This document shows, in pieces, positions 1 through 64,000 of a stretch of 64,000 nucleotides of DNA. The stretch is taken from NCBI GenBank assembly GCA_964016885.1, contig OZ024743.1, positions 15,872,001 through 15,936,000 on the forward strand. The letters are read 5' to 3'. Both the position numbers and the translations under genes were made by a program. A model generated the notes under the pieces. That model saw only the letters and a program-made list of their open reading frames with translations. It made no database searches and was not told where the DNA came from. Origin of the DNA: Eledone cirrhosa (Eukaryota). Every line of letters begins with the position of its first letter. Position 1 is the stretch's first letter.

Positions 1-189
1 GATCAATACAAATATAATTATGTGCCAAGAAATATTTCTTGAATGTGCAGAGTAATAGATAGGTAGATAGATAGAAACATTCGTAGATAAACAAATAAAT
101 AAATAGATATGCCAGAAAAACTAGTTATAGCCAGAAATAGGCAAGTTGCTATTTTTTAATGGCTCTGCATATGTTCACACACGCGCGTG

Positions 190-324
190 CATGGACACAC
201 ACACACACATATATATATATATGTATGTATATCTATTTATATATATGATATGTTATATATATATGTACACACACACACACGCATATATATATATACACAC
301 ACACATATATATATATATACACAC

Positions 325-409
<85 letters not shown>

Positions 410-415
410 GTGTGT
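190..415. repeat. (CA)n/(TA)n compound microsatellite, representative of many such tracts in the window
   Basis: Dinucleotide runs seen directly; they generate the YI/HT/CV pseudo-ORFs. Confidence 0.95.
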
Positions 416-2430
416 CTCCATCCAATCCTTTCTCACAATGAAAAAGGATATTAAATAATGATGATGATATATCTATATATCTATGTGTGTGTATGTAATC
501 AATATTTTACACAATACTTTCATACCAGAATACTATATTTCTCAGCTGTTTACTGGTGATCATGTCTTCATCACCTACTTCTTGCAGTGCTTCATATTAT
601 TTATGCTACCAGGACATCTTTAACCAAAAGTATATAACACTTTGTTCCGAATTACACATAGAGATTTGATATCAAACTGGTTGCACATATAACCATTCCA
701 GTGCAGCTGTTTACGATGTGTTTCTTTTTTCACTCATATTCTTCTGTCATATAGATGGTGAAGCATTTTCTGGTTCTGTCTGTCACTAGATCATAAATCA
801 TCACTTTGCTATCTTTCCTATGTAGGGCATTGTTGGCCTAGCTACAATCCCTGTGATGAAAATATTTTGATTTTGATTACTTATTCATTTTATGAGCAAA
901 TTGACACCAGAATTAGGGCTGATGGTAATCGATTAATGTCTTGAGCTGATCTGTTGCAACACATGTGTTTCACACACTGATTTATATGGACTATTGTTGT
1001 TCAAATGCAATTGGCTCACCTAATAATTAATCATTAAAATAATAGTAAAAAACTTGTGTAAGGTACTTATGGAGAAGTAAAAACCTGGACAGAAGAACGA
1101 AGCACTCATGAGGAACTGAACACTGTACTTATGATTGCTATGTGAGTGCATTAACCAGCATATATAAGGGATACCTAGCTAATAGTAGTGATAATGTTGA
1201 ATATTTTAAGCCTCAAGCTAGTAAAGATGCAGTTGACTTAAGAAAAATTGTGATGATTTGAAATGTAAAACCCATATGATTATTATTGTAGTCATCTATG
1301 ATGGGACAACTACATTTCAAATCTCACATTTTCTCACTGCTTGTTAAACTAATCAGATGTTCACTTTTCTAGCTACAGGCTGGAAATCATCTAGAAAATG
1401 ACTATGAGTAGCCAGAGATGCCATAGTTTAATGGTCAACACACTTGATCAGCATCTGTGAAATACAGAGGTCAATTGATCACAGAGAACTTTCTACAAAT
1501 TTTCCCTCTCAAAAGACACTTTATCAAATGCTTCCAACTATAATATATTGTGATTGACTATCATTGTAGTCATGTGCGTTGGGACAACTGCATTTCAAAT
1601 TACAAATCTGCCAAATACTTCTAAGCTCAACTGGATTTATCATCATCATTATTATTTAACACCCTTTTTCCAAGCAACCAAGGGTTCAACATCATCATCG
1701 TTTAACGTCCATCTTCCATCCTAGCATACACACATATAAATATATATATATGTACATGTCGAACCCTTGCTACATAATAGTTGAAGTTGGTGGCAATATC
1801 CATTGAAACACGCACCCTATTAATTATATATTCATATACATATATGTGTGTGTATATCGTTTAACGTCTATGATAATATGTATATATACGTATAATCAGT
1901 GTGCTATATTATTGGTTATTGTTAACAATTGCATACTCAAGAAATTCTTAATGAAACAGATTTAATATTTCTCATGTATGCAATGTATAAAACTCTGTCA
2001 TTTTAGTTTATTGCATGTTGTCCATCTCTCTCTCCCACTTCCTCTCATTCAGTTTTAATGTCTATTTACATAGTATGTTGGCAGGTTATCAGCTTAAAAC
2101 TCAAATATAACAAAAACGAAATCTAACCAAAAGAAAAAGGAAATATAAACAACAAGAAATTTAGATACCATATGCTGATACACACAAAAAAAAACAAAGA
2201 CAAACTAATCCTTATTTGTTTTTTATACCACTCCCTCAAATATATGTTATATATGTTAAGTTTAGCTATTTCATTGCTTCAAATATCAGATCTTATAAGA
2301 GAAAGAAACATACATCCATGCATACCTTAACACGAACATCAACTCTGCCTCCATGGGAGCTCACATATACTACAATTCTTTTCTCGCGCACACTTGACCA
2401 GGTTGGTTGTTCCTTTTTTTATCTCTTGTC

Positions 2431-2613
2431 TACGATTTCACAGAAATTATGTTCACCGAATTCAGGGACTAGACTCCTTCTTCCTCCCGTTTGACCTGTG
2501 CGGTATTCTTTCCTTGTTCACATTTCGACTAGGTTTGATGGCCTTTATTCTCTCTCGTCCACGATTTCACAGAACTTATATTCACCGAATCTGAGACTTG
2601 ACTCCTTCTTCCT
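2431..2613 (+). repeat. Diverged direct repeat (~55-bp core, ~130-bp spacing)
   Basis: ACGATTTCACAGAA..TTCACCGAAT..GACTCCTTCTTCCTC at ~2432 and ~2561. Confidence 0.7.
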
Positions 2614-2754
2614 CACTTTTCGTTGCATTACCATCTTTGATGGTGAAGGACTAACTTTATTCAAATGTAACCCATTTGCAACCACGCACCACGTTTTGTT
2701 TATATATATATATATATATATATTATTATGTAATAAACAACATAAGGCAATTAT

Positions 2755-2812
2755 TCCATTTACCAGTGGTTTCTTAAAAGCAAAAGGTTTTGCTTTCAAT
2801 CCTCAGAATGAA
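2755..2812 (-). ncRNA. Minimal type I hammerhead ribozyme (PLE pLTR)
   Basis: ttcatt-CTGAGGA-ttgaaagcaaaa/ttttgcttttaa (stem II)-GAAA-ccactgg-TA-aatgga; GUA cleavage triplet; near-palindromic stem III. Confidence 0.85.
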
Positions 2813-3247
2813 AAATCCTGGTTTGTTTATTGAATATGGATTCGAAAAGCAAAAATGCAATCTATATGAAAGTGAGGCTGGAAAAGGGAGAAGGAAAGGA
2901 AAAATAAAATAAAACTACACATGCAAACACACACAAAAAAACACAAAAGCATACTTACACATACATACATATATACATATATATAAATGTACGCATACAC
3001 ATATACATATACACATATGTATGTATGAATGTATGTATGTGTATATGTGTGTATATATGTGTATGTGTGTGTAGGTGTACGCTTTATATATATACACATA
3101 TATATATATATATAAAGCGTACACCTACACACACATACACATATATACACACATATACACATACATACATTCATACATACACACACACACACACACATAT
3201 ATACACACACACACACACATACACACACACACATATATACATGTACA

Positions 3248-3329
<82 letters not shown>

Positions 3330-3711
3330 TATGTGTTTGTACAAGCACACACATACACACACACATATATATACACATACATACATTCACACAAACATAC
3401 AACGTACATACATACACATACATGAATGCACTCCACTACATATTCACACACACAAATAAATATAAGAAAAAAATATATAAATATATATTAACAAATTTTT
3501 GACAGCGATACATGCCCCAGCTAACAGGACAGACACGCGTGGTAAGTAATACACACAAAAGCACATATACATACGTACGAAATAGTAAACACATACACAC
3601 ACTCTCACACATAAATATACATATACAAATACATAAACACGTACATACACATACATACACAAACACGTACACGTATATAATATAAACACACACATGTATA
3701 TGTAATTATAT

Positions 3712-3766
<55 letters not shown>

Positions 3767-4006
3767 CAGAAATATAAAAATATAAACGCACGCACACATA
3801 TAAATACGTAAACACACATATACATACATAGCTAAACAATTATACACATGCAAATACGTATATAACAAAAGCACGCACAACCAAATACAAACACACACAC
3901 ACACACACACACACCCACACACACCCACACATACATAACAATAAATAAATACACACACACACATATACATACATACACATACATATACACATATATACAT
4001 ATATAT

Positions 4007-4060
<54 letters not shown>

Positions 4061-4085
4061 GATTTAAATATAACTTTCCATATAT

Positions 4086-4128
<43 letters not shown>

Positions 4129-4273
4129 TACACGTACACATACACACATGCATACACATACACACACACATATACATGTGTGTATGTGTAAAGCTCAGTA
4201 TTAGATAAGACAAATGAACCTTACATAAACGTATATATAGTAGTCAAGTAATAAAGCCATACAAGGCAATTAA

Positions 4274-4331
4274 TCCATTCACCAGAGGTTTCTTAAAAGC
4301 AAAAAAAGTTTCCTTCAATCTTCAGAATGAA
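4274..4331 (-). ncRNA. Hammerhead motif, variant with GUG at the cleavage site
   Basis: ttcatt-CTGAAGA-stem II-GAAA-cctctgg-TG-aatgga. Confidence 0.7.
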
Positions 4332-4406
4332 AAAAAGCCTGGTTTATCCACATATACATACATATACACACACAAATATACAATTATATACACACATACA
4401 CACACG

Positions 4407-4451
<45 letters not shown>

Positions 4452-4718
4452 GTATATATATATATATATATATACATACACAAACATATACATACACATA
4501 TACATACATACACATATATATATACACACAAAAATACATACACATACACATAGGTATGTGAAGGGCAAAACAAAAAGAATATATGGGGGGGGGGGGCTAA
4601 GAGGAGGTAAAAATATAAGGGGAGGTAAGGGAGAACAAAATGTTTAAATATACAAGAGTACAGAAGGTAGAATCAGCAAAATAAAAACCGTAGCAAAAGT
4701 AAAGAGCAGAGAAGGGGT

Positions 4719-5220
4719 TCAAGGTGGTTGATTTATCGTAGGAGTGTCAATCCAGTTACAGATCAGATGCGATTTCAGATGAGGACAGCATCTGAAGATC
4801 TCAGTCTTTGAGTTAAGGCAAGCGGAAGTGGCTCTCAAGTTTAGCAAAATCCTATATTTTTCTATGGTACACAAAGAACAATTCTTTGTGCCCCTTTGGT
4901 ACTCCCTCGAATGGTCTAATATAGACCAATCAATAGAGTACGGGATATTACTATCCTTGAGATCCCATACCTTACTTGCGAGGGCCGTTGATGTTCGTTT
5001 ATCTGAGTGTTTAAAAGAAGCGACATGTGAGTAAAATCTGGTTTTAAACCTGTCCTGGGTCATACCGACATATCGCTCACTTCTGGCTGGCTGGTTGTTG
5101 ATAACTGGCGTTATCTTAGCCTCATAGACGACAGATTTTGTGTTACATTTACCCTGCAATGGGCATTCATCCGGCTTCCTGCAACTGCATCCTGGATTTA
5201 TCCTCGTACGGTTTGAACTG
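4719..5220 (-). pseudogene. PLE C-terminal fragment: CxCx5Cx5C linker plus GIY-YIG endonuclease
   Basis: CSCRKPDECPLQGKC-NTKSVVYEAKI...YVGMTQDRFKTRFYSH...CSLCTIEK...CPH; the frame stays open upstream of the listed ORF. Confidence 0.85.
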
Positions 5221-5569
5221 GTTTCCGCTTGCCTTAACTCAAAGACTGAGATCTTCAGATGCTGTCCTCATCTGAAATCGCATCTGATCTGTAACTGGAT
5301 TGACACTCCTACGATAAATCAACCGCCTTGAACCCCTTCTCTGCTCTTTACTTTTGCTACGGTTTTTATTTTGCTGATTCTACTTTCTGTACTCTTGTAT
5401 ATTTAAACATTTTTTTCTCCCTTATCTCCCCTTATATTTTTACCTCCTCTTAGCCCCCCTCCCATATATTCTTTTTGTTTTGCCCTTCACATACCTATGT
5501 GTATGTGTATGTATTTTTGTGTGTATATATATATGTGTATGTATGTATATGTGTATGTATATGTTTGTG

Positions 5570-5656
<87 letters not shown>

Positions 5657-5726
5657 GTGTATGTGTGTATATAATTGTATATTTGTGTGTGTATATGTAT
5701 GTATATGTGGATAAACCAGGCTTTTT

Positions 5727-5784
5727 TTCATTCTGAAGATTGAAGGAAACTTTTTTTGCTTTTAAGAAACCTCTGGTGAATGGA
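5727..5784 (+). ncRNA. Hammerhead motif, GUG variant (inverted-arm copy of 4274-4331)
   Basis: ttcatt-CTGAAGA-ttgaagg..cttttaa-GAAA-cctctgg-TG-aatgga. Confidence 0.7.
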
Positions 5785-5957
5785 TTAATTGCCTTGTATG
5801 GCTTTATTACTTTACTACTATATATACGTTTATGTAAGGTTCATTTGTCTTATCTAATACTGAGCTTTACACATACACACATGTATATGTGTGTGTGTAT
5901 GTGTATGCATGTGTGTATGTGTACGTGTATGTGTGTGTATATACATATATATATATA

Positions 5958-5988
<31 letters not shown>

Positions 5989-6248
5989 GTGTATATATAT
6001 GTATATATATATGTATATGTATATATGTGTACGTATGTATATGTGTGCGTGTGTATTTATTTATTTTTATGTATGTGTGGGTGTGTGTGTGGGTGTGTGT
6101 GTGTGTGTGTGTTTGTATTTGGTTGTGCGTGCTTTTGATATATACGTATTTGCATGTGTATAATTGTTTAGCTATGTATGTATATGTGTGTTTACGTATT
6201 TATATGTGTGCGTGCGTTTATATTTTTATATTTTTGTATGTATGTATA

Positions 6249-6288
<40 letters not shown>

Positions 6289-6328
6289 ATATAAGATCAA
6301 AAGATGGTTAAAGGAGTTCCATGTATTT

Positions 6329-6389
6329 TATTATGCGCATTTCAAAAATAAACATCATCATGCAATAATATTTGTGTTTTCATCAGATA
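6329..6389 (-). ncRNA. Minimal type I hammerhead ribozyme
   Basis: tat-CTGATGA-AT-rich stem II-GAAA-TGCGCA-TA-ata; palindromic stem III (ATGCGCAT); overlaps AATAAA. Confidence 0.75.
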
Positions 6390-6489
6390 TAACAGGAGAA
6401 CATGATATGAAGGCTAAAAAACACTTGTGGATAGTGCAGTTTTAAATCAACATATGAAAAGTGGTTTTAGATTGATGTGTGATATTGGG

Positions 6490-6900
6490 AAAACATTTTT
6501 ATTTAGAGAGGGGGGGGTGGAAAGGATGAAAAAGGGAAGGAGATGAGAGGGAGAGATGGGTGATAGAGAGAAAGAGATAGTTTTTATAACTGAGAGGAGA
6601 TATATTGTTTTACATAGAGAGGTTGAAAACCGTTGGAAGATAATGTATAAATTAAAAAAATTTGAAAGTTAACGAAAGGAGGATATGTGCGAGGAAAAAG
6701 TATTTTATTTAGGGAGGAGGGTGGAAAGGATGAAAAAAAGAGGGGAGGAGATGAGAGTGAAGGTGGAGAGAGAGAGATGGGTGATAGAGAGAAAGAGATA
6801 GTTTTTATAACAGAGAGAAAGATATATTGTTTACATAGAGAGGTTGAGAACCGTTGGAAGATAATGTATAAATTAAAGGAATTTGAAAATTAACGAAGGG
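6490..6900 (+). repeat. ~220-bp tandem duplication in the PLE 3' UTR
   Basis: GAGAGATGGGTGATAGAGAGAAAGAGATAG...TTAACGAA occurs twice. Confidence 0.8.
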
Positions 6901-7418
6901 AATTTATGTATGAAGATAGAGAGAAGAAATAATAATTGTGGATGAATATTCTAACGTCAAAAAAGGGTATGTTGATAAGTATTGTGGCAATTTCAAAATT
7001 AACGAAGAGAAAAATTATTAAGGTTTGTGTGTAGAAGGATTTGAGAAAAATAATGTGAAGTTAAAGTTTGTATATTGGAGGAATTGATAATATATGCAAA
7101 TAAAGAGTTAATATGTATTAAGAATGAGTTCGTTGATGGGGAGAAAAAAATAATAAATTAAGGATGAAATTGAGATTAAAAAGATTTATGATAGAGAGAA
7201 AAAAATAATGATTGCGGATGAATATTCTAACGTCAAAAAACAGATGTATATGTTATGAAGGATTTTACAAGGTGAAGATAGAATGAGGGTAATGAGTAAA
7301 CAAGTATTATAGAGTGTATAATGCCCTTTAAAGTATGGTAGGCAGATGGGTATATTTTAAAGAGGTGTATGTATATGTGCCTTTGAGAAAAGATTCTAAA
7401 TTGATAAAGAATTGAATA

Positions 7419-8720
7419 TTAACTGTATACTTTGTGAAAAGTTCTATGGAATTTATGCAGGCAGATAGAAAACAAATCTGTACGTCTATTTATTATAGAA
7501 TCTAGGTTAGAGATAATGGTAAATTTTTCATTTAGGCAGAGATTACAGATTTTAGATAGAGAGCTGTTCAAGTATGAGGATGCAGAAGAAACCTTCTTCC
7601 AAAAGATGGTATATTTAATATTTTTGTCTTTTAAGGACCATATGAGTTCTGAGAGAGCAGTGTTGGTTCTTTTAAGTTTGTATTTGAAAGATGAATGATG
7701 ATTATAGAGACGAGCTTTAAAAGAGGTGGAAGTGGAGCCAAAATATGTGAAGGAATTGGTGCTAGTTATAATTTTACATTCATAAATTAAGTTTTTATCG
7801 AGACAATGGTTGTTGAGAGGACATTTATTTTTAATGCGGCAGTTGCAATTAGAGAGATTATTAATGAGTGACCTAGTGTTATCTATAGAAGGAATTGGAT
7901 TGGAGAAGTTGTTTGCGATAGGAATAATAGGAATAATAGTTTCTTGATTTAGAGTTGGATTATGAACATTTAGCGAAGTTGTGTTTGACGTTGTATTTGG
8001 GTTTATAGAAGTTAGCCTAGGGTTTACAATGACGTCGGGAGTACTATTACTGTTATTATGAAATTCAATGTTGGAAGGAAGAGATTTAGTATTTAGTATT
8101 TTATTGTTGTGTTTAGAGATGATGTTGGAAATATTGGAGGATGTGGAATAAGAAAATTTGATGGTGTGTTTGTTAAATATTTTACTATAGATATGTGAGG
8201 GAGGGAAGCATTTATTTAAGGCACTAAAAAATAATTTAGGAATATTGTTATTAATAGAGATGGAGAAAGGAGCATTATACCAGATTATGTTTTTGTATCT
8301 AGGTCTTTTATTAAAATTATTGGAATGATCATGATTAATTATTCTACTGTAAGTTTTTCTAGAATTTGTTTCTTTACTATATTTGATTTTATCTGGATAG
8401 CCGGCTTTAGAAAGTGCGTTATTATAGTAATTGGCGTTAGCATCAAAGATGTTTTTATTAGAGGATATGTTAGATATTCTTTTTCCAATATTACTAACTA
8501 TAGCATTCTTGATATTGGTAGGATGGTTAGATTTAAAGTTAACATAATTTAGGTTCTCATTGTTTTTATGGTAAGGGTAATATAGGCCAGTGTCAAGATT
8601 AAGAGATACATCCAAGAAATTAGCTAGTTTGATACTATTATCAAATTCAATTTTTAGGTTATGTTGGTTAAAGAGATTACGAATATTGTTCTTAATAATA
8701 TTAAGGTTAACTATATTGCA
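7419..8720 (-). pseudogene. PLE RT C-terminus/thumb, CxCx5Cx5C linker and GIY-YIG endonuclease (5'-truncated)
   Basis: NFLDVSLNL..YPYHK..YVNFKSNHP; IIWYNAPFS; CNCRIKNKCPLNNHC; LIY..YFGST..FKARLYNH; CNLCLNEK. Confidence 0.9.
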
Positions 8721-9130
8721 ATTTATATATATATGTGTGTGTGTGTGTATATAATTACATATACATGTGTGTGTTTATATTATATACGTGTACGTGTTTG
8801 TGTATGTATGTGTATGTACGTGTTTATGTATTTGTATATGTATATTTATGTGTGAGAGTGTGTGTATGTGTTTACTATTTCGTACGTATGTATATGTGCT
8901 TTTGTGTGTATTACTTACCACGCGTCTGTCCTGTTAGCTGGGGCATGTATCGCTGTCAAAAATTTGTTAATATATATTTATATATTTTTTTCTTATATTT
9001 ATTTGTGTGTGTGAATATGTAGTGGAGTGCATTCATGTATGTGTATGTATGTACGTTGTATGTTTGTGTGAATGTATGTATGTGTATATATATGTGTGTG
9101 TGTATGTGTATGCTTGTACACACACATATA

Positions 9131-9197
<67 letters not shown>

Positions 9198-9480
9198 ATG
9201 TATGAATGTATGTATGTGTATATGTGTGTATATATGTGTATGTGTGTGTAGGTGTACGCTTTATATATATATATATGTGTATATGTATATGTGTACGCGT
9301 ACATTTATATATATGTATATATGTATGTGTGTGTAAGTATGCTTTTGTGGGTTTTTTGGTGTGTGTTTGCATGTGTAGTTTTATTTTATTTTTCCTTTCC
9401 TTCTCCCTTTTCCAGCCTCACTTTCATATAGATTGCATTTTTGATTTTCGAATCCATTTTCAATAAACAAACCAGGATTT

Positions 9481-9538
9481 TTCATTCTGAGGATTGAAAG
9501 CAAAACCTTTTGCTTTTAAGAAACCACTGGTAAATGGA
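9481..9538 (+). ncRNA. Minimal type I hammerhead ribozyme (inverted-arm copy of 2755-2812)
   Basis: ttcatt-CTGAGGA-12-bp stem II-GAAA-ccactgg-TA-aatgga. Confidence 0.85.
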
Positions 9539-9641
9539 ATAATTGCCTTATGTTGTTTATTACATAATAATAATAATTAAGCTCTGTTGCATACATAGAG
9601 CACTCTTTTTTCCTGGACTTTTCCGATGGAATTACTTCATT

Positions 9642-9743
<102 letters not shown>

Positions 9744-9889
9744 AAAATGTTCAAGACCCCGATGGCAGAGCTCAAGCCGTTTCAACGGCTATTTCTTGTC
9801 CAGAAATAGCCGCTGAATAGGCTTGAACATTTTCCTATTACCCACTATACTACCCAAAGTATTGAGTACTCTGGTGCATTATGGTCCAC

Positions 9890-10545
9890 CTGGTTCCTTA
9901 CCACACTTCCTTCATTATATATATGTATGTGTGTGTGGAACAGTCTGCTCCTACTTGTATCTGGAATTCCTCACTAAACTCCATTCCTACCCTCACTTTA
10001 CTGATAGCACCTCTGTACAAAGCTTGCACTGTCCTCACAAGACACTCCTCAATGCCTAGTTTCCTTAGGGACGACCAGATGACAGCTTGGGTTACCCTAT
10101 AAAAGACCTTCTCTAGGTCAACAAAAGCTAAATATAGGGGCTTATTCTTCTCTAAGAACTGCTCTTGTAATTGTCTCACTAAGAAGAGGGCATATATTGT
10201 ACTTTTCCCAGGCACAAAACCAAACTGCATCGCATATGGTTTGACCCTTTCTCTAATTAGTTGTGCTAATATTCTCTCTGTCACTTTCATAACCTGATCC
10301 ATCAGTTTCATGTCTCTATAACTGCTCCTCTCCAGAGCATCCGTTTTACCTTTGTAGCAATTTATGAGAATACTGCTCCACCAGTCTTTGGGTATGACTC
10401 CACCATATGTAGCTTGACTGACGATGAGTACCTACTTCTCCTGATGCCTTCAGCATCTCAGCAACTATCCCTGACGGTCAAGCTACCTTACCATTTTTCA
10501 TTTCCTTAATTGCCTCTTGGACCCTATAGTCATCAATCTTAATAG
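9890..10545 (-). mobile_element. RTE-clade LINE, RT fragment
   Basis: AIKEMKNGK; MQFGFVPGKST..FLVRQLQE..LYLAFVDLEK; closely related to 15475-16128. Confidence 0.85.
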
Positions 10546-10787
10546 CTGGTCCCTCTTTCGGGTCTACTGTATATATCTGTGTGTATGAGATTATATATGT
10601 ATGTGTATGTAAATGTGTACATATATATGTGTTTATATGTATGGGTATGTATATGTGTATATGTATATGTGTATATGTGTATATATATATGTATGTGTAT
10701 ATAAATGTGTACATATATGTATGTGTATGTAAATGTGTACATATATATGTGTTTATATGTATGGGTATGTATATGTGTATATGTATA

Positions 10788-10850
<63 letters not shown>

Positions 10851-10943
10851 GTATATGTGTATATGCATATATATGTAGTTGTGTACATATATATGCGGAT
10901 AGGTGTATGCGTGCATGTATACGTGTATATATATATGTATATT

Positions 10944-10979
<36 letters not shown>

Positions 10980-11493
10980 TATATTTGTGTCTGTGTATGT
11001 ATATGTATGCATATGTATGCATTGGTGCATACTTATGCACTGGCCTAAATCTTTTACTATTTTAATAACCTCTGTCATTTTCGTTTAACAACTTTATTTA
11101 CATTTTCTTAAACTCTGGAGCTGAGAATCATTCAGTTATTCTAAATAGAATTTTAGTCTAATGACTCCATTTATACCATAAATGTGTTTTTGTCTTTGCA
11201 TGAAATTGTTCTCATTGCTCCATGTAACGACATAATTATGATCGTTTTTTTTCTTCCGTTCATTGCCTGGGAACGTCTTCACGAACCAAAGCATGATCTT
11301 TTTCCTTCTGTTTTCCTTCGTTGAAATCGGCGGTAGCTAATGGTCAACTTCCTTCGGACATGCGCCTGCGGAGACCGGTGGGGGTGAATTGGTACTCACA
11401 GGGGAACAGATGAAGAACCCAAAAGCACACACTTCGTCCGTTCCCATGTCGATTCAACATTGCCTCGGAAACATAAGCTTATTATGTAACAAG

Positions 11494-11565
11494 CTGTCTG
11501 ATGATGTCACGACACTCGCACACAGAACAGTGTGGCGAGTGTCGTCATTGAAATATATATCACAG
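11494..11565 (+). ncRNA. Type I hammerhead ribozyme candidate with long GC-rich stem II
   Basis: ctgt-CTGATGA-tgtc-ACGACACTCGC..GCGAGTGTCGT-catt-GAAA-TATATA-TC-acag; base of stem II is imperfect. Confidence 0.65.
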
Positions 11566-11595
11566 AATTATTATTAAAGGACTTAAATTATTAAA

Positions 11596-11790
11596 GGCGG
11601 TAGATTGGCAGTATCGGTAGAGGGTCGGACGTCATTCTTTGATGCATAGAGTTACGGCCCTTGCCATTCTGAGTTCAAATCCAGCTGAGGTTAACTTTGC
11701 CTTTCATCCTTACGGGGTCGATAAAATAAAGTACCAGTAATGTACTGGGTAATTGCTGGCCTTGTGCCAATAGTAGAAACAATTATTATT
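11596..11790 (+). mobile_element. tRNA-derived SINE, full length, (ATT)n tail
   Basis: A box TGGCAGTATCGG, B box GTTCAAATCC, conserved CTTTCATCCTTACGGGGTCGATAAAAT body; flanking duplication ATTATTAAAGGACTT; about 10 copies in the window. Confidence 0.9.
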
Positions 11791-11908
11791 AAAGGACTTG
11801 AACATCTGAAACTACTTCGCTTTTACTTATTCGATATTTACTCCGTCACTCCTATGTGGAAAAAGTACGTTGAGTGCTTGAATTGAATTGCATCAATATT
11901 TACCCTAA

Positions 11909-11971
<63 letters not shown>

Positions 11972-12352
11972 TAACTCCATTAAACCACACACAGAAACAC
12001 ACATTTATTATATTTATTTTAATATCAAATTTGCATTCACCAAATTCATATTAAACCCCAACTTATTAAATTTAATACGATTTGTATAACTATTTCTCAT
12101 TGAACTGATTATATTAATCTCATACAGAAAAATCCTTTCAAGATTATATAACGTTTTCCCTAAAATTAGTCAAACTTGTAAACCTCGATTTTATATTTCT
12201 ACTTTCTATTTTCATATCTACTGTATTTTAATCCATTTAAATGTTACCTATGATAATTTATATTATAGCTTATATCATATAGCTTATACAATTAAACGTA
12301 TATATTCATATAGCATCAAACACTCTCTCTCTCTCCCTCTCTCTCTCTCTCC

Positions 12353-12396
<44 letters not shown>

Positions 12397-13354
12397 CACA
12401 CACATGCATATATGCTGCAAAAACAGTGGTCAATTAACTGCATCATTAGAGCATCAGTTAAACACCCTATGACAGTTGCATTCGCATAAAATAAAACACA
12501 CAGTTTGATTCCTCTCCTCTTCTTTCTGCTTGACTGCCATTGTCCTTCATGTAAGGATATTGAATAGCATCAGGCCTGGATATAAGAAGAGTGTTCTGTT
12601 AGGTGTCATAAACCACTTCTCATAAAAATAATATTTTCCTCCATAAAATATCAAAAGAAACAAAAGCAAGACTTTTCTAGCCAGACAAGTATAGTGGGCA
12701 TACATTGATTTATGTGTGATGACATATTCAACAGATGAAAATGGACAAGATACATATTACTGTCTTAAAAGCAAAATGGGTAACTCTGAAAATGGGATTG
12801 CAATATCTACAGCATTGATAGGAGGGCAATAAAGGGAAAAATGTGCAGATTTGTTAGATCATTGGATAGATTTCTTACAGGATTTATTCTGGCTCTCTAC
12901 ACTTTGAGTTAAAATCCAGGTTAACTTTGACACTCCTCCATTTGAGATTGATGAATAAATACCATTTCAAGGCAGCGGAGTGGTGAAATTTCTTGAGTAT
13001 CAGACATGATGAATTGACTGTTATGACACTGTTACTAAGCTGTATCAGTCATTGCCTTTTCCTTTGACAATATCATTAGCATAAGGAGGACTTGCATATT
13101 TTGGTAATTGTTGGTCAGCTTTCGAATCGTACACATGTCTGCACAAGGAGAACACTTTTTCCAGATGTAGATCTATGTTCTCAAAAGCCAAATAGCTGCC
13201 CTAGTAATGATTGAAATATACCTGATAACATATCTCTATTATGACTGATATGAGGCTAATAAGTAACATCAATGATAACAGGAGTAGAATAATATCTAAG
13301 AAAGATGAAGAAAAACAAATATTTCAACTTGAAAATATGTACAAAAATCATAAC

Positions 13355-13553
13355 TTCTAATTTAGGAACAAAGCCAGCAAATTTGAGGGAAGAGCAAAGT
13401 TGATTATATATTAGTATTTTATTCTTTTGACCCCAAAGAGATGAAAGGCGAAGTTGGTCTTGGCAGGATTTGAAGTTAAAATGTAAAGAGTTAAAACAAT
13501 AACCACAGTAGGATTTTATCCAATGTACTACTAATCCTGCTAATCCACCACCC
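13355..13553 (-). mobile_element. Older diverged SINE copy
   Basis: TTTGACCCCAAAGAGATGAAAGGCGAAGTT..GGATTTGAAGT..CTGCTAATCCACC resembles the family's reverse complement. Confidence 0.65.
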
Positions 13554-13565
13554 TCTATCTACAAT

Positions 13566-13753
13566 AATTGTTTCTACTTTTGGCACAAGGCCAGCAATTA
13601 TCCCAGTGCATTACTGGTACTTTATTTTATCGACCCCGTAAGGATGAAAAGCAAAGTCAACCTCGGCGGGATTTGAACTCAGATCGTAAAGGGACGTAAC
13701 TATGCTAGAAAGCATGGCGTCCGACCCTCTACCGATACTGCCAATCCACCGCC
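13566..13753 (-). mobile_element. tRNA-derived SINE with ~14-bp target-site duplication (TSD)
   Basis: Reverse complement of the 11596 SINE; CTATCTACAATAAT on both sides. Confidence 0.9.
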
Positions 13754-14663
13754 CTATCTACAATAATGTTATATAGAATCAAAAAGGCATTTTGGTTGAA
13801 AATATATAAAAAAGTGATATATTTTAGTTGCTGTTGCTATTGCTTTGCTCCTAGTTAGTCCCAATAGTGCAGATATATGATAAAAGAAATTCCAGCCATC
13901 GACATCTCGTCTACTCAAACTAGAAATTGCTATTTCTAACAGGTCAAGCGACCACATAAAAGATATATTTTAGTTTGAGGGAGGATGAACTCTTTTAAAG
14001 GATTTGGCCTATGAAATAACTAAAGTAACCCCATTAGTTTGTATAAGCTGCAAATTTAACAGAAGAAACATCTGTCATGTTTCACATGTTACATAATCAA
14101 TGAAGAATTAGTGGGGGCTCAAATTAGAATTGTAATAGCTATGACATGTAGCTAATTCTCATAGGCAACATAAAATGATGAAATTATCATGTGAAATATT
14201 CCTCTAAATGATGAATATTGAAAAGGGAAAAAGACCTTTGAATTTCAATTTGTGCTGCCTGTTTGATAGTAAGCAGCTTAAAGGAAATGAAATTGCATAG
14301 TCAGTTAATCATAACTTTAAGGAATGAAAGGTATCAACTGCTATGTAGGAAATAAGTCTGATTGGTATGGACAGTAGGTGAGAAAGGATGATGAAAATTA
14401 GATAAATATATGCTGCAGGTTGATAAGGGTTGTTATGCACATCAAAGGCAAACCAAATGAAAAGTGCAAATGAAGATAGTTAAGGATTGTTTCAGTGAGC
14501 CAAGAATGACAGAATGAGATGGAATTGTGGAAAGAGATAGGCAGTGAATAGAAGATAAAAGGAAAGCAAAACATGATAAAAACTGACATAAAATGATTAC
14601 TTTAAATTATATAAATTTCATATACTGAAATTCCTTTCATAATTGGAAAGATCAGAAGGTTTT

Positions 14664-16128
14664 TCATTGGTTAAAGATTAATATCCTACTCTTTTTGCTG
14701 CTGGGTTGTAAGTAGGTGGGACGGGTCTTATTCAGCACAGCATCTCTCCACTCGTCACGATCCTTCGTCATCTCCAACGTGAGCTTCAACGATCTGAGGT
14801 CTGTTCTCACCACCTCCGCCCATGTTTTTCGTGGTCTACCTCTACCATGTCTTCCTTCAACTGGCATTTCCTGGCAGTTCTTCACCCATCGCTCAACCTC
14901 CATGCACATTATATGTCCATACCACCTCAGTCTCCTCTCCCGTACACTACATTCTATCCTTCCAGACACAGTTTCTCTCTCAACACATTCATGCTACATT
15001 TACACTGCGCATCCAACGAAGCATGCTTGCCTCATTTCTCTCCAGCCGTCGCATATCCTCTGCAGTTGCTGCCCATGTCTCACTACCATGCAGCATCGCA
15101 CTCCTCACACAGGCATCATACAACTGGCCTTTCGTACGCAGGGAGAAACCCTTCTTCGTCAGCAGAGGAAGCAGCTCCCTAAACTTCTTCCAACACGTCC
15201 TTATTCTAGATACTATGGCCTCGGAATACCCTCCTCCCATGCTAATCTGATCTCCTAGGTACCGGAAGCTATCCACCACTTCTATAGCATCCGCCTGCAT
15301 TTGAAAAATGTGTCTATCAATGCGACTTCTACTGTCTAATTTCCCTGTACATCTACTGCATACATATTTCTCCCTACCTGTTAGTTTACCTGCTATCCCG
15401 CTACATCTCTTGTGTACCCAGGATCTGCATTGTGTGCATTTTATAGAATTTATGACAGTTCCTTTTCTGCATATCTAACATGGCCATTTCCCTGATGGAA
15501 TCAGAGTTTTGTTCTCTTTTCTACTCATCAACACTTTTGTCTTAGCTAGGTTCCCTCTCAGTCCTCTTGCTTCCAACTGCTGTTTCCATAGCCAGAATTT
15601 ATTCTCTAGCTCCTCTACTGATTCTGCTATAAGAACCAGATCGTCAGCATAGAGAAGTTCCCATGGACAGCCAGTCTTAAAGTCCTCTGTTATGGCTTGG
15701 AGGACTATAATGAAGAAGAGCGGGCTGAGGACCAATACTTGTATCTGGATTTCCTCACTAAACTCCATTCCTACCCTGACTTTACTGAGAGTACCTCTGT
15801 ACAAAGTTTGCACTGTCCTCACAAGCCATTCCTCAACACCTAGCTTCATTAGTGACCACCAGATGACAGATCTTGGTACCCTATCAAAGTCTTTCTCTAG
15901 GTCAACAAAGGCTAAGTATAGTGGCTTATTTTTCTCTAAGAACCTCTCTTTCAATTGTCTCACCAAGAAGAGGGCATCTGTTGTACTCTTCTCAGGCACA
16001 AAACCAAACTGCATCTCATCTAGTTTGACCCTTTCTCTAATTAGTTATGCTAATATCCTTTCTGCCACTTTCATAACCTGATCCATCAGTTTTATACCCC
16101 TATAATTGCTCCTCTCCAGAGCATCCAC
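14664..16128 (-). mobile_element. RTE-clade LINE, 5'-truncated and decayed (RT, Cys-rich insert, C-terminus)
   Basis: QFGFVPEKST, AFVDLEK, LLYADDLVL; C..C..WVHKRC motif; FRYLGD; MLHGSETW; RRLRWYGH..GRGRPRKTW. Confidence 0.9.
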
Positions 16129-16150
16129 TTATATATATATATATATATAT

Positions 16151-16298
16151 GAGGATTGAAAGCAAAATCTTTTGCTTTTAAGAAACCACTGGTAAATGGA
16201 ATAATTGCCTTATGTTGTTTATTACATAACTATTAATCTCTGTTACCTACATAGAGCACTTTTTTTTCCTGGACTTTTCCGACGGAATTACTTCATTT

Positions 16299-16300
<2 letters not shown>
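16151..16300 (+). mobile_element. Solo 3' fragment of the PLE pLTR with a 5'-truncated HHR
   Basis: Matches ~9489-9640; follows (TA)n; 5' side of the HHR core is lost. Confidence 0.8.
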
Positions 16301-16339
<39 letters not shown>

Positions 16340-18591
16340 CCATATCATCATCACCGTTTTACGTCCATTTTTCCATGCTAGCATGTATGAATCTGTGTAT
16401 ATATATATATGGCCAACCACGGAATTAAAACATGAGGTAAACCAAACTTCATCCAATTAAAACATGTGGTCAAATCTGACCACACACAATTAAGCTTCAT
16501 GAAGGTTCATAACATAGGATAATACCCCAGATGACCCACCTTCTCATGCATAGAGAATGCAACAAATGTGGAGAGGGTGGTACTGAAGAAGTGTTGAAAT
16601 GGCACTACGCGTAGGTCTCCACCTGCACATTTGCACCAATTTCTATCTTACGCTTTGTTTCCTCTTAAGACTCCCTATTTCCACCTCCCTCACTCTCTTA
16701 AGTACCCATCCTTAGTCCTCTCCCACTGACTTCTTCTATCTCAACCTTGTTCATCCAACTCTTTCCAGCATGGAAAATCATCCCTCATCATATCCCTTTT
16801 ACCCCAGCCCAACGCATACCAATGCAGAAAAATGAATGGCACACCCTTCCACATCCAACCCATGTCAAAATGGAAAGCCAGGCATTTTTCACCTCATACC
16901 ACAATAAAATGCTTGGATGCGGTTGGGAAGGGCATTTAGTTGTGGAAGCCATGCTTAAACAGAACATATGAACATGATTACCATGCCTAACCTAACTTCA
17001 GAGTGTGAGAGCCCATCTGGCCCAAGATGGCATGAAATATAAATGTTTAATGATGATGACCCTCCCTCTTCCTCCTGCCAAATCTCTAAGACATCATTCC
17101 TCTCCAACCCATGCATGGATGGAAAGCTGGGAATATTTCTTTCACAATATAGTGTCTGGTGCAACTCACTCTCTTCAATGTCATCTCTCTGATATGCCAT
17201 TTGCACTCCCACTGTGGGATTTTTGTCCTTTTTATCAGCCACCATGTACCCTCTCCAGCTGGCCCAAGGACACAATTATCATAATGGGGTATTACTGGTG
17301 ACAGGTTAATAAACATCAGCCGACACTGTAAATTGTTATTCCTGACACTACAACTAAATGCACACAGTTCACTATGTAACGTCTTACTGTTTGTGCCATG
17401 TAAAAGCTCCTATTGCATGTTGTAAAGGGATTGACATTAGGAAGGACATTTAACTATACAAAACCAAGTCAAAATAAGAGCATATCAGCAAATTGTAGTC
17501 TTCAAATCAGTCAAGCATCATAATATGTAATCCCATCTAACCTAGTCTAGCATGGACAATAGACATAAAACATTGGTGCAGATGTATATATGTATGTGTG
17601 TGTATATATGTGTCTGCTTATGTGTATGTGTGCATGCATGTGTGTGTTTGTGTTTGACTGTGTGATGAATGCAACACATTCTTATCAGTCTAATCTGAGA
17701 CAAAATACTATAAAGGTGATAATAGTAGGTAAGGATATTTACAGCTTTCACATTAGTCTGCATGATCAATAATTCAGAAAATTCACAAAAATTCATATAG
17801 CCATCTTTTATGTCTTCTAAAGTTGCTAAAGTTCCATGATGTAATATTAAATTTCGATACACACTCTCAGGTCAAGTCAGTTGCTAAAACATGTACAAGT
17901 CCGATGATTTTATTTAAATATATATACTTTAGAATAAAAACGTCTGTATTATAGAAACAGTGGTAGGCTTACAGGGCAGAGTTTAGTCGCAAAAAGATTA
18001 ATACATGCATATTAATTGAAATGAATTACACATAACATTTAAGTTACTTGTAAAATATTCCCAGCTAGTAAGCATAAAAATAAACATGATTAAAAAACAT
18101 TTATTTGCTCCAATTATTATACTTGGATAAATGGAATGTTGTACTTGGATAAACAAAATGTTCTTTATTGGAGCAACTGCTTCTGTAACCGGATTTGTTT
18201 ATACTGCTATATGCACAACCACATTGTGAGGGATTGAATCTTTTATTTTTTAATACATTAGTCACAGGAAGAGAGTAGTGCTAGTACCATTCATATGTAT
18301 TTCCAGACAAAACATATTTTATATCAACTGAAATAATTGACATAAGAAGTTATATGTGACTTGTTCAGAGGTATAATAGAAAGGTTGTTTTTATAATGTT
18401 TGAATGTACACTCAAATAGTCATTACTTCAAAAACTTAAACTCACTGCTAGTGTGCCTCTTCCGATATATTAATGATATAGAATTGCATTCAATTAAATT
18501 ATTCTTTTTTAATAATTAACATGGAATGAAGTAAATAAAGCTTAATTATGTTCTTATCCTCAAGCATTATAAACTATTATCAACTATATAG

Positions 18592-18710
18592 TCTGAGTTC
18601 AAATCCCGCCAGGGTTAACTTTGCCTTTCATCCTTACGGGGTCGATAAATAAAGTACTAGTAATGCACTGGGATAATTGCTGGCCCTGTGCCAAAACTAG
18701 AAATAATTAT
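18592..18710 (+). mobile_element. 5'-truncated SINE with TSD
   Basis: Runs from the B box to the tail; ATTATCAACTAT on both sides. Confidence 0.85.
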
Positions 18711-20879
18711 CAACTATTATTTCATATTGAAATGACATTTGTCCATGATTCTGAGCCTGAGTGTGACTAACACTTTTATGATTTTGTCTTTCTTCTTTAA
18801 ATATATTCCAGTTTCACCAATAGGACTATAGCTAGGCATTAGAGCCACCATAATAGGTTTGATTAAATATATTGACTCCAATTCTTTTGAATGATACTTG
18901 CATTATTAAACTTGTATTAATAGAAACCATATGTGGCCATTCAAGATGCTTGAAAAGCTGTCAAATATCACTTGAATTCCAAAACTGACACAAAAGTGCT
19001 AGGTTCAGTTGTTAAACAAGGCGATAACTTGGTCAGCATCAATCTAAGAAAGAAATATAATCTTGATATAAGATTGTTGCTCAAATTTGAATTTCTCTTA
19101 TGTATAAGTATATCTAATGTGGATGGAAAGTCTATGCCTTAATAACACCTATTGTATTCTAAAGTGTTGCTGTAACAAACATTGACAACATGTGTATTAA
19201 TTATAGAAAGCATTGCATCTATTCAATTATATCAAATAGTAAAATATTAGAAATAATTTTTAGATATGAAAGAACATTGTACAATCTATATCACTACAGC
19301 ACATTTCAAATACAAATTATTACTAATTCATACCTCTTTAAATTACTTACATTATGTAAATATTTTACTATTTATTGCCCTCAAACAGGAAATAAATAAG
19401 AGACAATGTACAATTGCTCCCTTAAGATACACATTTGCTTGCTAATAATTACTTATAATTATTTTTCAACTAAAAATTAACACAGTTTAAATGATAACTT
19501 GCTTTAAGCTATTTTTACATTTGAGAAACAATATTTTGCCCTAGGACTAAATTAATTGAAGGAAACATGTTTAATCAATTCCATCTAAATTATTCTTAAA
19601 ATAATCTTTGCAATCAACAAAATGGAAAGAAAAACACCGTTGTGATAACTAATTTTTGTTTATTTCACACACACACACACATGCATACATACACACAGAC
19701 AATGAAAAAAATAACTGAAATTCTCAAGATTCTGATACAATTTCACTTTCTACAAACAATTTTCCTTCCCTCTGCCCAATGGCTAATTCAAAAACGTCAA
19801 ATATGCAGCTAATCTACTGTTGAAATGTGGTGGTAGTGGTAAAGGTAAACAGTTGTTCGGAATAAGAATAATGGCATGAAAAACAAAAGCTTCTGATAAA
19901 GTATAACATTCAATACAATGTTTTTTAATATTGCAGCTAGAATATATCACTAGAATCTGTAGGATATTTATAACATATCATCCCATATTCAGAGTGCTGT
20001 ACAAAATCTTTGTATTATGTTTCAACTCAATATTCTCACTCCACACCCTACTGGAGTTTGTTTTGCTTTTCATTGTTCCAGTGTTGAGAAAATAAGGTGG
20101 AGAACTGGCAGAGTTGTTTAAGAATTAGATAAAATGCTTTGTAATTATTTTGGATCTTTTCATCCTAAGTTTGCCTGGTATCAAGCTATATTTCCTTTGG
20201 GAGAATAAGAATAATAAGAAGAGGAGAGACTTGCTGCATGGTAAAATATCGGTCTTTTATAAAACCATTTCTATATCTGCACATTGAAGAGGAGCTGGCC
20301 TCATGTTGATGCCTGGTCACTGCTGACCTACAGATGCCTTATGATAATGGAATAACATAGCCTTGTAAATTGGCCTCCTGGTGATTTGATCAACAGTTAC
20401 ATTACTGTTGATAGTACTAGAGAATTTGTCAAAATTATCCTTCTTAATGTGCAAAATAAAAAATTTATAGTTGAGATAATATGCATCATCAGTGATGTGA
20501 CATACACATTTACCTAGGCAGCCCAAACTTTGTTGATCAAGTTCCAGTTTGTGTTTCAGCAGCAATTGCTGAAGGCTTCCTTTAGAGTTTTCCTCTTGGA
20601 TTGAATAGCTTCCCTCTTTGTTGCTTCTATCAATACTAAATATATTTCTATAAAATCTATTTCAGTGGATATCTTCTCTGACTTGCATACCTTTCTTCCC
20701 TATTGATACGATGTGGTTCTTGCATTCACTTTCTTCCTTTATGTTTTCTGTCTTTTACTCACATTTTTCCTGTCACAGTCTCTTGTACTCTCTCACACTG
20801 CCTTCTCTCGCAATCTCTCTCTCTCTCTCTCTCAATATGTATATATATATATAGGTGCGTGTGTTTCTGTAGGAAAGGT

Positions 20880-21049
20880 GAAGGAAAAGAGAGTGCTCTA
20901 TGTAGGCTACAGAGCTTTTTAGTTATTTAATAAACAACATAAGATAATTATTTCATTTACCAAAGGTTTCATGAAGTCAGACGTCTGTGTCAGACTCGTC
21001 TGTCTTCGTGAAACCTTTGGTAATTATCTTATGTTGTTTATTACATAAC
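20880..21049. mobile_element. Fold-back of two PLE pLTR 3' ends centred on an HHR stem II
   Basis: TAAACAACATAAGATAAT..TACCAAAGGTTTC / GAAACCTTTGGTA..ATTATCTTATGTTGTTTA; related to 9520-9610. Confidence 0.7.
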
Positions 21050-21174
21050 TGTATATATATATGGGTGTGTGTGTGTATGTAAAAGGTAAACTGAAATAAC
21101 AAAAATAATAAAACAAATGGCACAGTAAATGGAAGAAATATATTATTTTAATGCTTGAAATAGTAGGAAGAGAG

Positions 21175-21210
21175 TCTTGCCGTTTCAGACACAATCTTTC
21201 ATCAGAAAAT
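21175..21210 (-). ncRNA. Decayed hammerhead motif
   Basis: tttt-CTGATGA-a-aga ttgtg tct-GAAACG-GC-aaga (GTC changed to GGC). Confidence 0.45.
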
Positions 21211-22044
21211 AGAGTAAGAAATAGAAGATAAATAGAAAGTAAAGAGTGATATAAGGAAGGAATGGAGAAAAAAAAGAAAAATCGGAAAAAAAAAACACAC
21301 ATGTGTATTGAGTCCGCCATCTAAGTATATGTGCATGTGTGCATATTTGTATGTATGTAAGTATGCAAGTGTATGTCAGTGCTGCTGCCACAAATACATA
21401 TATTCTAGATTAGCAGTCTCCAATATTTCGGACCTCATGGACCACTAAATTCATAATTTTAAATCCTGCAGACCACTAGTATGAATTTTTTTTAAACGAT
21501 AAATAAATTTGTAAAATAATGAACAGAGAACTTGCATTTTATTAAACAATACTGAAGCGTACGTGTGTCATATTGTCGATAGATGATACATATGTGTAAA
21601 ATTCTTTCATGGATGTTAGTTATTTCCTGAGAAGAAACATTTTTTAGGATGGTTATAAAATATATTTTAACCAAATATTATTTTTCTTTTATTATTAATA
21701 AAACATAAAAATTGCAAATAATGTCCAAATTTTTCTGAGAACCACGAAAATTATCTCCACAGCCCACCGGTTGGTGATCAATCTTTCAGCTATTAACATG
21801 CTACAATCATTAGCCCTCAAATACATAGTTTACCTTCTTTTCTCCCTCCATCCCTTTCACAATTGTTTATGCTTTTCTGAACTTGCATACCTTATTTCCC
21901 ACTCCCAGCTACCACTTATTTTTCCCCATATCTTCTTCCATTATGATCATTGTGTCTTCATGTCAAATTATTGCACAAAATAATTCCCAATCCTTCGTCC
22001 TGAAATGTTGCAACTATCTGAATATCCTTAATTCAGCCCTTTGC

Positions 22045-22092
22045 TTTCAACAAATAGCATAAGGTGGATGTACCTTATGCTATTTGTTGAAA
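22045..22092. repeat. Perfect 21-bp inverted repeat with a 6-nt loop
   Basis: TTTCAACAAATAGCATAAGGT-ggatgt-ACCTTATGCTATTTGTTGAAA. Confidence 0.9.
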
Positions 22093-22216
22093 CGCAATAA
22101 GGGATAAATTAAATTTTGTACTAATTTTGCAATGATCATACCATAATAACAAAATCTTAAATAGTCTACTGATTTGAATGTCAATATATAAATACACCCT
22201 CTCTCACACACACACA

Positions 22217-22257
<41 letters not shown>

Positions 22258-22343
22258 AGTGTAACTTGGAGTTACTGCAGGTTCACCTGGGTGAGCACTC
22301 GATGTTTAGGTTCACTTCTGTGTTGAGGTGTATACAGAGTGTA

Positions 22344-22697
22344 ATATATTGAAAGGATAACAAGGACGATTGGTTCTTACTTCATTACATTTATTGGTAG
22401 GTGACATGCGTTTCGCCACTGATCAGCTCAAGGTTCGATCTGTATTGATCTTATCCGACTCAATAATCGGCAGCTCGACAGACCCTTTAAAATGGTATAA
22501 GAAAATGAATATGAATATCACATAGCATGTATTCATTTTCTTATACCATTTTAAAGTGTCCGTCGAGCTGCCGATTATTGCATTGGGTAAGATCGATACA
22601 GATCGAACCTTGAGCTGATCAGTGGCGAAACGCACACCACCTACCAATAAATGTAATGAAGGAGTAACCAATCGTCCTTGTTATCCTTTCAATATAT
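22344..22697. mobile_element. ~350-bp palindromic element; each arm carries an HHR-like motif and AATAAA facing outward
   Basis: ~165-bp inverted arms. Minus 22399-22485 reads gggt-CTGTCGA-gctgccgatt..gatcagtggc-GAAA-CGCATG-TC-acct; the plus copy at 22556-22642 is more decayed. Confidence 0.75.
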
Positions 22698-25050
22698 ATA
22701 TGTGTTCACAACCCATTAAACAGATACTTGGTAGGGAATAATGACATGTCTTTCAATTTCTAGACAAGTGTTATTAATTTGGAAAATCTTATAAAAAGTA
22801 GAATTTGTATGGTTGTTAGAAAATATTTTAGAGCTAAGTTGTTTAAGATAAACAATAGAGTTATGTATTAGCTTAATATGATACTAGAAACAGTACAAAT
22901 CATGACTTTTGATCTGTAAATTTAATTTTTTTTCTTCTATATTAATTTTGATAAGTAATTAACTGAAGAAAAGTTAAATTATTCATAGTTGAATCATTAC
23001 CAGACAATATCCCAGCTCCAATATTCATTCAATTATAAAACCAGAAATCTCAAATTAACTCTTCAGTGGAAAATGAAGTGAAAGCTGTGCCACTTCTAAA
23101 TTATCGTTGTATGAAAGTTGGAAATTCCATGTGACTATTGAAATATATTTTTACATTGCAAAAAGAAATAAATATAAAACGAATTACGGATGCTAAATGT
23201 TCAGCATTAGAGGGGTGGTGGGTAATACTGAAATATTTCATGTAAAATTAGATATTTCTCTATCAGGAACCTTATATTTCATGCATGTAAGAAATTCAAC
23301 ATGAAAGCTGAAGGTTGATCATGTATCAATTAGATACTATTCTTCAATATAATAATTTTGACACTGATCAAAAGACACGTATGTGAAGCAATATTATAGA
23401 AATTTAATTCATAAAAATGACTTGGCATTAGAATGCATTAGCTGTGTTCAAGTGAAAAAGCTATTTCAGTTGTATTGGTGAATATAGAAGGCAGGTTGAC
23501 CAGGTACTCAGAGATGGCAAAATAATGAAAAGGAAAGAAATAGGTCAAAGAAGTATTAGAAAGATGCCATTAGATAAAGTCTTAGAAAAATGACATAGGA
23601 CAGTGAATCATGCAGTAAAATGTACTTGTCAGCAGATTTTCCTGAACAATATCCACAAGGAAAAATAGAAAAGAAAAGATAAATCACTTATTCAAAGGAT
23701 CATGCACATTACTTGAGATCAAACTACCTGTATTTCATTCTTACAAATTTATATCTTCCCTATGTCAAGAAACTAGACTTATAATCCCAAATAACCAGAA
23801 CATTATACTGAAATTGCATTTCTCTACTTTGTTGTTGTTTAACCATTTATTATCCATAATGCATCAGAGTATTTTGAAGATTTCTCTTTCAAGACCATCA
23901 TGTCTTTTTGTATATATACAATGTTAAATGGATATCTTTCATTTTTTAAGAAGCTAGATGATATGTGTGAGACATTTGCCTACTAAACAGTACAGCATCT
24001 TGATATAACTATTAACATCAAGAGTTTAAATCTAATCATGTTCCCAGATTTATTTAGCATAGAAAGAAGAAAAAGAAAAGTATGACAAAAGTTACTTTTT
24101 ACTCCATATACTAAACTTCAAAACTTACAGCTTCACACAAGGGAAAACAATGTCTTTTTATTTAACTTAATATTCCAGTCAAGTTTATAATTATAACTTT
24201 CTTTCGTTATTTGAGAAGCATAATATTACTGTTTAGTAAACATCTCATATTCACAATAACATTCATCACTTTATACATTCAAAATGTAATGTTTTTAATG
24301 ATGTACCTGAAAACGTGCTCATGGGCTTCCAAAGGATGAAATATATATTTCACTGTAAGAAACGTACTGAAAAAAAAGATGGAATTCTCATGAACAGCAA
24401 ATTATCAATTCATAAAGTTATAAGAATATATAACCTCAAGTTCATCGAGCTTATAGGTTTTGTGCATATGTTTGATTCAGCTATATGACTGGTAACATCA
24501 CTTTTTATAAGCAAATCAAATGCCAAATAGAAGCACATGTCAATGACTTCCTGTAGAATTACTCATGTATATATATATATATATATATATACTATGAAGC
24601 ATTGTGAGATATGTATTAAAAGGCCGATAGTTTTATGTTTAAATTAAGTATAATGCGACAGAAAAATATGAAGGGCAAATGATGACAAATGAAATAAAAC
24701 AAATCAAATTGATGTTTTACCCAACACATTTTGCAACATATTTCACTCTTTTCAGTTGCAAAGAAAAAGTAAATGGATGATCAGAGTTTTCAGAGTTTTT
24801 ACCCTAACTGCTCATGAAAATAATGTGCAAATGGTTGAACTTTTCTGGACACATTCATACTTAATGTAATCGAACTCATAAACTTACAATCGAGAGAGAA
24901 AGAGCTGTGATATGATCTCAACCTAACATACTCCAAGCAAAATACTATATGTTAATCATACATAAACAAATTGTATATGGTTCCATTTATGCCTCTACAA
25001 TATGTATACAGTATGTGTATATATATATATATACTTATCTATGTTTATAT

Positions 25051-25124
<74 letters not shown>

Positions 25125-26974
25125 TATCAGTGATAGCAGATACAATGATGATGACGATAATACATTAATTAAATAGGTATTCATTATTATCTAATTGAAT
25201 ATAGTTTTGCTAAGAGCTATATACATGCAACTTCATATAACTTCTAAAAAACTACCATGCTGTGAAATGATACATATCAACATTACCTTAGTGTCTAATA
25301 TAATAATCTCTAGATGTTATCTCCGTTTTACCTGAAATATTAACTCTTTATATGACCACTACTTCACATGCCCCACCAGCCCATTATCGACTGACCCTAG
25401 CCTAATTAATTCAACAATAGCAACTATAAATGCAGTCACAATCCTTATATAATTTTCGTGCAAGAAAGAAGACTGTTTTGGTAGAGATATACAATATATA
25501 TGAATAATGACAGTTGGGGAAAGAAGTGAAAGAAAGTCACAGGAATAGATCAATGAAGATGCGGGCAGAGCTCGTAAAAGCTGAGTGAATGGTGCTGAAT
25601 CTGACAAAGGAGACCTTAAAGGATTGCAACAAATGGTAATATGTTGTTTTGGACAGGATCCAGCTAACCTGATATAAAATGATGATGATTATATTTCTGA
25701 GGAGAATATCGACTGACATATATTCAAAACAAAAATACTTCAGCTAAATGCAAATATCAAATAAAGGAAATAGCTTTAATTTCCTCTTATTGAGAATTTT
25801 AATGATCTAATTAATCTTAAGTATAAAGTAGCCTATAAACTATATATATATATATATATCATCATCATCATATTCGTTTAGTATCCATCTTTCCATGCTA
25901 GCAAGGGTTAGACGAGTTGTCCCACTGTGAGACATGTTAATTCAGATGATGGTACCTTGCTCATACAGAACTGTTTCTGGCGTGAATTCTACAACTGGAT
26001 GTTCTTTCTAACAAGAATCACATATTCAGTGTGGACTTTTGCTGTGGCACCTACTCAACCACTTAACATTGTGGACTGGGCGATTTCTGTTGTGACACCC
26101 ACATGACTGATTTGCAGATTGGAATTTTTGCTTTTTGTCAGGAAATGACCACTTTACCACGTGGACTGGAGTGGGGATAGTATGTAAGGATTGGAGAGGT
26201 AGATCTAGGGCGGGACACTTCTCGGTTGAATGATGGAGGTGTCAGGACATGGATGAAGGGTGAGGTGTTAGGACATGGATGGAGTGTTAGGACATGAGAG
26301 GTGTATGGAAGGTAGTGCATACAAAATGTGTTTCAATGTGTGGGAAGGCAGGTGTTCTGATTACTGCATAATGTCAGATCTCTTGTCATGGTCTTTGAGA
26401 GGCACAATTTTGCAAGGTCATCTGTTAATGGTTCATCCCATGCCTTTCTAGGTTTTCCTGCCCATAACCTTCATCAACTGAAGGCTTTCAAATGTTAATT
26501 TGTAAACATACTGTATATCAGTAGATATATAAAATATACATACCTATATGTATACAGCTATGTTGGAGTGAGCAACTTAATTCTATTTCTCATTCAGGCT
26601 GAGCCGGCCTACAGCTTCATATGCAAATGAGAGTTATCAACCCATGTAGATAGGCATCAAATTTATGTTTTGATCATCACTCAGAAACAATCGTAGGTAA
26701 TTTCCCCATCAACTCTGCTTCCGCTGGAACTCACTAGATGGAACTTTGCTATCCGCTTCCAAAATTCATAGCTAAAGGCTTTCAAATGTTTATTCGTAAA
26801 CATACCATATATCATTATATATACAAAATACACTTACTTATATGTATACAGCTATGTTGGAGCAAACACCTTAATTATATATATGTATATATGCATATAT
26901 ATATATATGCCTGTGTGTGTGTGTGTAATACATATTTAAAAACTAGGCAATAATATACAATACATCTCAATAAA

Positions 26975-27160
26975 TAATTGTTTCTACTTTAGGCACAAGG
27001 CCAGAAATTATCCCAGTGCATTACTGGTACTTTATTTTATCGACCCCGTAAGGATGAAAGGCAAAGTTAACCTCGGCGGGATTTGTACTCAGATCATAAA
27101 GGGACGTAACTATGCTGGAAAGCATGGCGTCCGACCCTCTACCGATACTGCCAATCCACC
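26975..27160 (-). mobile_element. tRNA-derived SINE
   Basis: Near-identical to 13566-13753. Confidence 0.9.
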
Positions 27161-27697
27161 AATTCAGGGAAGCTTCTAAATACAAATATAGAAATGCCTC
27201 AAATAATGTTCGGAATTGACCAAAGGGAACAGGTTATATTCCATTTTTTTTAATATGGAACAGAAATTTTCCCTGATCAAGCAGGTTCTGGCAGAAATAG
27301 CTATCTCATTTGATTGAGATGTCAAATTCTGTCTCTTTAGCTTGTGAAACTGCAGTAAGGGGAACATATTGTTAAGCCCTCTAGATTTAGGTCACTTGAC
27401 AATAAGTTTGCCCCTGATGTGAGACACTTATAAGGTTTATTTATTTTAAGATGATGATTTACTGGTCAATTATGAGCCTTATTTGAATACAATTTTTGTA
27501 TATATATATATATATATATACACAGTTCAAGAGTAACCAATCTTAAAGAGAGAGATGGAGATAGGAGAGGACAGATTGGTAGATTAGTGAATTAGTTAGA
27601 AGCCAAAGCGTAAAGGCATGTGTTCAATGTGCAATATGCAGTAGAAAGCAACTAGGTGGCTGGGTTAATGCAGAAGTTAGGTGCGCAGAGCTGGAAA

Positions 27698-27788
27698 TAT
27701 TCATTAGTTAAGCAAAACAAGACCACAAATTTCACAAGGAAGACATTATTAAAAGATTGTCAACATATTTTAGTTTGATGTAAGGAAT
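27698..27788 (+). repeat. Unclassified ~90-bp repeat, second copy at ~35944-36034, each just upstream of (AAT)n
   Basis: TATTCATTAGTTAAGCAAAACAAGACCACAAATTTCACAAGGAAGAC..TGTAAGGAAT is shared. Confidence 0.75.
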
Positions 27789-27820
27789 GTAGAGAATAAT
27801 AATAATAATATTAATAATAA

Positions 27821-28011
27821 TAATTGTTTCTACTTTTGGCACAAGGCCAGCAATCACCCAGTACATTACTGGTACTTTATTTTATCGACCCCGTAAGGAT
27901 GAAAGGCAAAGTTAACCTCGGCGGGATTTGAACTCAGATCATAAAGAGACGTAACTCTATGCATCAAAGCATGGTGGCCGACTCTCTACCGATACTGCCA
28001 ATCCACAGCCC
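27821..28011 (-). mobile_element. tRNA-derived SINE in (AAT)n
   Basis: Family match; TATTAATAATAATAAT on both sides. Confidence 0.9.
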
Positions 28012-28033
28012 TTATATTAATAATAATAATAAT

Positions 28034-28208
28034 GTCCGTTTACAATTTTTTCGCTACTCCATATAATATTTCTGGATCAGATGACTATATATCATTATTG
28101 ATCTGGTTCAGTTGAAAATAATTAACATATTTAAAAACAGAGCGGCTCATCGGAATTTCAAAGGAATATAAATAAAAATAAGGAGAGAATGTTACATAAT
28201 GTAATGTT

Positions 28209-28210
<2 letters not shown>
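28034..28210 (-). mobile_element. PLE-like pLTR end with a decayed long-stem-II HHR (homolog of 62400-62552)
   Basis: att-CCGATGA-gccgctc...ggagtagc-GAAA-aaattg-TA-aacggac-(ATT)n. Confidence 0.6.
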
Positions 28211-28246
<36 letters not shown>

Positions 28247-28319
28247 CAAGGAAGCGTAAAACAGAGGTACAAAAAATCTTATTAATTTCATGCTTTATGT
28301 GGAAAAGGGCAAAGAAATT

Positions 28320-28353
28320 TCGACATGTCAGGCCTTAGCCCTTCTTCAGGAGT
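28320..28353 (-). ncRNA. Decayed hammerhead motif
   Basis: CTGAAGAAGGGCTAAGGCCTGACATGTCGA; reads as a decayed CTGAAGAAGG..CCGAAACGTC PLE-type motif. Confidence 0.45.
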
Positions 28354-28390
28354 ACAAAAATAGAGACAGGATCATGTGTGTATATATATT

Positions 28391-28485
<95 letters not shown>

Positions 28486-30019
28486 ATGTGGAAGGGTCAA
28501 CCGATAGGATTTGAACAAGATTTTAAATCTAAAATATCCAGTCCACCAAGTTATGAATTAGAACAATGACTTCTGAACAGCTCAGAATTATAAATGTCAT
28601 GAACAGTATATATTTTAATACTCATCATTGATAAGTTCGATGATGAACCAGACCTGTGTTAAAACCCTTTAGAATTTAAACCAGCCATATCCAGCCAGAA
28701 TTTTCTCTACCTCTTTCTGTTCAAACTGGCTGTAACTGGCCACTCATACTGATGTTAAGGTGCTGTTCACAAAATAAATAATATCAACATCTCATAGATT
28801 TGATATCATGTGAGATAATTATGTGAGGTAACACCTTTACCAATAAAATACAATAGTAAATACAGAGTAATATAAATGCTAAAGGGTTCAAACATATTGC
28901 ATAGATATACTGTCTTAATTTCTGACACCATATATCAAAGCTATTCTATCTAATGTGTCATTCCTTCTTTAAGTCATTAGGATAGTGATATTGAAGTTGA
29001 TGATTTAGATGATATTTCTAGCAATAGAATATCCTCATGAGGCAGTTGTTGGCAGGTAACAATACCATTTCATCAACAGCATAATCCTCTATACAGCTAT
29101 TATTTTGTAGCTGGAACAGTTTTAATTAATATTCTTACAAAAGCAATTAATTTATGAATGTTCTTAGGAAAGTAATAAATGTTGCATGCTTCTTAACAAC
29201 ACCCACCAACATCGCAGGTACACATACCAATAAATCTGAGACTTGATGTCAGTGGAAGATTGAAATATATTATTTTCCATTTAGTTAACTAATTCTTATC
29301 TTCTAATGTTATGTTGACTTGCAACTCTTAATTCTTCAGTTTCAAATCTTTCTAAACATAATATCCCTGGTTCGGTTTTGTTTTTAATGAGATCAGTGAA
29401 ATCCGAAATTCAGTAATATACATATAGCAGTTACTACCTTAGAAAAATATAATTAGTATATTACATATACACATAGACATATAAAAACAGACAGGCACAC
29501 ACACTTATACACATATGCATCAACTCACTAATATCCACACAAACTCACTCAGACATACAGAAACTGATAACACCTAAAAGCATACTCACATACAAACACA
29601 TATACATAAGAACATATGCATATACACACATACTCATACATAAACACACACAAACAACAAACGCATATATACACATGCAACAGACAATCAAACAGACACA
29701 CATATACGCACACACACATGCTGCCATTGACAACACACAAAAACCATACAGATAGATCAAACAAAACACTCATACACACACACTGATAATAGACCCAGAT
29801 ACACACACCATCCTGAACAAAATATAAACCTCTCCAAAACACACACAAACATATACAATTTTTTTGTCCTAACCTTCAAACCTCTTCTCCTAAATTTCCT
29901 CTTTTCTAATGAAGAACTAACGTTTGATATGCTGAACTGTTACTCTCCCCTTCTCAACAAACATTAAACTAATAAGATTTTGTGTAATTGTATAATTCTA
30001 CTTGATTTCTCTGTCTTTC

Positions 30020-30133
<114 letters not shown>

Positions 30134-30174
30134 CACAGAAATATCCACGGTTAGTTGTGGGGTCTAGTCTGCAG

Positions 30175-30236
30175 GAAGAACACAATGTAATCCATATGTT
30201 GAAATGAAGAACACAATGTAATCCATATGTTGAAAT
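30175..30236 (+). repeat. 31-bp tandem duplication
   Basis: GAAGAACACAATGTAATCCATATGTTGAAAT x2. Confidence 0.9.
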
Positions 30237-30603
30237 GAAAATGTTGTAGGTTAAAATAAATCCCGGAAAACAATAAAACATCAAATGATAAACAGAGTCA
30301 TGATATAAGTTGAAACAATGACATAAAAATTCAAGTCATTGGGAATATACTTCACTGATTTACGATCGCTTCTAGGTGATAATAATACAACGTACGCATA
30401 TTTCGTTATCGATCTATGTAAGGTTATATATATATCTTCATTATTATTCCAATTCACTATCATACACTGACCTAGATACTTCCATATAATTCTAGGAAAT
30501 ATACACTACGTGGAGTTCTTAATCATGCGTACATGCTTGTGTATTAATTGAAGTTAGTGACTGCAAAATTAATCACTGATTAATAAACAAATATAACAAC
30601 AGC

Positions 30604-30671
<68 letters not shown>

Positions 30672-30672
<1 letters not shown>

Positions 30673-33600
30673 GGGAAGAAGGGAAGAATAATAATAATAA
30701 ATGAATAAGGTAAGAAGACGCACGAGGTGGTAGAAGGTCATGAAATCGCTCCCGTAAGTTTTGAATTTTTAACATATCTAAATCATTTGTGAAATAACAA
30801 CTCTTAGTACAAATGCTACGTAAAGCATCCGGCTTGAGCCCCAAAAAAATTCGGGCCCAAAATATATTGTTATAAGGCTCAAATATTCAAATATTCAACT
30901 TTGTATTGTACATTGTATATTCAAAAAAGAAAATGGCTATAAATGGAAGAAGAAGACCCCCCACTCCTCTGTCTACACTATATAGAACAGCCAAACAACA
31001 CCAATCTCACCAACACCAGAAACTAGATACACCACCTACCCCATCACCTCTTTGTGTACACTAAACACAACAGCCAGATAACGGCAATTTCACCACCACC
31101 ACAACCAATCTCAACATAATAATGATAATAATAAATACTATTATTATTGTCCCAAGTTTTAACAAAAAGTTTAATTCCAACATTAAGGGAATTTATGTCA
31201 ACACATATACGCGACTAACCCCATAGATTCACCGAACGGACATCAGTAACGACAACGCCGCCCACCCATCATTACTACCACTACCCCATCACCGCCGCCA
31301 CCACTCCTTCATTGCTACCATCACTACAGTAATACGACCACATCACCACCACCACTACCATCATTACTACCACTATCCCATCACCGCCGCCACCACTCCT
31401 TCATTGCTACCACCGCTACAACACCATCACTACAGTAATACGATCACATCACCACCACCACTGCCTCAGTATCGACATCACCACCACCACTGTCTAAGTA
31501 TCGCTACCGCCGCTATTCTCTCCCATTGCTTCCTGCTAGTTGCTGCCACCACATTTTAGAATTCCTACTAAAAAAGAGGAAGGCATCAAAATATATAGAT
31601 AGACTCAAAAGAAAAAAGAAAAAACAAAGATCAAAACCAAAGCAGCACAGCAACAACAGCAAAAAAAGAGAAAAACAAACAGAGAAAAACAAAAACAAAA
31701 AAAAAACGTAAAGAAAATAAGAATGAAGAGAGAAACAAGCGGACGGACAGAGAAGAGAAGGAAAAAACTAAGTCAGACATTCGAACACTACATTACAATG
31801 AAACTTATGTTTATTCATTTTTGGGTTTTTTTCTGCCAGTGTGTTTGTTTGTTTATTTGTGTTCGTCTACAGCGTGGTGATAATGCCACACAAGAGCCAA
31901 GTGGAGCGGCGCAACCACCAGAGACGGTGAATCCACAGATGGTTATGTAACCATACATTCCCCAATCCTCGATAAGAGTGTTTAAATATGGAGCCTAAAC
32001 AGTTCGAATAACGGTGAAATGGAGACTAGAACGTCATGTGACAGACTCTCACCCAACAGGTGCTCCCTGGCTCAGCAGCAGGAACCTGGCTGTCAACCAA
32101 ATACTGCTGGTGTCGGAGGAAGAAGAAGAAGGAAGGGGACCAGAACCAACTGGACGAAAGAATTGAATAGAACTGTTATGCAATGTTACCTGAAAAGTAA
32201 CCCCACGGAGAGGGGCTATAGGAGACGGATGCATAACATCTGGAACGAGATTGGTCTATTTAAATTAGATGAAAAAAAATTGGCCGAGCAGGCTCGGGTA
32301 ATAAGAACTGATGGGTGGATAAGCGAGCTGGAACTGGAGGAACTGAGCAGAGAGATTAGCTTGGAGATGGAGGGTGGAGTATGCCAGGCAAACGAGCCAG
32401 TGGGAAATGAAGGTGAAGAGGTCGAGAGAACGGAGGAACCACCCGAAGCAGACAATGATCTGAATACTGAGATAAATAATACCTGGAACAGAGATACGGC
32501 CACTGAGGAGATGAATGCTGACGGGCTAGGACAAGATTCGGTTGACATCCTAAACTTAGTGGTAGATGAATTGAACAATGATAGTGGGAGACCTATGAAC
32601 CTAAGATTTGTAGACAGGAAAAAGTTAAAAGAAACAACAGCTAAGGTAAACTAAGTCATCCCATACCTTGAGGCGAGGAGCCTTCACCAGTGCAACAATA
32701 TCCTCAAAGCAACAGCAAATACGGTGAGGAAACTACTTGGTATAAAAGCGAGAGGAAACAACAGACAAGAAAGAGCAGAGCCTTGGTAGAAGAAACGACT
32801 GAGTGGTCAAATCAGGGAAATGAGAAATGACATTGGAAAGCTTGAGTCACTACTGAATGGGACACTAAAAAACATAGGCACTAAAAATAGACTGGAAATA
32901 AAGTACAAAACTAGGAGGAAAAAGCTAAATATTATCATAGAGGAACTGAAGCAACGCATTGTAGCAAAGAGTGCAAAAATCAGGCGATACGAGAACAGAG
33001 TCAGTCAGTATAAACAGAACCGCATGTTCGACAACAACCAGAAGATGCTGTTTGGACAGCTTGAGGGGAAAGAAAGAGGCAACGACTTGATCCCTGAGGC
33101 GGAACAAACTAAAACTTTCTGGAGAGGAATATGGGAGCAGGATGTTAGACATAATGACCAGGCAGGGTGGATTGAGACAGTACAGAGGGAGATCAGTGAG
33201 CAGGCACACCAACAAACTGATTTGAGTATCACAGTTGAAACTCTTAAGGGGCAGGCCAAAAAACTAACCAACTGGAAATCACCTGGCCCAGATGGTGTGC
33301 AGGGGTATTGGATTAAAAATATAACATCCCTCCACCCGAAACTGACAACCATGTTCAATGACTGCTTGATCTCAGGTGAGGTACCAGAGTGGTTGACAAA
33401 AGGTACCAATGTTCTGATAATGAAAGACCGAATCAAGGTTAATGAAGTTACCAACTATAGACCTATCACATGTCTGTCCGTAATGTGGAGACTGTTGACG
33501 AGCATTGTGTCTGAGGAAATCTACCATCACCTCCACACAAACAACTTGTTACCGGACGAACAGAAAGGATGCCGAAAGAAGTCACGTGGTACAAAGGACC

Positions 33601-34632
33601 AGTTACTTATTGATAAGATGGTAATGGGGAATTGCAGGAGGAGACACACTGATCTTGCCATGGGATGGATAGACTACAGAAAGGCATTTGACATGGTGCC
33701 TCATTCTTGGATCACCAAAAGCCTGGAGATCTTCAAGGTGGCAGATAACATCAGACAGTTGCTGGGCAAGAGTATGAGGTCCTGGGAAACAGAGTTGACA
33801 TCAGCTGGAGAATCCTTGGGAAGCGTAAAGATCAAGAGAGGTATCTTCCAGGGAGATAGCCTGTCCCCTTTGTTGTTTGTCCTTGCCCTGATGCCCCTGA
33901 CCAGTGTACTGCGAAAAGTGAGAGCAGGATGGGGGTTGGGAAAGGGAGGGCTTACCATCAATCACCTCCTCTTCATGGACGATCTTAAGCTCTTCGGGAA
34001 GAGTGAGAAGGAGTTGGATGTGCTTGTTGACACTGTCCGTATTTTCAGCAGTGATATATGTATGCAGTTTGGTATTAGTAAGTGTGGAGTCATTGTTGAT
34101 GAGGAGAGGTAGGTTGAGCAGAAGTAACGGAATCCAGATACCAACAGGTGAGATGATAGCCAGAGGCGGTGATAGAAAACGATCAAGTGAAGGTGCTGTG
34201 GGATTTTAGGATACAGACGGACAAGAAACTGGAACACAATAGACCTGACCTGGTGGTTGTGTACAAAGTAAAAAGATCGTGTCTGATTGTGGATGTGGCC
34301 TGCCCATTCGACACGAGAGTACAAGCGAAGGAGACGGAGAAAATTAACCGATACCAGGACTTAAAGTGGGAGGTAAAAAGGATTTGGAACTGCCATGAAG
34401 TCAAAGTGATCCCGATTGTCATAGGCGCACTGGGGACTATCTCCAAACGTTTCCAGGGATGGTTAAAGAAAATCGGCCCCTTCACGCTTTTTGGAACGCT
34501 TCAAAAGGCATGCTTGCTGGGAACAGCAAGAACCCTCCGATACGTCCTGAATATCTGAGGCTGCAAGTAGTGGCTTGATATTCATTCCAACGGACTTTCC
34601 AGTTATCTAACATCAATGACTGAGATTCAAGG
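30672..34632 (+). mobile_element. R4/Dong-type RLE non-LTR retrotransposon, copy 1 (stop codons; ~0.85-kb deletion at ~34158 removing the CCHC)
   Basis: [49 protein letters not shown]; (AAT)n on both sides. Confidence 0.92.
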
Positions 34633-35254
34633 AATAATAATAATAATAATAATAATAAAAGTGAGTAAAATCGAATTTGCAGCTGCGATTACCATCTTTT
34701 GAAAACAATCCTCAGAAGCTGGCGTATGTGATGATATCGATAAATTGATTAATTATATATTAGAATAATAAACAGACGTTAAAAGTGTGACAAATTGAAA
34801 ACGGTGGCCACAAAAGCCACCACAACAACGAAAATACAAACAGGTTATAGACGAACCTGGACCTGATCGATAGATATTATATAAATATCTTCGATTGGTT
34901 TCTGGGAATCCAAAATCAACACTCCAGGTTGCGCAATATACAAGTCAGTAATGTATCCCAAGATCGAACGTAGGCATCCAATTTCCAATGGGCGTTTCAT
35001 TCTGTTTACTAAGAGATTGGCATGATGACTCCACTTTCATGTACTGTAGTATCAGCTAAGGAAGTGGGGTCTGGAATTCATTCTCAAGAAAGGAGGAGGA
35101 TTCACATCTGGGATTTTGGCGGGCAAATTCAAAAGTGTGAACAAAGGAAACTATTCACAGCTTTCAAAATAAGCTCTCGTCTAGGTTATCAAACAAACAA
35201 AAAAAATTAATCAATCAATTAATTAATTAATTATAAAGACTAGGAGACAATAAT

Positions 35255-35430
35255 AATAATTGTTTCTACAGCAATTATCGTAGTGTATTACTGGTACTTT
35301 ATTTTATCAACCCCGTAAAGATGAAAGGCAAAGTTAACCTCGGCGGGATTGGAACTTAGACCATAAAGGACCGTAACTCTTTGCTGCAAAGCATGGTGTC
35401 CGACCCTCTACCAATACTGCCAATCAACCT
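35255..35430 (-). mobile_element. tRNA-derived SINE, diverged
   Basis: Family match. Confidence 0.85.
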
Positions 35431-36063
35431 AATGATGATAGTGAGTAAAATCGAAGTGTTAGCTGCAATTAGCATCTTCCGATTTACCAGTCAAGCATTA
35501 ACTTTTGATGTAGATTTTTTTCCTAACACAGGATTTGTGACATCATGCCAAAGTTAGAAACTATAAATCATGGTTGGAAAAAAGAGAGATATCACAGTTC
35601 TTTGTATATGTATATATGATATGTATGGTAGTATTTATGTATACATATAATGTCATGTGTTTCTGTAGAATAGATTAAGGAAATATTGTGTTCTTTTAAA
35701 TAGAGAACCAAAACAGATTATTATAAAGAAATTGCCAATACAGTTGATTGCACTTAATGAGATCTCATGTATGAAATAAGATTGGTCATCTTATTCTTGC
35801 CTGAATGGTAAGCAACTCTAACATATATAGTGTCTCTATGACTTATGCTAGAGCAGGCTTTATACCTTATGTAGGAAGAAACTGTGTTGCGAAATTATTT
35901 ATGATAATATCTGTGAGTGTGTTTATATATATATATATATATATATTCATTAGTTAAGCAAAACAAGACCACAAATTTCACAAGGAAGACGTTATTTAAA
36001 AAGTATCAACATAGTTGCAGTTTAATGTAAGGAATAAGGAGTGTAATGATAGTTTAATGTAGG

Positions 36064-36113
<50 letters not shown>

Positions 36114-36114
<1 letters not shown>

Positions 36115-39100
36115 GGGAAGAAGACGCACATGGTGGATAGAAGGTCGTGAAATCGCTCCCGTAAGTTTTGATTTTTTAACATATTTAAATCAATTAGTAC
36201 AAATGATACATAAAACATCCGGCTTGAGTCCCAAAAAATTTCGGATCCATAATATATTGTTATATCGCTCAAATATTCAATTTTGTATTATACAATTTAT
36301 ATTAAAAAAAAGAAAATGGTTATAAATGGAAGAAAACCCCCTCTGTCTACACTATATAGAACAGCCAAATAACAGCAATTTCACCAACATCAGAAACTAG
36401 ATACACCACCTACACCATCACCCCTCTGTGTACACTAAACACAACAGCCAGATAACGGCAATTTCACCACAACCACCACCAATTTCAGCATAATAATAAT
36501 AATTACTATTATTATTGCCTCAAGTTTTAGTTTTAACAAAATGTTTAATTCCAATATTAAGAAAAATATGTCAACACATATACGCGACTAATGATCATTT
36601 CACTAAAGAAAATTTCACGACCAACACCACCACCACTACCACGATGAAAACTCTGGTCAAGTCGACTCAAATTTCTACTCCAACTTCAACACCATCACTA
36701 CAGTAATACGACCACATCACCACCACCACTGCCTCATTATCGCTACCACCGCTATTCTCTCCCACTACCTCCTGATAGTTGCTGCTAGCACCGCCACCAC
36801 CACCACCACCACTGCCTCATTATCACTACCACCGCAATTCTCTCCCGCTTCCCCCTGCTACATTGTAGAATTCCCACTAAGTGGAAGGCATCAAAATATA
36901 TAAATAGACTGAATTGATGAACCGGTCAAAATAAAAAAATAAAAAAATAAACGTCAAGTTTTAGTTTTAACAAAATGTTTAATTCCAATATTAAGAAAAA
37001 TATGTCAACACATATACGCGACTAACGATAATTTCACTAAAGATAATTTCAGCACCAACACCACCACCACTACCACGATGAAAACTCTGGTCAAGTCGAC
37101 TCAAATTTCTACTCCAACTTCAACACCATCACTACAGTACTACGACCACATCACCACCACCACTGCCTCATTATCGCTACCGCGGCTATTCTCTCCCACA
37201 ACCTCCTGCTAGTTGCTGCTAGCACAGCACCGCCACCACCACCACCACCACTGCCTCATTATCACTACCGCCGCTATTATCTCCCACTAGCCCCTGCTAC
37301 ATTGTACAATTCTCACTAAAAGAGGAAGGCATCAAAATATATAAATAGACTGAATTAATGACCCGGTCAAATCAAAAAAACAAAAATCAAAATCAAAGCA
37401 GCACAGTAACAACGAAAAACGTAAAGAAAATAAGAATGAAGAGAAAAACAAACAGACGGACAGAGAAGGGAAGGGAAAAACTAAGTCAGACATTCAAACA
37501 CTACATTACAATGAAACTTATGCTTATTCATTTTTTGGGTTTTTTCTGTCTGTTTGTTTGTTTGTTTATTTGTGTTCGTCTACAGCGTGATAATGCCACA
37601 CAAAAGTCACGTGGAGTGACGAAACCACCGGAGACGATGAATTCACCAGTGGTTATGTAACCATACATTCGCCAATCCTCGATAAGAGTGTTTAAATGTC
37701 GAACCTACACAGTACGAATAACGGTGAAATGGAGACTAGAATGTCATGTGACAGACTTTCACCCAACAGGTGCTCCCTAGCTCAGGAGCAAGGACCTGGC
37801 TGTCAACCAAATACTGCTGGTGTCGGAGGAAGAAGAAGAAGGAAAGGGACCAGAAGCAACTGGACGAAAGAATTGAATAGAACTGTTATGCAATGTTACC
37901 TGAAGAGTAACCCCAAGGAGAGAGGCTATAGGAAAAGGATGCATAACATCTGGAACGAGATTGGTCTATTTAAATTAGATGAACAAAAATTGGCCGGGCA
38001 GGCTCGCGTAATAAGAACTAATGGGTGGATAAGCGAGCTGGAACTGGAGGAACTGAGCAGAGAGATTAGCTTAGAGATGGAGGGTGGAGTATGCCAGACA
38101 AACGAGCCAGTGGGAAATGAAGGTGAAGAGGTCGAGAGAACGGAGGAACCACCCGAAGCAGACAATGATCTGAATGCTGAGATAAATAGTACCTGGAACA
38201 GAGATACGGCCACTGAGGAGATGAATGCTGACGGGCTAGGACAAGATTTGGTTGATATCCTAAACTTAGTGGTAGATGAATTGAACAATGATAGTGGGAG
38301 ACCTATGAACCTAAGATTTGTAGACAGGAAAAAGTTAAAAGAAACAACAGCTAAGGTAAACAAAGTAATCCCATACCTTGAGGCGAGGAGCCTTCACCAG
38401 TGCAACAATATCCTCAAAGCAACAGCAAATACGGTGAGGAAACTACTTGGTATAAAAGCGAGAGGAAACAACAGACAAGAAAGAGCAGAGCCTTGGTGGA
38501 AAAACGACTGAGTGGTCAATTCAGGGAAATGAGAAATGACATTGGAAAGCTTGAGTCCCTACTGAATGGGACACTAAAAAACATAGGCACTAAAAATAGA
38601 CTGGAAATAAAGTACAAAACTAGGAGGAAAAAGCTAAATATTATCATAGAGGAACTGAAGCAACGCATTGTAGCAAAGAGTGCAAAAATCAGGCGATACG
38701 AGAACAGAGTCAGTCAGTATAGACAGAACCGCATGTTCGACAACAACCAGATGTTGTTGTTTGGACAGCTTGAAGGGAAAGAAAGAGGCAACGACTTGAT
38801 CCCTGAGGCGGAACAAACTGAAACATTCTGGAGAGGAATATGGGAGCAGGATGTTAAACATAATGACCAGGCAGTGTGGATTGAGACAGTACAGAAGGAG
38901 ATCAGTGAACAGGCACACCAACAAACTGATTTGAGTATCACAGTTGAAACTCTGAAGGGGCAGGCCAAAAAACTAACCAACTGGTAATCACCAGGCCCAG
39001 ATGGTGTGCAGGGGTATTAGATTAAAAATATAACATCCCTCCACCCGAAACTGACAACCATGTTCAATGACTGCTTGATGTCGGGTGAGGTACCAGAGTG

Positions 39101-41196
39101 GTTGACAAAAGGTACCACAGTTCTGATAATGAAATACCGAATCAAGGGTAATGATGTTACCAATTATAGACCTATCACATGTCTGTCCTTAATGTGGAAA
39201 CTGTTGACAAGCATTATGTCTGAGGAAATCTACCATCACCTCCACACAAACAACTTGTTACCGGACGAACAGAAAGGATGACGAAAGAAGTCACGTGGTA
39301 CAAAGGACCAGTTACTTATTGATAAGATGGTAATGAGGAATTGCAAGAGGAGACACACTGGTCTTGCCATGGGATGGATAGACTACAAAAAGGCATTTGA
39401 CATGGTGCCTCATCCTTGGATCACCAAAAGCCTGGAGATCTTCAAGGTGGCAGATAACATCAGACAGTTGTTGGGCAAAAGTATGAAGTCCTGGGAAACA
39501 GAGTTAACATCAACTGGAGAATCCTTTGTAAGCGTGAAGATCAAGAGAGGTATCTTCCAGGGAGATAGTCTGTCCCCTCTGTTTTTTGTCCTTGCCCTGA
39601 TGCCTCTGACCAGTGTACTGCGAAAAGTGAGAGCAGGATACAGGTTGGGAAAGGGAGGGCTTACCATCAATCACCTCCTCTTCATGGACGATCTTAAGCT
39701 CTTCGAGAAGAGTGAGGAGGTGTTGGATGTGCTTGTTGACACTGTCTGTATTTTCAGCAATGATATATGTATGCAATTTGGTATTAGTAAGTGTGGAGTC
39801 ATTGTGATGAGGAGGGGTAAGTTGAGCAGAAGTAACGGAATCCAGATACCAACAGGTGAGATGATAAAATAAATTGACTCTGAGGAAGGATACAAATATT
39901 TGGGCGTTCTGGAGGCTGATGACATCAAGAACAAAAAAATGAAGGAATTGATAAGAACTGAATACATTCGGAGAATAAGGAGCGTATTAAAGTCACATCT
40001 GAACAGTAGGAATGCCATAAGTGCAGTAAATTCCCGAGCTGTGTCTATTATTAGGTACAGTGCGGGAATTCTGAGATGGAATGTTGCTGAATAAATAGAA
40101 ATGGATAGGAAGACTAGGAAGCTATTGACTATCTACAATATGTTCCACAAGAGGAGTGATGTCGATAGACTCTACTTAAGGAGATCTGAGGGTGGAAGAG
40201 GTCTTATCAGCATAGAGGACTGTCTTCAGATGGAGAAAAACAACCTACACAAATATGTGACTGATAGTAAGGAGCCAATGCTCAGAACTGTACTGAAGGA
40301 GGGGACAATAGACCAGGGGATGTCCAAGGAGGAAATAACATCAAGGAGAAAGAGCAGCCTTCAGAAAAAATCCCTTCATAGTACCTTGTTTGAGAAAACT
40401 GAATTTAGAGATCCACAGACATGGAACTGGTTGAAAAGAGGAGACCTTAAAAAGGCTACAGAAGGAATGTTAATGGCTGCGCAGGAGCAGGCCCTCAAAA
40501 CGAAGTGGTTGAAACACCACATTTACAAGGAGGAGGCTAGCCCACTGTGCAGGATCTGTGGAGAGAGAGAGAGGAGACCGTGGCTCACATTGTATCCGAG
40601 TATAAACACCTAGCTCAGACTCACTATAAGGGCTGGAGACATGATGTGATGGGCAGGGTGATCCACTGGCACCTATGCAAAGTAAACAATTTACCACATT
40701 CTGAGAAGTGGTATGAGCATAAGCCAGAGGTGGTGATAGAAAATGATCAGGTGAAGGTGCTGTGGGATTTTAGGATACAGACGAACAAGAAACTGGAACA
40801 CAATAGACCTGACCTGGTGGTTTTCGACAAAGAAAAAAGATCGTGCCTGATTGTGGATGTAGCCTGCCCATTCGACACGAGAGGGCAAGGGAAGGAGAGG
40901 GAGAAAATTAACCGATACCAGGACTTAAAGTGGAAGGTAAAAAGGATTTGGAACTGCCATGAAGTCAAAGTGGTCCCGATTGTCATAGGCGCACTAGGTA
41001 CTATCTCAAAAAGTTTCCTGGGATGGTTAAAGAAAATTGGCCCCTTCACGCTTTTTGGAACGCTTCAAAAGGCATGCTTACTGGGAACAGCAAGAACCCT
41101 CCGATACGTCCTGAATATCTGAGGTTGCAAGTAGTGGCTTGATATTCATTTCAACAAACTTTCCAGTTAATTAACATCAATGACTGAGACTCGAAG
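36114..41196 (+). mobile_element. R4/Dong-type element, copy 2 (full length; stops and frameshifts; ~430-bp tandem duplication in leader at 36520-37375)
   Basis: RT, CRICG..H..(C) and RLE motifs across ORFs 37696-41122; (AAT)n flanks. Confidence 0.92.
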
Positions 41197-41209
41197 AACA
41201 ATAATAATA

Positions 41210-41350
41210 ATAATTGTTTCTACTTTTGGCACAAGGCCAGCAATAACCCAGTACATTACTGGTACTTTATTTTATCGACACCGTAAGGATGAAAGTCAGA
41301 GTTAACTTCGGTGGGATTTGAACTCAGACCGTAAAGGGACGTAACTATCC
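41210..41350 (-). mobile_element. 5'-truncated SINE
   Basis: Family tail, body and B box. Confidence 0.85.
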
Positions 41351-41357
41351 TGGAAAC

Positions 41358-41394
<37 letters not shown>

Positions 41395-41459
41395 GTTTCA
41401 TTTATTAGCCACAAGGGCCGACATGTAGGGGACAATACAAAGACAGGGACAGTGGGGCT

Positions 41460-44400
41460 TTACAATAAGGTCGAGTAAAATGTAGTGGGGGGCAGCACTT
41501 CTCTCTCCACCCTCACCCTCCTTTCCAGGTGAAACTTGAAGAGGTTGATGAGGGATTGGCCGAAGAGAAAAGTATCTATCTTTAGTCCTTTCAACCTGGT
41601 CCACCATATAATCTCTTTCGCAACTGCCACCAGACAGAGGAAAATTTCCTGCTCTTCCTGACCTAAGGAAGGTGGCGGCTCGATCTTCACTATGGACTCG
41701 GCCGATAGCCGGATTCGTTCCACACGCGACAGTAGCTGTTCGACATAACTCCACAAGTCAGTAATGCACGGACATTGGACAAGTGCGTGCAGAACGGTTT
41801 CGCCGTTCTGTGCGTATCTTGGGCAGGTCCGTCTGACAGCACTTCCGTGCCTGTAGAGTTTATCCCGAACCGGCAGTGCCCCCCGGTAGCACTGCCAAGC
41901 GAGGGATTTCTGGAAATTGTTCATCGTCCCCGGCTCAAAAGTCCTCCGGTACAGACTGGTCAGTTCGACTTCGTCGAGGCCCAAAGCTTCTCCGAGTGCG
42001 TCATCGCACTTGCCCACCACTAATCCTCTATAGAACTCGAGAGTGGAAGTTCCACTGATCGCATTGCCCGCTTGGTAGAGGGCAGTGAGTGCCTGGAAAC
42101 ATTCCAGGTGCCAGTCTCGGTCTCTTCTTGACCCAGGACTGCAGCTCAGTCAAAGAAATGAGCTGCGGAAAGGCCCGTCTGATAAACGGCGACCACACTT
42201 GTTCACCATTGAGGCAGAATATCTGGAGATGTCGCAGCCTCAACGCATGTCTGCGCATCATTAGCCACGCCATGCCCAGCCCTCCGCGTAGAGGGTGCTG
42301 GCAGCAGATGGACCGCCTCACCAACGGAACTTGTCCCCTCCACAAGAATTTGAAGAGGAGCCATTCCAACTTGACGAGGCGCGGACGGGGGCAAGGCACG
42401 ACGATTAGGTGGTAGTAGATGATGGACGCGATATACGTATTCCCCACCTCCGCGGCGCGACCTTTCAATGATAGCTTCCTCCCAGCCCATTTTTGGGTGA
42501 GACTGGCTACTCTGCTCGTTACCTCGTCCCAATTTTTTTCCACCTGGAGATCTGGTCCGAACCAAACCCCGAGCAACTTTACCGGTCCGTCCGTCCAGCG
42601 CCCCACGAAGCTGTTGGACGGCATGGGCTTGTCTCTCCAGGTTCCGAGCTGCAAGCCCACCGACTTTTCCGGGTTAAGTTTGGCTCCTGTCAACCTTTCA
42701 TATTCCGTCAATAAGGTGCCGACCACCTCGATTTCTGAGGTGTTCGACACCATCACGGTGATGTCGTCCGCATAAGCCGACACCGCCTTTCCACGTCCCG
42801 GTTCGAGCGGGATGCACTGCAACAGCTCCAGCTTCCGCAGTAAAGGCTCGAGAGTCAATACGTACAGAAGGGAAGAGAGAGAGCACCCTTGACGGACCGA
42901 TCGGGAGGGCCGAAATGGTTCCGAGAGGTGGCCATTAACCTTGACCACCGAGCGTGTGCCGCTGTGCATCGCAACGATCCAGCTTCTAAAGACAGGGCCG
43001 AAGCCAGCTGCTTTGAGGACAAACTCCAGGTACCGATGGTCGACCCTATCGAATGCTTTCGATTGATCTAAATTGATCAGTGCCCCACCGAAGCCAGGTT
43101 TACACCCTACCCTCTCTATGATGTATCGCATGAGGTGGAGATTGTCGTGTATGGACCTGGCTGGGATTGCGCAAGTTTGCGCCTCCCCAACCAAATCCTC
43201 GACGACAAGCGCCAATCTCTTTGCTAACACCTTGGCCAAAATCTTAAACTCTGTGTTGAGCAGAATTATGGGCTTGAAGTTGTCTAATGTATCCCTCTTG
43301 TTCTCGTCTTTCCTTATCAGCGTCACCACTCCCCTGCTCACAGAACAGGGAATACTCCCATTCTGCTGCCAGTTGCAGTAGAGTGCTTCGAGGAGTTCGG
43401 AGAACAAGTCAGGCATATTTACGTAAAGCTCGTAGGGCAGGCGATCCAAACCGGGTGACTTGCGCCTCATGCAGCCGACAAGGGCGTCCTGAATTTCGGC
43501 TGAAGTAATCGGCCTTTCGCAGCGCTCAGCGTCGACCGTCGAGATGCGCGGCAAGCCGTCAAGGTAGGGACTGAAATCCGCTACTCTCTCTGACTCGCCA
43601 CTCTCCCTGAACAACCGAGCAAAGTGCTGGCGAAAGGCCTTACACACCGCTTGGAATCGCTTATCTCGTGTCCGTCTCGGTCCGCCAAAGACCGAATTGT
43701 GGTTTTATTACCACGCTGCGCCTCCGCCACGCGGGCCCATCGAACAGCTTTAGTTCCCTCGTTTCTCAGCGTACGCGCCTTAGCTCTGACAATGCAACCT
43801 TTGTGTTTGGTATTGAAGAAATGGTCTAATGCCATTCTCGCCGCTAGCACGTCAGTTGCGATGCCAGTACAAATAGCCTCGTCTAACTTATCTACCAGCT
43901 CCCCCTCCTTTCTATTTTTCTCTGACGCTAGTTCTTTGCTGAACTCTATCGAAGTTACTCTAATCTCTCTTTTGAGAGCACCCCACCATCTGTTGTTGAT
44001 GATCCCTCCTGTCAACTTTTGCTTAACTAAATTGTTGACTCGGTCCCTGTAAGCCTTACGTGCCGGAAATGACATGTTCAGCTTCCAGTAACCTGGTCCT
44101 AACCTACGCGTTTTATTTAGGTCGACCGTAAAGATCACAAATTTGTGATCTGAATAGGCGACCGTTTTAAAAAGTGGACAGCCCACACTATTTCTATCTA
44201 TTTTCCTAATGAAGATCCTGTCTATATACGATCTAGATGACCCCATTCGGTTGGTCCATGTCCATACTGGCACATTGGGGAAATCTAGTCGATACCTGTC
44301 AGACAGTTGGAACTGGCTGAGTAGGTGCTTGAGGCTTTTGCACCCCCCGCTCCTATCGGCTACTCCCACACATCCCAGCGTGCGTCTAAGATGCCATTCA

Positions 44401-44825
44401 AGTCCCCCGCTAACAGTAAAAGGCGAGACGTACCCAGAAAGGTCTCCAGGCGCCTAAAGAAGTCAGGTCGACCGGCCCCTGTAGGGGCCTAGACGGCCAG
44501 CAGTCTAAAGGCACCACCTTCGCTACTGCTCACATCCAAGACCACCAACTTACCGTCCGGGTCCCGGAAGATCGACCTTACCTCTAGATCCAGTCCTTTC
44601 CTAAACAGCACTGCCACCCCACCCCTCATTCCCGGCCTGCTAACAGATGCGAAGATCTGATAGTCGTCGAAAATGGGGGCTAGTGCGCGCGTGTTTGGAA
44701 ATTCTGGTCTCGCTTACGGCAATCACATCCATTTCCAGCGACCGGAGGTCGTTGAGCAGGAGACCCTGCTTCCAGCGTGACTCCAGGCCGCGCACATTTA
44801 AACTTCCTACTCTTAATATGGCCAT
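41460..44825 (-). pseudogene. Tx1-type ORF2 (APE endonuclease plus RT), frameshifted
   Basis: SLNVRGL, SET, SYIDRIF, SDH; KSPGLD, DQSKAFDRVDH, VRQGC, AYADDIT; CP...ETVLHALVQC. Confidence 0.9.
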
Positions 44826-44834
44826 ATTGGTAAG

Positions 44835-46776
44835 CTAAGAGAGAGAGAGGGAAGGTTTACTTACCTCCCGGGTCTTGTGAAGGTCGGGTCGTTCGACCTC
44901 CATGGTTGGTGGGGTTTCTTTTGGGAACCCCTTTAAAAGTCTTGATGTGGGTTTCACATTCGGGTTTCCCACGTCTTGAGGAAAGCTCTCTCGAATTTCT
45001 TTGAAGGAATTGAGTAACATTCAGACCTGAAGCAAATCTTCTGGCACGCAAAATGTGCTCATTTCAAAAACTCGCCCTCTGTTTGAATGTCCTCGCTCCC
45101 GCTAAGAGGGCCATCAGTTTATCGTTGGCCCTTCTGACAAGCACGAAGTTTTTAACATTTTGTTGGTGTGGTTTTATTGTTTTCGTTTTGGTGAAGGTGG
45201 TGGCGATGGTTTTGGTGGTGTTGTTTCGGGTATGTCTATGTTTGTTGTAGGTGTGGTGTCTGCAATTTCAGGTATTTGTGTGTTTATTTGTACTTGTGTT
45301 TGTTTAGGTTGTTTGCGTTTCGGGGATTGTGGAGGTGGTGTAGATGTTGCTGTTGGTGATGATGTTATTGGGGAAGTGTTTGCGTTAGTGGTGTCTGTAT
45401 TTTTTGTTGTGTGTGTTTTTGTGTTTTGTTGGGGCTTTTTTTTTGTGAGTTTTCTCTGTCTTTTGGCACTTTTGGGTTTTCCTTCATCTTCGCTGCTGGA
45501 AGACAAAGGGTCTGTGTCTGTGAGTGTCTCTGTGTCTGTGTGTGCGTTTATTGTTTTGTCTATGTCTATAATTGGGGGGTGGGGGTGGGAGAGCTTTCCT
45601 CGTTTTCCCCTTGGATTGGTTTTGGTGTTGGTGGTGATCCGGCTGCTTTTGATGTTGGTGTCCGTGTTTTTGTTGATGTTGTTTTTGGTGGTGGTGGTGG
45701 TGTAGCTTCCCGTGCTGACACTGGCGTTGGCAACAAAGGAGGTTTGCGACCCCCTGCATTTTTGCGCTGAGGGCAGAAGGCTTGAAGATGCGTTGCTTCC
45801 CCGCAGACGAAGCAGCGTGGCCTTCTTCCGTCAATCATTAGTTTGTTGTCCCATCCTGCAGGCGGGCAAAATCCGGGATGTTATTCATATCCTCCGTTTT
45901 CATTTGGAGAAGAATCTCCAAATCCATTCCGGACCAGTCCTCTCTCTCTGTCCTTTTGATGTCTAGGAGGGCAGTGTCTGTCCCGTCCTCGATTACGCAT
46001 CCCAGCAGCCACCATATGTTCATTCCTGGTGGGATGCTGGGAATGCGTACCTTCACTGTCCTTTTACCCATATAGGACGGATGCATGATAATGCGTTCCG
46101 TTCTGCAGGGGGTCACCGAGTGCTTAATAGCGAGGGCCTCGGTTTTGAACAGTACCGAGATGGTACCGAACTGTTTGCCTCTTGCTTTGTACTCTATGTT
46201 ACTTCCGATGTACTCCAAAGCAGCCTCTACCTCTGCTTGGCTCGCAAGTTCCACTTTTCGTGTCTGCACCGAAATACATCGAAAGAACACCGTCCTCCTT
46301 TGCATGGCCGCTATTGCCTCGTCCGGGATGGTCAGGTTTTCCCAGGACTTCTCCCGTTTAATTAGCCTCCACGCTTGGGCCAACTGTTCGTCTTTATCGC
46401 TAATATCAATATCAATATTTAATAAGCGCTTTGTTTTTGCTGCTGCTGCCGCAAATGTGGTGTTTCTGATGCTCTTATTGTTGTTGTTGTCATTCTTGCT
46501 GTTGCCACCGCCATCCTTGTTTACATTGAAGTTGTCGGTGTTATTGTCGTTATTGCTCTGAGTTGTTGTTGTGGTGGTGGTGGTGATGTCGTTTTCAGAT
46601 GATACTGCTGCTATGGCAGAAGGTTGTGATGATAGCTTTTGAGTTTTGCCTTCACATTCAGTAGAGTGGATGACAGGCATGACTGTAGCCGTCGTAGTCG
46701 TGGTGAAATCTCCAGTGGCTGCCTTTAAACTTTTGACCTGAACGTTGTTTACCGTTTCAAGGTCGAAAATTTCCAT
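44835..46776 (-). pseudogene. Tx1-type ORF1 (gag-like, zinc knuckle), frameshifted
   Basis: KVRIPSIPP; GRRPRCFVCGEATHLQAFCP; Thr/Pro-rich tail. Confidence 0.8.
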
Positions 46777-47959
46777 AATTTTCTTTTGGTGGGGAAGCGA
46801 TTTTTTTCGAAATTTTAAAAAATAAATCTGAATATTCGGGCTTAAAGCCCGAATATTGAGAGGTATCCCGCTCTTTAAATCAAGATGTGTACCTTAAGTT
46901 TCGTTAACGACAAGAAAATACAAAAAAAGACACTTTAAAACAACTTAAAGTTACGAACCTTTTCCCCCGCAGATTTGTACTGTCTTCACACATGTGCGGC
47001 CATAATAATAATAATAATAATAATAGGGAAGATACGCACATGGTGGGTAAGGTATTATGGAATCGCTCTCGTAAGTTTTTGATTTTTTACATATTTAAAA
47101 CAATTGTGATAGAATAATTCTTATTACAAATGAAACTCAGGAAGTCGCAACGCATCACATTACGGCATAGGACTCCAATATGTAATATTTAATTTTGTAC
47201 CAGAAATCTTATAGTCAGAAAAGAAAATGGCTAGAAAATAACAGCCAAATAACTTCACCACCAGCACCACCACCGCCGCCGCCACCATCACCATTACCAC
47301 AAAAAATCTAGCCAAATACAGACCAACACCATCCCTATGGCGCTGCTGTCCCATCACCACCGCCGCCGCTGCATCGTGACTACCGCCACTGTTCCCTCAC
47401 TGCTTGAGAGAGGGTGGTGATGCCGCTACACATGAAGGGGTGCGAGGAAGGTATCAAAAGATATAAATAGACTGGGTTAGTGACTCGGTCAAACAGCTAA
47501 CAACAACAACAACAACACCAAAATAATTATGTTGTAGTATCTCTAAACTCTCTCAAAATGTTTAGTTTAAACGATGTCAAATCTAAACTATAATATAATA
47601 ATTGTTTCTACGTTAGGCACAAGGCCAAATATAACCCAGTGCATTACTGGTACTTTATTTTATCGACCCCGTAAGGATGAAAGGCAAAATTAACCTCGGC
47701 GGGATTTGAACTCAGAATGGCAAGGGCCGTAACTCTATACGTCAAAGCATGGCGTCCGACTCTCTACCAATACCGCTGTAGTGGCTGAGATGGTCGCTTG
47801 GCAACTAGCAGTTGCCTCCCCTTAACAACCCTTCAGAGAGCGGAGGCAAAAATATTGACGTTGTAGGAAATTTACTAAATTATCGCATATAATAAAATGA
47901 TTGTTACATTTGATTGTTCATTTATTTATTCAACAAAGAGAAACATCCCTTTCATTTAT

Positions 47960-47970
47960 TGGCGATCCTG
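47960..47970 (+). promoter_or_regulatory. Primer-binding site, probably tRNA-Arg(ACG)
   Basis: TGGCGATCCTG is complementary to ..CAGGATCG-CCA, the 3' end of invertebrate tRNA-Arg(ACG) as I recall it. Confidence 0.6.
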
Positions 47971-48536
47971 ACGATAAAGAATGAAAACGCAGCCTATTTG
48001 AATTCGCCATTCGTTTTAACGGCAATGTGGAATGGCTTAACATTTGGAATGTTCGAATCACTTAGCGTAAGTCCATAAAATTCATAATATTCCATTTGTT
48101 GAAGCACGCATACAGACAAACACAAAAATACAACACAGAAAAAAAAAAAAAAAAAAAAAAAGAAAAAAAAAGGATTTCTCTGGATATAGAATTTTGCTTT
48201 CAACATTCTGTGGAAATTACAAATGGAGACTCAGATATTTTGTTTTCCCGCGTTCAGCTTGTCTTCTCCAATCCCAGCCATCTGATTGGCTGCATCGTGC
48301 CACATGACGGCTTCTTCATCACGGACACATTTTTAAATCAGCCATCTTGGATTTTCTTACCATTAATTTTCATAGAAAATGATTTTTGTTTATTATTAAA
48401 ATTTTATTTAGAATACTTTTTTTAAAGAAAAAAAATTAGCAGTATTTTAAAACGGCTACCACCAATTACCAGCAATCAGCAACAACACCTGGCTAACTAT
48501 TGACCAACACCAAAAATTCATCAAATACGTGACACC

Positions 48537-49334
48537 ATGAGTCAACATCATTTGCCGTCCTTCGCAGGCGACATCAAGTTGTGGTTTGCGCAGCTGGAGT
48601 GTTTCTTTGAATTAACCAAGACAAAAGAACAGCATAAGCTGAAGGTCCATATCAATGGCCTACCTGTTTCCTTGGCATTCTCGGTGAAGGACGTTGTGAC
48701 GGATTTGGACGCCGACGTTACCTACGGCTCATTAAAAAACGAAATTCTTCGCAGAAATACCAACTCGGTAGAGAGCCGTTTTCAGGAGTTGTTGGAGGAT
48801 GCTCAAATGGGTGACAGGAAGCCGATCTCCTATTTCCGACATTTGCGGGAGTTAAGCGACTCCCAGGGGATTGACACCCCCTTCATAAAGCAGCTTTTTT
48901 TCTCACGTCTACCGCCAAGTGCGCAAAGGATATTGGTTAATAGTTTAGAGAAGGAGTCGTTAGAGCAACTTGCCGCGTCCGCGGATAGGATACTTGAGGT
49001 GGACTCGAACAGCAGTCACCATAATCCTTATGTGGCTTCAGCTTGCGTCCCCCCACGCAGTTCTTCTGTGGCCGACAGCAAACTGTTGGAGTTGATTGAA
49101 GCTCTCACCAAAAAGGTAGAAGATTTGACTGTACATCACAGAGAGCCTTCTCAACGTTTGAGGTATCGTTCGCCGCCGTCCTCTATTCATCGAGCCAGCA
49201 CTGCGACACAGACAACAATAATTCTTCGTTGTGTTGGTATCATGCTAACTTCGGCAGTAGGGCACAACGTTGTCGCACGCCCTGTAATTACAAGAGATCG
49301 GGAAACGCAAAGCAGAGCCACTAGGGGCAGCTAG
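48537..49334 (+). pseudogene. gag: Gypsy Gag; C-terminal CHCC motif lies in a shifted frame
   Basis: LPSF..LWFAQLECFF, MGDRKP; CWYHANFGSRAQRCRTPC at ~49232-49285. Confidence 0.85.
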
Positions 49335-52300
49335 TGAACTCTGGGAAAAGCGACCGAACCGCCATCTTTTCGTATACGACCTGCGGTCAAAAAAATTTTT
49401 CCTTGTCGATACTGGCGCGTCACTGAGTATTTGGCCAGTCAGTTATCTCAAAAAAAGCCCAGCTGAATCAAATATAAATCTACGAGCAGTCAACCACACG
49501 GCCATTCGAACGTACGGGCAAATTTCGCTTCCTCTTCGGTTAAAAAATTTGCGGCGTGATTTGAAGTGGAAGTTTACTATCGCCGACTTGCCATACGCCA
49601 TTTTGGGAGCGGATTTTCTCCACCATTTTTCCTTGTTGGTGGACATTCGCAGACAACGCCTTTTTAGATGCTGAAACAAGCCTTTCTTTCGAGGGTTCAG
49701 AGCCGGATGTCGCCACTGTCACCCCTTCCTTTTTCTTGGCTGAAGTGGGCCACCAGTATCAAAGCCTGTTACATTCATTCCCTCAGTTGACGCAGGGAAA
49801 GTTACGAATAACTAGCCCGGATCATGCGATTGAACACTTCATATCCACTACAGGTCCACCTGTTTTCTCACGTCCTCGAAGATTATCTACAGAGAAGTTG
49901 AAAGCTGCACGTCTTGAATTCGACCACATGCTGGAATTGGGAACAATTCGGCGCTCCACAAGTCCTTGGGCATCGCCTCTACATATGGTACCTAGATCTT
50001 CTGGTGATTGGAGACCGACGGGTGACTACCGACGCTTAAACGCGATTACTGTGCCTGACCGTTATCCAATCCCGCATTTGCAGGATTTTGCATCGTCATT
50101 GCAGGGTTGCAGAATCTTTTCTAAGCTTGATTTGATCCGAGCTTATAATCAAATTCCGGTTAACAAGGAGGATATCCCAAAGACTGCTATTGCCACTCCT
50201 TTCGGATTATTCGAGTTCCTCACTATGCCTTTCGGCCTTAGAAATGCTGCAAGTACCTTCCAACGATTTATGGATGATATTACTCGGGGCCTGGATTTTG
50301 TGTACACGCATATCGATGACGTGTTGATTGCTAGTTCTTCCCCCTCATCAGCATTCAAAGCATCTGGATCTCTTATTTCGTCGTTTACAGAGATATAAGG
50401 TTCATATTAATGCTTCCAAGTTTGTTTTCGGCTCGACTTCACTAACATGTTTAGGCCATCTGATTGACGCCGATGGAATTCGACCTCTTCCTGAGAAGGT
50501 TAAGGCAGTATCGGGTTTGCCTCCGCCAAGTTCACTGCGACAATTGCGTCAATTCCTGGGCCTTGTAAATTTTTATAGGGGATTCGTACCTGGTTGTTCC
50601 AAATTGCTGTTCTCGTTGACAGAGATTTTTAAGGGTTGCCGGCGTAAGAATATGGACATTTCCTTAAATAAAACGCAGCTTGATGATTTAAAAAAAGTGA
50701 AAAAGGCGTTAGCGAACGCGTCTTTGCTCGCCCACCCAGTACCCAACGCCGAGCTATCGCTCTGTGTTGATGCTTCGGATAGCGCCGTGGGCGCAGTCTT
50801 ACAGCAGAAGTGTGATGGGGTACAGCAACCACTCGAGTTCTTTTCGAGGAAGTTAAAGCCTGCCGAAACTCGCTATAGCACCTTTGGAAGGGAGCTATTA
50901 GCAATTTATTTATCAGTGAAACATTTTGCTCATGTACTTGAAGGTAGAACATTCACCATTTTCACTGATCATAAACCTTTGACGTTTGCTCTTCGAACTA
51001 AAGCAGACAAATACTCGCCCAGATAGACGAGACATCTGGACTTCATCTCACAGTTCACGAACGACATTCAACATATTCCGGGTTCTTTGAATACAGCGGC
51101 CGATGCGCTGTCTCGCCTGCCGATCGCATCGATTTCGTCTTCCGAGGAGATAGATTTACATCGAATGGCAGCTGCCCAACCCACTCTCGAATCGTTGGAT
51201 GTTACATCCGATCTCAACTGCTGACGGACAAATACTGTGTGAGGTTTCGTTGGACTCACCACGACCTCTGGTCCCAGTGGAACATCGACGAACTGCGTTT
51301 CTCACTTTACATGGCATTTCTCACCTAGGAGTATCAGCCTCAGTAAAACTCATAACAGCCAGATTTTTCTGGCCTGATATGAGACGTGACATTGCTGCTT
51401 GGTGTCGTTCCTGTGTCGCTTGCCAACAAGCGAAAGTTCATAGACATGTTAAGGCTCCTCTCGGAACCTTCACCTGCCCCGATGCAAGATTTCGTCACAT
51501 TCATGTGGACATCGTCGGCCCGTGGCCGGTTAGTCGTGGTTTTTCGTATCTTTTGACGATTGTTGACCGTTTTTCGCGTTGGCCTGAAGCCATCCCTATA
51601 ACAGATATCACCGCTGAAACCACAGCCCGTACTCTCGTATCTTCATGGATCGCTCGTTTCGGTGTACCAACCACCATATCAACGGATCGTGGTCGTCAAT
51701 TTGAGTCTAACCTCTTCCGATAACTAACCCAAATCCTGGGGGCTACTCGAATAAGAACCACGCCTTACCACCCATTCTCAAACGGAATGGTGGAAAGATT
51801 CCACAGGCAGCTCAAAGCCTCCTTAAGGACTTCCGTTGGAGCGAGTACCTACCTATTGTGTTGTTGGGTATTCGGTCGACGGTAAAGGTGGACCTTGGGT
51901 TCTCCTCTGCCGAATTAGTTTATGGTACTCCTCTGGCGTTACCGGAGCAAATGCTGGCCCCTTTTGACCTGACTTCGCAGGACCCCGCTTCCTACGTGTC
52001 CCGGCTTCACTCTTATTTCAAGGATCTACCACCGATGGGCACTAGGAAGCAGACTGTAAAAACTGCCGTCCCAAGGGATATTGCCTTGTGGACACATGTG
52101 TTCGTTAGAGACGACGCCGTGCGACCCCCTCTTCAACGGCCGTACTCTGGACCCTATCGTGTGCTTGCTCGCACAGACAAACATTTCACACTGGACATTC
52201 GGGGTTCCAGGGAAACGGTTTCCGTTGATCGTCTCAAACGAGCAAACCTGGACAATGACACAATGACACTTGAAACTCAAATGCCCCCTTCTTTTTCTTT

Positions 52301-52412
52301 GCCACATAGGCCTATTTCTCCCCCCCCCCCCCCACCATCAACACACAAAACTACGACCCGTTCTGGGCGAAGGGTGCATTGGCCCCGTAAGCTACGCAGT
52401 AATATAAACTGA
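49300..52412 (+). pseudogene. pol: Gypsy Pol (PR, RT, RNase H, IN), disrupted
   Basis: FLVDTGAS; [24 protein letters not shown]; VDASD, RELLA, TDHKPL; H..H..C..C, VDIVGP, TDRGRQF, GPY. Confidence 0.9.
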
Positions 52413-53500
52413 ATTGTATTTTTTTTTTTTCTTCCAATTGTTTTTGCTGTATATTGCATTTTGTTACTCTTTGATTTTTGACTGCCTACGGCAGTGTCAA
52501 TATATTATATTTTTCGTAACATTACGACTGTTGTCAATTCTGACACAGTCCATTTTTTTAGTGCATTTTTATAACTATGTTACATATGGCATTTTTATTG
52601 CCTAGCAAAACATTTTTTTCTTGTTTATCGCATTTGGGGCCCCTTTATTGCGAAGAGTGTTATCTTTTCATGCATTTTGCATCTTTGACTGTACGTTTTT
52701 TTTTTTTTGTGTTAATGCTTGCCGACATGAATCTATTTATTTTTTTTAATTTGTTGATACATTCTTCTACATTTTGTAAACTACCTTCTCTTCATTGTTA
52801 ACGATTTTTCGACAAAAAATCTGCTCCGAGGTGAATGTAGTGGCTGAGATGGTCGCTTGGCAACTAGCAGTTGCCTCCCCTTAACAACCCTTCAGAGAGC
52901 GGAGGCAAAAATACATCCGGACACAGACGCAGGTTCACTCACTCTCTTTGGACAGCGGACATGAACAGACGTGGAAAGATTCGCTCCTCAAAATATTGAC
53001 GTTGTAGGAAATTTACTAAATTATCGCATTTAATAAAATGATTGTTAGATTTGATTGTTCATTTATTTATTCAACAAAGAGAAACATCCCTTTCCTTTAC
53101 TGCCAATCCACCGCTCTAAACTATAATATAATAATAATAATTGTTTTATAGTCAGAAAACAAAATGGCTAGAAAACAACCACCAAATAACCACCCCGCCA
53201 CTATCACCATCACCACTACCAACAAAATCTAGCCAAATACAGACCGGCACCATCTCTATAGTACTGCTGCCCCGTCGCCACTGTATCATCGCTACCGTCA
53301 CTATTCCCTCACTACTTAAGAGAGGGGTGGTGGTGCCGCTACACATGAAAAGAAGGTATCAAAAGATATAAATAGACTGGGTTAGTGACTTGGTCAAACA
53401 GCTAACAACAACACCAAAATAATTATGTTGTTATATCTCTAAACTCTCTCAAAATGTTTAGTTTAAACGATGTCAAATCTAAACTATAATATAATAATAA

Positions 53501-53560
53501 TAAGTGCTTCTGCTTTTGGCACGGGGCCAGCAATTGTCCCGGTGTGTTGCTGGTGCTTTA
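53501..53560 (-). mobile_element. SINE 3' fragment with 8 A-to-G changes on the plus strand
   Basis: Aligned by hand to 13564-13624: 11 differences in 60 nt, 8 of them A>G. Confidence 0.85.
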
Positions 53561-56500
53561 TGAAAAAATTATAGTCGAAAAATTATAGAACAGAACACAG
53601 ACAGAAGCAGACGCAACAACGGACACGGGTTTCAAAAGTTTTGAACACAACAATCCCTACATCCCTTAGCAGCAGCAGCAGTAACAACAACACTAGTTAC
53701 TGGGGTTACTGGCCTTGTAAAACGAAAAACGCAAAGGAGAAAAAACAGACAAAAAATGGAAAGAAAAACTAAGTCAGACATTCAAACATTACAATGAAAC
53801 TTGTGTTTGTTTTTTTAGGTTTTTATCAATTTGTTTGTTTGTTTATTTATGTTCGTCTCCAGCGTGATGGTGCCACGCTAAAATCACCGAGGGCGGTGGG
53901 GTGTGATGAAATCACCGGTAGTTATGTAACCATACATTCACCAAACCACGATATGAGTGCTTAAATGTCGAACCTAAACAGTTCGAATAACGGTGAAGTG
54001 GAGACTGGAATGTCATGTGACAGACTCTCACTCAGCAGGTGCTCCCTGGCCATGGAGCAGGGACCTGGCTGTCATCCAAATACTGCTGGTGTTGGAGGAA
54101 GAGGAAGAAGGAAAGGGACCAGAACCATCTGGACGAAATAATTGAATAGAGCTGTTATGCATTGTTACCTGAAGAGTAACCCCAAGGAAAAAGGCTATAG
54201 GAAACGGATGCATAACATCTGGAACGAGATTGGTCTATTTAAATTAGATGAACAAAAATTGGCCGGACAGGCTCGCGTAATAAGAACTAATGGGTGGATA
54301 AGCGAGCTGGAACTGGAGGAACTGAGCAGAGAGATTAGGTTGGAAATGGAGAGTGGAGTATGCCAGGCAAACGAGCCAGTGGGAAATGAAGGTGAAGAGG
54401 TTGAGAGAATGGAGGAACCATCCGAAGCAGACAATGATCTGAATGCTGAAATAAATAATACCTGGAACAAAGATACGGACATTGAGGAAATGAATGCTGA
54501 TGGGCTAGGACAAAATTTGGTTGATATCCTAAACTTAGTGGTAGATGAAATGAACAATGATAGTGGGAAACCTATGAACCTAAGATTTGTAGAGAGGAAA
54601 AAGTTAAAAGAAACAACAGCTAAGGTAAACAAAGTCATCCCATACCTTGAGGCGAGGAGCCTTCACCAGTGCAACAATATCCTCAAAGCAACAGCAAATG
54701 CGGTGAGGAAATTACTTGGCATAAAAGCGAGAGGAAACAACAACAAGAAAGATCAGAACCTTGGTGGAAGGAAGGACTGAATGGTCAAATCAGGGAAATG
54801 AGAAATGACATTGGAAAGCTTGAGTCCCTATTGAATGGGACGCAAAAAAACATAGACACTAACAATAGACTGGAAATAAAGTACAAAACTAGGAGGAAAA
54901 AGCTAAATATTATCATAGAGGAACTGAAGCAACGCATTGTAGCAAAGAGTGCAAAAATTAGGCGATACGAGAGCAGAGTCAGTCAGTATAGACACAACCC
55001 CATGTTTTACAACAACCAGAAGATGTTGTTTGGACAGCTTGAGGGAAAGAAAGAGGCAACGATTGATCCCTGAGGCGGAACAAACTAAGACATTCTGGAG
55101 AGGAATATGGGAGCAGGATGTTAAACATAACGACCAGGCAGTGTGGATTGAGACAGTACAAAAGGAGATCAGTGAACAGGCACACCAACAAACTGATTTG
55201 AGTATTACAGTTGAAACTCTGAAGGGGCAGGCCAAAAAACTAACCAACTGGAAATCACCAGGCCCAGATGGTGTGCAGGGGTATTGGATTAAAAATATAA
55301 CATCCCTCCACCCGAAACTGACAACCATGTTAAATGACTGCTTGATATCAGGTGAGGTACCAGAGTGGTTGACAAAAGGTACCACAGTTCTGGTAATGAA
55401 AGACCGAATCAAGGGTAATAATGTCTGTCCGTAATGGGGAAACTGTTAACAAGCATTGTGTATGAGGAAATCTACCATCTGCTCCACACAAACAACTTGT
55501 TACCGGACGAACAGAAAGGATGCCGAAAGAAGTCACGTGGTACAAAGGACCAGTTACTTATTGATAAGATGGTAATGAGGAATTGCAAGAGGAGACACAC
55601 TGGTCTTGCCATGGGATGGATAGACTACAAAAAGGCATTTGACATAGTGCCTCATTCTTGGATCACCAAAATCCTAGAGATCTTCAAGGTGGCAGATAAC
55701 ATCAGACAGTTGTTGGGCAAAAGTATCAAGTCCTGGAAAACAGAGTTAACATCGGCTGGAGAATCCTTGGGAGGCGTGAAGATCAAGATAGGGATCTGCC
55801 AGGGAGATAGTCTGTCCCCTCTGTTGTTTGTCCTTGCCCTGATGCCCATTGACCATTATACTGTGATAAATGAGAGCAGGATACAAGTTGGGAATGAGAG
55901 AGCTTACCATCAATCATCTCCTCTTCATGGACGATCTTAAGCTCTTCGGGAAGAGTGAGAAGCAGTTGGATGTGCTTGTTGACACTGTCCGTATTTTCAG
56001 CAATGATATATGTATGCAATTTGGTATTAGTAAGTGTTGAGTCCTTGTGATGAAGAGCGGTAAATTGAGCAGAAGTAACGGAATCCAGGTACCAACAGGT
56101 GAGATGATAATGGAAATTGACACTGAAGAAAGATACAAATATTTAGGTGTTCTGGAGGCTGATGAAATCAAGAACAAAAAAATGAAGGAATTGATAAGAT
56201 CTGAATACATTCAACGAGTAAGGAGCGTATTAAAATCACATCTGAACAGTAGGAATGCCATAAGTCCAGTAAATTCCCGAAGCAGTGTCTATTATTAGGT
56301 ACAGTGCGGAATTCTGAGATGGAATGTTGCTGAACAAAAAGAAATAGATAGGAAGCTATTGACTATCTACATGCTCCACAAGAGGAGTGATGTCGATAGA
56401 CTCTACTTAAGGAGATCTCAAGGTGGAAGAGGTCTTATCAGCATAGCAGACTGTGTTCAGATGGAGAAAAACAACCTACACAAATACGTGACTGATAGTA

Positions 56501-57428
56501 GGGAGCCAATGCTCAGAATTTTACTGAAGGAGAGGACAATAGACCAGGGGATGTCCTAGGAGGAAATAACAACAAGGAGAAAGAGCAATCTTCATGAAAA
56601 ATCCCTTCATAGTACCTTCTTTGAGAAAACTGAATTTAGAGATCCACAGACATGGAACTGGTTGAGAAGAGGAGACCTCAAAAAGGCTACAGGAGGAATG
56701 CTAATGGCTGCGCAAGAGCAGGCCCTCAAAACGAAGTGGTTGAAGCACCATATCTACAAGGAGGAGGCTAGCCCACTGTGCAGGATCTGTGGAGAGAGAG
56801 AGGAGACTGTGGCTCACATTGTATCCGAGTGTAAACACCTAGCCCAGACTCACTATAAAGGCTGGAGAAATGATGTGATGGGCAGGGTGATCCACTAGCA
56901 CCTATGCAAAGTAAACAATTTACCACATTCTGAGAAGTGGTATGAGCATAAGCCAGAGGCGGTGATAGAAAACGATCAGGTGACGGTGCTGTGGGATTTT
57001 AGGATACAGACGGACAAGAAACTGGAACACAATAGACCTGACCTGGTGGTTTTGGACAAGGAAAAAAGATCGTGCCTGATTGTGGATGTGGCCTGCCCAT
57101 TCGACACGAGAGTGCAAGAGAAGGAGAGGGAGAAAATTTACCGATACCAGGACTTAAAGTGGGAGGTAAAAAGGATTTGAAACTGCCATGAAGTCAAAGT
57201 GGTCCCGATTGTCATAGGCGCACTAGGTACTATCTCAAAGAGTTTCCAGGGACGGTTAAAGAAAACTGGCCCCGCCCCGCTTTTTGAAACACTTCAAAAG
57301 GCATGCTTGCTGGGAACAGCAAGAACCCTCCGATACGTCCTGAATATCTGAGGTTGCAAGTAGTGGCTTGATATTCATTTCAACAAACTTTCCAGTTAAA
57401 TAACATCAATGACTGAGGCTCAAAGAAC

Positions 57429-57477
<49 letters not shown>

Positions 57478-58547
57478 TAGGGAAGAAGACGCACGAGGTG
57501 ACGGAGGTCATGAAATCGCTCCCGTAAGTTTTGAATTTTTAACATATTTAAATCATTTGTGAAATAACAACTCTTAGTACAAATGCTACGTAAAGCACCC
57601 GGCTTGAGCCCCAAAAAATTCGGACACAAAATATATTGTTATAAGGCTCAAATATTCAAATATTCAACTTTGTATTGTACACTGTATATCCCCCCCAAAA
57701 AATGGCTATAAATGGAAGAAGAAGAAGAACCCCCCCCCCTCCTCTCCTCTAGCTACACTATATAGGACAGCTAAACTCACCAACACCAGAAACTAGATAC
57801 ACCACCCACCCCATCATCTGTGTACACTAAACACAACAGCATTTTCACCTTCACCGCCACCGCTCACTACGGCCATCATTACCACCACTATCCCATCACC
57901 GCCGCCACCACCCCTTGACTCCTTCACTGCTGCTGCCACCGCTACAGCACCATCACTACAGTAATACGGTCGCATCACCGCCACCACTGCCTCGGTATCG
58001 ACATCACCACCACCACTGTCTCAGTATCGCCAACGCCGCCAGTCTCTGCTGGCTGCCACTTCCACATTATAGAATTCCTACTACTAACAAAGAGGAAGGC
58101 ATCAAAATATATAGATAGACTCAAAAGAAAAAAGAAAAAACAAACAACAAAACCAAAGCAGCACAGCAACAACAGCAAAAAACGAGAAAAACAAACAGAG
58201 AAAAACAAAAACAAAAAAAGAAACCCCAAAAACGTAAAGAAAATAAGAATGAAGAGAGAAGCAAGCGGACGGACAGAGAAGAGGGGGGAAAAAGTAAAAC
58301 TTAAAAAACAAAAACTAAGTCAGACATTCGAATACTACATTACAATGAAACTTATGCTTATTCATTTTTGGGGCCCTTTCTGCCCGTGTGTTTGTTTGTT
58401 TATGTGTGTTCGTATACAGCGTGGTGATAATGCCACACAAGGGCCAAGTGGGATGGCGGATCCACAGATGGCTATGTAAACATACATTCGCCAATCCTCG
58501 ATAAGAGTGTTTAAATATCGAACATAAACAGTTCGAATAACGGTGAA

Positions 58548-61343
58548 ATGGAGACTAGAACGTCATGTGACAGACTCTCACCCAACAGGTGCCCCCTGGC
58601 TCAGCAGCAGGAACCTGACTGTCAACCAAATACTGCTGATGTTGGAGGAAGAAGAAGAAGGAAAGGGGCCAGAACCAACTGGACGAAAGAATTGAATAGA
58701 ACTGTTATGCAATGCTACCTGAAAAGTAACCCCAAGGAGAGGGGCTACAGGAGACGGATGCATAACATCTGGAACGAGATTGGTTTATTTAAATTAGATG
58801 AACAAAAATTGGCCGGGCAGGCTCGGGTAATAAGAACTAATGGGTGGATAAGCGAGCTGGAACTGGAGGAACTGAGCAGAGAGAATGGCTTGGAGATGGC
58901 GGGTGTAGTATGCCAGCGATACGAGAACAGAGTCAGTCAGTATAAACAGAACCGCATGTTCGACAACAACCAGAGGATGCTGTTTGGACAGCTTGAGGGG
59001 AAAGAAAGGGGCAACGACTTGATCCCTGGGGCGGAACAAGCTAAAACATTCTGGAGAGGAATATGGGAGCAGGATGTTAGACACAATGCCCAGGCAGGGT
59101 GGATTGAGACAGTACAGAGGGAGATCGGTGAGCAGGCACAGCAACAGACTGATTTGAGTATCACAGTTGAAACTCTTAAGGGGCAAGCCAAAAAACTAAC
59201 CAACTGGAAATCACCAGGCCCAGATGGTGTGCAGGGGTATTGGATTAAACATTTAACATCCCTCCACCCGAAGCTGACGGCCATGTTCAATGACTGCTTG
59301 GTGTCGGGTGAGGTGCCAGAGTGGTTGACAAAAGGTACCACAGTTCTGATAATGAAAGACCGAATCAAGGGTAATGATGTTACCAACTATAGACCTATCA
59401 CATGTCTGCCCGTAATGTGGAAACTGTTGACGAGCATTGTGTCTGAGGAAATCTACCATCACCTCCACACAAACAACTTGTTACCGCACGAACAGAAAGG
59501 ATGCCGAAAGAAGTCACGTGGTACAAAGGACCAGTTGCTTATTGATAAGATGGTAATGGGGAATTGCAGGAGGAGACACACTGATCTTGCCATGGGATGG
59601 GTAGACTACAGAAAGGCATTTGACATGGTGCCTCATTCCTGGATCACCAAAAGCCTGGAGATCTTCAGGGTGGCAGATAACATCAGACAGTTGCTGGGCA
59701 GGAGTATGGGGTCCTGGGAGACAGAGTTGACATCAACTGGAGTATCCTTGGGAAGCATGAAGATCAAGAGAGGTATCTTCCAGGGAGATAGCCTGTCCCC
59801 TCTGTTGTTTGTCCTTGCCCTGATGCCCTTGACCATTATGCTGCGAAAAGTGAGAGCAGGATACAAGTTGGGAAGGGGAGAGCTTACCATCAATCACCTC
59901 CTCTTCATGGACGATCTTAAGCTCTTCGGGAAAAGTGAGAAGGAGTTGGGTGTGCTTGTTGACACTGTCCGTATTTTCAGCAGTGATATATGTATGCAGT
60001 TTGGTATTGGTAAATGTGGAGTCATTGTGATGAGGAGGGGTAGGTTGAGCAGAAGTAGCGGGATCCAGATACCAACAGGTGAGATGATAAAGGAAATTGA
60101 CTCTGAGGAAGGATACAAGTATTTGGGCGTTCTGGAGGCTGATGGCATAAAGAACAAAAAAATGAAGGAATTGTTAAGAACTGAATACATTCGGAGAGTA
60201 AGGAGCGTATTGAAGTCACATCTGAACAGCAGAAATGCCATAAGCGCAGTAAATTCCCGAGCTGTGTCTATTATTAGGTACAGTGCGGGAATTCTGAGAT
60301 GGAATGTTGCTGAACAAAAAGAAATGGATAGGAACACTAGGAAGCTATTGACTATCTACAACATGTTCCACAAGAGGAGTAATGTCGATAGACTCTACCT
60401 AAGGAGATCTGAGGGTGGAAGAGGTCTTATCAGCATAGAGGACTGTGTTCAGATGGAGAAAAACAACCTATACAAATACGTGACCTATAGTAAGGAGCCA
60501 ATGCTCAAAACTGTACTGAAGGAGGGGACAGTAGGCCAGGGGATGTCCAAGGAGGAAATAACATCAAGGAGGAAGAGCAGCCTTAAGAGAAAATCCCTTC
60601 ATAGTACCTTCTTTGAGAAAACTGGATTTAGAGATCCACAGACATGGAACTGGTTGAGAAGAGGAGACCTCAAAAAGGCTACAGAAGGAATGATAATGGC
60701 TGCGCAGGAGCAGGCCCTCAAAACGAAGTGGTTGAAGCACCATATTTACAAGGAGGAGGCTAGCCCACTGTGCAGGATCTGTGGAGAGAGAGAGGAGACT
60801 GTGGCTCACATTGTGTCCGAGTGTAAACACCTAGCCCAGACCCACTATAAGGGCTGGAGACACGATGTGATGGGCAGGGTGATCCACTGGCACCTGTGCA
60901 AAATAAACAATTTACCACATTCTGAGAAATGGTATGAGCATAGGCCGGAGGCGGTGATGGAGAACAATCAGGTGAAGGTGCTGTGGGATTTTAGGATACA
61001 GACGGACAAAAAACTGGAACACAATAGACCTGACCTGGTGGTTGTGGACAAAGAAAAAAGATCGTGTCTGATTGTGGATGTGGCATGCCCGTTCGACACG
61101 AGAGTGCAAGAGAAGGAGAGGGAGAAAATTAACCGATACCAGGACCTAAAGTGGGAGGTGAAAAGGATTTGGAACTGCCATGAAGTCAAAGTGATCCCGA
61201 TTGTCATAGGCGCACTGGGGACTATCTCCAAAAGTTTCCAGGGATGGTTAAAGAAAATCGGCCCCTTCACGCTTTTTGGAACGCTTCAAAAGGCATGCTT
61301 GCTTGGAACAGCAAGAACCCTCCGATACGTCCTGAATATCTGA
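58548..61343 (+). CDS. RT, CCHC and restriction-like endonuclease protein (931 aa; in-frame 597-nt deletion relative to copy 1)
   Basis: Uninterrupted ORF with [26 protein letters not shown] and RPDLVVVDK..IVDVACP..K..RY. Confidence 0.9.
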   Translation: METRTSCDRLSPNRCPLAQQQEPDCQPNTADVGGRRRRKGARTNWTKELNRTVMQCYLKSNPKERGYRRRMHNIWNEIGLFKLDEQKLAGQARVIRTNGWISELELEELSRENGLEMAGVVCQRYENRVSQYKQNRMFDNNQRMLFGQLEGKERGNDLIPGAEQAKTFWRGIWEQDVRHNAQAGWIETVQREIGEQAQQQTDLSITVETLKGQAKKLTNWKSPGPDGVQGYWIKHLTSLHPKLTAMFNDCLVSGEVPEWLTKGTTVLIMKDRIKGNDVTNYRPITCLPVMWKLLTSIVSEEIYHHLHTNNLLPHEQKGCRKKSRGTKDQLLIDKMVMGNCRRRHTDLAMGWVDYRKAFDMVPHSWITKSLEIFRVADNIRQLLGRSMGSWETELTSTGVSLGSMKIKRGIFQGDSLSPLLFVLALMPLTIMLRKVRAGYKLGRGELTINHLLFMDDLKLFGKSEKELGVLVDTVRIFSSDICMQFGIGKCGVIVMRRGRLSRSSGIQIPTGEMIKEIDSEEGYKYLGVLEADGIKNKKMKELLRTEYIRRVRSVLKSHLNSRNAISAVNSRAVSIIRYSAGILRWNVAEQKEMDRNTRKLLTIYNMFHKRSNVDRLYLRRSEGGRGLISIEDCVQMEKNNLYKYVTYSKEPMLKTVLKEGTVGQGMSKEEITSRRKSSLKRKSLHSTFFEKTGFRDPQTWNWLRRGDLKKATEGMIMAAQEQALKTKWLKHHIYKEEASPLCRICGEREETVAHIVSECKHLAQTHYKGWRHDVMGRVIHWHLCKINNLPHSEKWYEHRPEAVMENNQVKVLWDFRIQTDKKLEHNRPDLVVVDKEKRSCLIVDVACPFDTRVQEKEREKINRYQDLKWEVKRIWNCHEVKVIPIVIGALGTISKSFQGWLKKIGPFTLFGTLQKACLLGTARTLRYVLNI

Positions 61344-61369
61344 GGGTGCAGGTAGTGGCTTGATATTCA
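61333..61369 (+). other. Conserved 3' stem-loop spanning the stop codon (also at 34548-34584 and in copies 2 and 3)
   Basis: TGAATATC..GATATTCA outer stem with an inner G-U-rich stem. Confidence 0.65.
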
Positions 61370-61419
61370 TTTCAACGGACATCAATGACTGAGATTCAAG
61401 GAATAACAACAATAATAAT

Positions 61420-61474
61420 AATTGTTTCTACTTTAGGCACACAGCCAGCAAATTATCAGTGCATTACTGGTACT
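61420..61474 (-). mobile_element. SINE 3' fragment
   Basis: AATTGTTTCTACTTTAGGCAC..GCATTACTGGTAC. Confidence 0.75.
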
Positions 61475-61489
61475 ACTAATAATAATAAT

Positions 61490-61818
61490 GCTTTCTTTAT
61501 TAACCACAAGGGTTACAAAAAAGTAGACATTAAGGATAGTAAAGGACAATACAGGACGGTACAAATCGGCATTTCTGCGTGTGAAAAAACAGAGGATGTA
61601 ATAAAAATAACAATGAAAACTTCCCCAATAGGGGGGAGACTTCCGAAGGACATTTGTGGAGAAAGCCCATTAAAAGGCCACAGTGACCCTGACCACCAGG
61701 GAAAGTGCCATCTCCCAGTTTTCCACCTTTAATTTAAAGACACATACTAAGAGTAGGCCCATTCACTCGGGCCATACTTGCTTCTCTCACCCATCTTTCA
61801 ACAAAATGCTGGGAAGAG
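61490..61818 (-). mobile_element. Tx1-type 3' fragment
   Basis: HFVERW-type ORF2 end; CCCTTGTGGTTAATAAAGAAAGC-(ATT)n resembles the 41394 end. Confidence 0.7.
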
Positions 61819-61880
<62 letters not shown>

Positions 61881-61881
<1 letters not shown>

Positions 61882-62010
61882 TTTTCTTTATTAACCACAA
61901 GGGTTCACATAAAGTAGACATTAAGGACAGTACAGGACAATACAGGACGGTACAAATGGGCATTTCTGCGTGTAAAAAACAGAGGTTGAAATAAAATAAC
62001 AAAGAAAAAT
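61881..62010 (-). mobile_element. Second Tx1-type 3' fragment
   Basis: Near-copy of 61490-61615. Confidence 0.75.
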
Positions 62011-62048
62011 AATAATAATAATAATAAAAATAATAATAATAATAATAA

Positions 62049-62250
62049 CAAAAGATAGTACTAATGGGAACTGCCCATATACTAAGGAAGATTCTGTCAA
62101 TATAAGTACATCACAAGTCTAAACACTAAAGATGCATGTGTGAGTATGTATGTTCTTTCTTGAACATGGCGGACCTTGTTGTCTCTTGAGGTCACTGGTT
62201 GTGACTCGGTGATAACTCGTATGAACATAAAGCAAGATAAATGCAACTGA

Positions 62251-62252
<2 letters not shown>
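62049..62252 (+). mobile_element. 3' fragment of a different R4/Dong-type family
   Basis: QKIVLMGTAHILRKILSI* parallels QKACLLGTARTLRYVLNI*; GTCAC/GTGAC hairpin; (AAT)n flanks. Confidence 0.75.
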
Positions 62253-62311
<59 letters not shown>

Positions 62312-62427
62312 TCCGTTTACAATTACTTTACTTTATATTACTTTACTTTATATTCCTTATACTTTACTATACTTTATATTCCTTATTCCATCTTATCTTT
62401 ATCAATATTTTCATTATCACTTTTGAA

Positions 62428-62548
62428 GTTCTGAAGAGCCGCTCCATAATTTTACCTAAGTTACTTATCTTCATCTGAACCAGATCAATAATGATCTATA
62501 ATCAATTAATCCAGAAACACTATATTGAGTAGTGAAACAATTGTAAAC
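62428..62548 (+). ncRNA. Type I hammerhead candidate with a ~95-nt stem II domain
   Basis: gtt-CTGAAGA-gccgctccata..tattgagtagt-GAAA-CAATTG-TA-aac; palindromic stem III. Confidence 0.65.
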
Positions 62549-62589
62549 GGACATTATTATTATTATTGTTATTATTATTGTTATTATTG

Positions 62590-64000
62590 AATGCTATGGT
62601 TGACGGAGGCACGGCTCTGTAAGGTATTGTAAATTTTGACCGCTATAACAATTGTAAATTGTTTAAAACTTTAACCAAATTGTTGACAAAAACACCCTCC
62701 TCCTCGTGAGAGGGGTCTTTCTGCCCGTTATTTGGCCCTTCGGGGTTAAATAGCCGCTTATTGGGGTTTTGTGCCCAATATTTATTTTAAACAAAAAAAA
62801 CATGGCTACGAAAAACAATTTTCATAGGTCACTCCCACTCATTCCGTCTACTTCTTCCTCAATCGTCACTACAGCAGAGAGAAGATTGTCTCTCTCCCTC
62901 CCTTCTCTAAATGTGTCTCTCTTTCTCCTTCTCTTTCGCAAGCGACGCCAGTAAAGAAAAATCACGTAGAAAGCGTGCAACATTTCTCCACGACGACGAC
63001 GACAACGACTAAAAAAATGTGCGGGAAATACGAAAACCCATTTCATTCATCTGACGTCATGAATAATAGCAGTGGGAGCCGTAATAACAGCAGCAGCAGC
63101 AGCAGCAGCAACAGTGACAAGGAAAACAACAGTAGCAGCCGCAACATCATCAACAGCAGCATAAACAACTACAACATTAGCAGCAACAACAACAGCAGCA
63201 GCAGAAGCAGCAACAACAACAACAACCACAGCAACAGCGGCGGCGGCAGTAGCCGTAGTACCTGCAGCAACAACAAAAGTAACAGCAGCTCTGACGACAA
63301 CAACAACAGCAACAACAGCAGCAAAGAAAAACCAATCTCGTTTGCAGGTATCGCAAAGAACCTGGAAACCATCCTCATAACAAATCAGGAATTAGAGGAA
63401 GCGAAGAAGATGGTGACGGAAACCGGACACCGAGCAATCTGCAAGGCAGCCGAAACATTTTTCGAAACCCAACAGCACTGTACGGTCACGTACCGTACAG
63501 TAAGAACAAAATCCCGTAGGGTTGAAAGAGCCACAGAGGCTGCAATACAAAAAGCCTTAAGGTATGTGTGGCAGCGGAAAACGCATATCACCCGAGGCAA
63601 GAAATATGCCACCGTAGACGTGCTTTTTGCCACACCCCAGGAGGCAAAGGCTCAATCCTTAGTGACCCTAAGGAACGAGGAAATGGTTTTGGTGCCCTCC
63701 TACTGCGGGCAAAAAATTGTGAGGGTCAAACTATCCCCCCCCCCCGGGATTGCCCCTTCTTGGCTGGCCGCGTCTGTCCTCGTCGGAATCGAGGACTAAA
63801 GAACTGTACTGCAAGTACAGAAAAAAGTACGAGAAGATTGGGTCGGCACTTCCATTGAGATGTTAATCCAAACCAACAAGGAGTGCATCGAAGCTATCCC
63901 GGATGTGATAGACTTCGATAACGGCACTCAACTTCCCATAAGTGTTGAGGGCAAACGCCCGAAATGCTTTCGCTGTGGATCGAAGACTCACCTCAGGGCC
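62590..64000 (+). mobile_element. Tx1/L1-clade element, 5' part with disrupted ORF1; runs off the window
   Basis: ORF1 similar to 45838-46776 (SFA.., RGKKYATVDVLF, PSYCG..VRV, PP); GKRPKCFRCGSKTHL; preceded by (ATT)n. Confidence 0.85.

What the first reader, a model, noticed from the sequence alone, without database searches (positions are those of the whole stretch)
30754..58419. R4/Dong family appears to retain a spliceosomal intron in its 5' leader
Seen: all four copies have GTAAGT ~45 nt after the conserved 5' start motif (30754, 36161, 47071, 57524). All four also have a T-rich tract ending in CAG (31872, 37585, 53862, 58419) ~130-150 nt before the ORF start. The interval is 1119, 1425, 6792 and 896 nt and behaves like an intron: (ACC)n expansions, tandem duplications, SINE and Gypsy insertions, upstream ATGs. 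Both flanks stay conserved. Known: retrotransposition normally purges introns; intron retention is characteristic of PLEs and rare in animal non-LTR elements. Inference: a spliced RNA is translated while unspliced nuclear RNA is the template, implying trans-mobilisation. That would also expose the template to ADAR.
Basis: partly seen in the sequence, partly recalled or inferred. Interest (0 to 1): 0.8.

Follow-up and report, generated by a model that had tools for sequence, protein, structure and literature searches.

The report
Rarely spliced leader in Dong retrotransposons
These jumping genes carry a splice-start signal near their front end, and four genome copies have deletions running exactly from it to an AG, likely from spliced RNA; no copy was found cut to the proposed end point, so the stretch is likely a seldom-spliced leader, as in human L1, not a routinely removed intron.

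Summary
The coordinates are right. All four R4/Dong-type LINE copies have GTAAGT about 45 nt from the 5' end and a T-rich tract ending in CAG. They are one family (over 2,000 genomic matches to each site), so four copies are not four tests.

The donor looks functional. Seven long deletions start at it, against one at four control positions. Four end exactly after an AG (a cryptic site at +185, or an inserted SINE), as in human L1 SpIREs. That is about 0.2% of 5'-intact copies.

No copy joins the donor to the proposed CAG (0 of roughly 1,400, five searches). No run on record as RNA was available. Splicing there would leave 3-4 upstream AUGs. A 34%-identical sister family keeps the donor without this acceptor. 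A predicted hairpin may mask the tract; covariation was not shown. ADAR-like A-to-G clusters lie inside the interval.

Best reading: an L1-like leader, mostly unspliced. A regulated intron that selects the template stays open (about 20%). The scan had already noted the leader swap, LINE donors and ADAR scars in this genome; my look-ups showed no note of spliced copies.

The parts
57479..57523 (+). 5' head (putative exon 1, 45 nt) of copy 4, directly after (TAA)n; homologues 30708-30753, 36114-36160, 47025-47070
   Evidence: same head on dispersed copies
57524..57529 (+). GTAAGT 5' splice site of copy 4, inside a conserved block running from about -10 to +60
   Evidence: used in genomic junction copies
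30754..30759 (+). GTAAGT donor, copy 1
36161..36166 (+). GTAAGT donor, copy 2
47071..47076 (+). GTAAGT donor, copy 3 (oldest subfamily)
36311..36312 (+). Cryptic AG acceptor (also 30928-30929 in copy 1); the homologous AG is the 3' end of the precise deletions in L078 and L087. Absent in copy 4 and in 39 of 51 young leaders scored
47600..47776 (+). Sense SINE in copy 3's leader; its T-rich...TAG (47615-47616) is the type of acceptor joined to the donor in L161 and L167
47777..53103 (+). LTR retrotransposon (RT, RNase H, integrase; broken frames) inserted in copy 3's leader; second LTR starts at 52836; right end approximate
53505..53630 (+). A-to-G-rich stretch in copy 3's leader: an altered SINE head shared with L081 and L396, plus a largely private cluster at 53610-53629; likely ADAR scars
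37446..37469 (+). Purine-rich arm predicted to pair with the T-tract (37540-37563) in copy 2; homologues 31733-31755 and 58259-58281
   Evidence: prediction; covariation not shown
58314..58362 (+). Conserved distal leader block (-105 to -58 from the CAG); homologues start at 31767, 37480, 53768
58363..58419 (+). T-rich tract and CAG of copy 4 (candidate 3' splice site; AG-free zone median 94 nt in 93 copies); homologues end at 31872, 37585, 53862. No use observed
   Evidence: negative searches
58420..58514 (+). Leader after the CAG, with 3-4 upstream AUGs and a start-stop whose stop codon begins 38 nt before the ancestral start in all four copies
58515..61343 (+). Single ORF of copy 4 (RT, CCHC, restriction-like endonuclease), with a 596-nt deletion at 58916 absent from all 30 loci L001-L030; intact relatives encode 1130-1132 aa

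Best explanation
This is a high-copy, (TAA)n-targeting R4/Dong-type LINE whose conserved 5' end holds a consensus splice donor that is likely used only rarely, so the unspliced RNA likely serves as both message and template, as in human L1. Shown: the donor sits in a block of about 70 nt that is conserved across subfamilies and shared with a 34%-identical sister family; four full-length genomic copies lack exactly the stretch from the donor to a nearer AG; no copy was found lacking the stretch to the distal CAG. Inferred: those four copies are reverse transcripts of spliced RNA (SpIRE-like dead ends). Inferred: the block is kept as an internal promoter and/or a U1 binding site that helps transcription, with splicing as a side effect. 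Predicted: the distal tract is largely masked by a hairpin with an upstream purine-rich arm, or serves translation or RNP assembly rather than splicing. The variable middle tolerates insertions because it is untranslated leader, which needs no intron to explain it.
For: Long deletions start at donor +1 in 7 events (all 63 hits and all 23 viewed) against 1 event at four control positions: -1 (59 of 59 viewed), +2 (23 of 23), +3 (26 of 26), +4 (30 of 32). Binomial p = 8e-5, or 0.007 counting only the 4 canonical events. Four of 7 end right after an AG (p = 0.004). Breakpoint-blind gap searches gave 2 precise junctions in 3 hits and 2 in 4 hits. L078, L087 and L077 each lie closest to an unspliced relative rather than to each other. 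One donor with several acceptors, and rarity (4 of about 2,150), match L1 SpIREs (131 of 6,609; PMC5860796). Distal junction: 0; 0 of the 14 hits with C after the head; 0 of the 12 hits with C before the second exon. About 64% of classified 5'-intact copies are the window's family (80 of 125), so about 1,400 were at risk. The sister family keeps the donor without this acceptor. Splicing to the CAG would leave 3-4 upstream AUGs.
Against: The distal site looks like a real 3' splice site: invariant CAG, T-rich tract and a 94-nt AG-free zone across five subfamilies 74-85% alike, and the tract is present in the oldest subfamilies, where the pairing arm is weak (3-13 of 24 pairs). The donor lies 45-47 nt from the start, as in Penelope (46 bp), where most transcripts are spliced yet copies keep the intron (PMC2377424). 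Hairpin covariation is not significant (cross-pairing p = 0.34; covariation score reached by 22 of 500 shuffles and percent paired by 56 of 500; no consensus stem), and copies 3 and 4 fold no better than shuffles. Only one of the four canonical junction copies (L167) belongs to the window's family. Three of the seven events do not end at an AG in the nearest relatives. Pattern counts are lower bounds, and one search was strand-skewed (13 vs 46), so searches can miss copies. Promoter and U1 function were not tested.
Confidence: 0.58

Rival explanations
1. Regulated true intron with template selection. The donor is spliced to the distal CAG to make the message, but the distal part of the intron (conserved block plus hairpin) would be needed for the RNA to be taken as template, much as retroviruses place the packaging signal inside an intron (analogy recalled). 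Fully spliced RNA would then never be copied, while RNA spliced to nearer AGs would.
For: Explains both 0 distal junctions and the nearer-AG junctions: L167, the one canonical junction copy of this family, keeps the distal block and CAG. Strong conservation of the block, tract, CAG and AG-free zone. Donor position as in Penelope.
Against: No spliced form was observed anywhere. The spliced leader would still carry 3-4 upstream AUGs. The sister family lacks the block and the acceptor yet has 1,099 copies of its own landmark under the same head. It needs a selection mechanism for which I have no direct evidence.
Confidence: 0.2
2. One reading: a Penelope-like intron, efficiently spliced, with unspliced nuclear RNA mobilised in trans and spliced RNA excluded in general.
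For: Intron-like anatomy and near-complete retention; ADAR-like clusters within the interval; Penelope and Chlamys-3 precedents.
Against: Spliced RNAs were retrotransposed (4 canonical copies). If the CAG were the main acceptor, leakage should give more distal than cryptic junctions; 0 distal were found. ADAR acts on nuclear RNA in either model (general knowledge), so the scars do not separate cis from trans; family-wide A>G versus T>C bias is not significant (p = 0.08).
Confidence: 0.08
3. The distal acceptor is an exon trap. Host or upstream-element transcripts would splice into it and so express the ORF from outside promoters, independent of the element's own donor.
For: The acceptor-like site is specific to the window's family and conserved; many copies sit in tandem trains.
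Against: No copy with foreign sequence joined at the CAG among 40 of 99 hits viewed and 13 of 13 hits. Junctions ending in AG would escape both patterns, so this is weak.
Confidence: 0.09
4. No splicing at all: the motifs are chance words in an AT-rich leader and the junction copies are ordinary deletions.
For: GTAAGT and YAG are short; three of seven donor-anchored deletions do not end at AG.
Against: Breakpoints concentrate at +1 and after AG; the events are independent; L078 and L087 show no microhomology at the join, unlike control deletions L232 and L275.
Confidence: 0.05

Closest known systems
Human L1 5' UTR splice donor and SpIREs (Larson et al. 2018, PMC5860796; passages and first part of the Discussion read)
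   Same: One conserved donor near the 5' end, several acceptors, rare retrotransposed spliced copies, most copies unspliced; donor embedded in conserved 5' sequence (a RUNX3 site in L1).
   Different: Here a single-ORF, restriction-like-endonuclease LINE in an invertebrate; a full GTAAGT at +45 rather than +98; about 0.2% rather than about 2%; acceptors include an inserted SINE; a strong-looking conserved distal acceptor is never seen used; no promoter test.
Penelope (D. virilis) and Chlamys-3_cRei 5' UTR introns (PMC2377424, PMC8557442; passages read)
   Same: Donor about 46 nt after the start, inside the presumed internal promoter; interval retained in genomic copies.
   Different: Those are PLEs with RT-PCR or Iso-Seq proof of splicing (75 and 398 nt introns). 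Here the element is a LINE, the interval is 0.65-1.4 kb without large insertions, and splicing to the proposed acceptor is unobserved.
R4/Dong clade non-LTR retrotransposons (PMC7998251 passages; Dong-R4 in octopus repeat surveys PMC13282606, PMC8967140 passages)
   Same: Single ORF with RT and C-terminal restriction-like endonuclease, (TAA)n target; recently active and abundant, as reported for Octopus vulgaris Dong-R4.
   Different: The passages read describe no leader splice sites or spliced copies. Here two lineages 34% identical share and repeatedly exchange one 5' leader.

Membership tests
R4/Dong clade | Single long ORF with RT, no APE domain | tested here: met
   1130 and 1132 aa ORFs; Pfam RVT_1 and no APE family; best solved relatives are R2 proteins
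R4/Dong clade | C-terminal CCHC and restriction-like endonuclease motifs | tested here: met
   Motifs read in the translation (motif pattern recalled); zf-RVT hit below its cut-off
R4/Dong clade | (TAA)n target | tested here: met
   (TAA)n or (GAA)n-extended (TAA)n at the 5' junctions and (TAA)n after the 3' ends
R4/Dong clade | N-terminal Myb/SANT-like domain | not tested
   No profile comparison run; Pfam shows none
R4/Dong clade | RT phylogeny groups with named R4/Dong elements | not testable with these tools
   The homologues carry no element names; the clade label rests on architecture and target
SpIRE-forming LINE leader (L1-like) | Full-length copies with a deletion exactly from GT donor to AG | tested here: met
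   L078, L087, L161, L167
SpIRE-forming LINE leader (L1-like) | One donor, several acceptors, small share of full-length copies | tested here: met
   +185 AAG and SINE TAG; 4 of about 2,150
SpIRE-forming LINE leader (L1-like) | Donor lies in sequence needed for promoter activity | not testable with these tools
   Conserved block -10 to +60 is suggestive only
SpIRE-forming LINE leader (L1-like) | Spliced copies are dead ends | tested here: inconclusive
   Each junction event was found once (L076/L077 are neighbours in one array); numbers are small
Penelope-type retained 5' UTR intron | Donor about 46 nt after the start; interval retained in copies | tested here: met
Penelope-type retained 5' UTR intron | Splicing between the two sites shown in RNA | tested here: inconclusive
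   No run on record as RNA; contigs of a run of unknown kind show no joint
Penelope-type retained 5' UTR intron | Host element is a PLE (GIY-YIG endonuclease) | tested here: not met
   No GIY-YIG family in Pfam; R2-like RT
Known structured RNA (e.g. HDV-like ribozyme) in the leader | Rfam match or unusually stable 5' fold | tested here: not met
   0 Rfam matches at E up to 1; first 222 nt z = 0.54

The most novel reading that the evidence does not exclude
An animal LINE with a regulated spliceosomal intron that works like a retroviral leader: spliced RNA is the message, and a hairpin-bearing block at the intron's 3' end both gates splicing and licenses only intron-bearing RNA for reverse transcription. 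This would explain why RNAs spliced to nearer AGs were copied into the genome while the fully spliced form was never found.
Probability: 0.2. Interest if true: 0.8.

Novelty: new variant of a known kind. Interest (0 to 1): 0.47.

Why it matters
Spliced retrotransposed copies were described for human L1; my searches listed none for an invertebrate or for a restriction-endonuclease LINE. These copies are fossil evidence that the spliceosome acts on R4/Dong RNA in the germline, which implies Pol II-type processing for a clade whose transcription is little studied. They also set up a clean test. A donor at Penelope's position, a conserved acceptor never seen used, and intact young copies let one ask whether a LINE can pick its template by an intron-borne signal. 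If it can, the cis-preference picture of LINEs would need an exception, and the result would bear on why Penelope-like elements keep introns. If it cannot, this is L1-type collateral splicing in a distant clade.

Tried and rejected
RNA evidence. No RNA holder was listed. Run X4 (87.8 Mb of contigs, kind not on record; RNA is only my guess from its size) has contigs that bridge the donor (57479-57657, depth 156; 57479-57585, depth 17) and the CAG (58344-58698, depth 145) unspliced, and no donor-CAG joint. Contigs drop rare forms, 12 loose ends and 110 pieces were not shown, and one loose end carries upstream (TAA)n, so I treat this as inconclusive. I ran no host-gene control for X4. The higher summed depth in mid-leader is partly an artefact of overlapping short contigs and is not used.

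Relatives in other species. The metagenome scan found no relative. Cross-species conservation of the sites is therefore untested.

Ribozyme or 5' hairpin over the donor: no Rfam match, no unusual fold.

L082, L098 and L076/L077 as canonical splice products: not counted. Their 3' ends are not after an AG in the nearest relatives. L076/L077 resumes 5 nt before the +185 AG; a changed or edited A in the source RNA is possible but untested.

The sister family's TAAG as a second distal acceptor: no precise junction; it looks like that family's own start inside leader TAA repeats.

Tandem duplication as the origin of the four copies: rejected; they fall in different subfamilies of a dispersed family.

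Family-wide ADAR bias: not significant (717 A>G vs 384 T>C against base counts, p = 0.08).

A host splice-site model was not built (no annotated host introns at hand).

Literature: nine answered searches listed no paper on introns or spliced copies in R4/Dong leaders; most were read as listings only. PMC9977147 passages held nothing relevant. Repbase reports and supplements were not seen and may describe such leaders.
Full report
Observation. The four donors and four CAG sites are at the stated places, with intervals of 1119, 1425, 6792 and 896 nt. Copy 3's interval holds a SINE and a broken LTR element. The window lies on a 379-Mb contig of a 3.0-Gb animal genome. An octopod host is likely, but I take that from earlier scan notes and the literature on Dong-R4 in octopuses, not from a test.

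The element. Intact relatives encode one 1130-1132 aa ORF with RT, closest among solved structures to R2 proteins. CCHC and endonuclease motifs are visible in the translation (motifs recalled). Copies sit in (TAA)n, the Dong target named in PMC7998251 (passages). The family is young and dispersed: all 40 scored hits were 100% identical over 291 nt. There are 2,038 donor-motif and 2,153 acceptor-motif matches. The window's copies belong to different subfamilies, so their agreement reflects descent.

What is conserved. Across nine subfamily clusters the invariant block runs from about -10 to +60 around the donor and then decays. That sample is enriched for donor mutants, which removes a few invariant marks at the donor itself. 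At the other end, five clusters 74-85% alike keep a block at -105 to -58, the last 30 nt with the CAG, and an AG-free zone of median 94 nt in 93 copies. Only the middle varies freely. This fits an intron, but it also fits an untranslated leader with functional ends.

The donor is used. I listed copies whose sequence departs from the family right at the donor and viewed all 63 and all 23 with G but not GT. Sixteen of these 86 were chance matches outside the element and most others were point changes. Eight copies (seven events) had long deletions starting at +1. L078 and L087 resume just after an AG about 185 nt downstream; L161 and L167 resume just after the T-rich...TAG of a SINE inserted in the leader (that SINE position reads TAG in 15 of 34 and 18 of 48 aligned SINE copies). 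All four have the ORF through to or near its end. L076/L077, L082 and L098 do not end at an AG in their nearest relatives and are not counted as canonical. Control positions gave one long deletion at -1, with microhomology (59 of 59 viewed), and none at +2, +3 (26 of 26) or +4 (30 of 32). Binomial p is 8e-5 for 7 of 8 and 0.007 for 4 of 5; 4 of 7 ending at AG has p = 0.004. Gap searches blind to the breakpoint agree: 2 of 3 hits at the +185 landmark and 2 of 4 at the SINE landmark are these junctions. L078, L087 and L077 are independent. I infer reverse transcription of spliced RNA, the process that makes L1 SpIREs (131 of 6,609; PMC5860796, passages and first part of the Discussion). The share here is about 4 in 2,150.

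The proposed acceptor was never seen used. Direct and gapped junction patterns gave 0. None of the 14 hits with C after the head was a junction, nor any of the 12 hits with C before the second exon (40 of those 99 hits viewed in all), nor 13 of 13 hits changed at -2. Of 145 sampled 5' ends, 80 were the window's family, 45 the sister family and 20 unclassified. So about 1,400 copies were at risk and the upper bound is about 0.2%, if the searches were complete; counts are lower bounds and one search was strand-skewed. RNA data could not settle the point: no run was on record as RNA, and the contig result is inconclusive (see Tried and rejected). Splicing to the CAG would remove 7-15 ATGs (80 in copy 3) but leave 3-4, plus one or two in the head.

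A sister family. A second lineage, 34% identical in protein, with 1,099 landmark matches, carries the same head and donor but a different leader end without the T-tract-CAG. On a tree of the shared 236 nt (137 rows; chance match L086 and duplicates left out) its label needs 10 changes, 8 forced by well-supported branches, so the leader moved between the lineages repeatedly. Insertion into the leader's own TAA repeats is a likely route (inferred). The donor is thus maintained without the proposed acceptor. An earlier scan note reported this swap (e1-9586198).

Possible masking. In copy 2 the tract pairs with an arm about 115-140 nt before the CAG in a 24-bp stem (z = -2.2). Across 23 aligned copies 83% of cells pair against 46-59% for slid controls, but the structure was drawn from copy 2 and double changes do not exceed shuffles. 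Cross-subfamily pairing is not specific (p = 0.34), RNAalifold finds no consensus stem, and the oldest subfamilies have little arm. Masking is plausible for younger subfamilies and unproven.

ADAR. L314 has nine A-to-G changes between +4 and +95 against one other change; the +4 change was the search criterion. It was the only flagged piece in that scan, and the overall strand bias is not significant. Copy 3 has an A-to-G-rich SINE head shared with L081 and L396, so a likely edited RNA founded a small lineage, plus a largely private cluster at 53610-53629. They do not separate cis from trans mobilisation.

Mechanism. Shown: donor-to-AG deletion copies; retention in nearly all others; no distal junction found; donor shared across lineages. 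Inferred: Pol II transcription from an internal promoter in the conserved 5' block; U1 recognition with rare splicing to the nearest open AG; unspliced RNA translated and copied in cis; distal tract masked or serving another role (0.58). Main rival: a regulated intron whose 3' part licenses the template (0.20). It survives because L167, the one canonical junction copy of this family, keeps that part.

Comparison and novelty. It works like the L1 5' UTR with its SpIREs. It resembles Penelope and Chlamys-3 in donor position (PMC2377424, PMC8557442; passages) but is not a PLE and lacks proof of splicing between the two sites. My literature searches listed nothing on R4/Dong leader splicing; Repbase and supplements were not seen. 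Earlier scan notes describe donor motifs in other LINEs of this genome; none of the 11 notes shown mentions spliced genomic copies. Verdict: new variant of a known kind, interest 0.47.

Noticed in passing
L220-L228, L344-L373 (sister family) versus window copies: Two R4/Dong lineages 34% identical in protein share one 5' head and leader and have exchanged it repeatedly (at least 8 forced label changes on the leader tree). Already noted by the scan (e1-9586198).
   Followed up: yes
L314 (G000:C1:36954443-36957460, minus strand), +4 to +95 from the donor: Young copy with nine clustered A-to-G changes, likely an ADAR-edited RNA written into DNA. The region has no local hairpin, so the duplex partner is probably another RNA or an inverted copy.
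   Followed up: partly
window 53505-53565; L081, L396: An A-to-G-rich SINE head inside the leader is shared by several copies, so a likely edited RNA became a source element.
   Followed up: partly
window 46958-46893 (minus strand): The neighbouring minus-strand LINE (RT at 42028-43704) has a 66-nt GT...AG segment about 50 nt from its 5' end, matching the 67-71 nt segment that earlier notes report for Tx1-type LINEs in this genome.
   Followed up: partly
window 58474, 37655, 31945, 53924: A one-codon start-stop whose stop begins 38 nt before the ancestral ORF start is present in all four copies; it may act in reinitiation.
   Followed up: no
window 58515-58517 and 31986-31988; L108, L110: The ancestral start codon reads ATA in the youngest subfamily, so its ORF starts 11 codons later; these copies are still intact and multiplying.
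   Followed up: partly
window about 57695-57705; L001-L060: The +185 cryptic AG is missing in 39 of 51 young leaders scored; loss of a harmful acceptor is possible but untested.
   Followed up: no
window 57638-57969 homologues in L010, L032, L038, L040, L047, L051, L054, L056: A 332-nt leader segment is duplicated or triplicated in many young copies.
   Followed up: no
window 57506-57511: GGTCAT at +28 to +33 from the first A of the head fits the Drosophila DPE consensus (recalled) in the youngest subfamily only; spacing differs in the others.
   Followed up: no
window 58916 and 34158: Copy 4 has a 596-nt ORF deletion absent from 30 close relatives; copy 1 has a large deletion at 34158.
   Followed up: yes
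L275 (G000:C4:195326290-195326836): A head joined by microhomology to what looks like the sister family's 3' end, present twice in tandem: a very short derivative.
   Followed up: no

Follow-up and report, generated by a model that had tools for sequence, protein, structure and literature searches.

Clustered A-to-G changes in an antisense SINE of Dong retrotransposon leaders in Eledone cirrhosa suggest ADAR edits fixed by reverse transcription

Can RNA editing by ADAR be written back into a genome? This question is raised by the window, a 64,000-nucleotide stretch of Eledone cirrhosa contig OZ024743.1, in which an earlier note had read clustered A-to-G (A>G) changes on the sense strand of Dong copies as edits of element RNA that were reverse transcribed and integrated. 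Four Dong copies lie on the forward strand: copy 1 (30708..34658), from an intermediate subfamily and with an internal deletion at 34158; copy 2 (36114..41214), from an older subfamily; copy 3 (47026..57430), from an old subfamily; and copy 4 (57480..61410), from the youngest subfamily and flanked by (AAT)n tracts. The 942-aa open frame of copy 4 (58515..61343, forward strand) encodes a reverse transcriptase (RT), together with a CCHC knuckle and a PD..D motif that we take to be such from their pattern. An RVT_1 domain was found in this single ORF, the best solved relatives of its product are R2 proteins, and (AAT)n directly follows the Dong 3′ end in 18/18 young loci; (TAA)n is the named insertion target of R4/Dong elements (PMC7998251). 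Judged by domains, motifs and target, the element would therefore be classed as R4/Dong, with a single ORF, an RT, a putative restriction-like nuclease and (TAA)n insertion.

The leader of copy 3 starts at around 47026 and is split by insertions of a SINE and of an LTR element. It carries a tandem duplication (47209-47590 and 53146-53500), which is also present in loci L147, L156 and L160. An unedited SINE on the reverse strand (47591..47775, its last bases resuming at around 53110) serves as an internal control, and nested within it is a forward-strand LTR retrotransposon (47776..53109) with an RT domain identified by Pfam. This retrotransposon is presumably Gypsy-like from its layout, and plays no part in the A>G phenomenon. 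The second half of the duplication is followed by the 3′ part of a tRNA-like SINE in antisense orientation (53501..53560, forward strand), which bears dense A>G changes.

Compared with the SINE majority on the Dong sense strand, 8 of the 15 A's in this piece are now G (53512, 53523, 53524, 53536, 53541, 53546, 53549 and 53555) and 7 are still A, so the count in the earlier note was recovered site by site. The chance of such a result is 1.5e-10, even assuming 2% per site, and 11-12 A>G changes are found in related copies that lack the short deletion of copy 3 in the piece. The changes end at the SINE edge: 11/15 A's are changed in the SINE core, versus 3/253 and 3/95 in the Dong flanks. A genome search with the copy 3 pattern returned 63 matches, and all 40 that were examined for location (40/40) lie in a Dong leader. 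The piece, with its A>G changes, is a fixed component of the old subfamily leader, and the same G sites recur in approximately 60 copies that are scattered over the genome, on either chromosome strand. Site 38 is G in 23, T in 34, A in 4 and C in 1 of 62 copies, a spread that represents later lineage-specific decay of G sites.

Across 292 SINE pieces, a sample enriched for edited pieces since targeted searches fed into it, A>G counts are bimodal (198 pieces with 0-3 and 94 with 4-23), while T>C changes number at most 4 in 291/292 pieces, the one exception being the inverted arm of a hairpin. In 197 ordinary pieces the A>G rate is 0.7% per site, and as these pieces keep A, G is the derived state. 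The edited pieces fall into 11 A>G patterns, all on the same strand. Their sequence context follows the 5′ neighbour (U 49/71, A 61/79, C 21/55, G 5/39) and the 3′ neighbour (G 40/54, U 18/47). The 5′ contrast, 5/39 after G versus 110/150 after U or A, has a nominal p=2e-9 that overstates its significance, because the neighbour counts reuse SINE sites across patterns. The same 5′ and 3′ neighbours are preferred by metazoan ADAR, as described in PMC9989829. The preferred edit sites are SINE positions 14, 26, 78, 91 and 92.

All 89 edited pieces that adjoin a Dong ORF run antisense to it (89/89), and the (AAT)n tract in the Dong leader receives SINE insertions in this antisense orientation. Leaders with an empty site (L198 and L208, among 30) and leaders with an unedited SINE are also present among Dong copies, and several distinct edit patterns are each inherited by groups of copies. 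None of the 115 unedited in-leader pieces has at least three rare variants in common with another locus; for the edited pieces, "shared" status counts partly the edits themselves. Truncation points are shared in 7/115 unedited pieces, and these seven might be inherited.

The changes in two hairpins (L229 and L299) also fit a double-stranded substrate, both arms being changed on a single strand. In the inverted arms, the change sits on the transcript strand and not on the SINE strand. For L229, 40/182 predicted pairs are G-T and the inverted arm shows 0/5 A>G after a 5′ G, while in L299 18/26 paired A's are changed versus 1/20 unpaired A's (p=1e-5). A search for an unedited parent locus of L229 or L298 found none. 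A sense SINE partner was absent from 6/6 Dong loci tested (3 kb each), so the duplex partner of the leader SINE is assigned indirectly. Self-folding of the antisense SINE was rejected as the substrate, since pairing probability does not track edit frequency (rho 0.02, 40 sites), and no inverted repeat longer than 42 nt was found within three Dong elements. The host genome has an ADAR2-like gene: PF02137 matches occur on three contigs, and one exon matches human ADAR2 with an E value of 3e-102. Human L1 RNA was reported to be unedited in culture (PMC5224506).

The dense one-strand A>G changes in the antisense leader SINE, shared by dozens of copies, are thus very probably ADAR edits fixed by reverse transcription, and the best reading of the SINE pieces is that this fixation by retrotransposition happened several times. 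The antisense leader SINE would pair with sense SINE RNA, supplied either in trans or by read-through transcription of a SINE next to the element, and ADAR would edit the double-stranded part of Dong RNA in the germ line, turning about half to two thirds of its A's into inosine. The Dong RT would read inosine as G, and the edited new copy would keep replicating and found a subfamily. SINEs that land in an already integrated leader would undergo no RNA passage and stay unedited.

The earlier note applied this reading to the ORF as well, pointing to dense A>G clusters in copy 4. These clusters are real: six A>G occur in 43 nt at 59273..59315, common to the young subfamily, with five of the six falling on one branch, and six more occur in 29 nt at 59701..59729. 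The latter is the cluster that had been reported as six in 35 nt near 59697, and it built up over three or more steps of the lineage. The leader cluster at 57930..58000, reported against copy 1, was likewise found with its six A>G; all six are present in young copy L125 and five of six in L132. At sites with the same base in copies 2 and 3, the changes in copy 4 are 59 A>G, 21 T>C, 20 G>A and 4 C>T, in line with the smaller T>C set already noted, and copy 1 carries a subset of the G's (19/48 covered sites). The older Dong subfamilies have A at these positions, which makes G derived and not ancestral.

Hypermutation specific to copy 4 is ruled out, because the young-subfamily majority carries 52/59 of its G's and only 5 of its 16 private changes are A>G. 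No privately hypermutated ORF was found among 120 copies, where the maximum was 4 private A>G within 100 nt. Nor is copy 4 the only intact ORF, as had been claimed: it carries a private 597-bp in-frame deletion at 58916 (942 versus 1141 aa), and no stop codon interrupts any of the 119 scored genome matches (119/119 open) along the 337 aa used as query. Its open frame is no evidence for editing, as copy 4 is merely young and internally deleted. Assembly error does not account for the G's of copy 4, since 39 other loci are 99% identical to it and contigs from two other public runs show the G's of 59273-59315. The ORF A>G changes are inherited subfamily markers that were gained step by step, and are probably due to editing in part only.

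How large this part might be was assessed along the ORF lineage. The proposal that edited RNA was written back holds strongly for the leader SINE piece and only weakly for the ORF, as normalised rates over the element body are 0.078 for A>G and 0.061 for T>C (p=0.155), so that A>G is essentially not above T>C. Deep branches give a normalised A>G/T>C ratio of 1.29 (p=0.19), and branches with 3-9 tips give 0.82. At silent trunk sites, A>G follows the 5′ neighbour in the order expected for ADAR (U 0.188, A 0.181, C 0.115, G 0.063), with 6/95 after G versus 49/300 after other bases (p=0.016). This gradient was not seen in private A>G or in T>C, and 3′ G enrichment at silent trunk A>G was not significant (p=0.30). 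A>G changes are clustered in the two longest of five steps (p=0.0004 and 0.003), and a single branch has five A>G within a stretch of 37 nt; T>C and G>A are also weakly clustered, with mild T>C adjacency in two steps (p=0.03) and one G>A cluster (p=0.007). We consider the chance that low-level ADAR editing produced as much as about half of the A>G changes at silent ORF sites to be slightly better than even; such editing would add to an AT-to-GC bias that affects both strands alike and has a different cause.

The strongest rival attributes the changes to this bias without ADAR, as RT error or GC-biased conversion would push the replicating lineage from AT to GC. Behind such an RT bias would be a wobble-error mechanism, with G placed opposite U in the first strand and opposite T in the second. 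Silent trunk rates of A>G (55/397, 0.139) and T>C (42/369, 0.114) are both about 2.5 times those of G>A (0.050) and C>T (0.042), and terminal branches show the opposite (509 A>G, 267 T>C, 850 G>A and 552 C>T). This nearly symmetric AT-to-GC component requires a cause besides sense-strand editing. CpG decay in the old majorities was rejected as the source of apparent A>G or T>C because rates in those contexts are low. An origin of T>C in ADAR-like editing of cDNA or of the antisense strand was rejected too, since T>C lacks 5′ G avoidance (6/46). However, this rival cannot yield 11/15 changed A's within 57 nt beside unchanged flanks, hairpin arms changed only where paired, or 5′ G avoidance restricted to A>G, and we rate this explanation at somewhat less than an even chance. 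A less likely rival is that protein selection retained conservative A>G changes (K>R, N>S and I>V) and so produced the ORF excess. Non-synonymous A>G (47/898) does exceed T>C (7/429, p=0.0015), and 18/47 of these changes are K>R. Selection nevertheless leaves the silent-site neighbour gradient and the non-coding SINE pieces unexplained, and as a filter it is compatible with either mutational source.

Two further explanations fare far worse. The SINE family has variants. An older SINE subfamily in which C already stood in place of T could in principle have supplied the leader piece without editing, and location is known for 40 of the 63 matches; this origin is highly improbable given that every examined match sits in a Dong leader, that eleven distinct patterns share one strand and that inverted arms are changed on the transcript strand. 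Polishing with edited RNA reads, or base-calling, is scarcely credible as the source: the G sites recur across dispersed copies on both chromosome strands with lineage-specific decay, and the ORF G's recur in other runs. It is harder to dismiss for the single-copy loci L229, L298 and L299, the first two of which gave no parent in the search.

ADAR editing of the leader SINE, fixed by reverse transcription, therefore remains our preferred account. A-to-I editing is usually treated as non-heritable, whereas the Dong edits appear to have become permanent in DNA and to have multiplied as the LINE replicated. They would preserve, like fossils, traces of ADAR activity in the germ line and of in vivo RNA duplexes, and would distinguish SINE insertions that passed through LINE RNA from later arrivals. 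Clustered A>G would also make such repeats look older than they are, and the dated subfamily ladder makes the role of editing in LINE protein evolution testable. More tentatively, and on balance doubtfully, ADAR may be a recurring germ-line mutator of the replicating Dong LINE, with SINE RNA pairing in trans with antisense SINEs captured in Dong RNA and so marking them for hyper-editing, and with lower-level ORF editing contributing a large share of the amino-acid changes between successive Dong subfamilies (the K>R changes above).

A literature search covering main texts found no report of inherited ADAR editing in LINEs. R4/Dong elements (PMC7998251), including the recently active Dong-R4 of Octopus vulgaris (PMC13282606), resemble the present element in having one ORF that combines an RT and a C-terminal nuclease motif, a (TAA)n target and recent activity; the words "editing" and "ADAR" are absent from the available portion of PMC13282606. 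In metazoan RNA, ADAR edits young repeats and duplexes of sense and antisense strands (PMC9989829). Such editing resembles the present case in substrate type and 5′/3′ preference, but is non-heritable and at the RNA level, whereas the Dong changes sit in DNA. APOBEC editing of vertebrate LTR retrotransposons (PMC4866542 and PMC2873906) similarly leaves deaminase clusters fixed in genomic copies and detected against the family majority. That system produces G>A through cDNA deamination, while the Dong changes are A>G, follow ADAR neighbour rules and lie only in sequence capable of forming dsRNA; "ADAR" does not occur in the available part of PMC4866542. A>G editing recorded in DNA is already known for exogenous proviruses, which share local A>G clusters on the RNA strand, affecting approximately half of the A's and reverse transcribed into DNA. 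Dong differs from these in three ways: as carrier it is a non-LTR retrotransposon, found in an assembled host genome; what was targeted is an antisense SINE that it had captured; and the edited copy founded subfamilies of dozens of copies.

The window holds four copies of Dong, a single-ORF non-LTR element with a Pfam RT domain, all on the plus strand and lying between (AAT)n tracts (copies 1 to 4: 30708-34658, 36114-41214, 47026-57430 and 57480-61410). R2 proteins are the best relatives of the Dong protein among solved structures, and (TAA)n has been described as the Dong target (PMC7998251). The leader of copy 3 already starts at about 47026, so the extent assigned to this copy in the earlier note was too small. 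It is broken by an unedited SINE in which an LTR element is nested (47776-53109; LTR parts 95-100% identical, reading frames fragmented), and past the break it comprises a tandem leader duplication and an edited antisense 3' fragment of a tRNA-like SINE (53501-53560). Dong subfamilies have rebuilt leaders, and the edited SINE is absent from the younger ones (57480-58300, compared with 47026-53744). A further non-LTR element (41460-46893, minus strand) has an RT recognised by Pfam and ORF1-like frames, and a frame resembling the latter lies at the window end (62828-64000, plus strand).

A recount confirmed that 8 of the 15 A's of the SINE fragment are read as G. A 27-nt pattern taken from it gave 63 matches genome-wide and its reversed control none, and a Dong ORF lay downstream on the same strand in all 40 of the matches examined. 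In early forms, 11 A>G and two or three differences of other kinds set the fragment apart from the SINE majority. The leader A's flanking the SINE are nearly unchanged (3/253 and 3/95). A leader-based junction search that was blind to editing (157 matches, 90 examined) yielded empty sites (loci L198 and L208) as well as numerous unedited insertions and additional patterns of editing. Of 203 in-leader SINE pieces, 88 were edited and 115 were not; no unedited piece had three or more rare variants in common with another locus, although seven of them had truncation points in common. The (AAT)n tract of the Dong leader is a strong SINE insertion hotspot (for example at L238, L246, L252 and L281), with stacks of up to five or six insertions in one orientation, and SINEs are frequent after Dong 3' ends.

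In a set of 292 SINE pieces, from which those below 68% identity were dropped and which was enriched for edited pieces by searches aimed at them, 198 carried 0-3 A>G changes and 94 carried 4-23, in 11 patterns. One locus (L222) joins two edit patterns and, because recombination between some patterns is possible, the sample represents at most 11 independent events. More than four T>C changes occurred in a single piece, which is the inverted arm of a hairpin at L229. The edited fraction depended on the 5' neighbour (0.69 after U, 0.77 after A, 0.38 after C, 0.13 after G) and the 3' neighbour (0.74 before G, 0.38 before U), the same preference as described for metazoan ADARs (PMC9989829). A search for SINEs edited on the sense strand gave two matches.

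Three loci, each represented once in the sample and known from assembly sequence alone, carry inverted SINEs with A>G on one strand. In the L229 hairpin (1397-1937) both arms are changed, and G-T pairs make up 40 of the 182 pairs predicted; in that of L299 (1314-1570), also changed in both arms, A>G is limited to the paired part (18/26 vs 1/20). Both hairpins adjoin leader sequence of a second LINE family. At L298 (482-2057; G000:C2, ~367.006 Mb), three of four neighbouring inverted SINEs, spaced 0.7-1.4 kb apart, are altered; no long open frame lies nearby, and a search for the parent locus did not find one. In addition, L227 and L230 (also labelled L301 and L304) both have, ahead of the ORF of a second LINE, an antisense SINE with the same editing; this LINE may be RTE-like and has a 1069-aa frame in L304. 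A>G change that is confined to one strand and to duplex, and biased by neighbouring bases, sits in the DNA and is inherited by groups of copies. The proposal of the earlier note that ADAR edits were written back into the genome is strongly supported for the leader SINE, where the A>G changes are real and very probably ADAR-derived.

The genome contains an ADAR2-like gene. We propose that ADAR would edit LINE RNA in the germ line, that the Dong RT would read inosine as G, as is established for reverse transcription (stated in PMC5224506), and that target-primed insertion could turn the edited copy into a new master. No sense SINE partner was present within 3 kb of Dong at any of six loci tested, and self-folding of the antisense SINE did not predict the edits, but 12 unedited sense SINE pieces were seen close to Dong copies. 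Our first choice for the duplex partner of the Dong leader would be SINE RNA pairing in trans; a read-through transcript would be the alternative.

Copy 4 is nothing special. Its RT region recurs at 99% at 39 further loci (40 scored of 349 candidates), and it had been singled out as the only intact ORF, a view at odds with its in-frame loss of 597 bp and with the absence of stops, across the 337 aa queried, from all 119 scored protein matches; many of these matches belong to frames of 1141 aa. The tree of 118 of 120 Dong copies (two left out for low coverage) is a ladder from old (copy 3) through the copy-2 and copy-1 groups to young (copy 4). Nor is A>G hypermutation peculiar to copy 4, since 52 of the 59 A>G changes separating it from copies 2 and 3 are in the young-subfamily majority and 5 of its 16 private changes are A>G. 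Private A>G never exceeded four per 100 nt in any copy, and the cluster of six in 35 nt was acquired in at least three steps rather than as one event. The G's at 59273-59315 are present in contigs of two public sequencing runs (X5 and X8), with both letters in a third (X1). Young Dong sequence (59000-61400) also occurs in runs carrying 17 different organism codes, three of which were examined; this may reflect relatives, transfer or contamination.

On the trunk, that is, between successive subfamilies, polarised comparison of majorities gave A>G 102, T>C 49, G>A 41 and C>T 16. For the same four classes, parsimony placed 92, 44, 38 and 15 changes on deep branches, as against 509, 267, 850 and 552 at the tips, indicating that replication through RNA and genomic decay have opposite spectra. 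The excess of trunk A>G over T>C was not significant after normalisation (0.078 vs 0.061, p=0.155), and at silent trunk sites the counts were 55/397 vs 42/369. Silent T>C is nearly as common as A>G, each at ~2.5 times its reverse transition, which is the opposite of post-insertion decay. In favour of ADAR, silent A>G depends on the preceding base (13/69 after U, 26/144 after A, 10/87 after C and 6/95 after G; p=0.016), a gradient found neither in private A>G nor in T>C, and A>G is clustered in the two longest trunk steps (p=0.0004 and p=0.003); on one branch, 11 of 18 changes are A>G, five of them inside 37 nt. Against it, A>G clustering is not significant in the remaining three steps, and T>C and G>A are weakly clustered too. 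The trunk changes may combine editing at a low level with a symmetric AT-to-GC bias and with selection that favours conservative changes. For the ORF the proposal of write-back is unproven and would hold in part, and we lean slightly towards some of its A>G being ADAR-derived.

In our search of largely open-access literature, no account of ADAR edits inherited through LINEs turned up. The available text of two Octopus repeat papers describes active Dong and nothing on Dong editing (PMC13282606, PMC9115989), and ADAR1 is reported to restrict L1 with no editing detected (PMC5224506). ADAR-type clusters are known from exogenous proviruses (PMC12925331, PMC8025556), and APOBEC clusters have been fixed in LTR elements (PMC4866542, PMC2873906).
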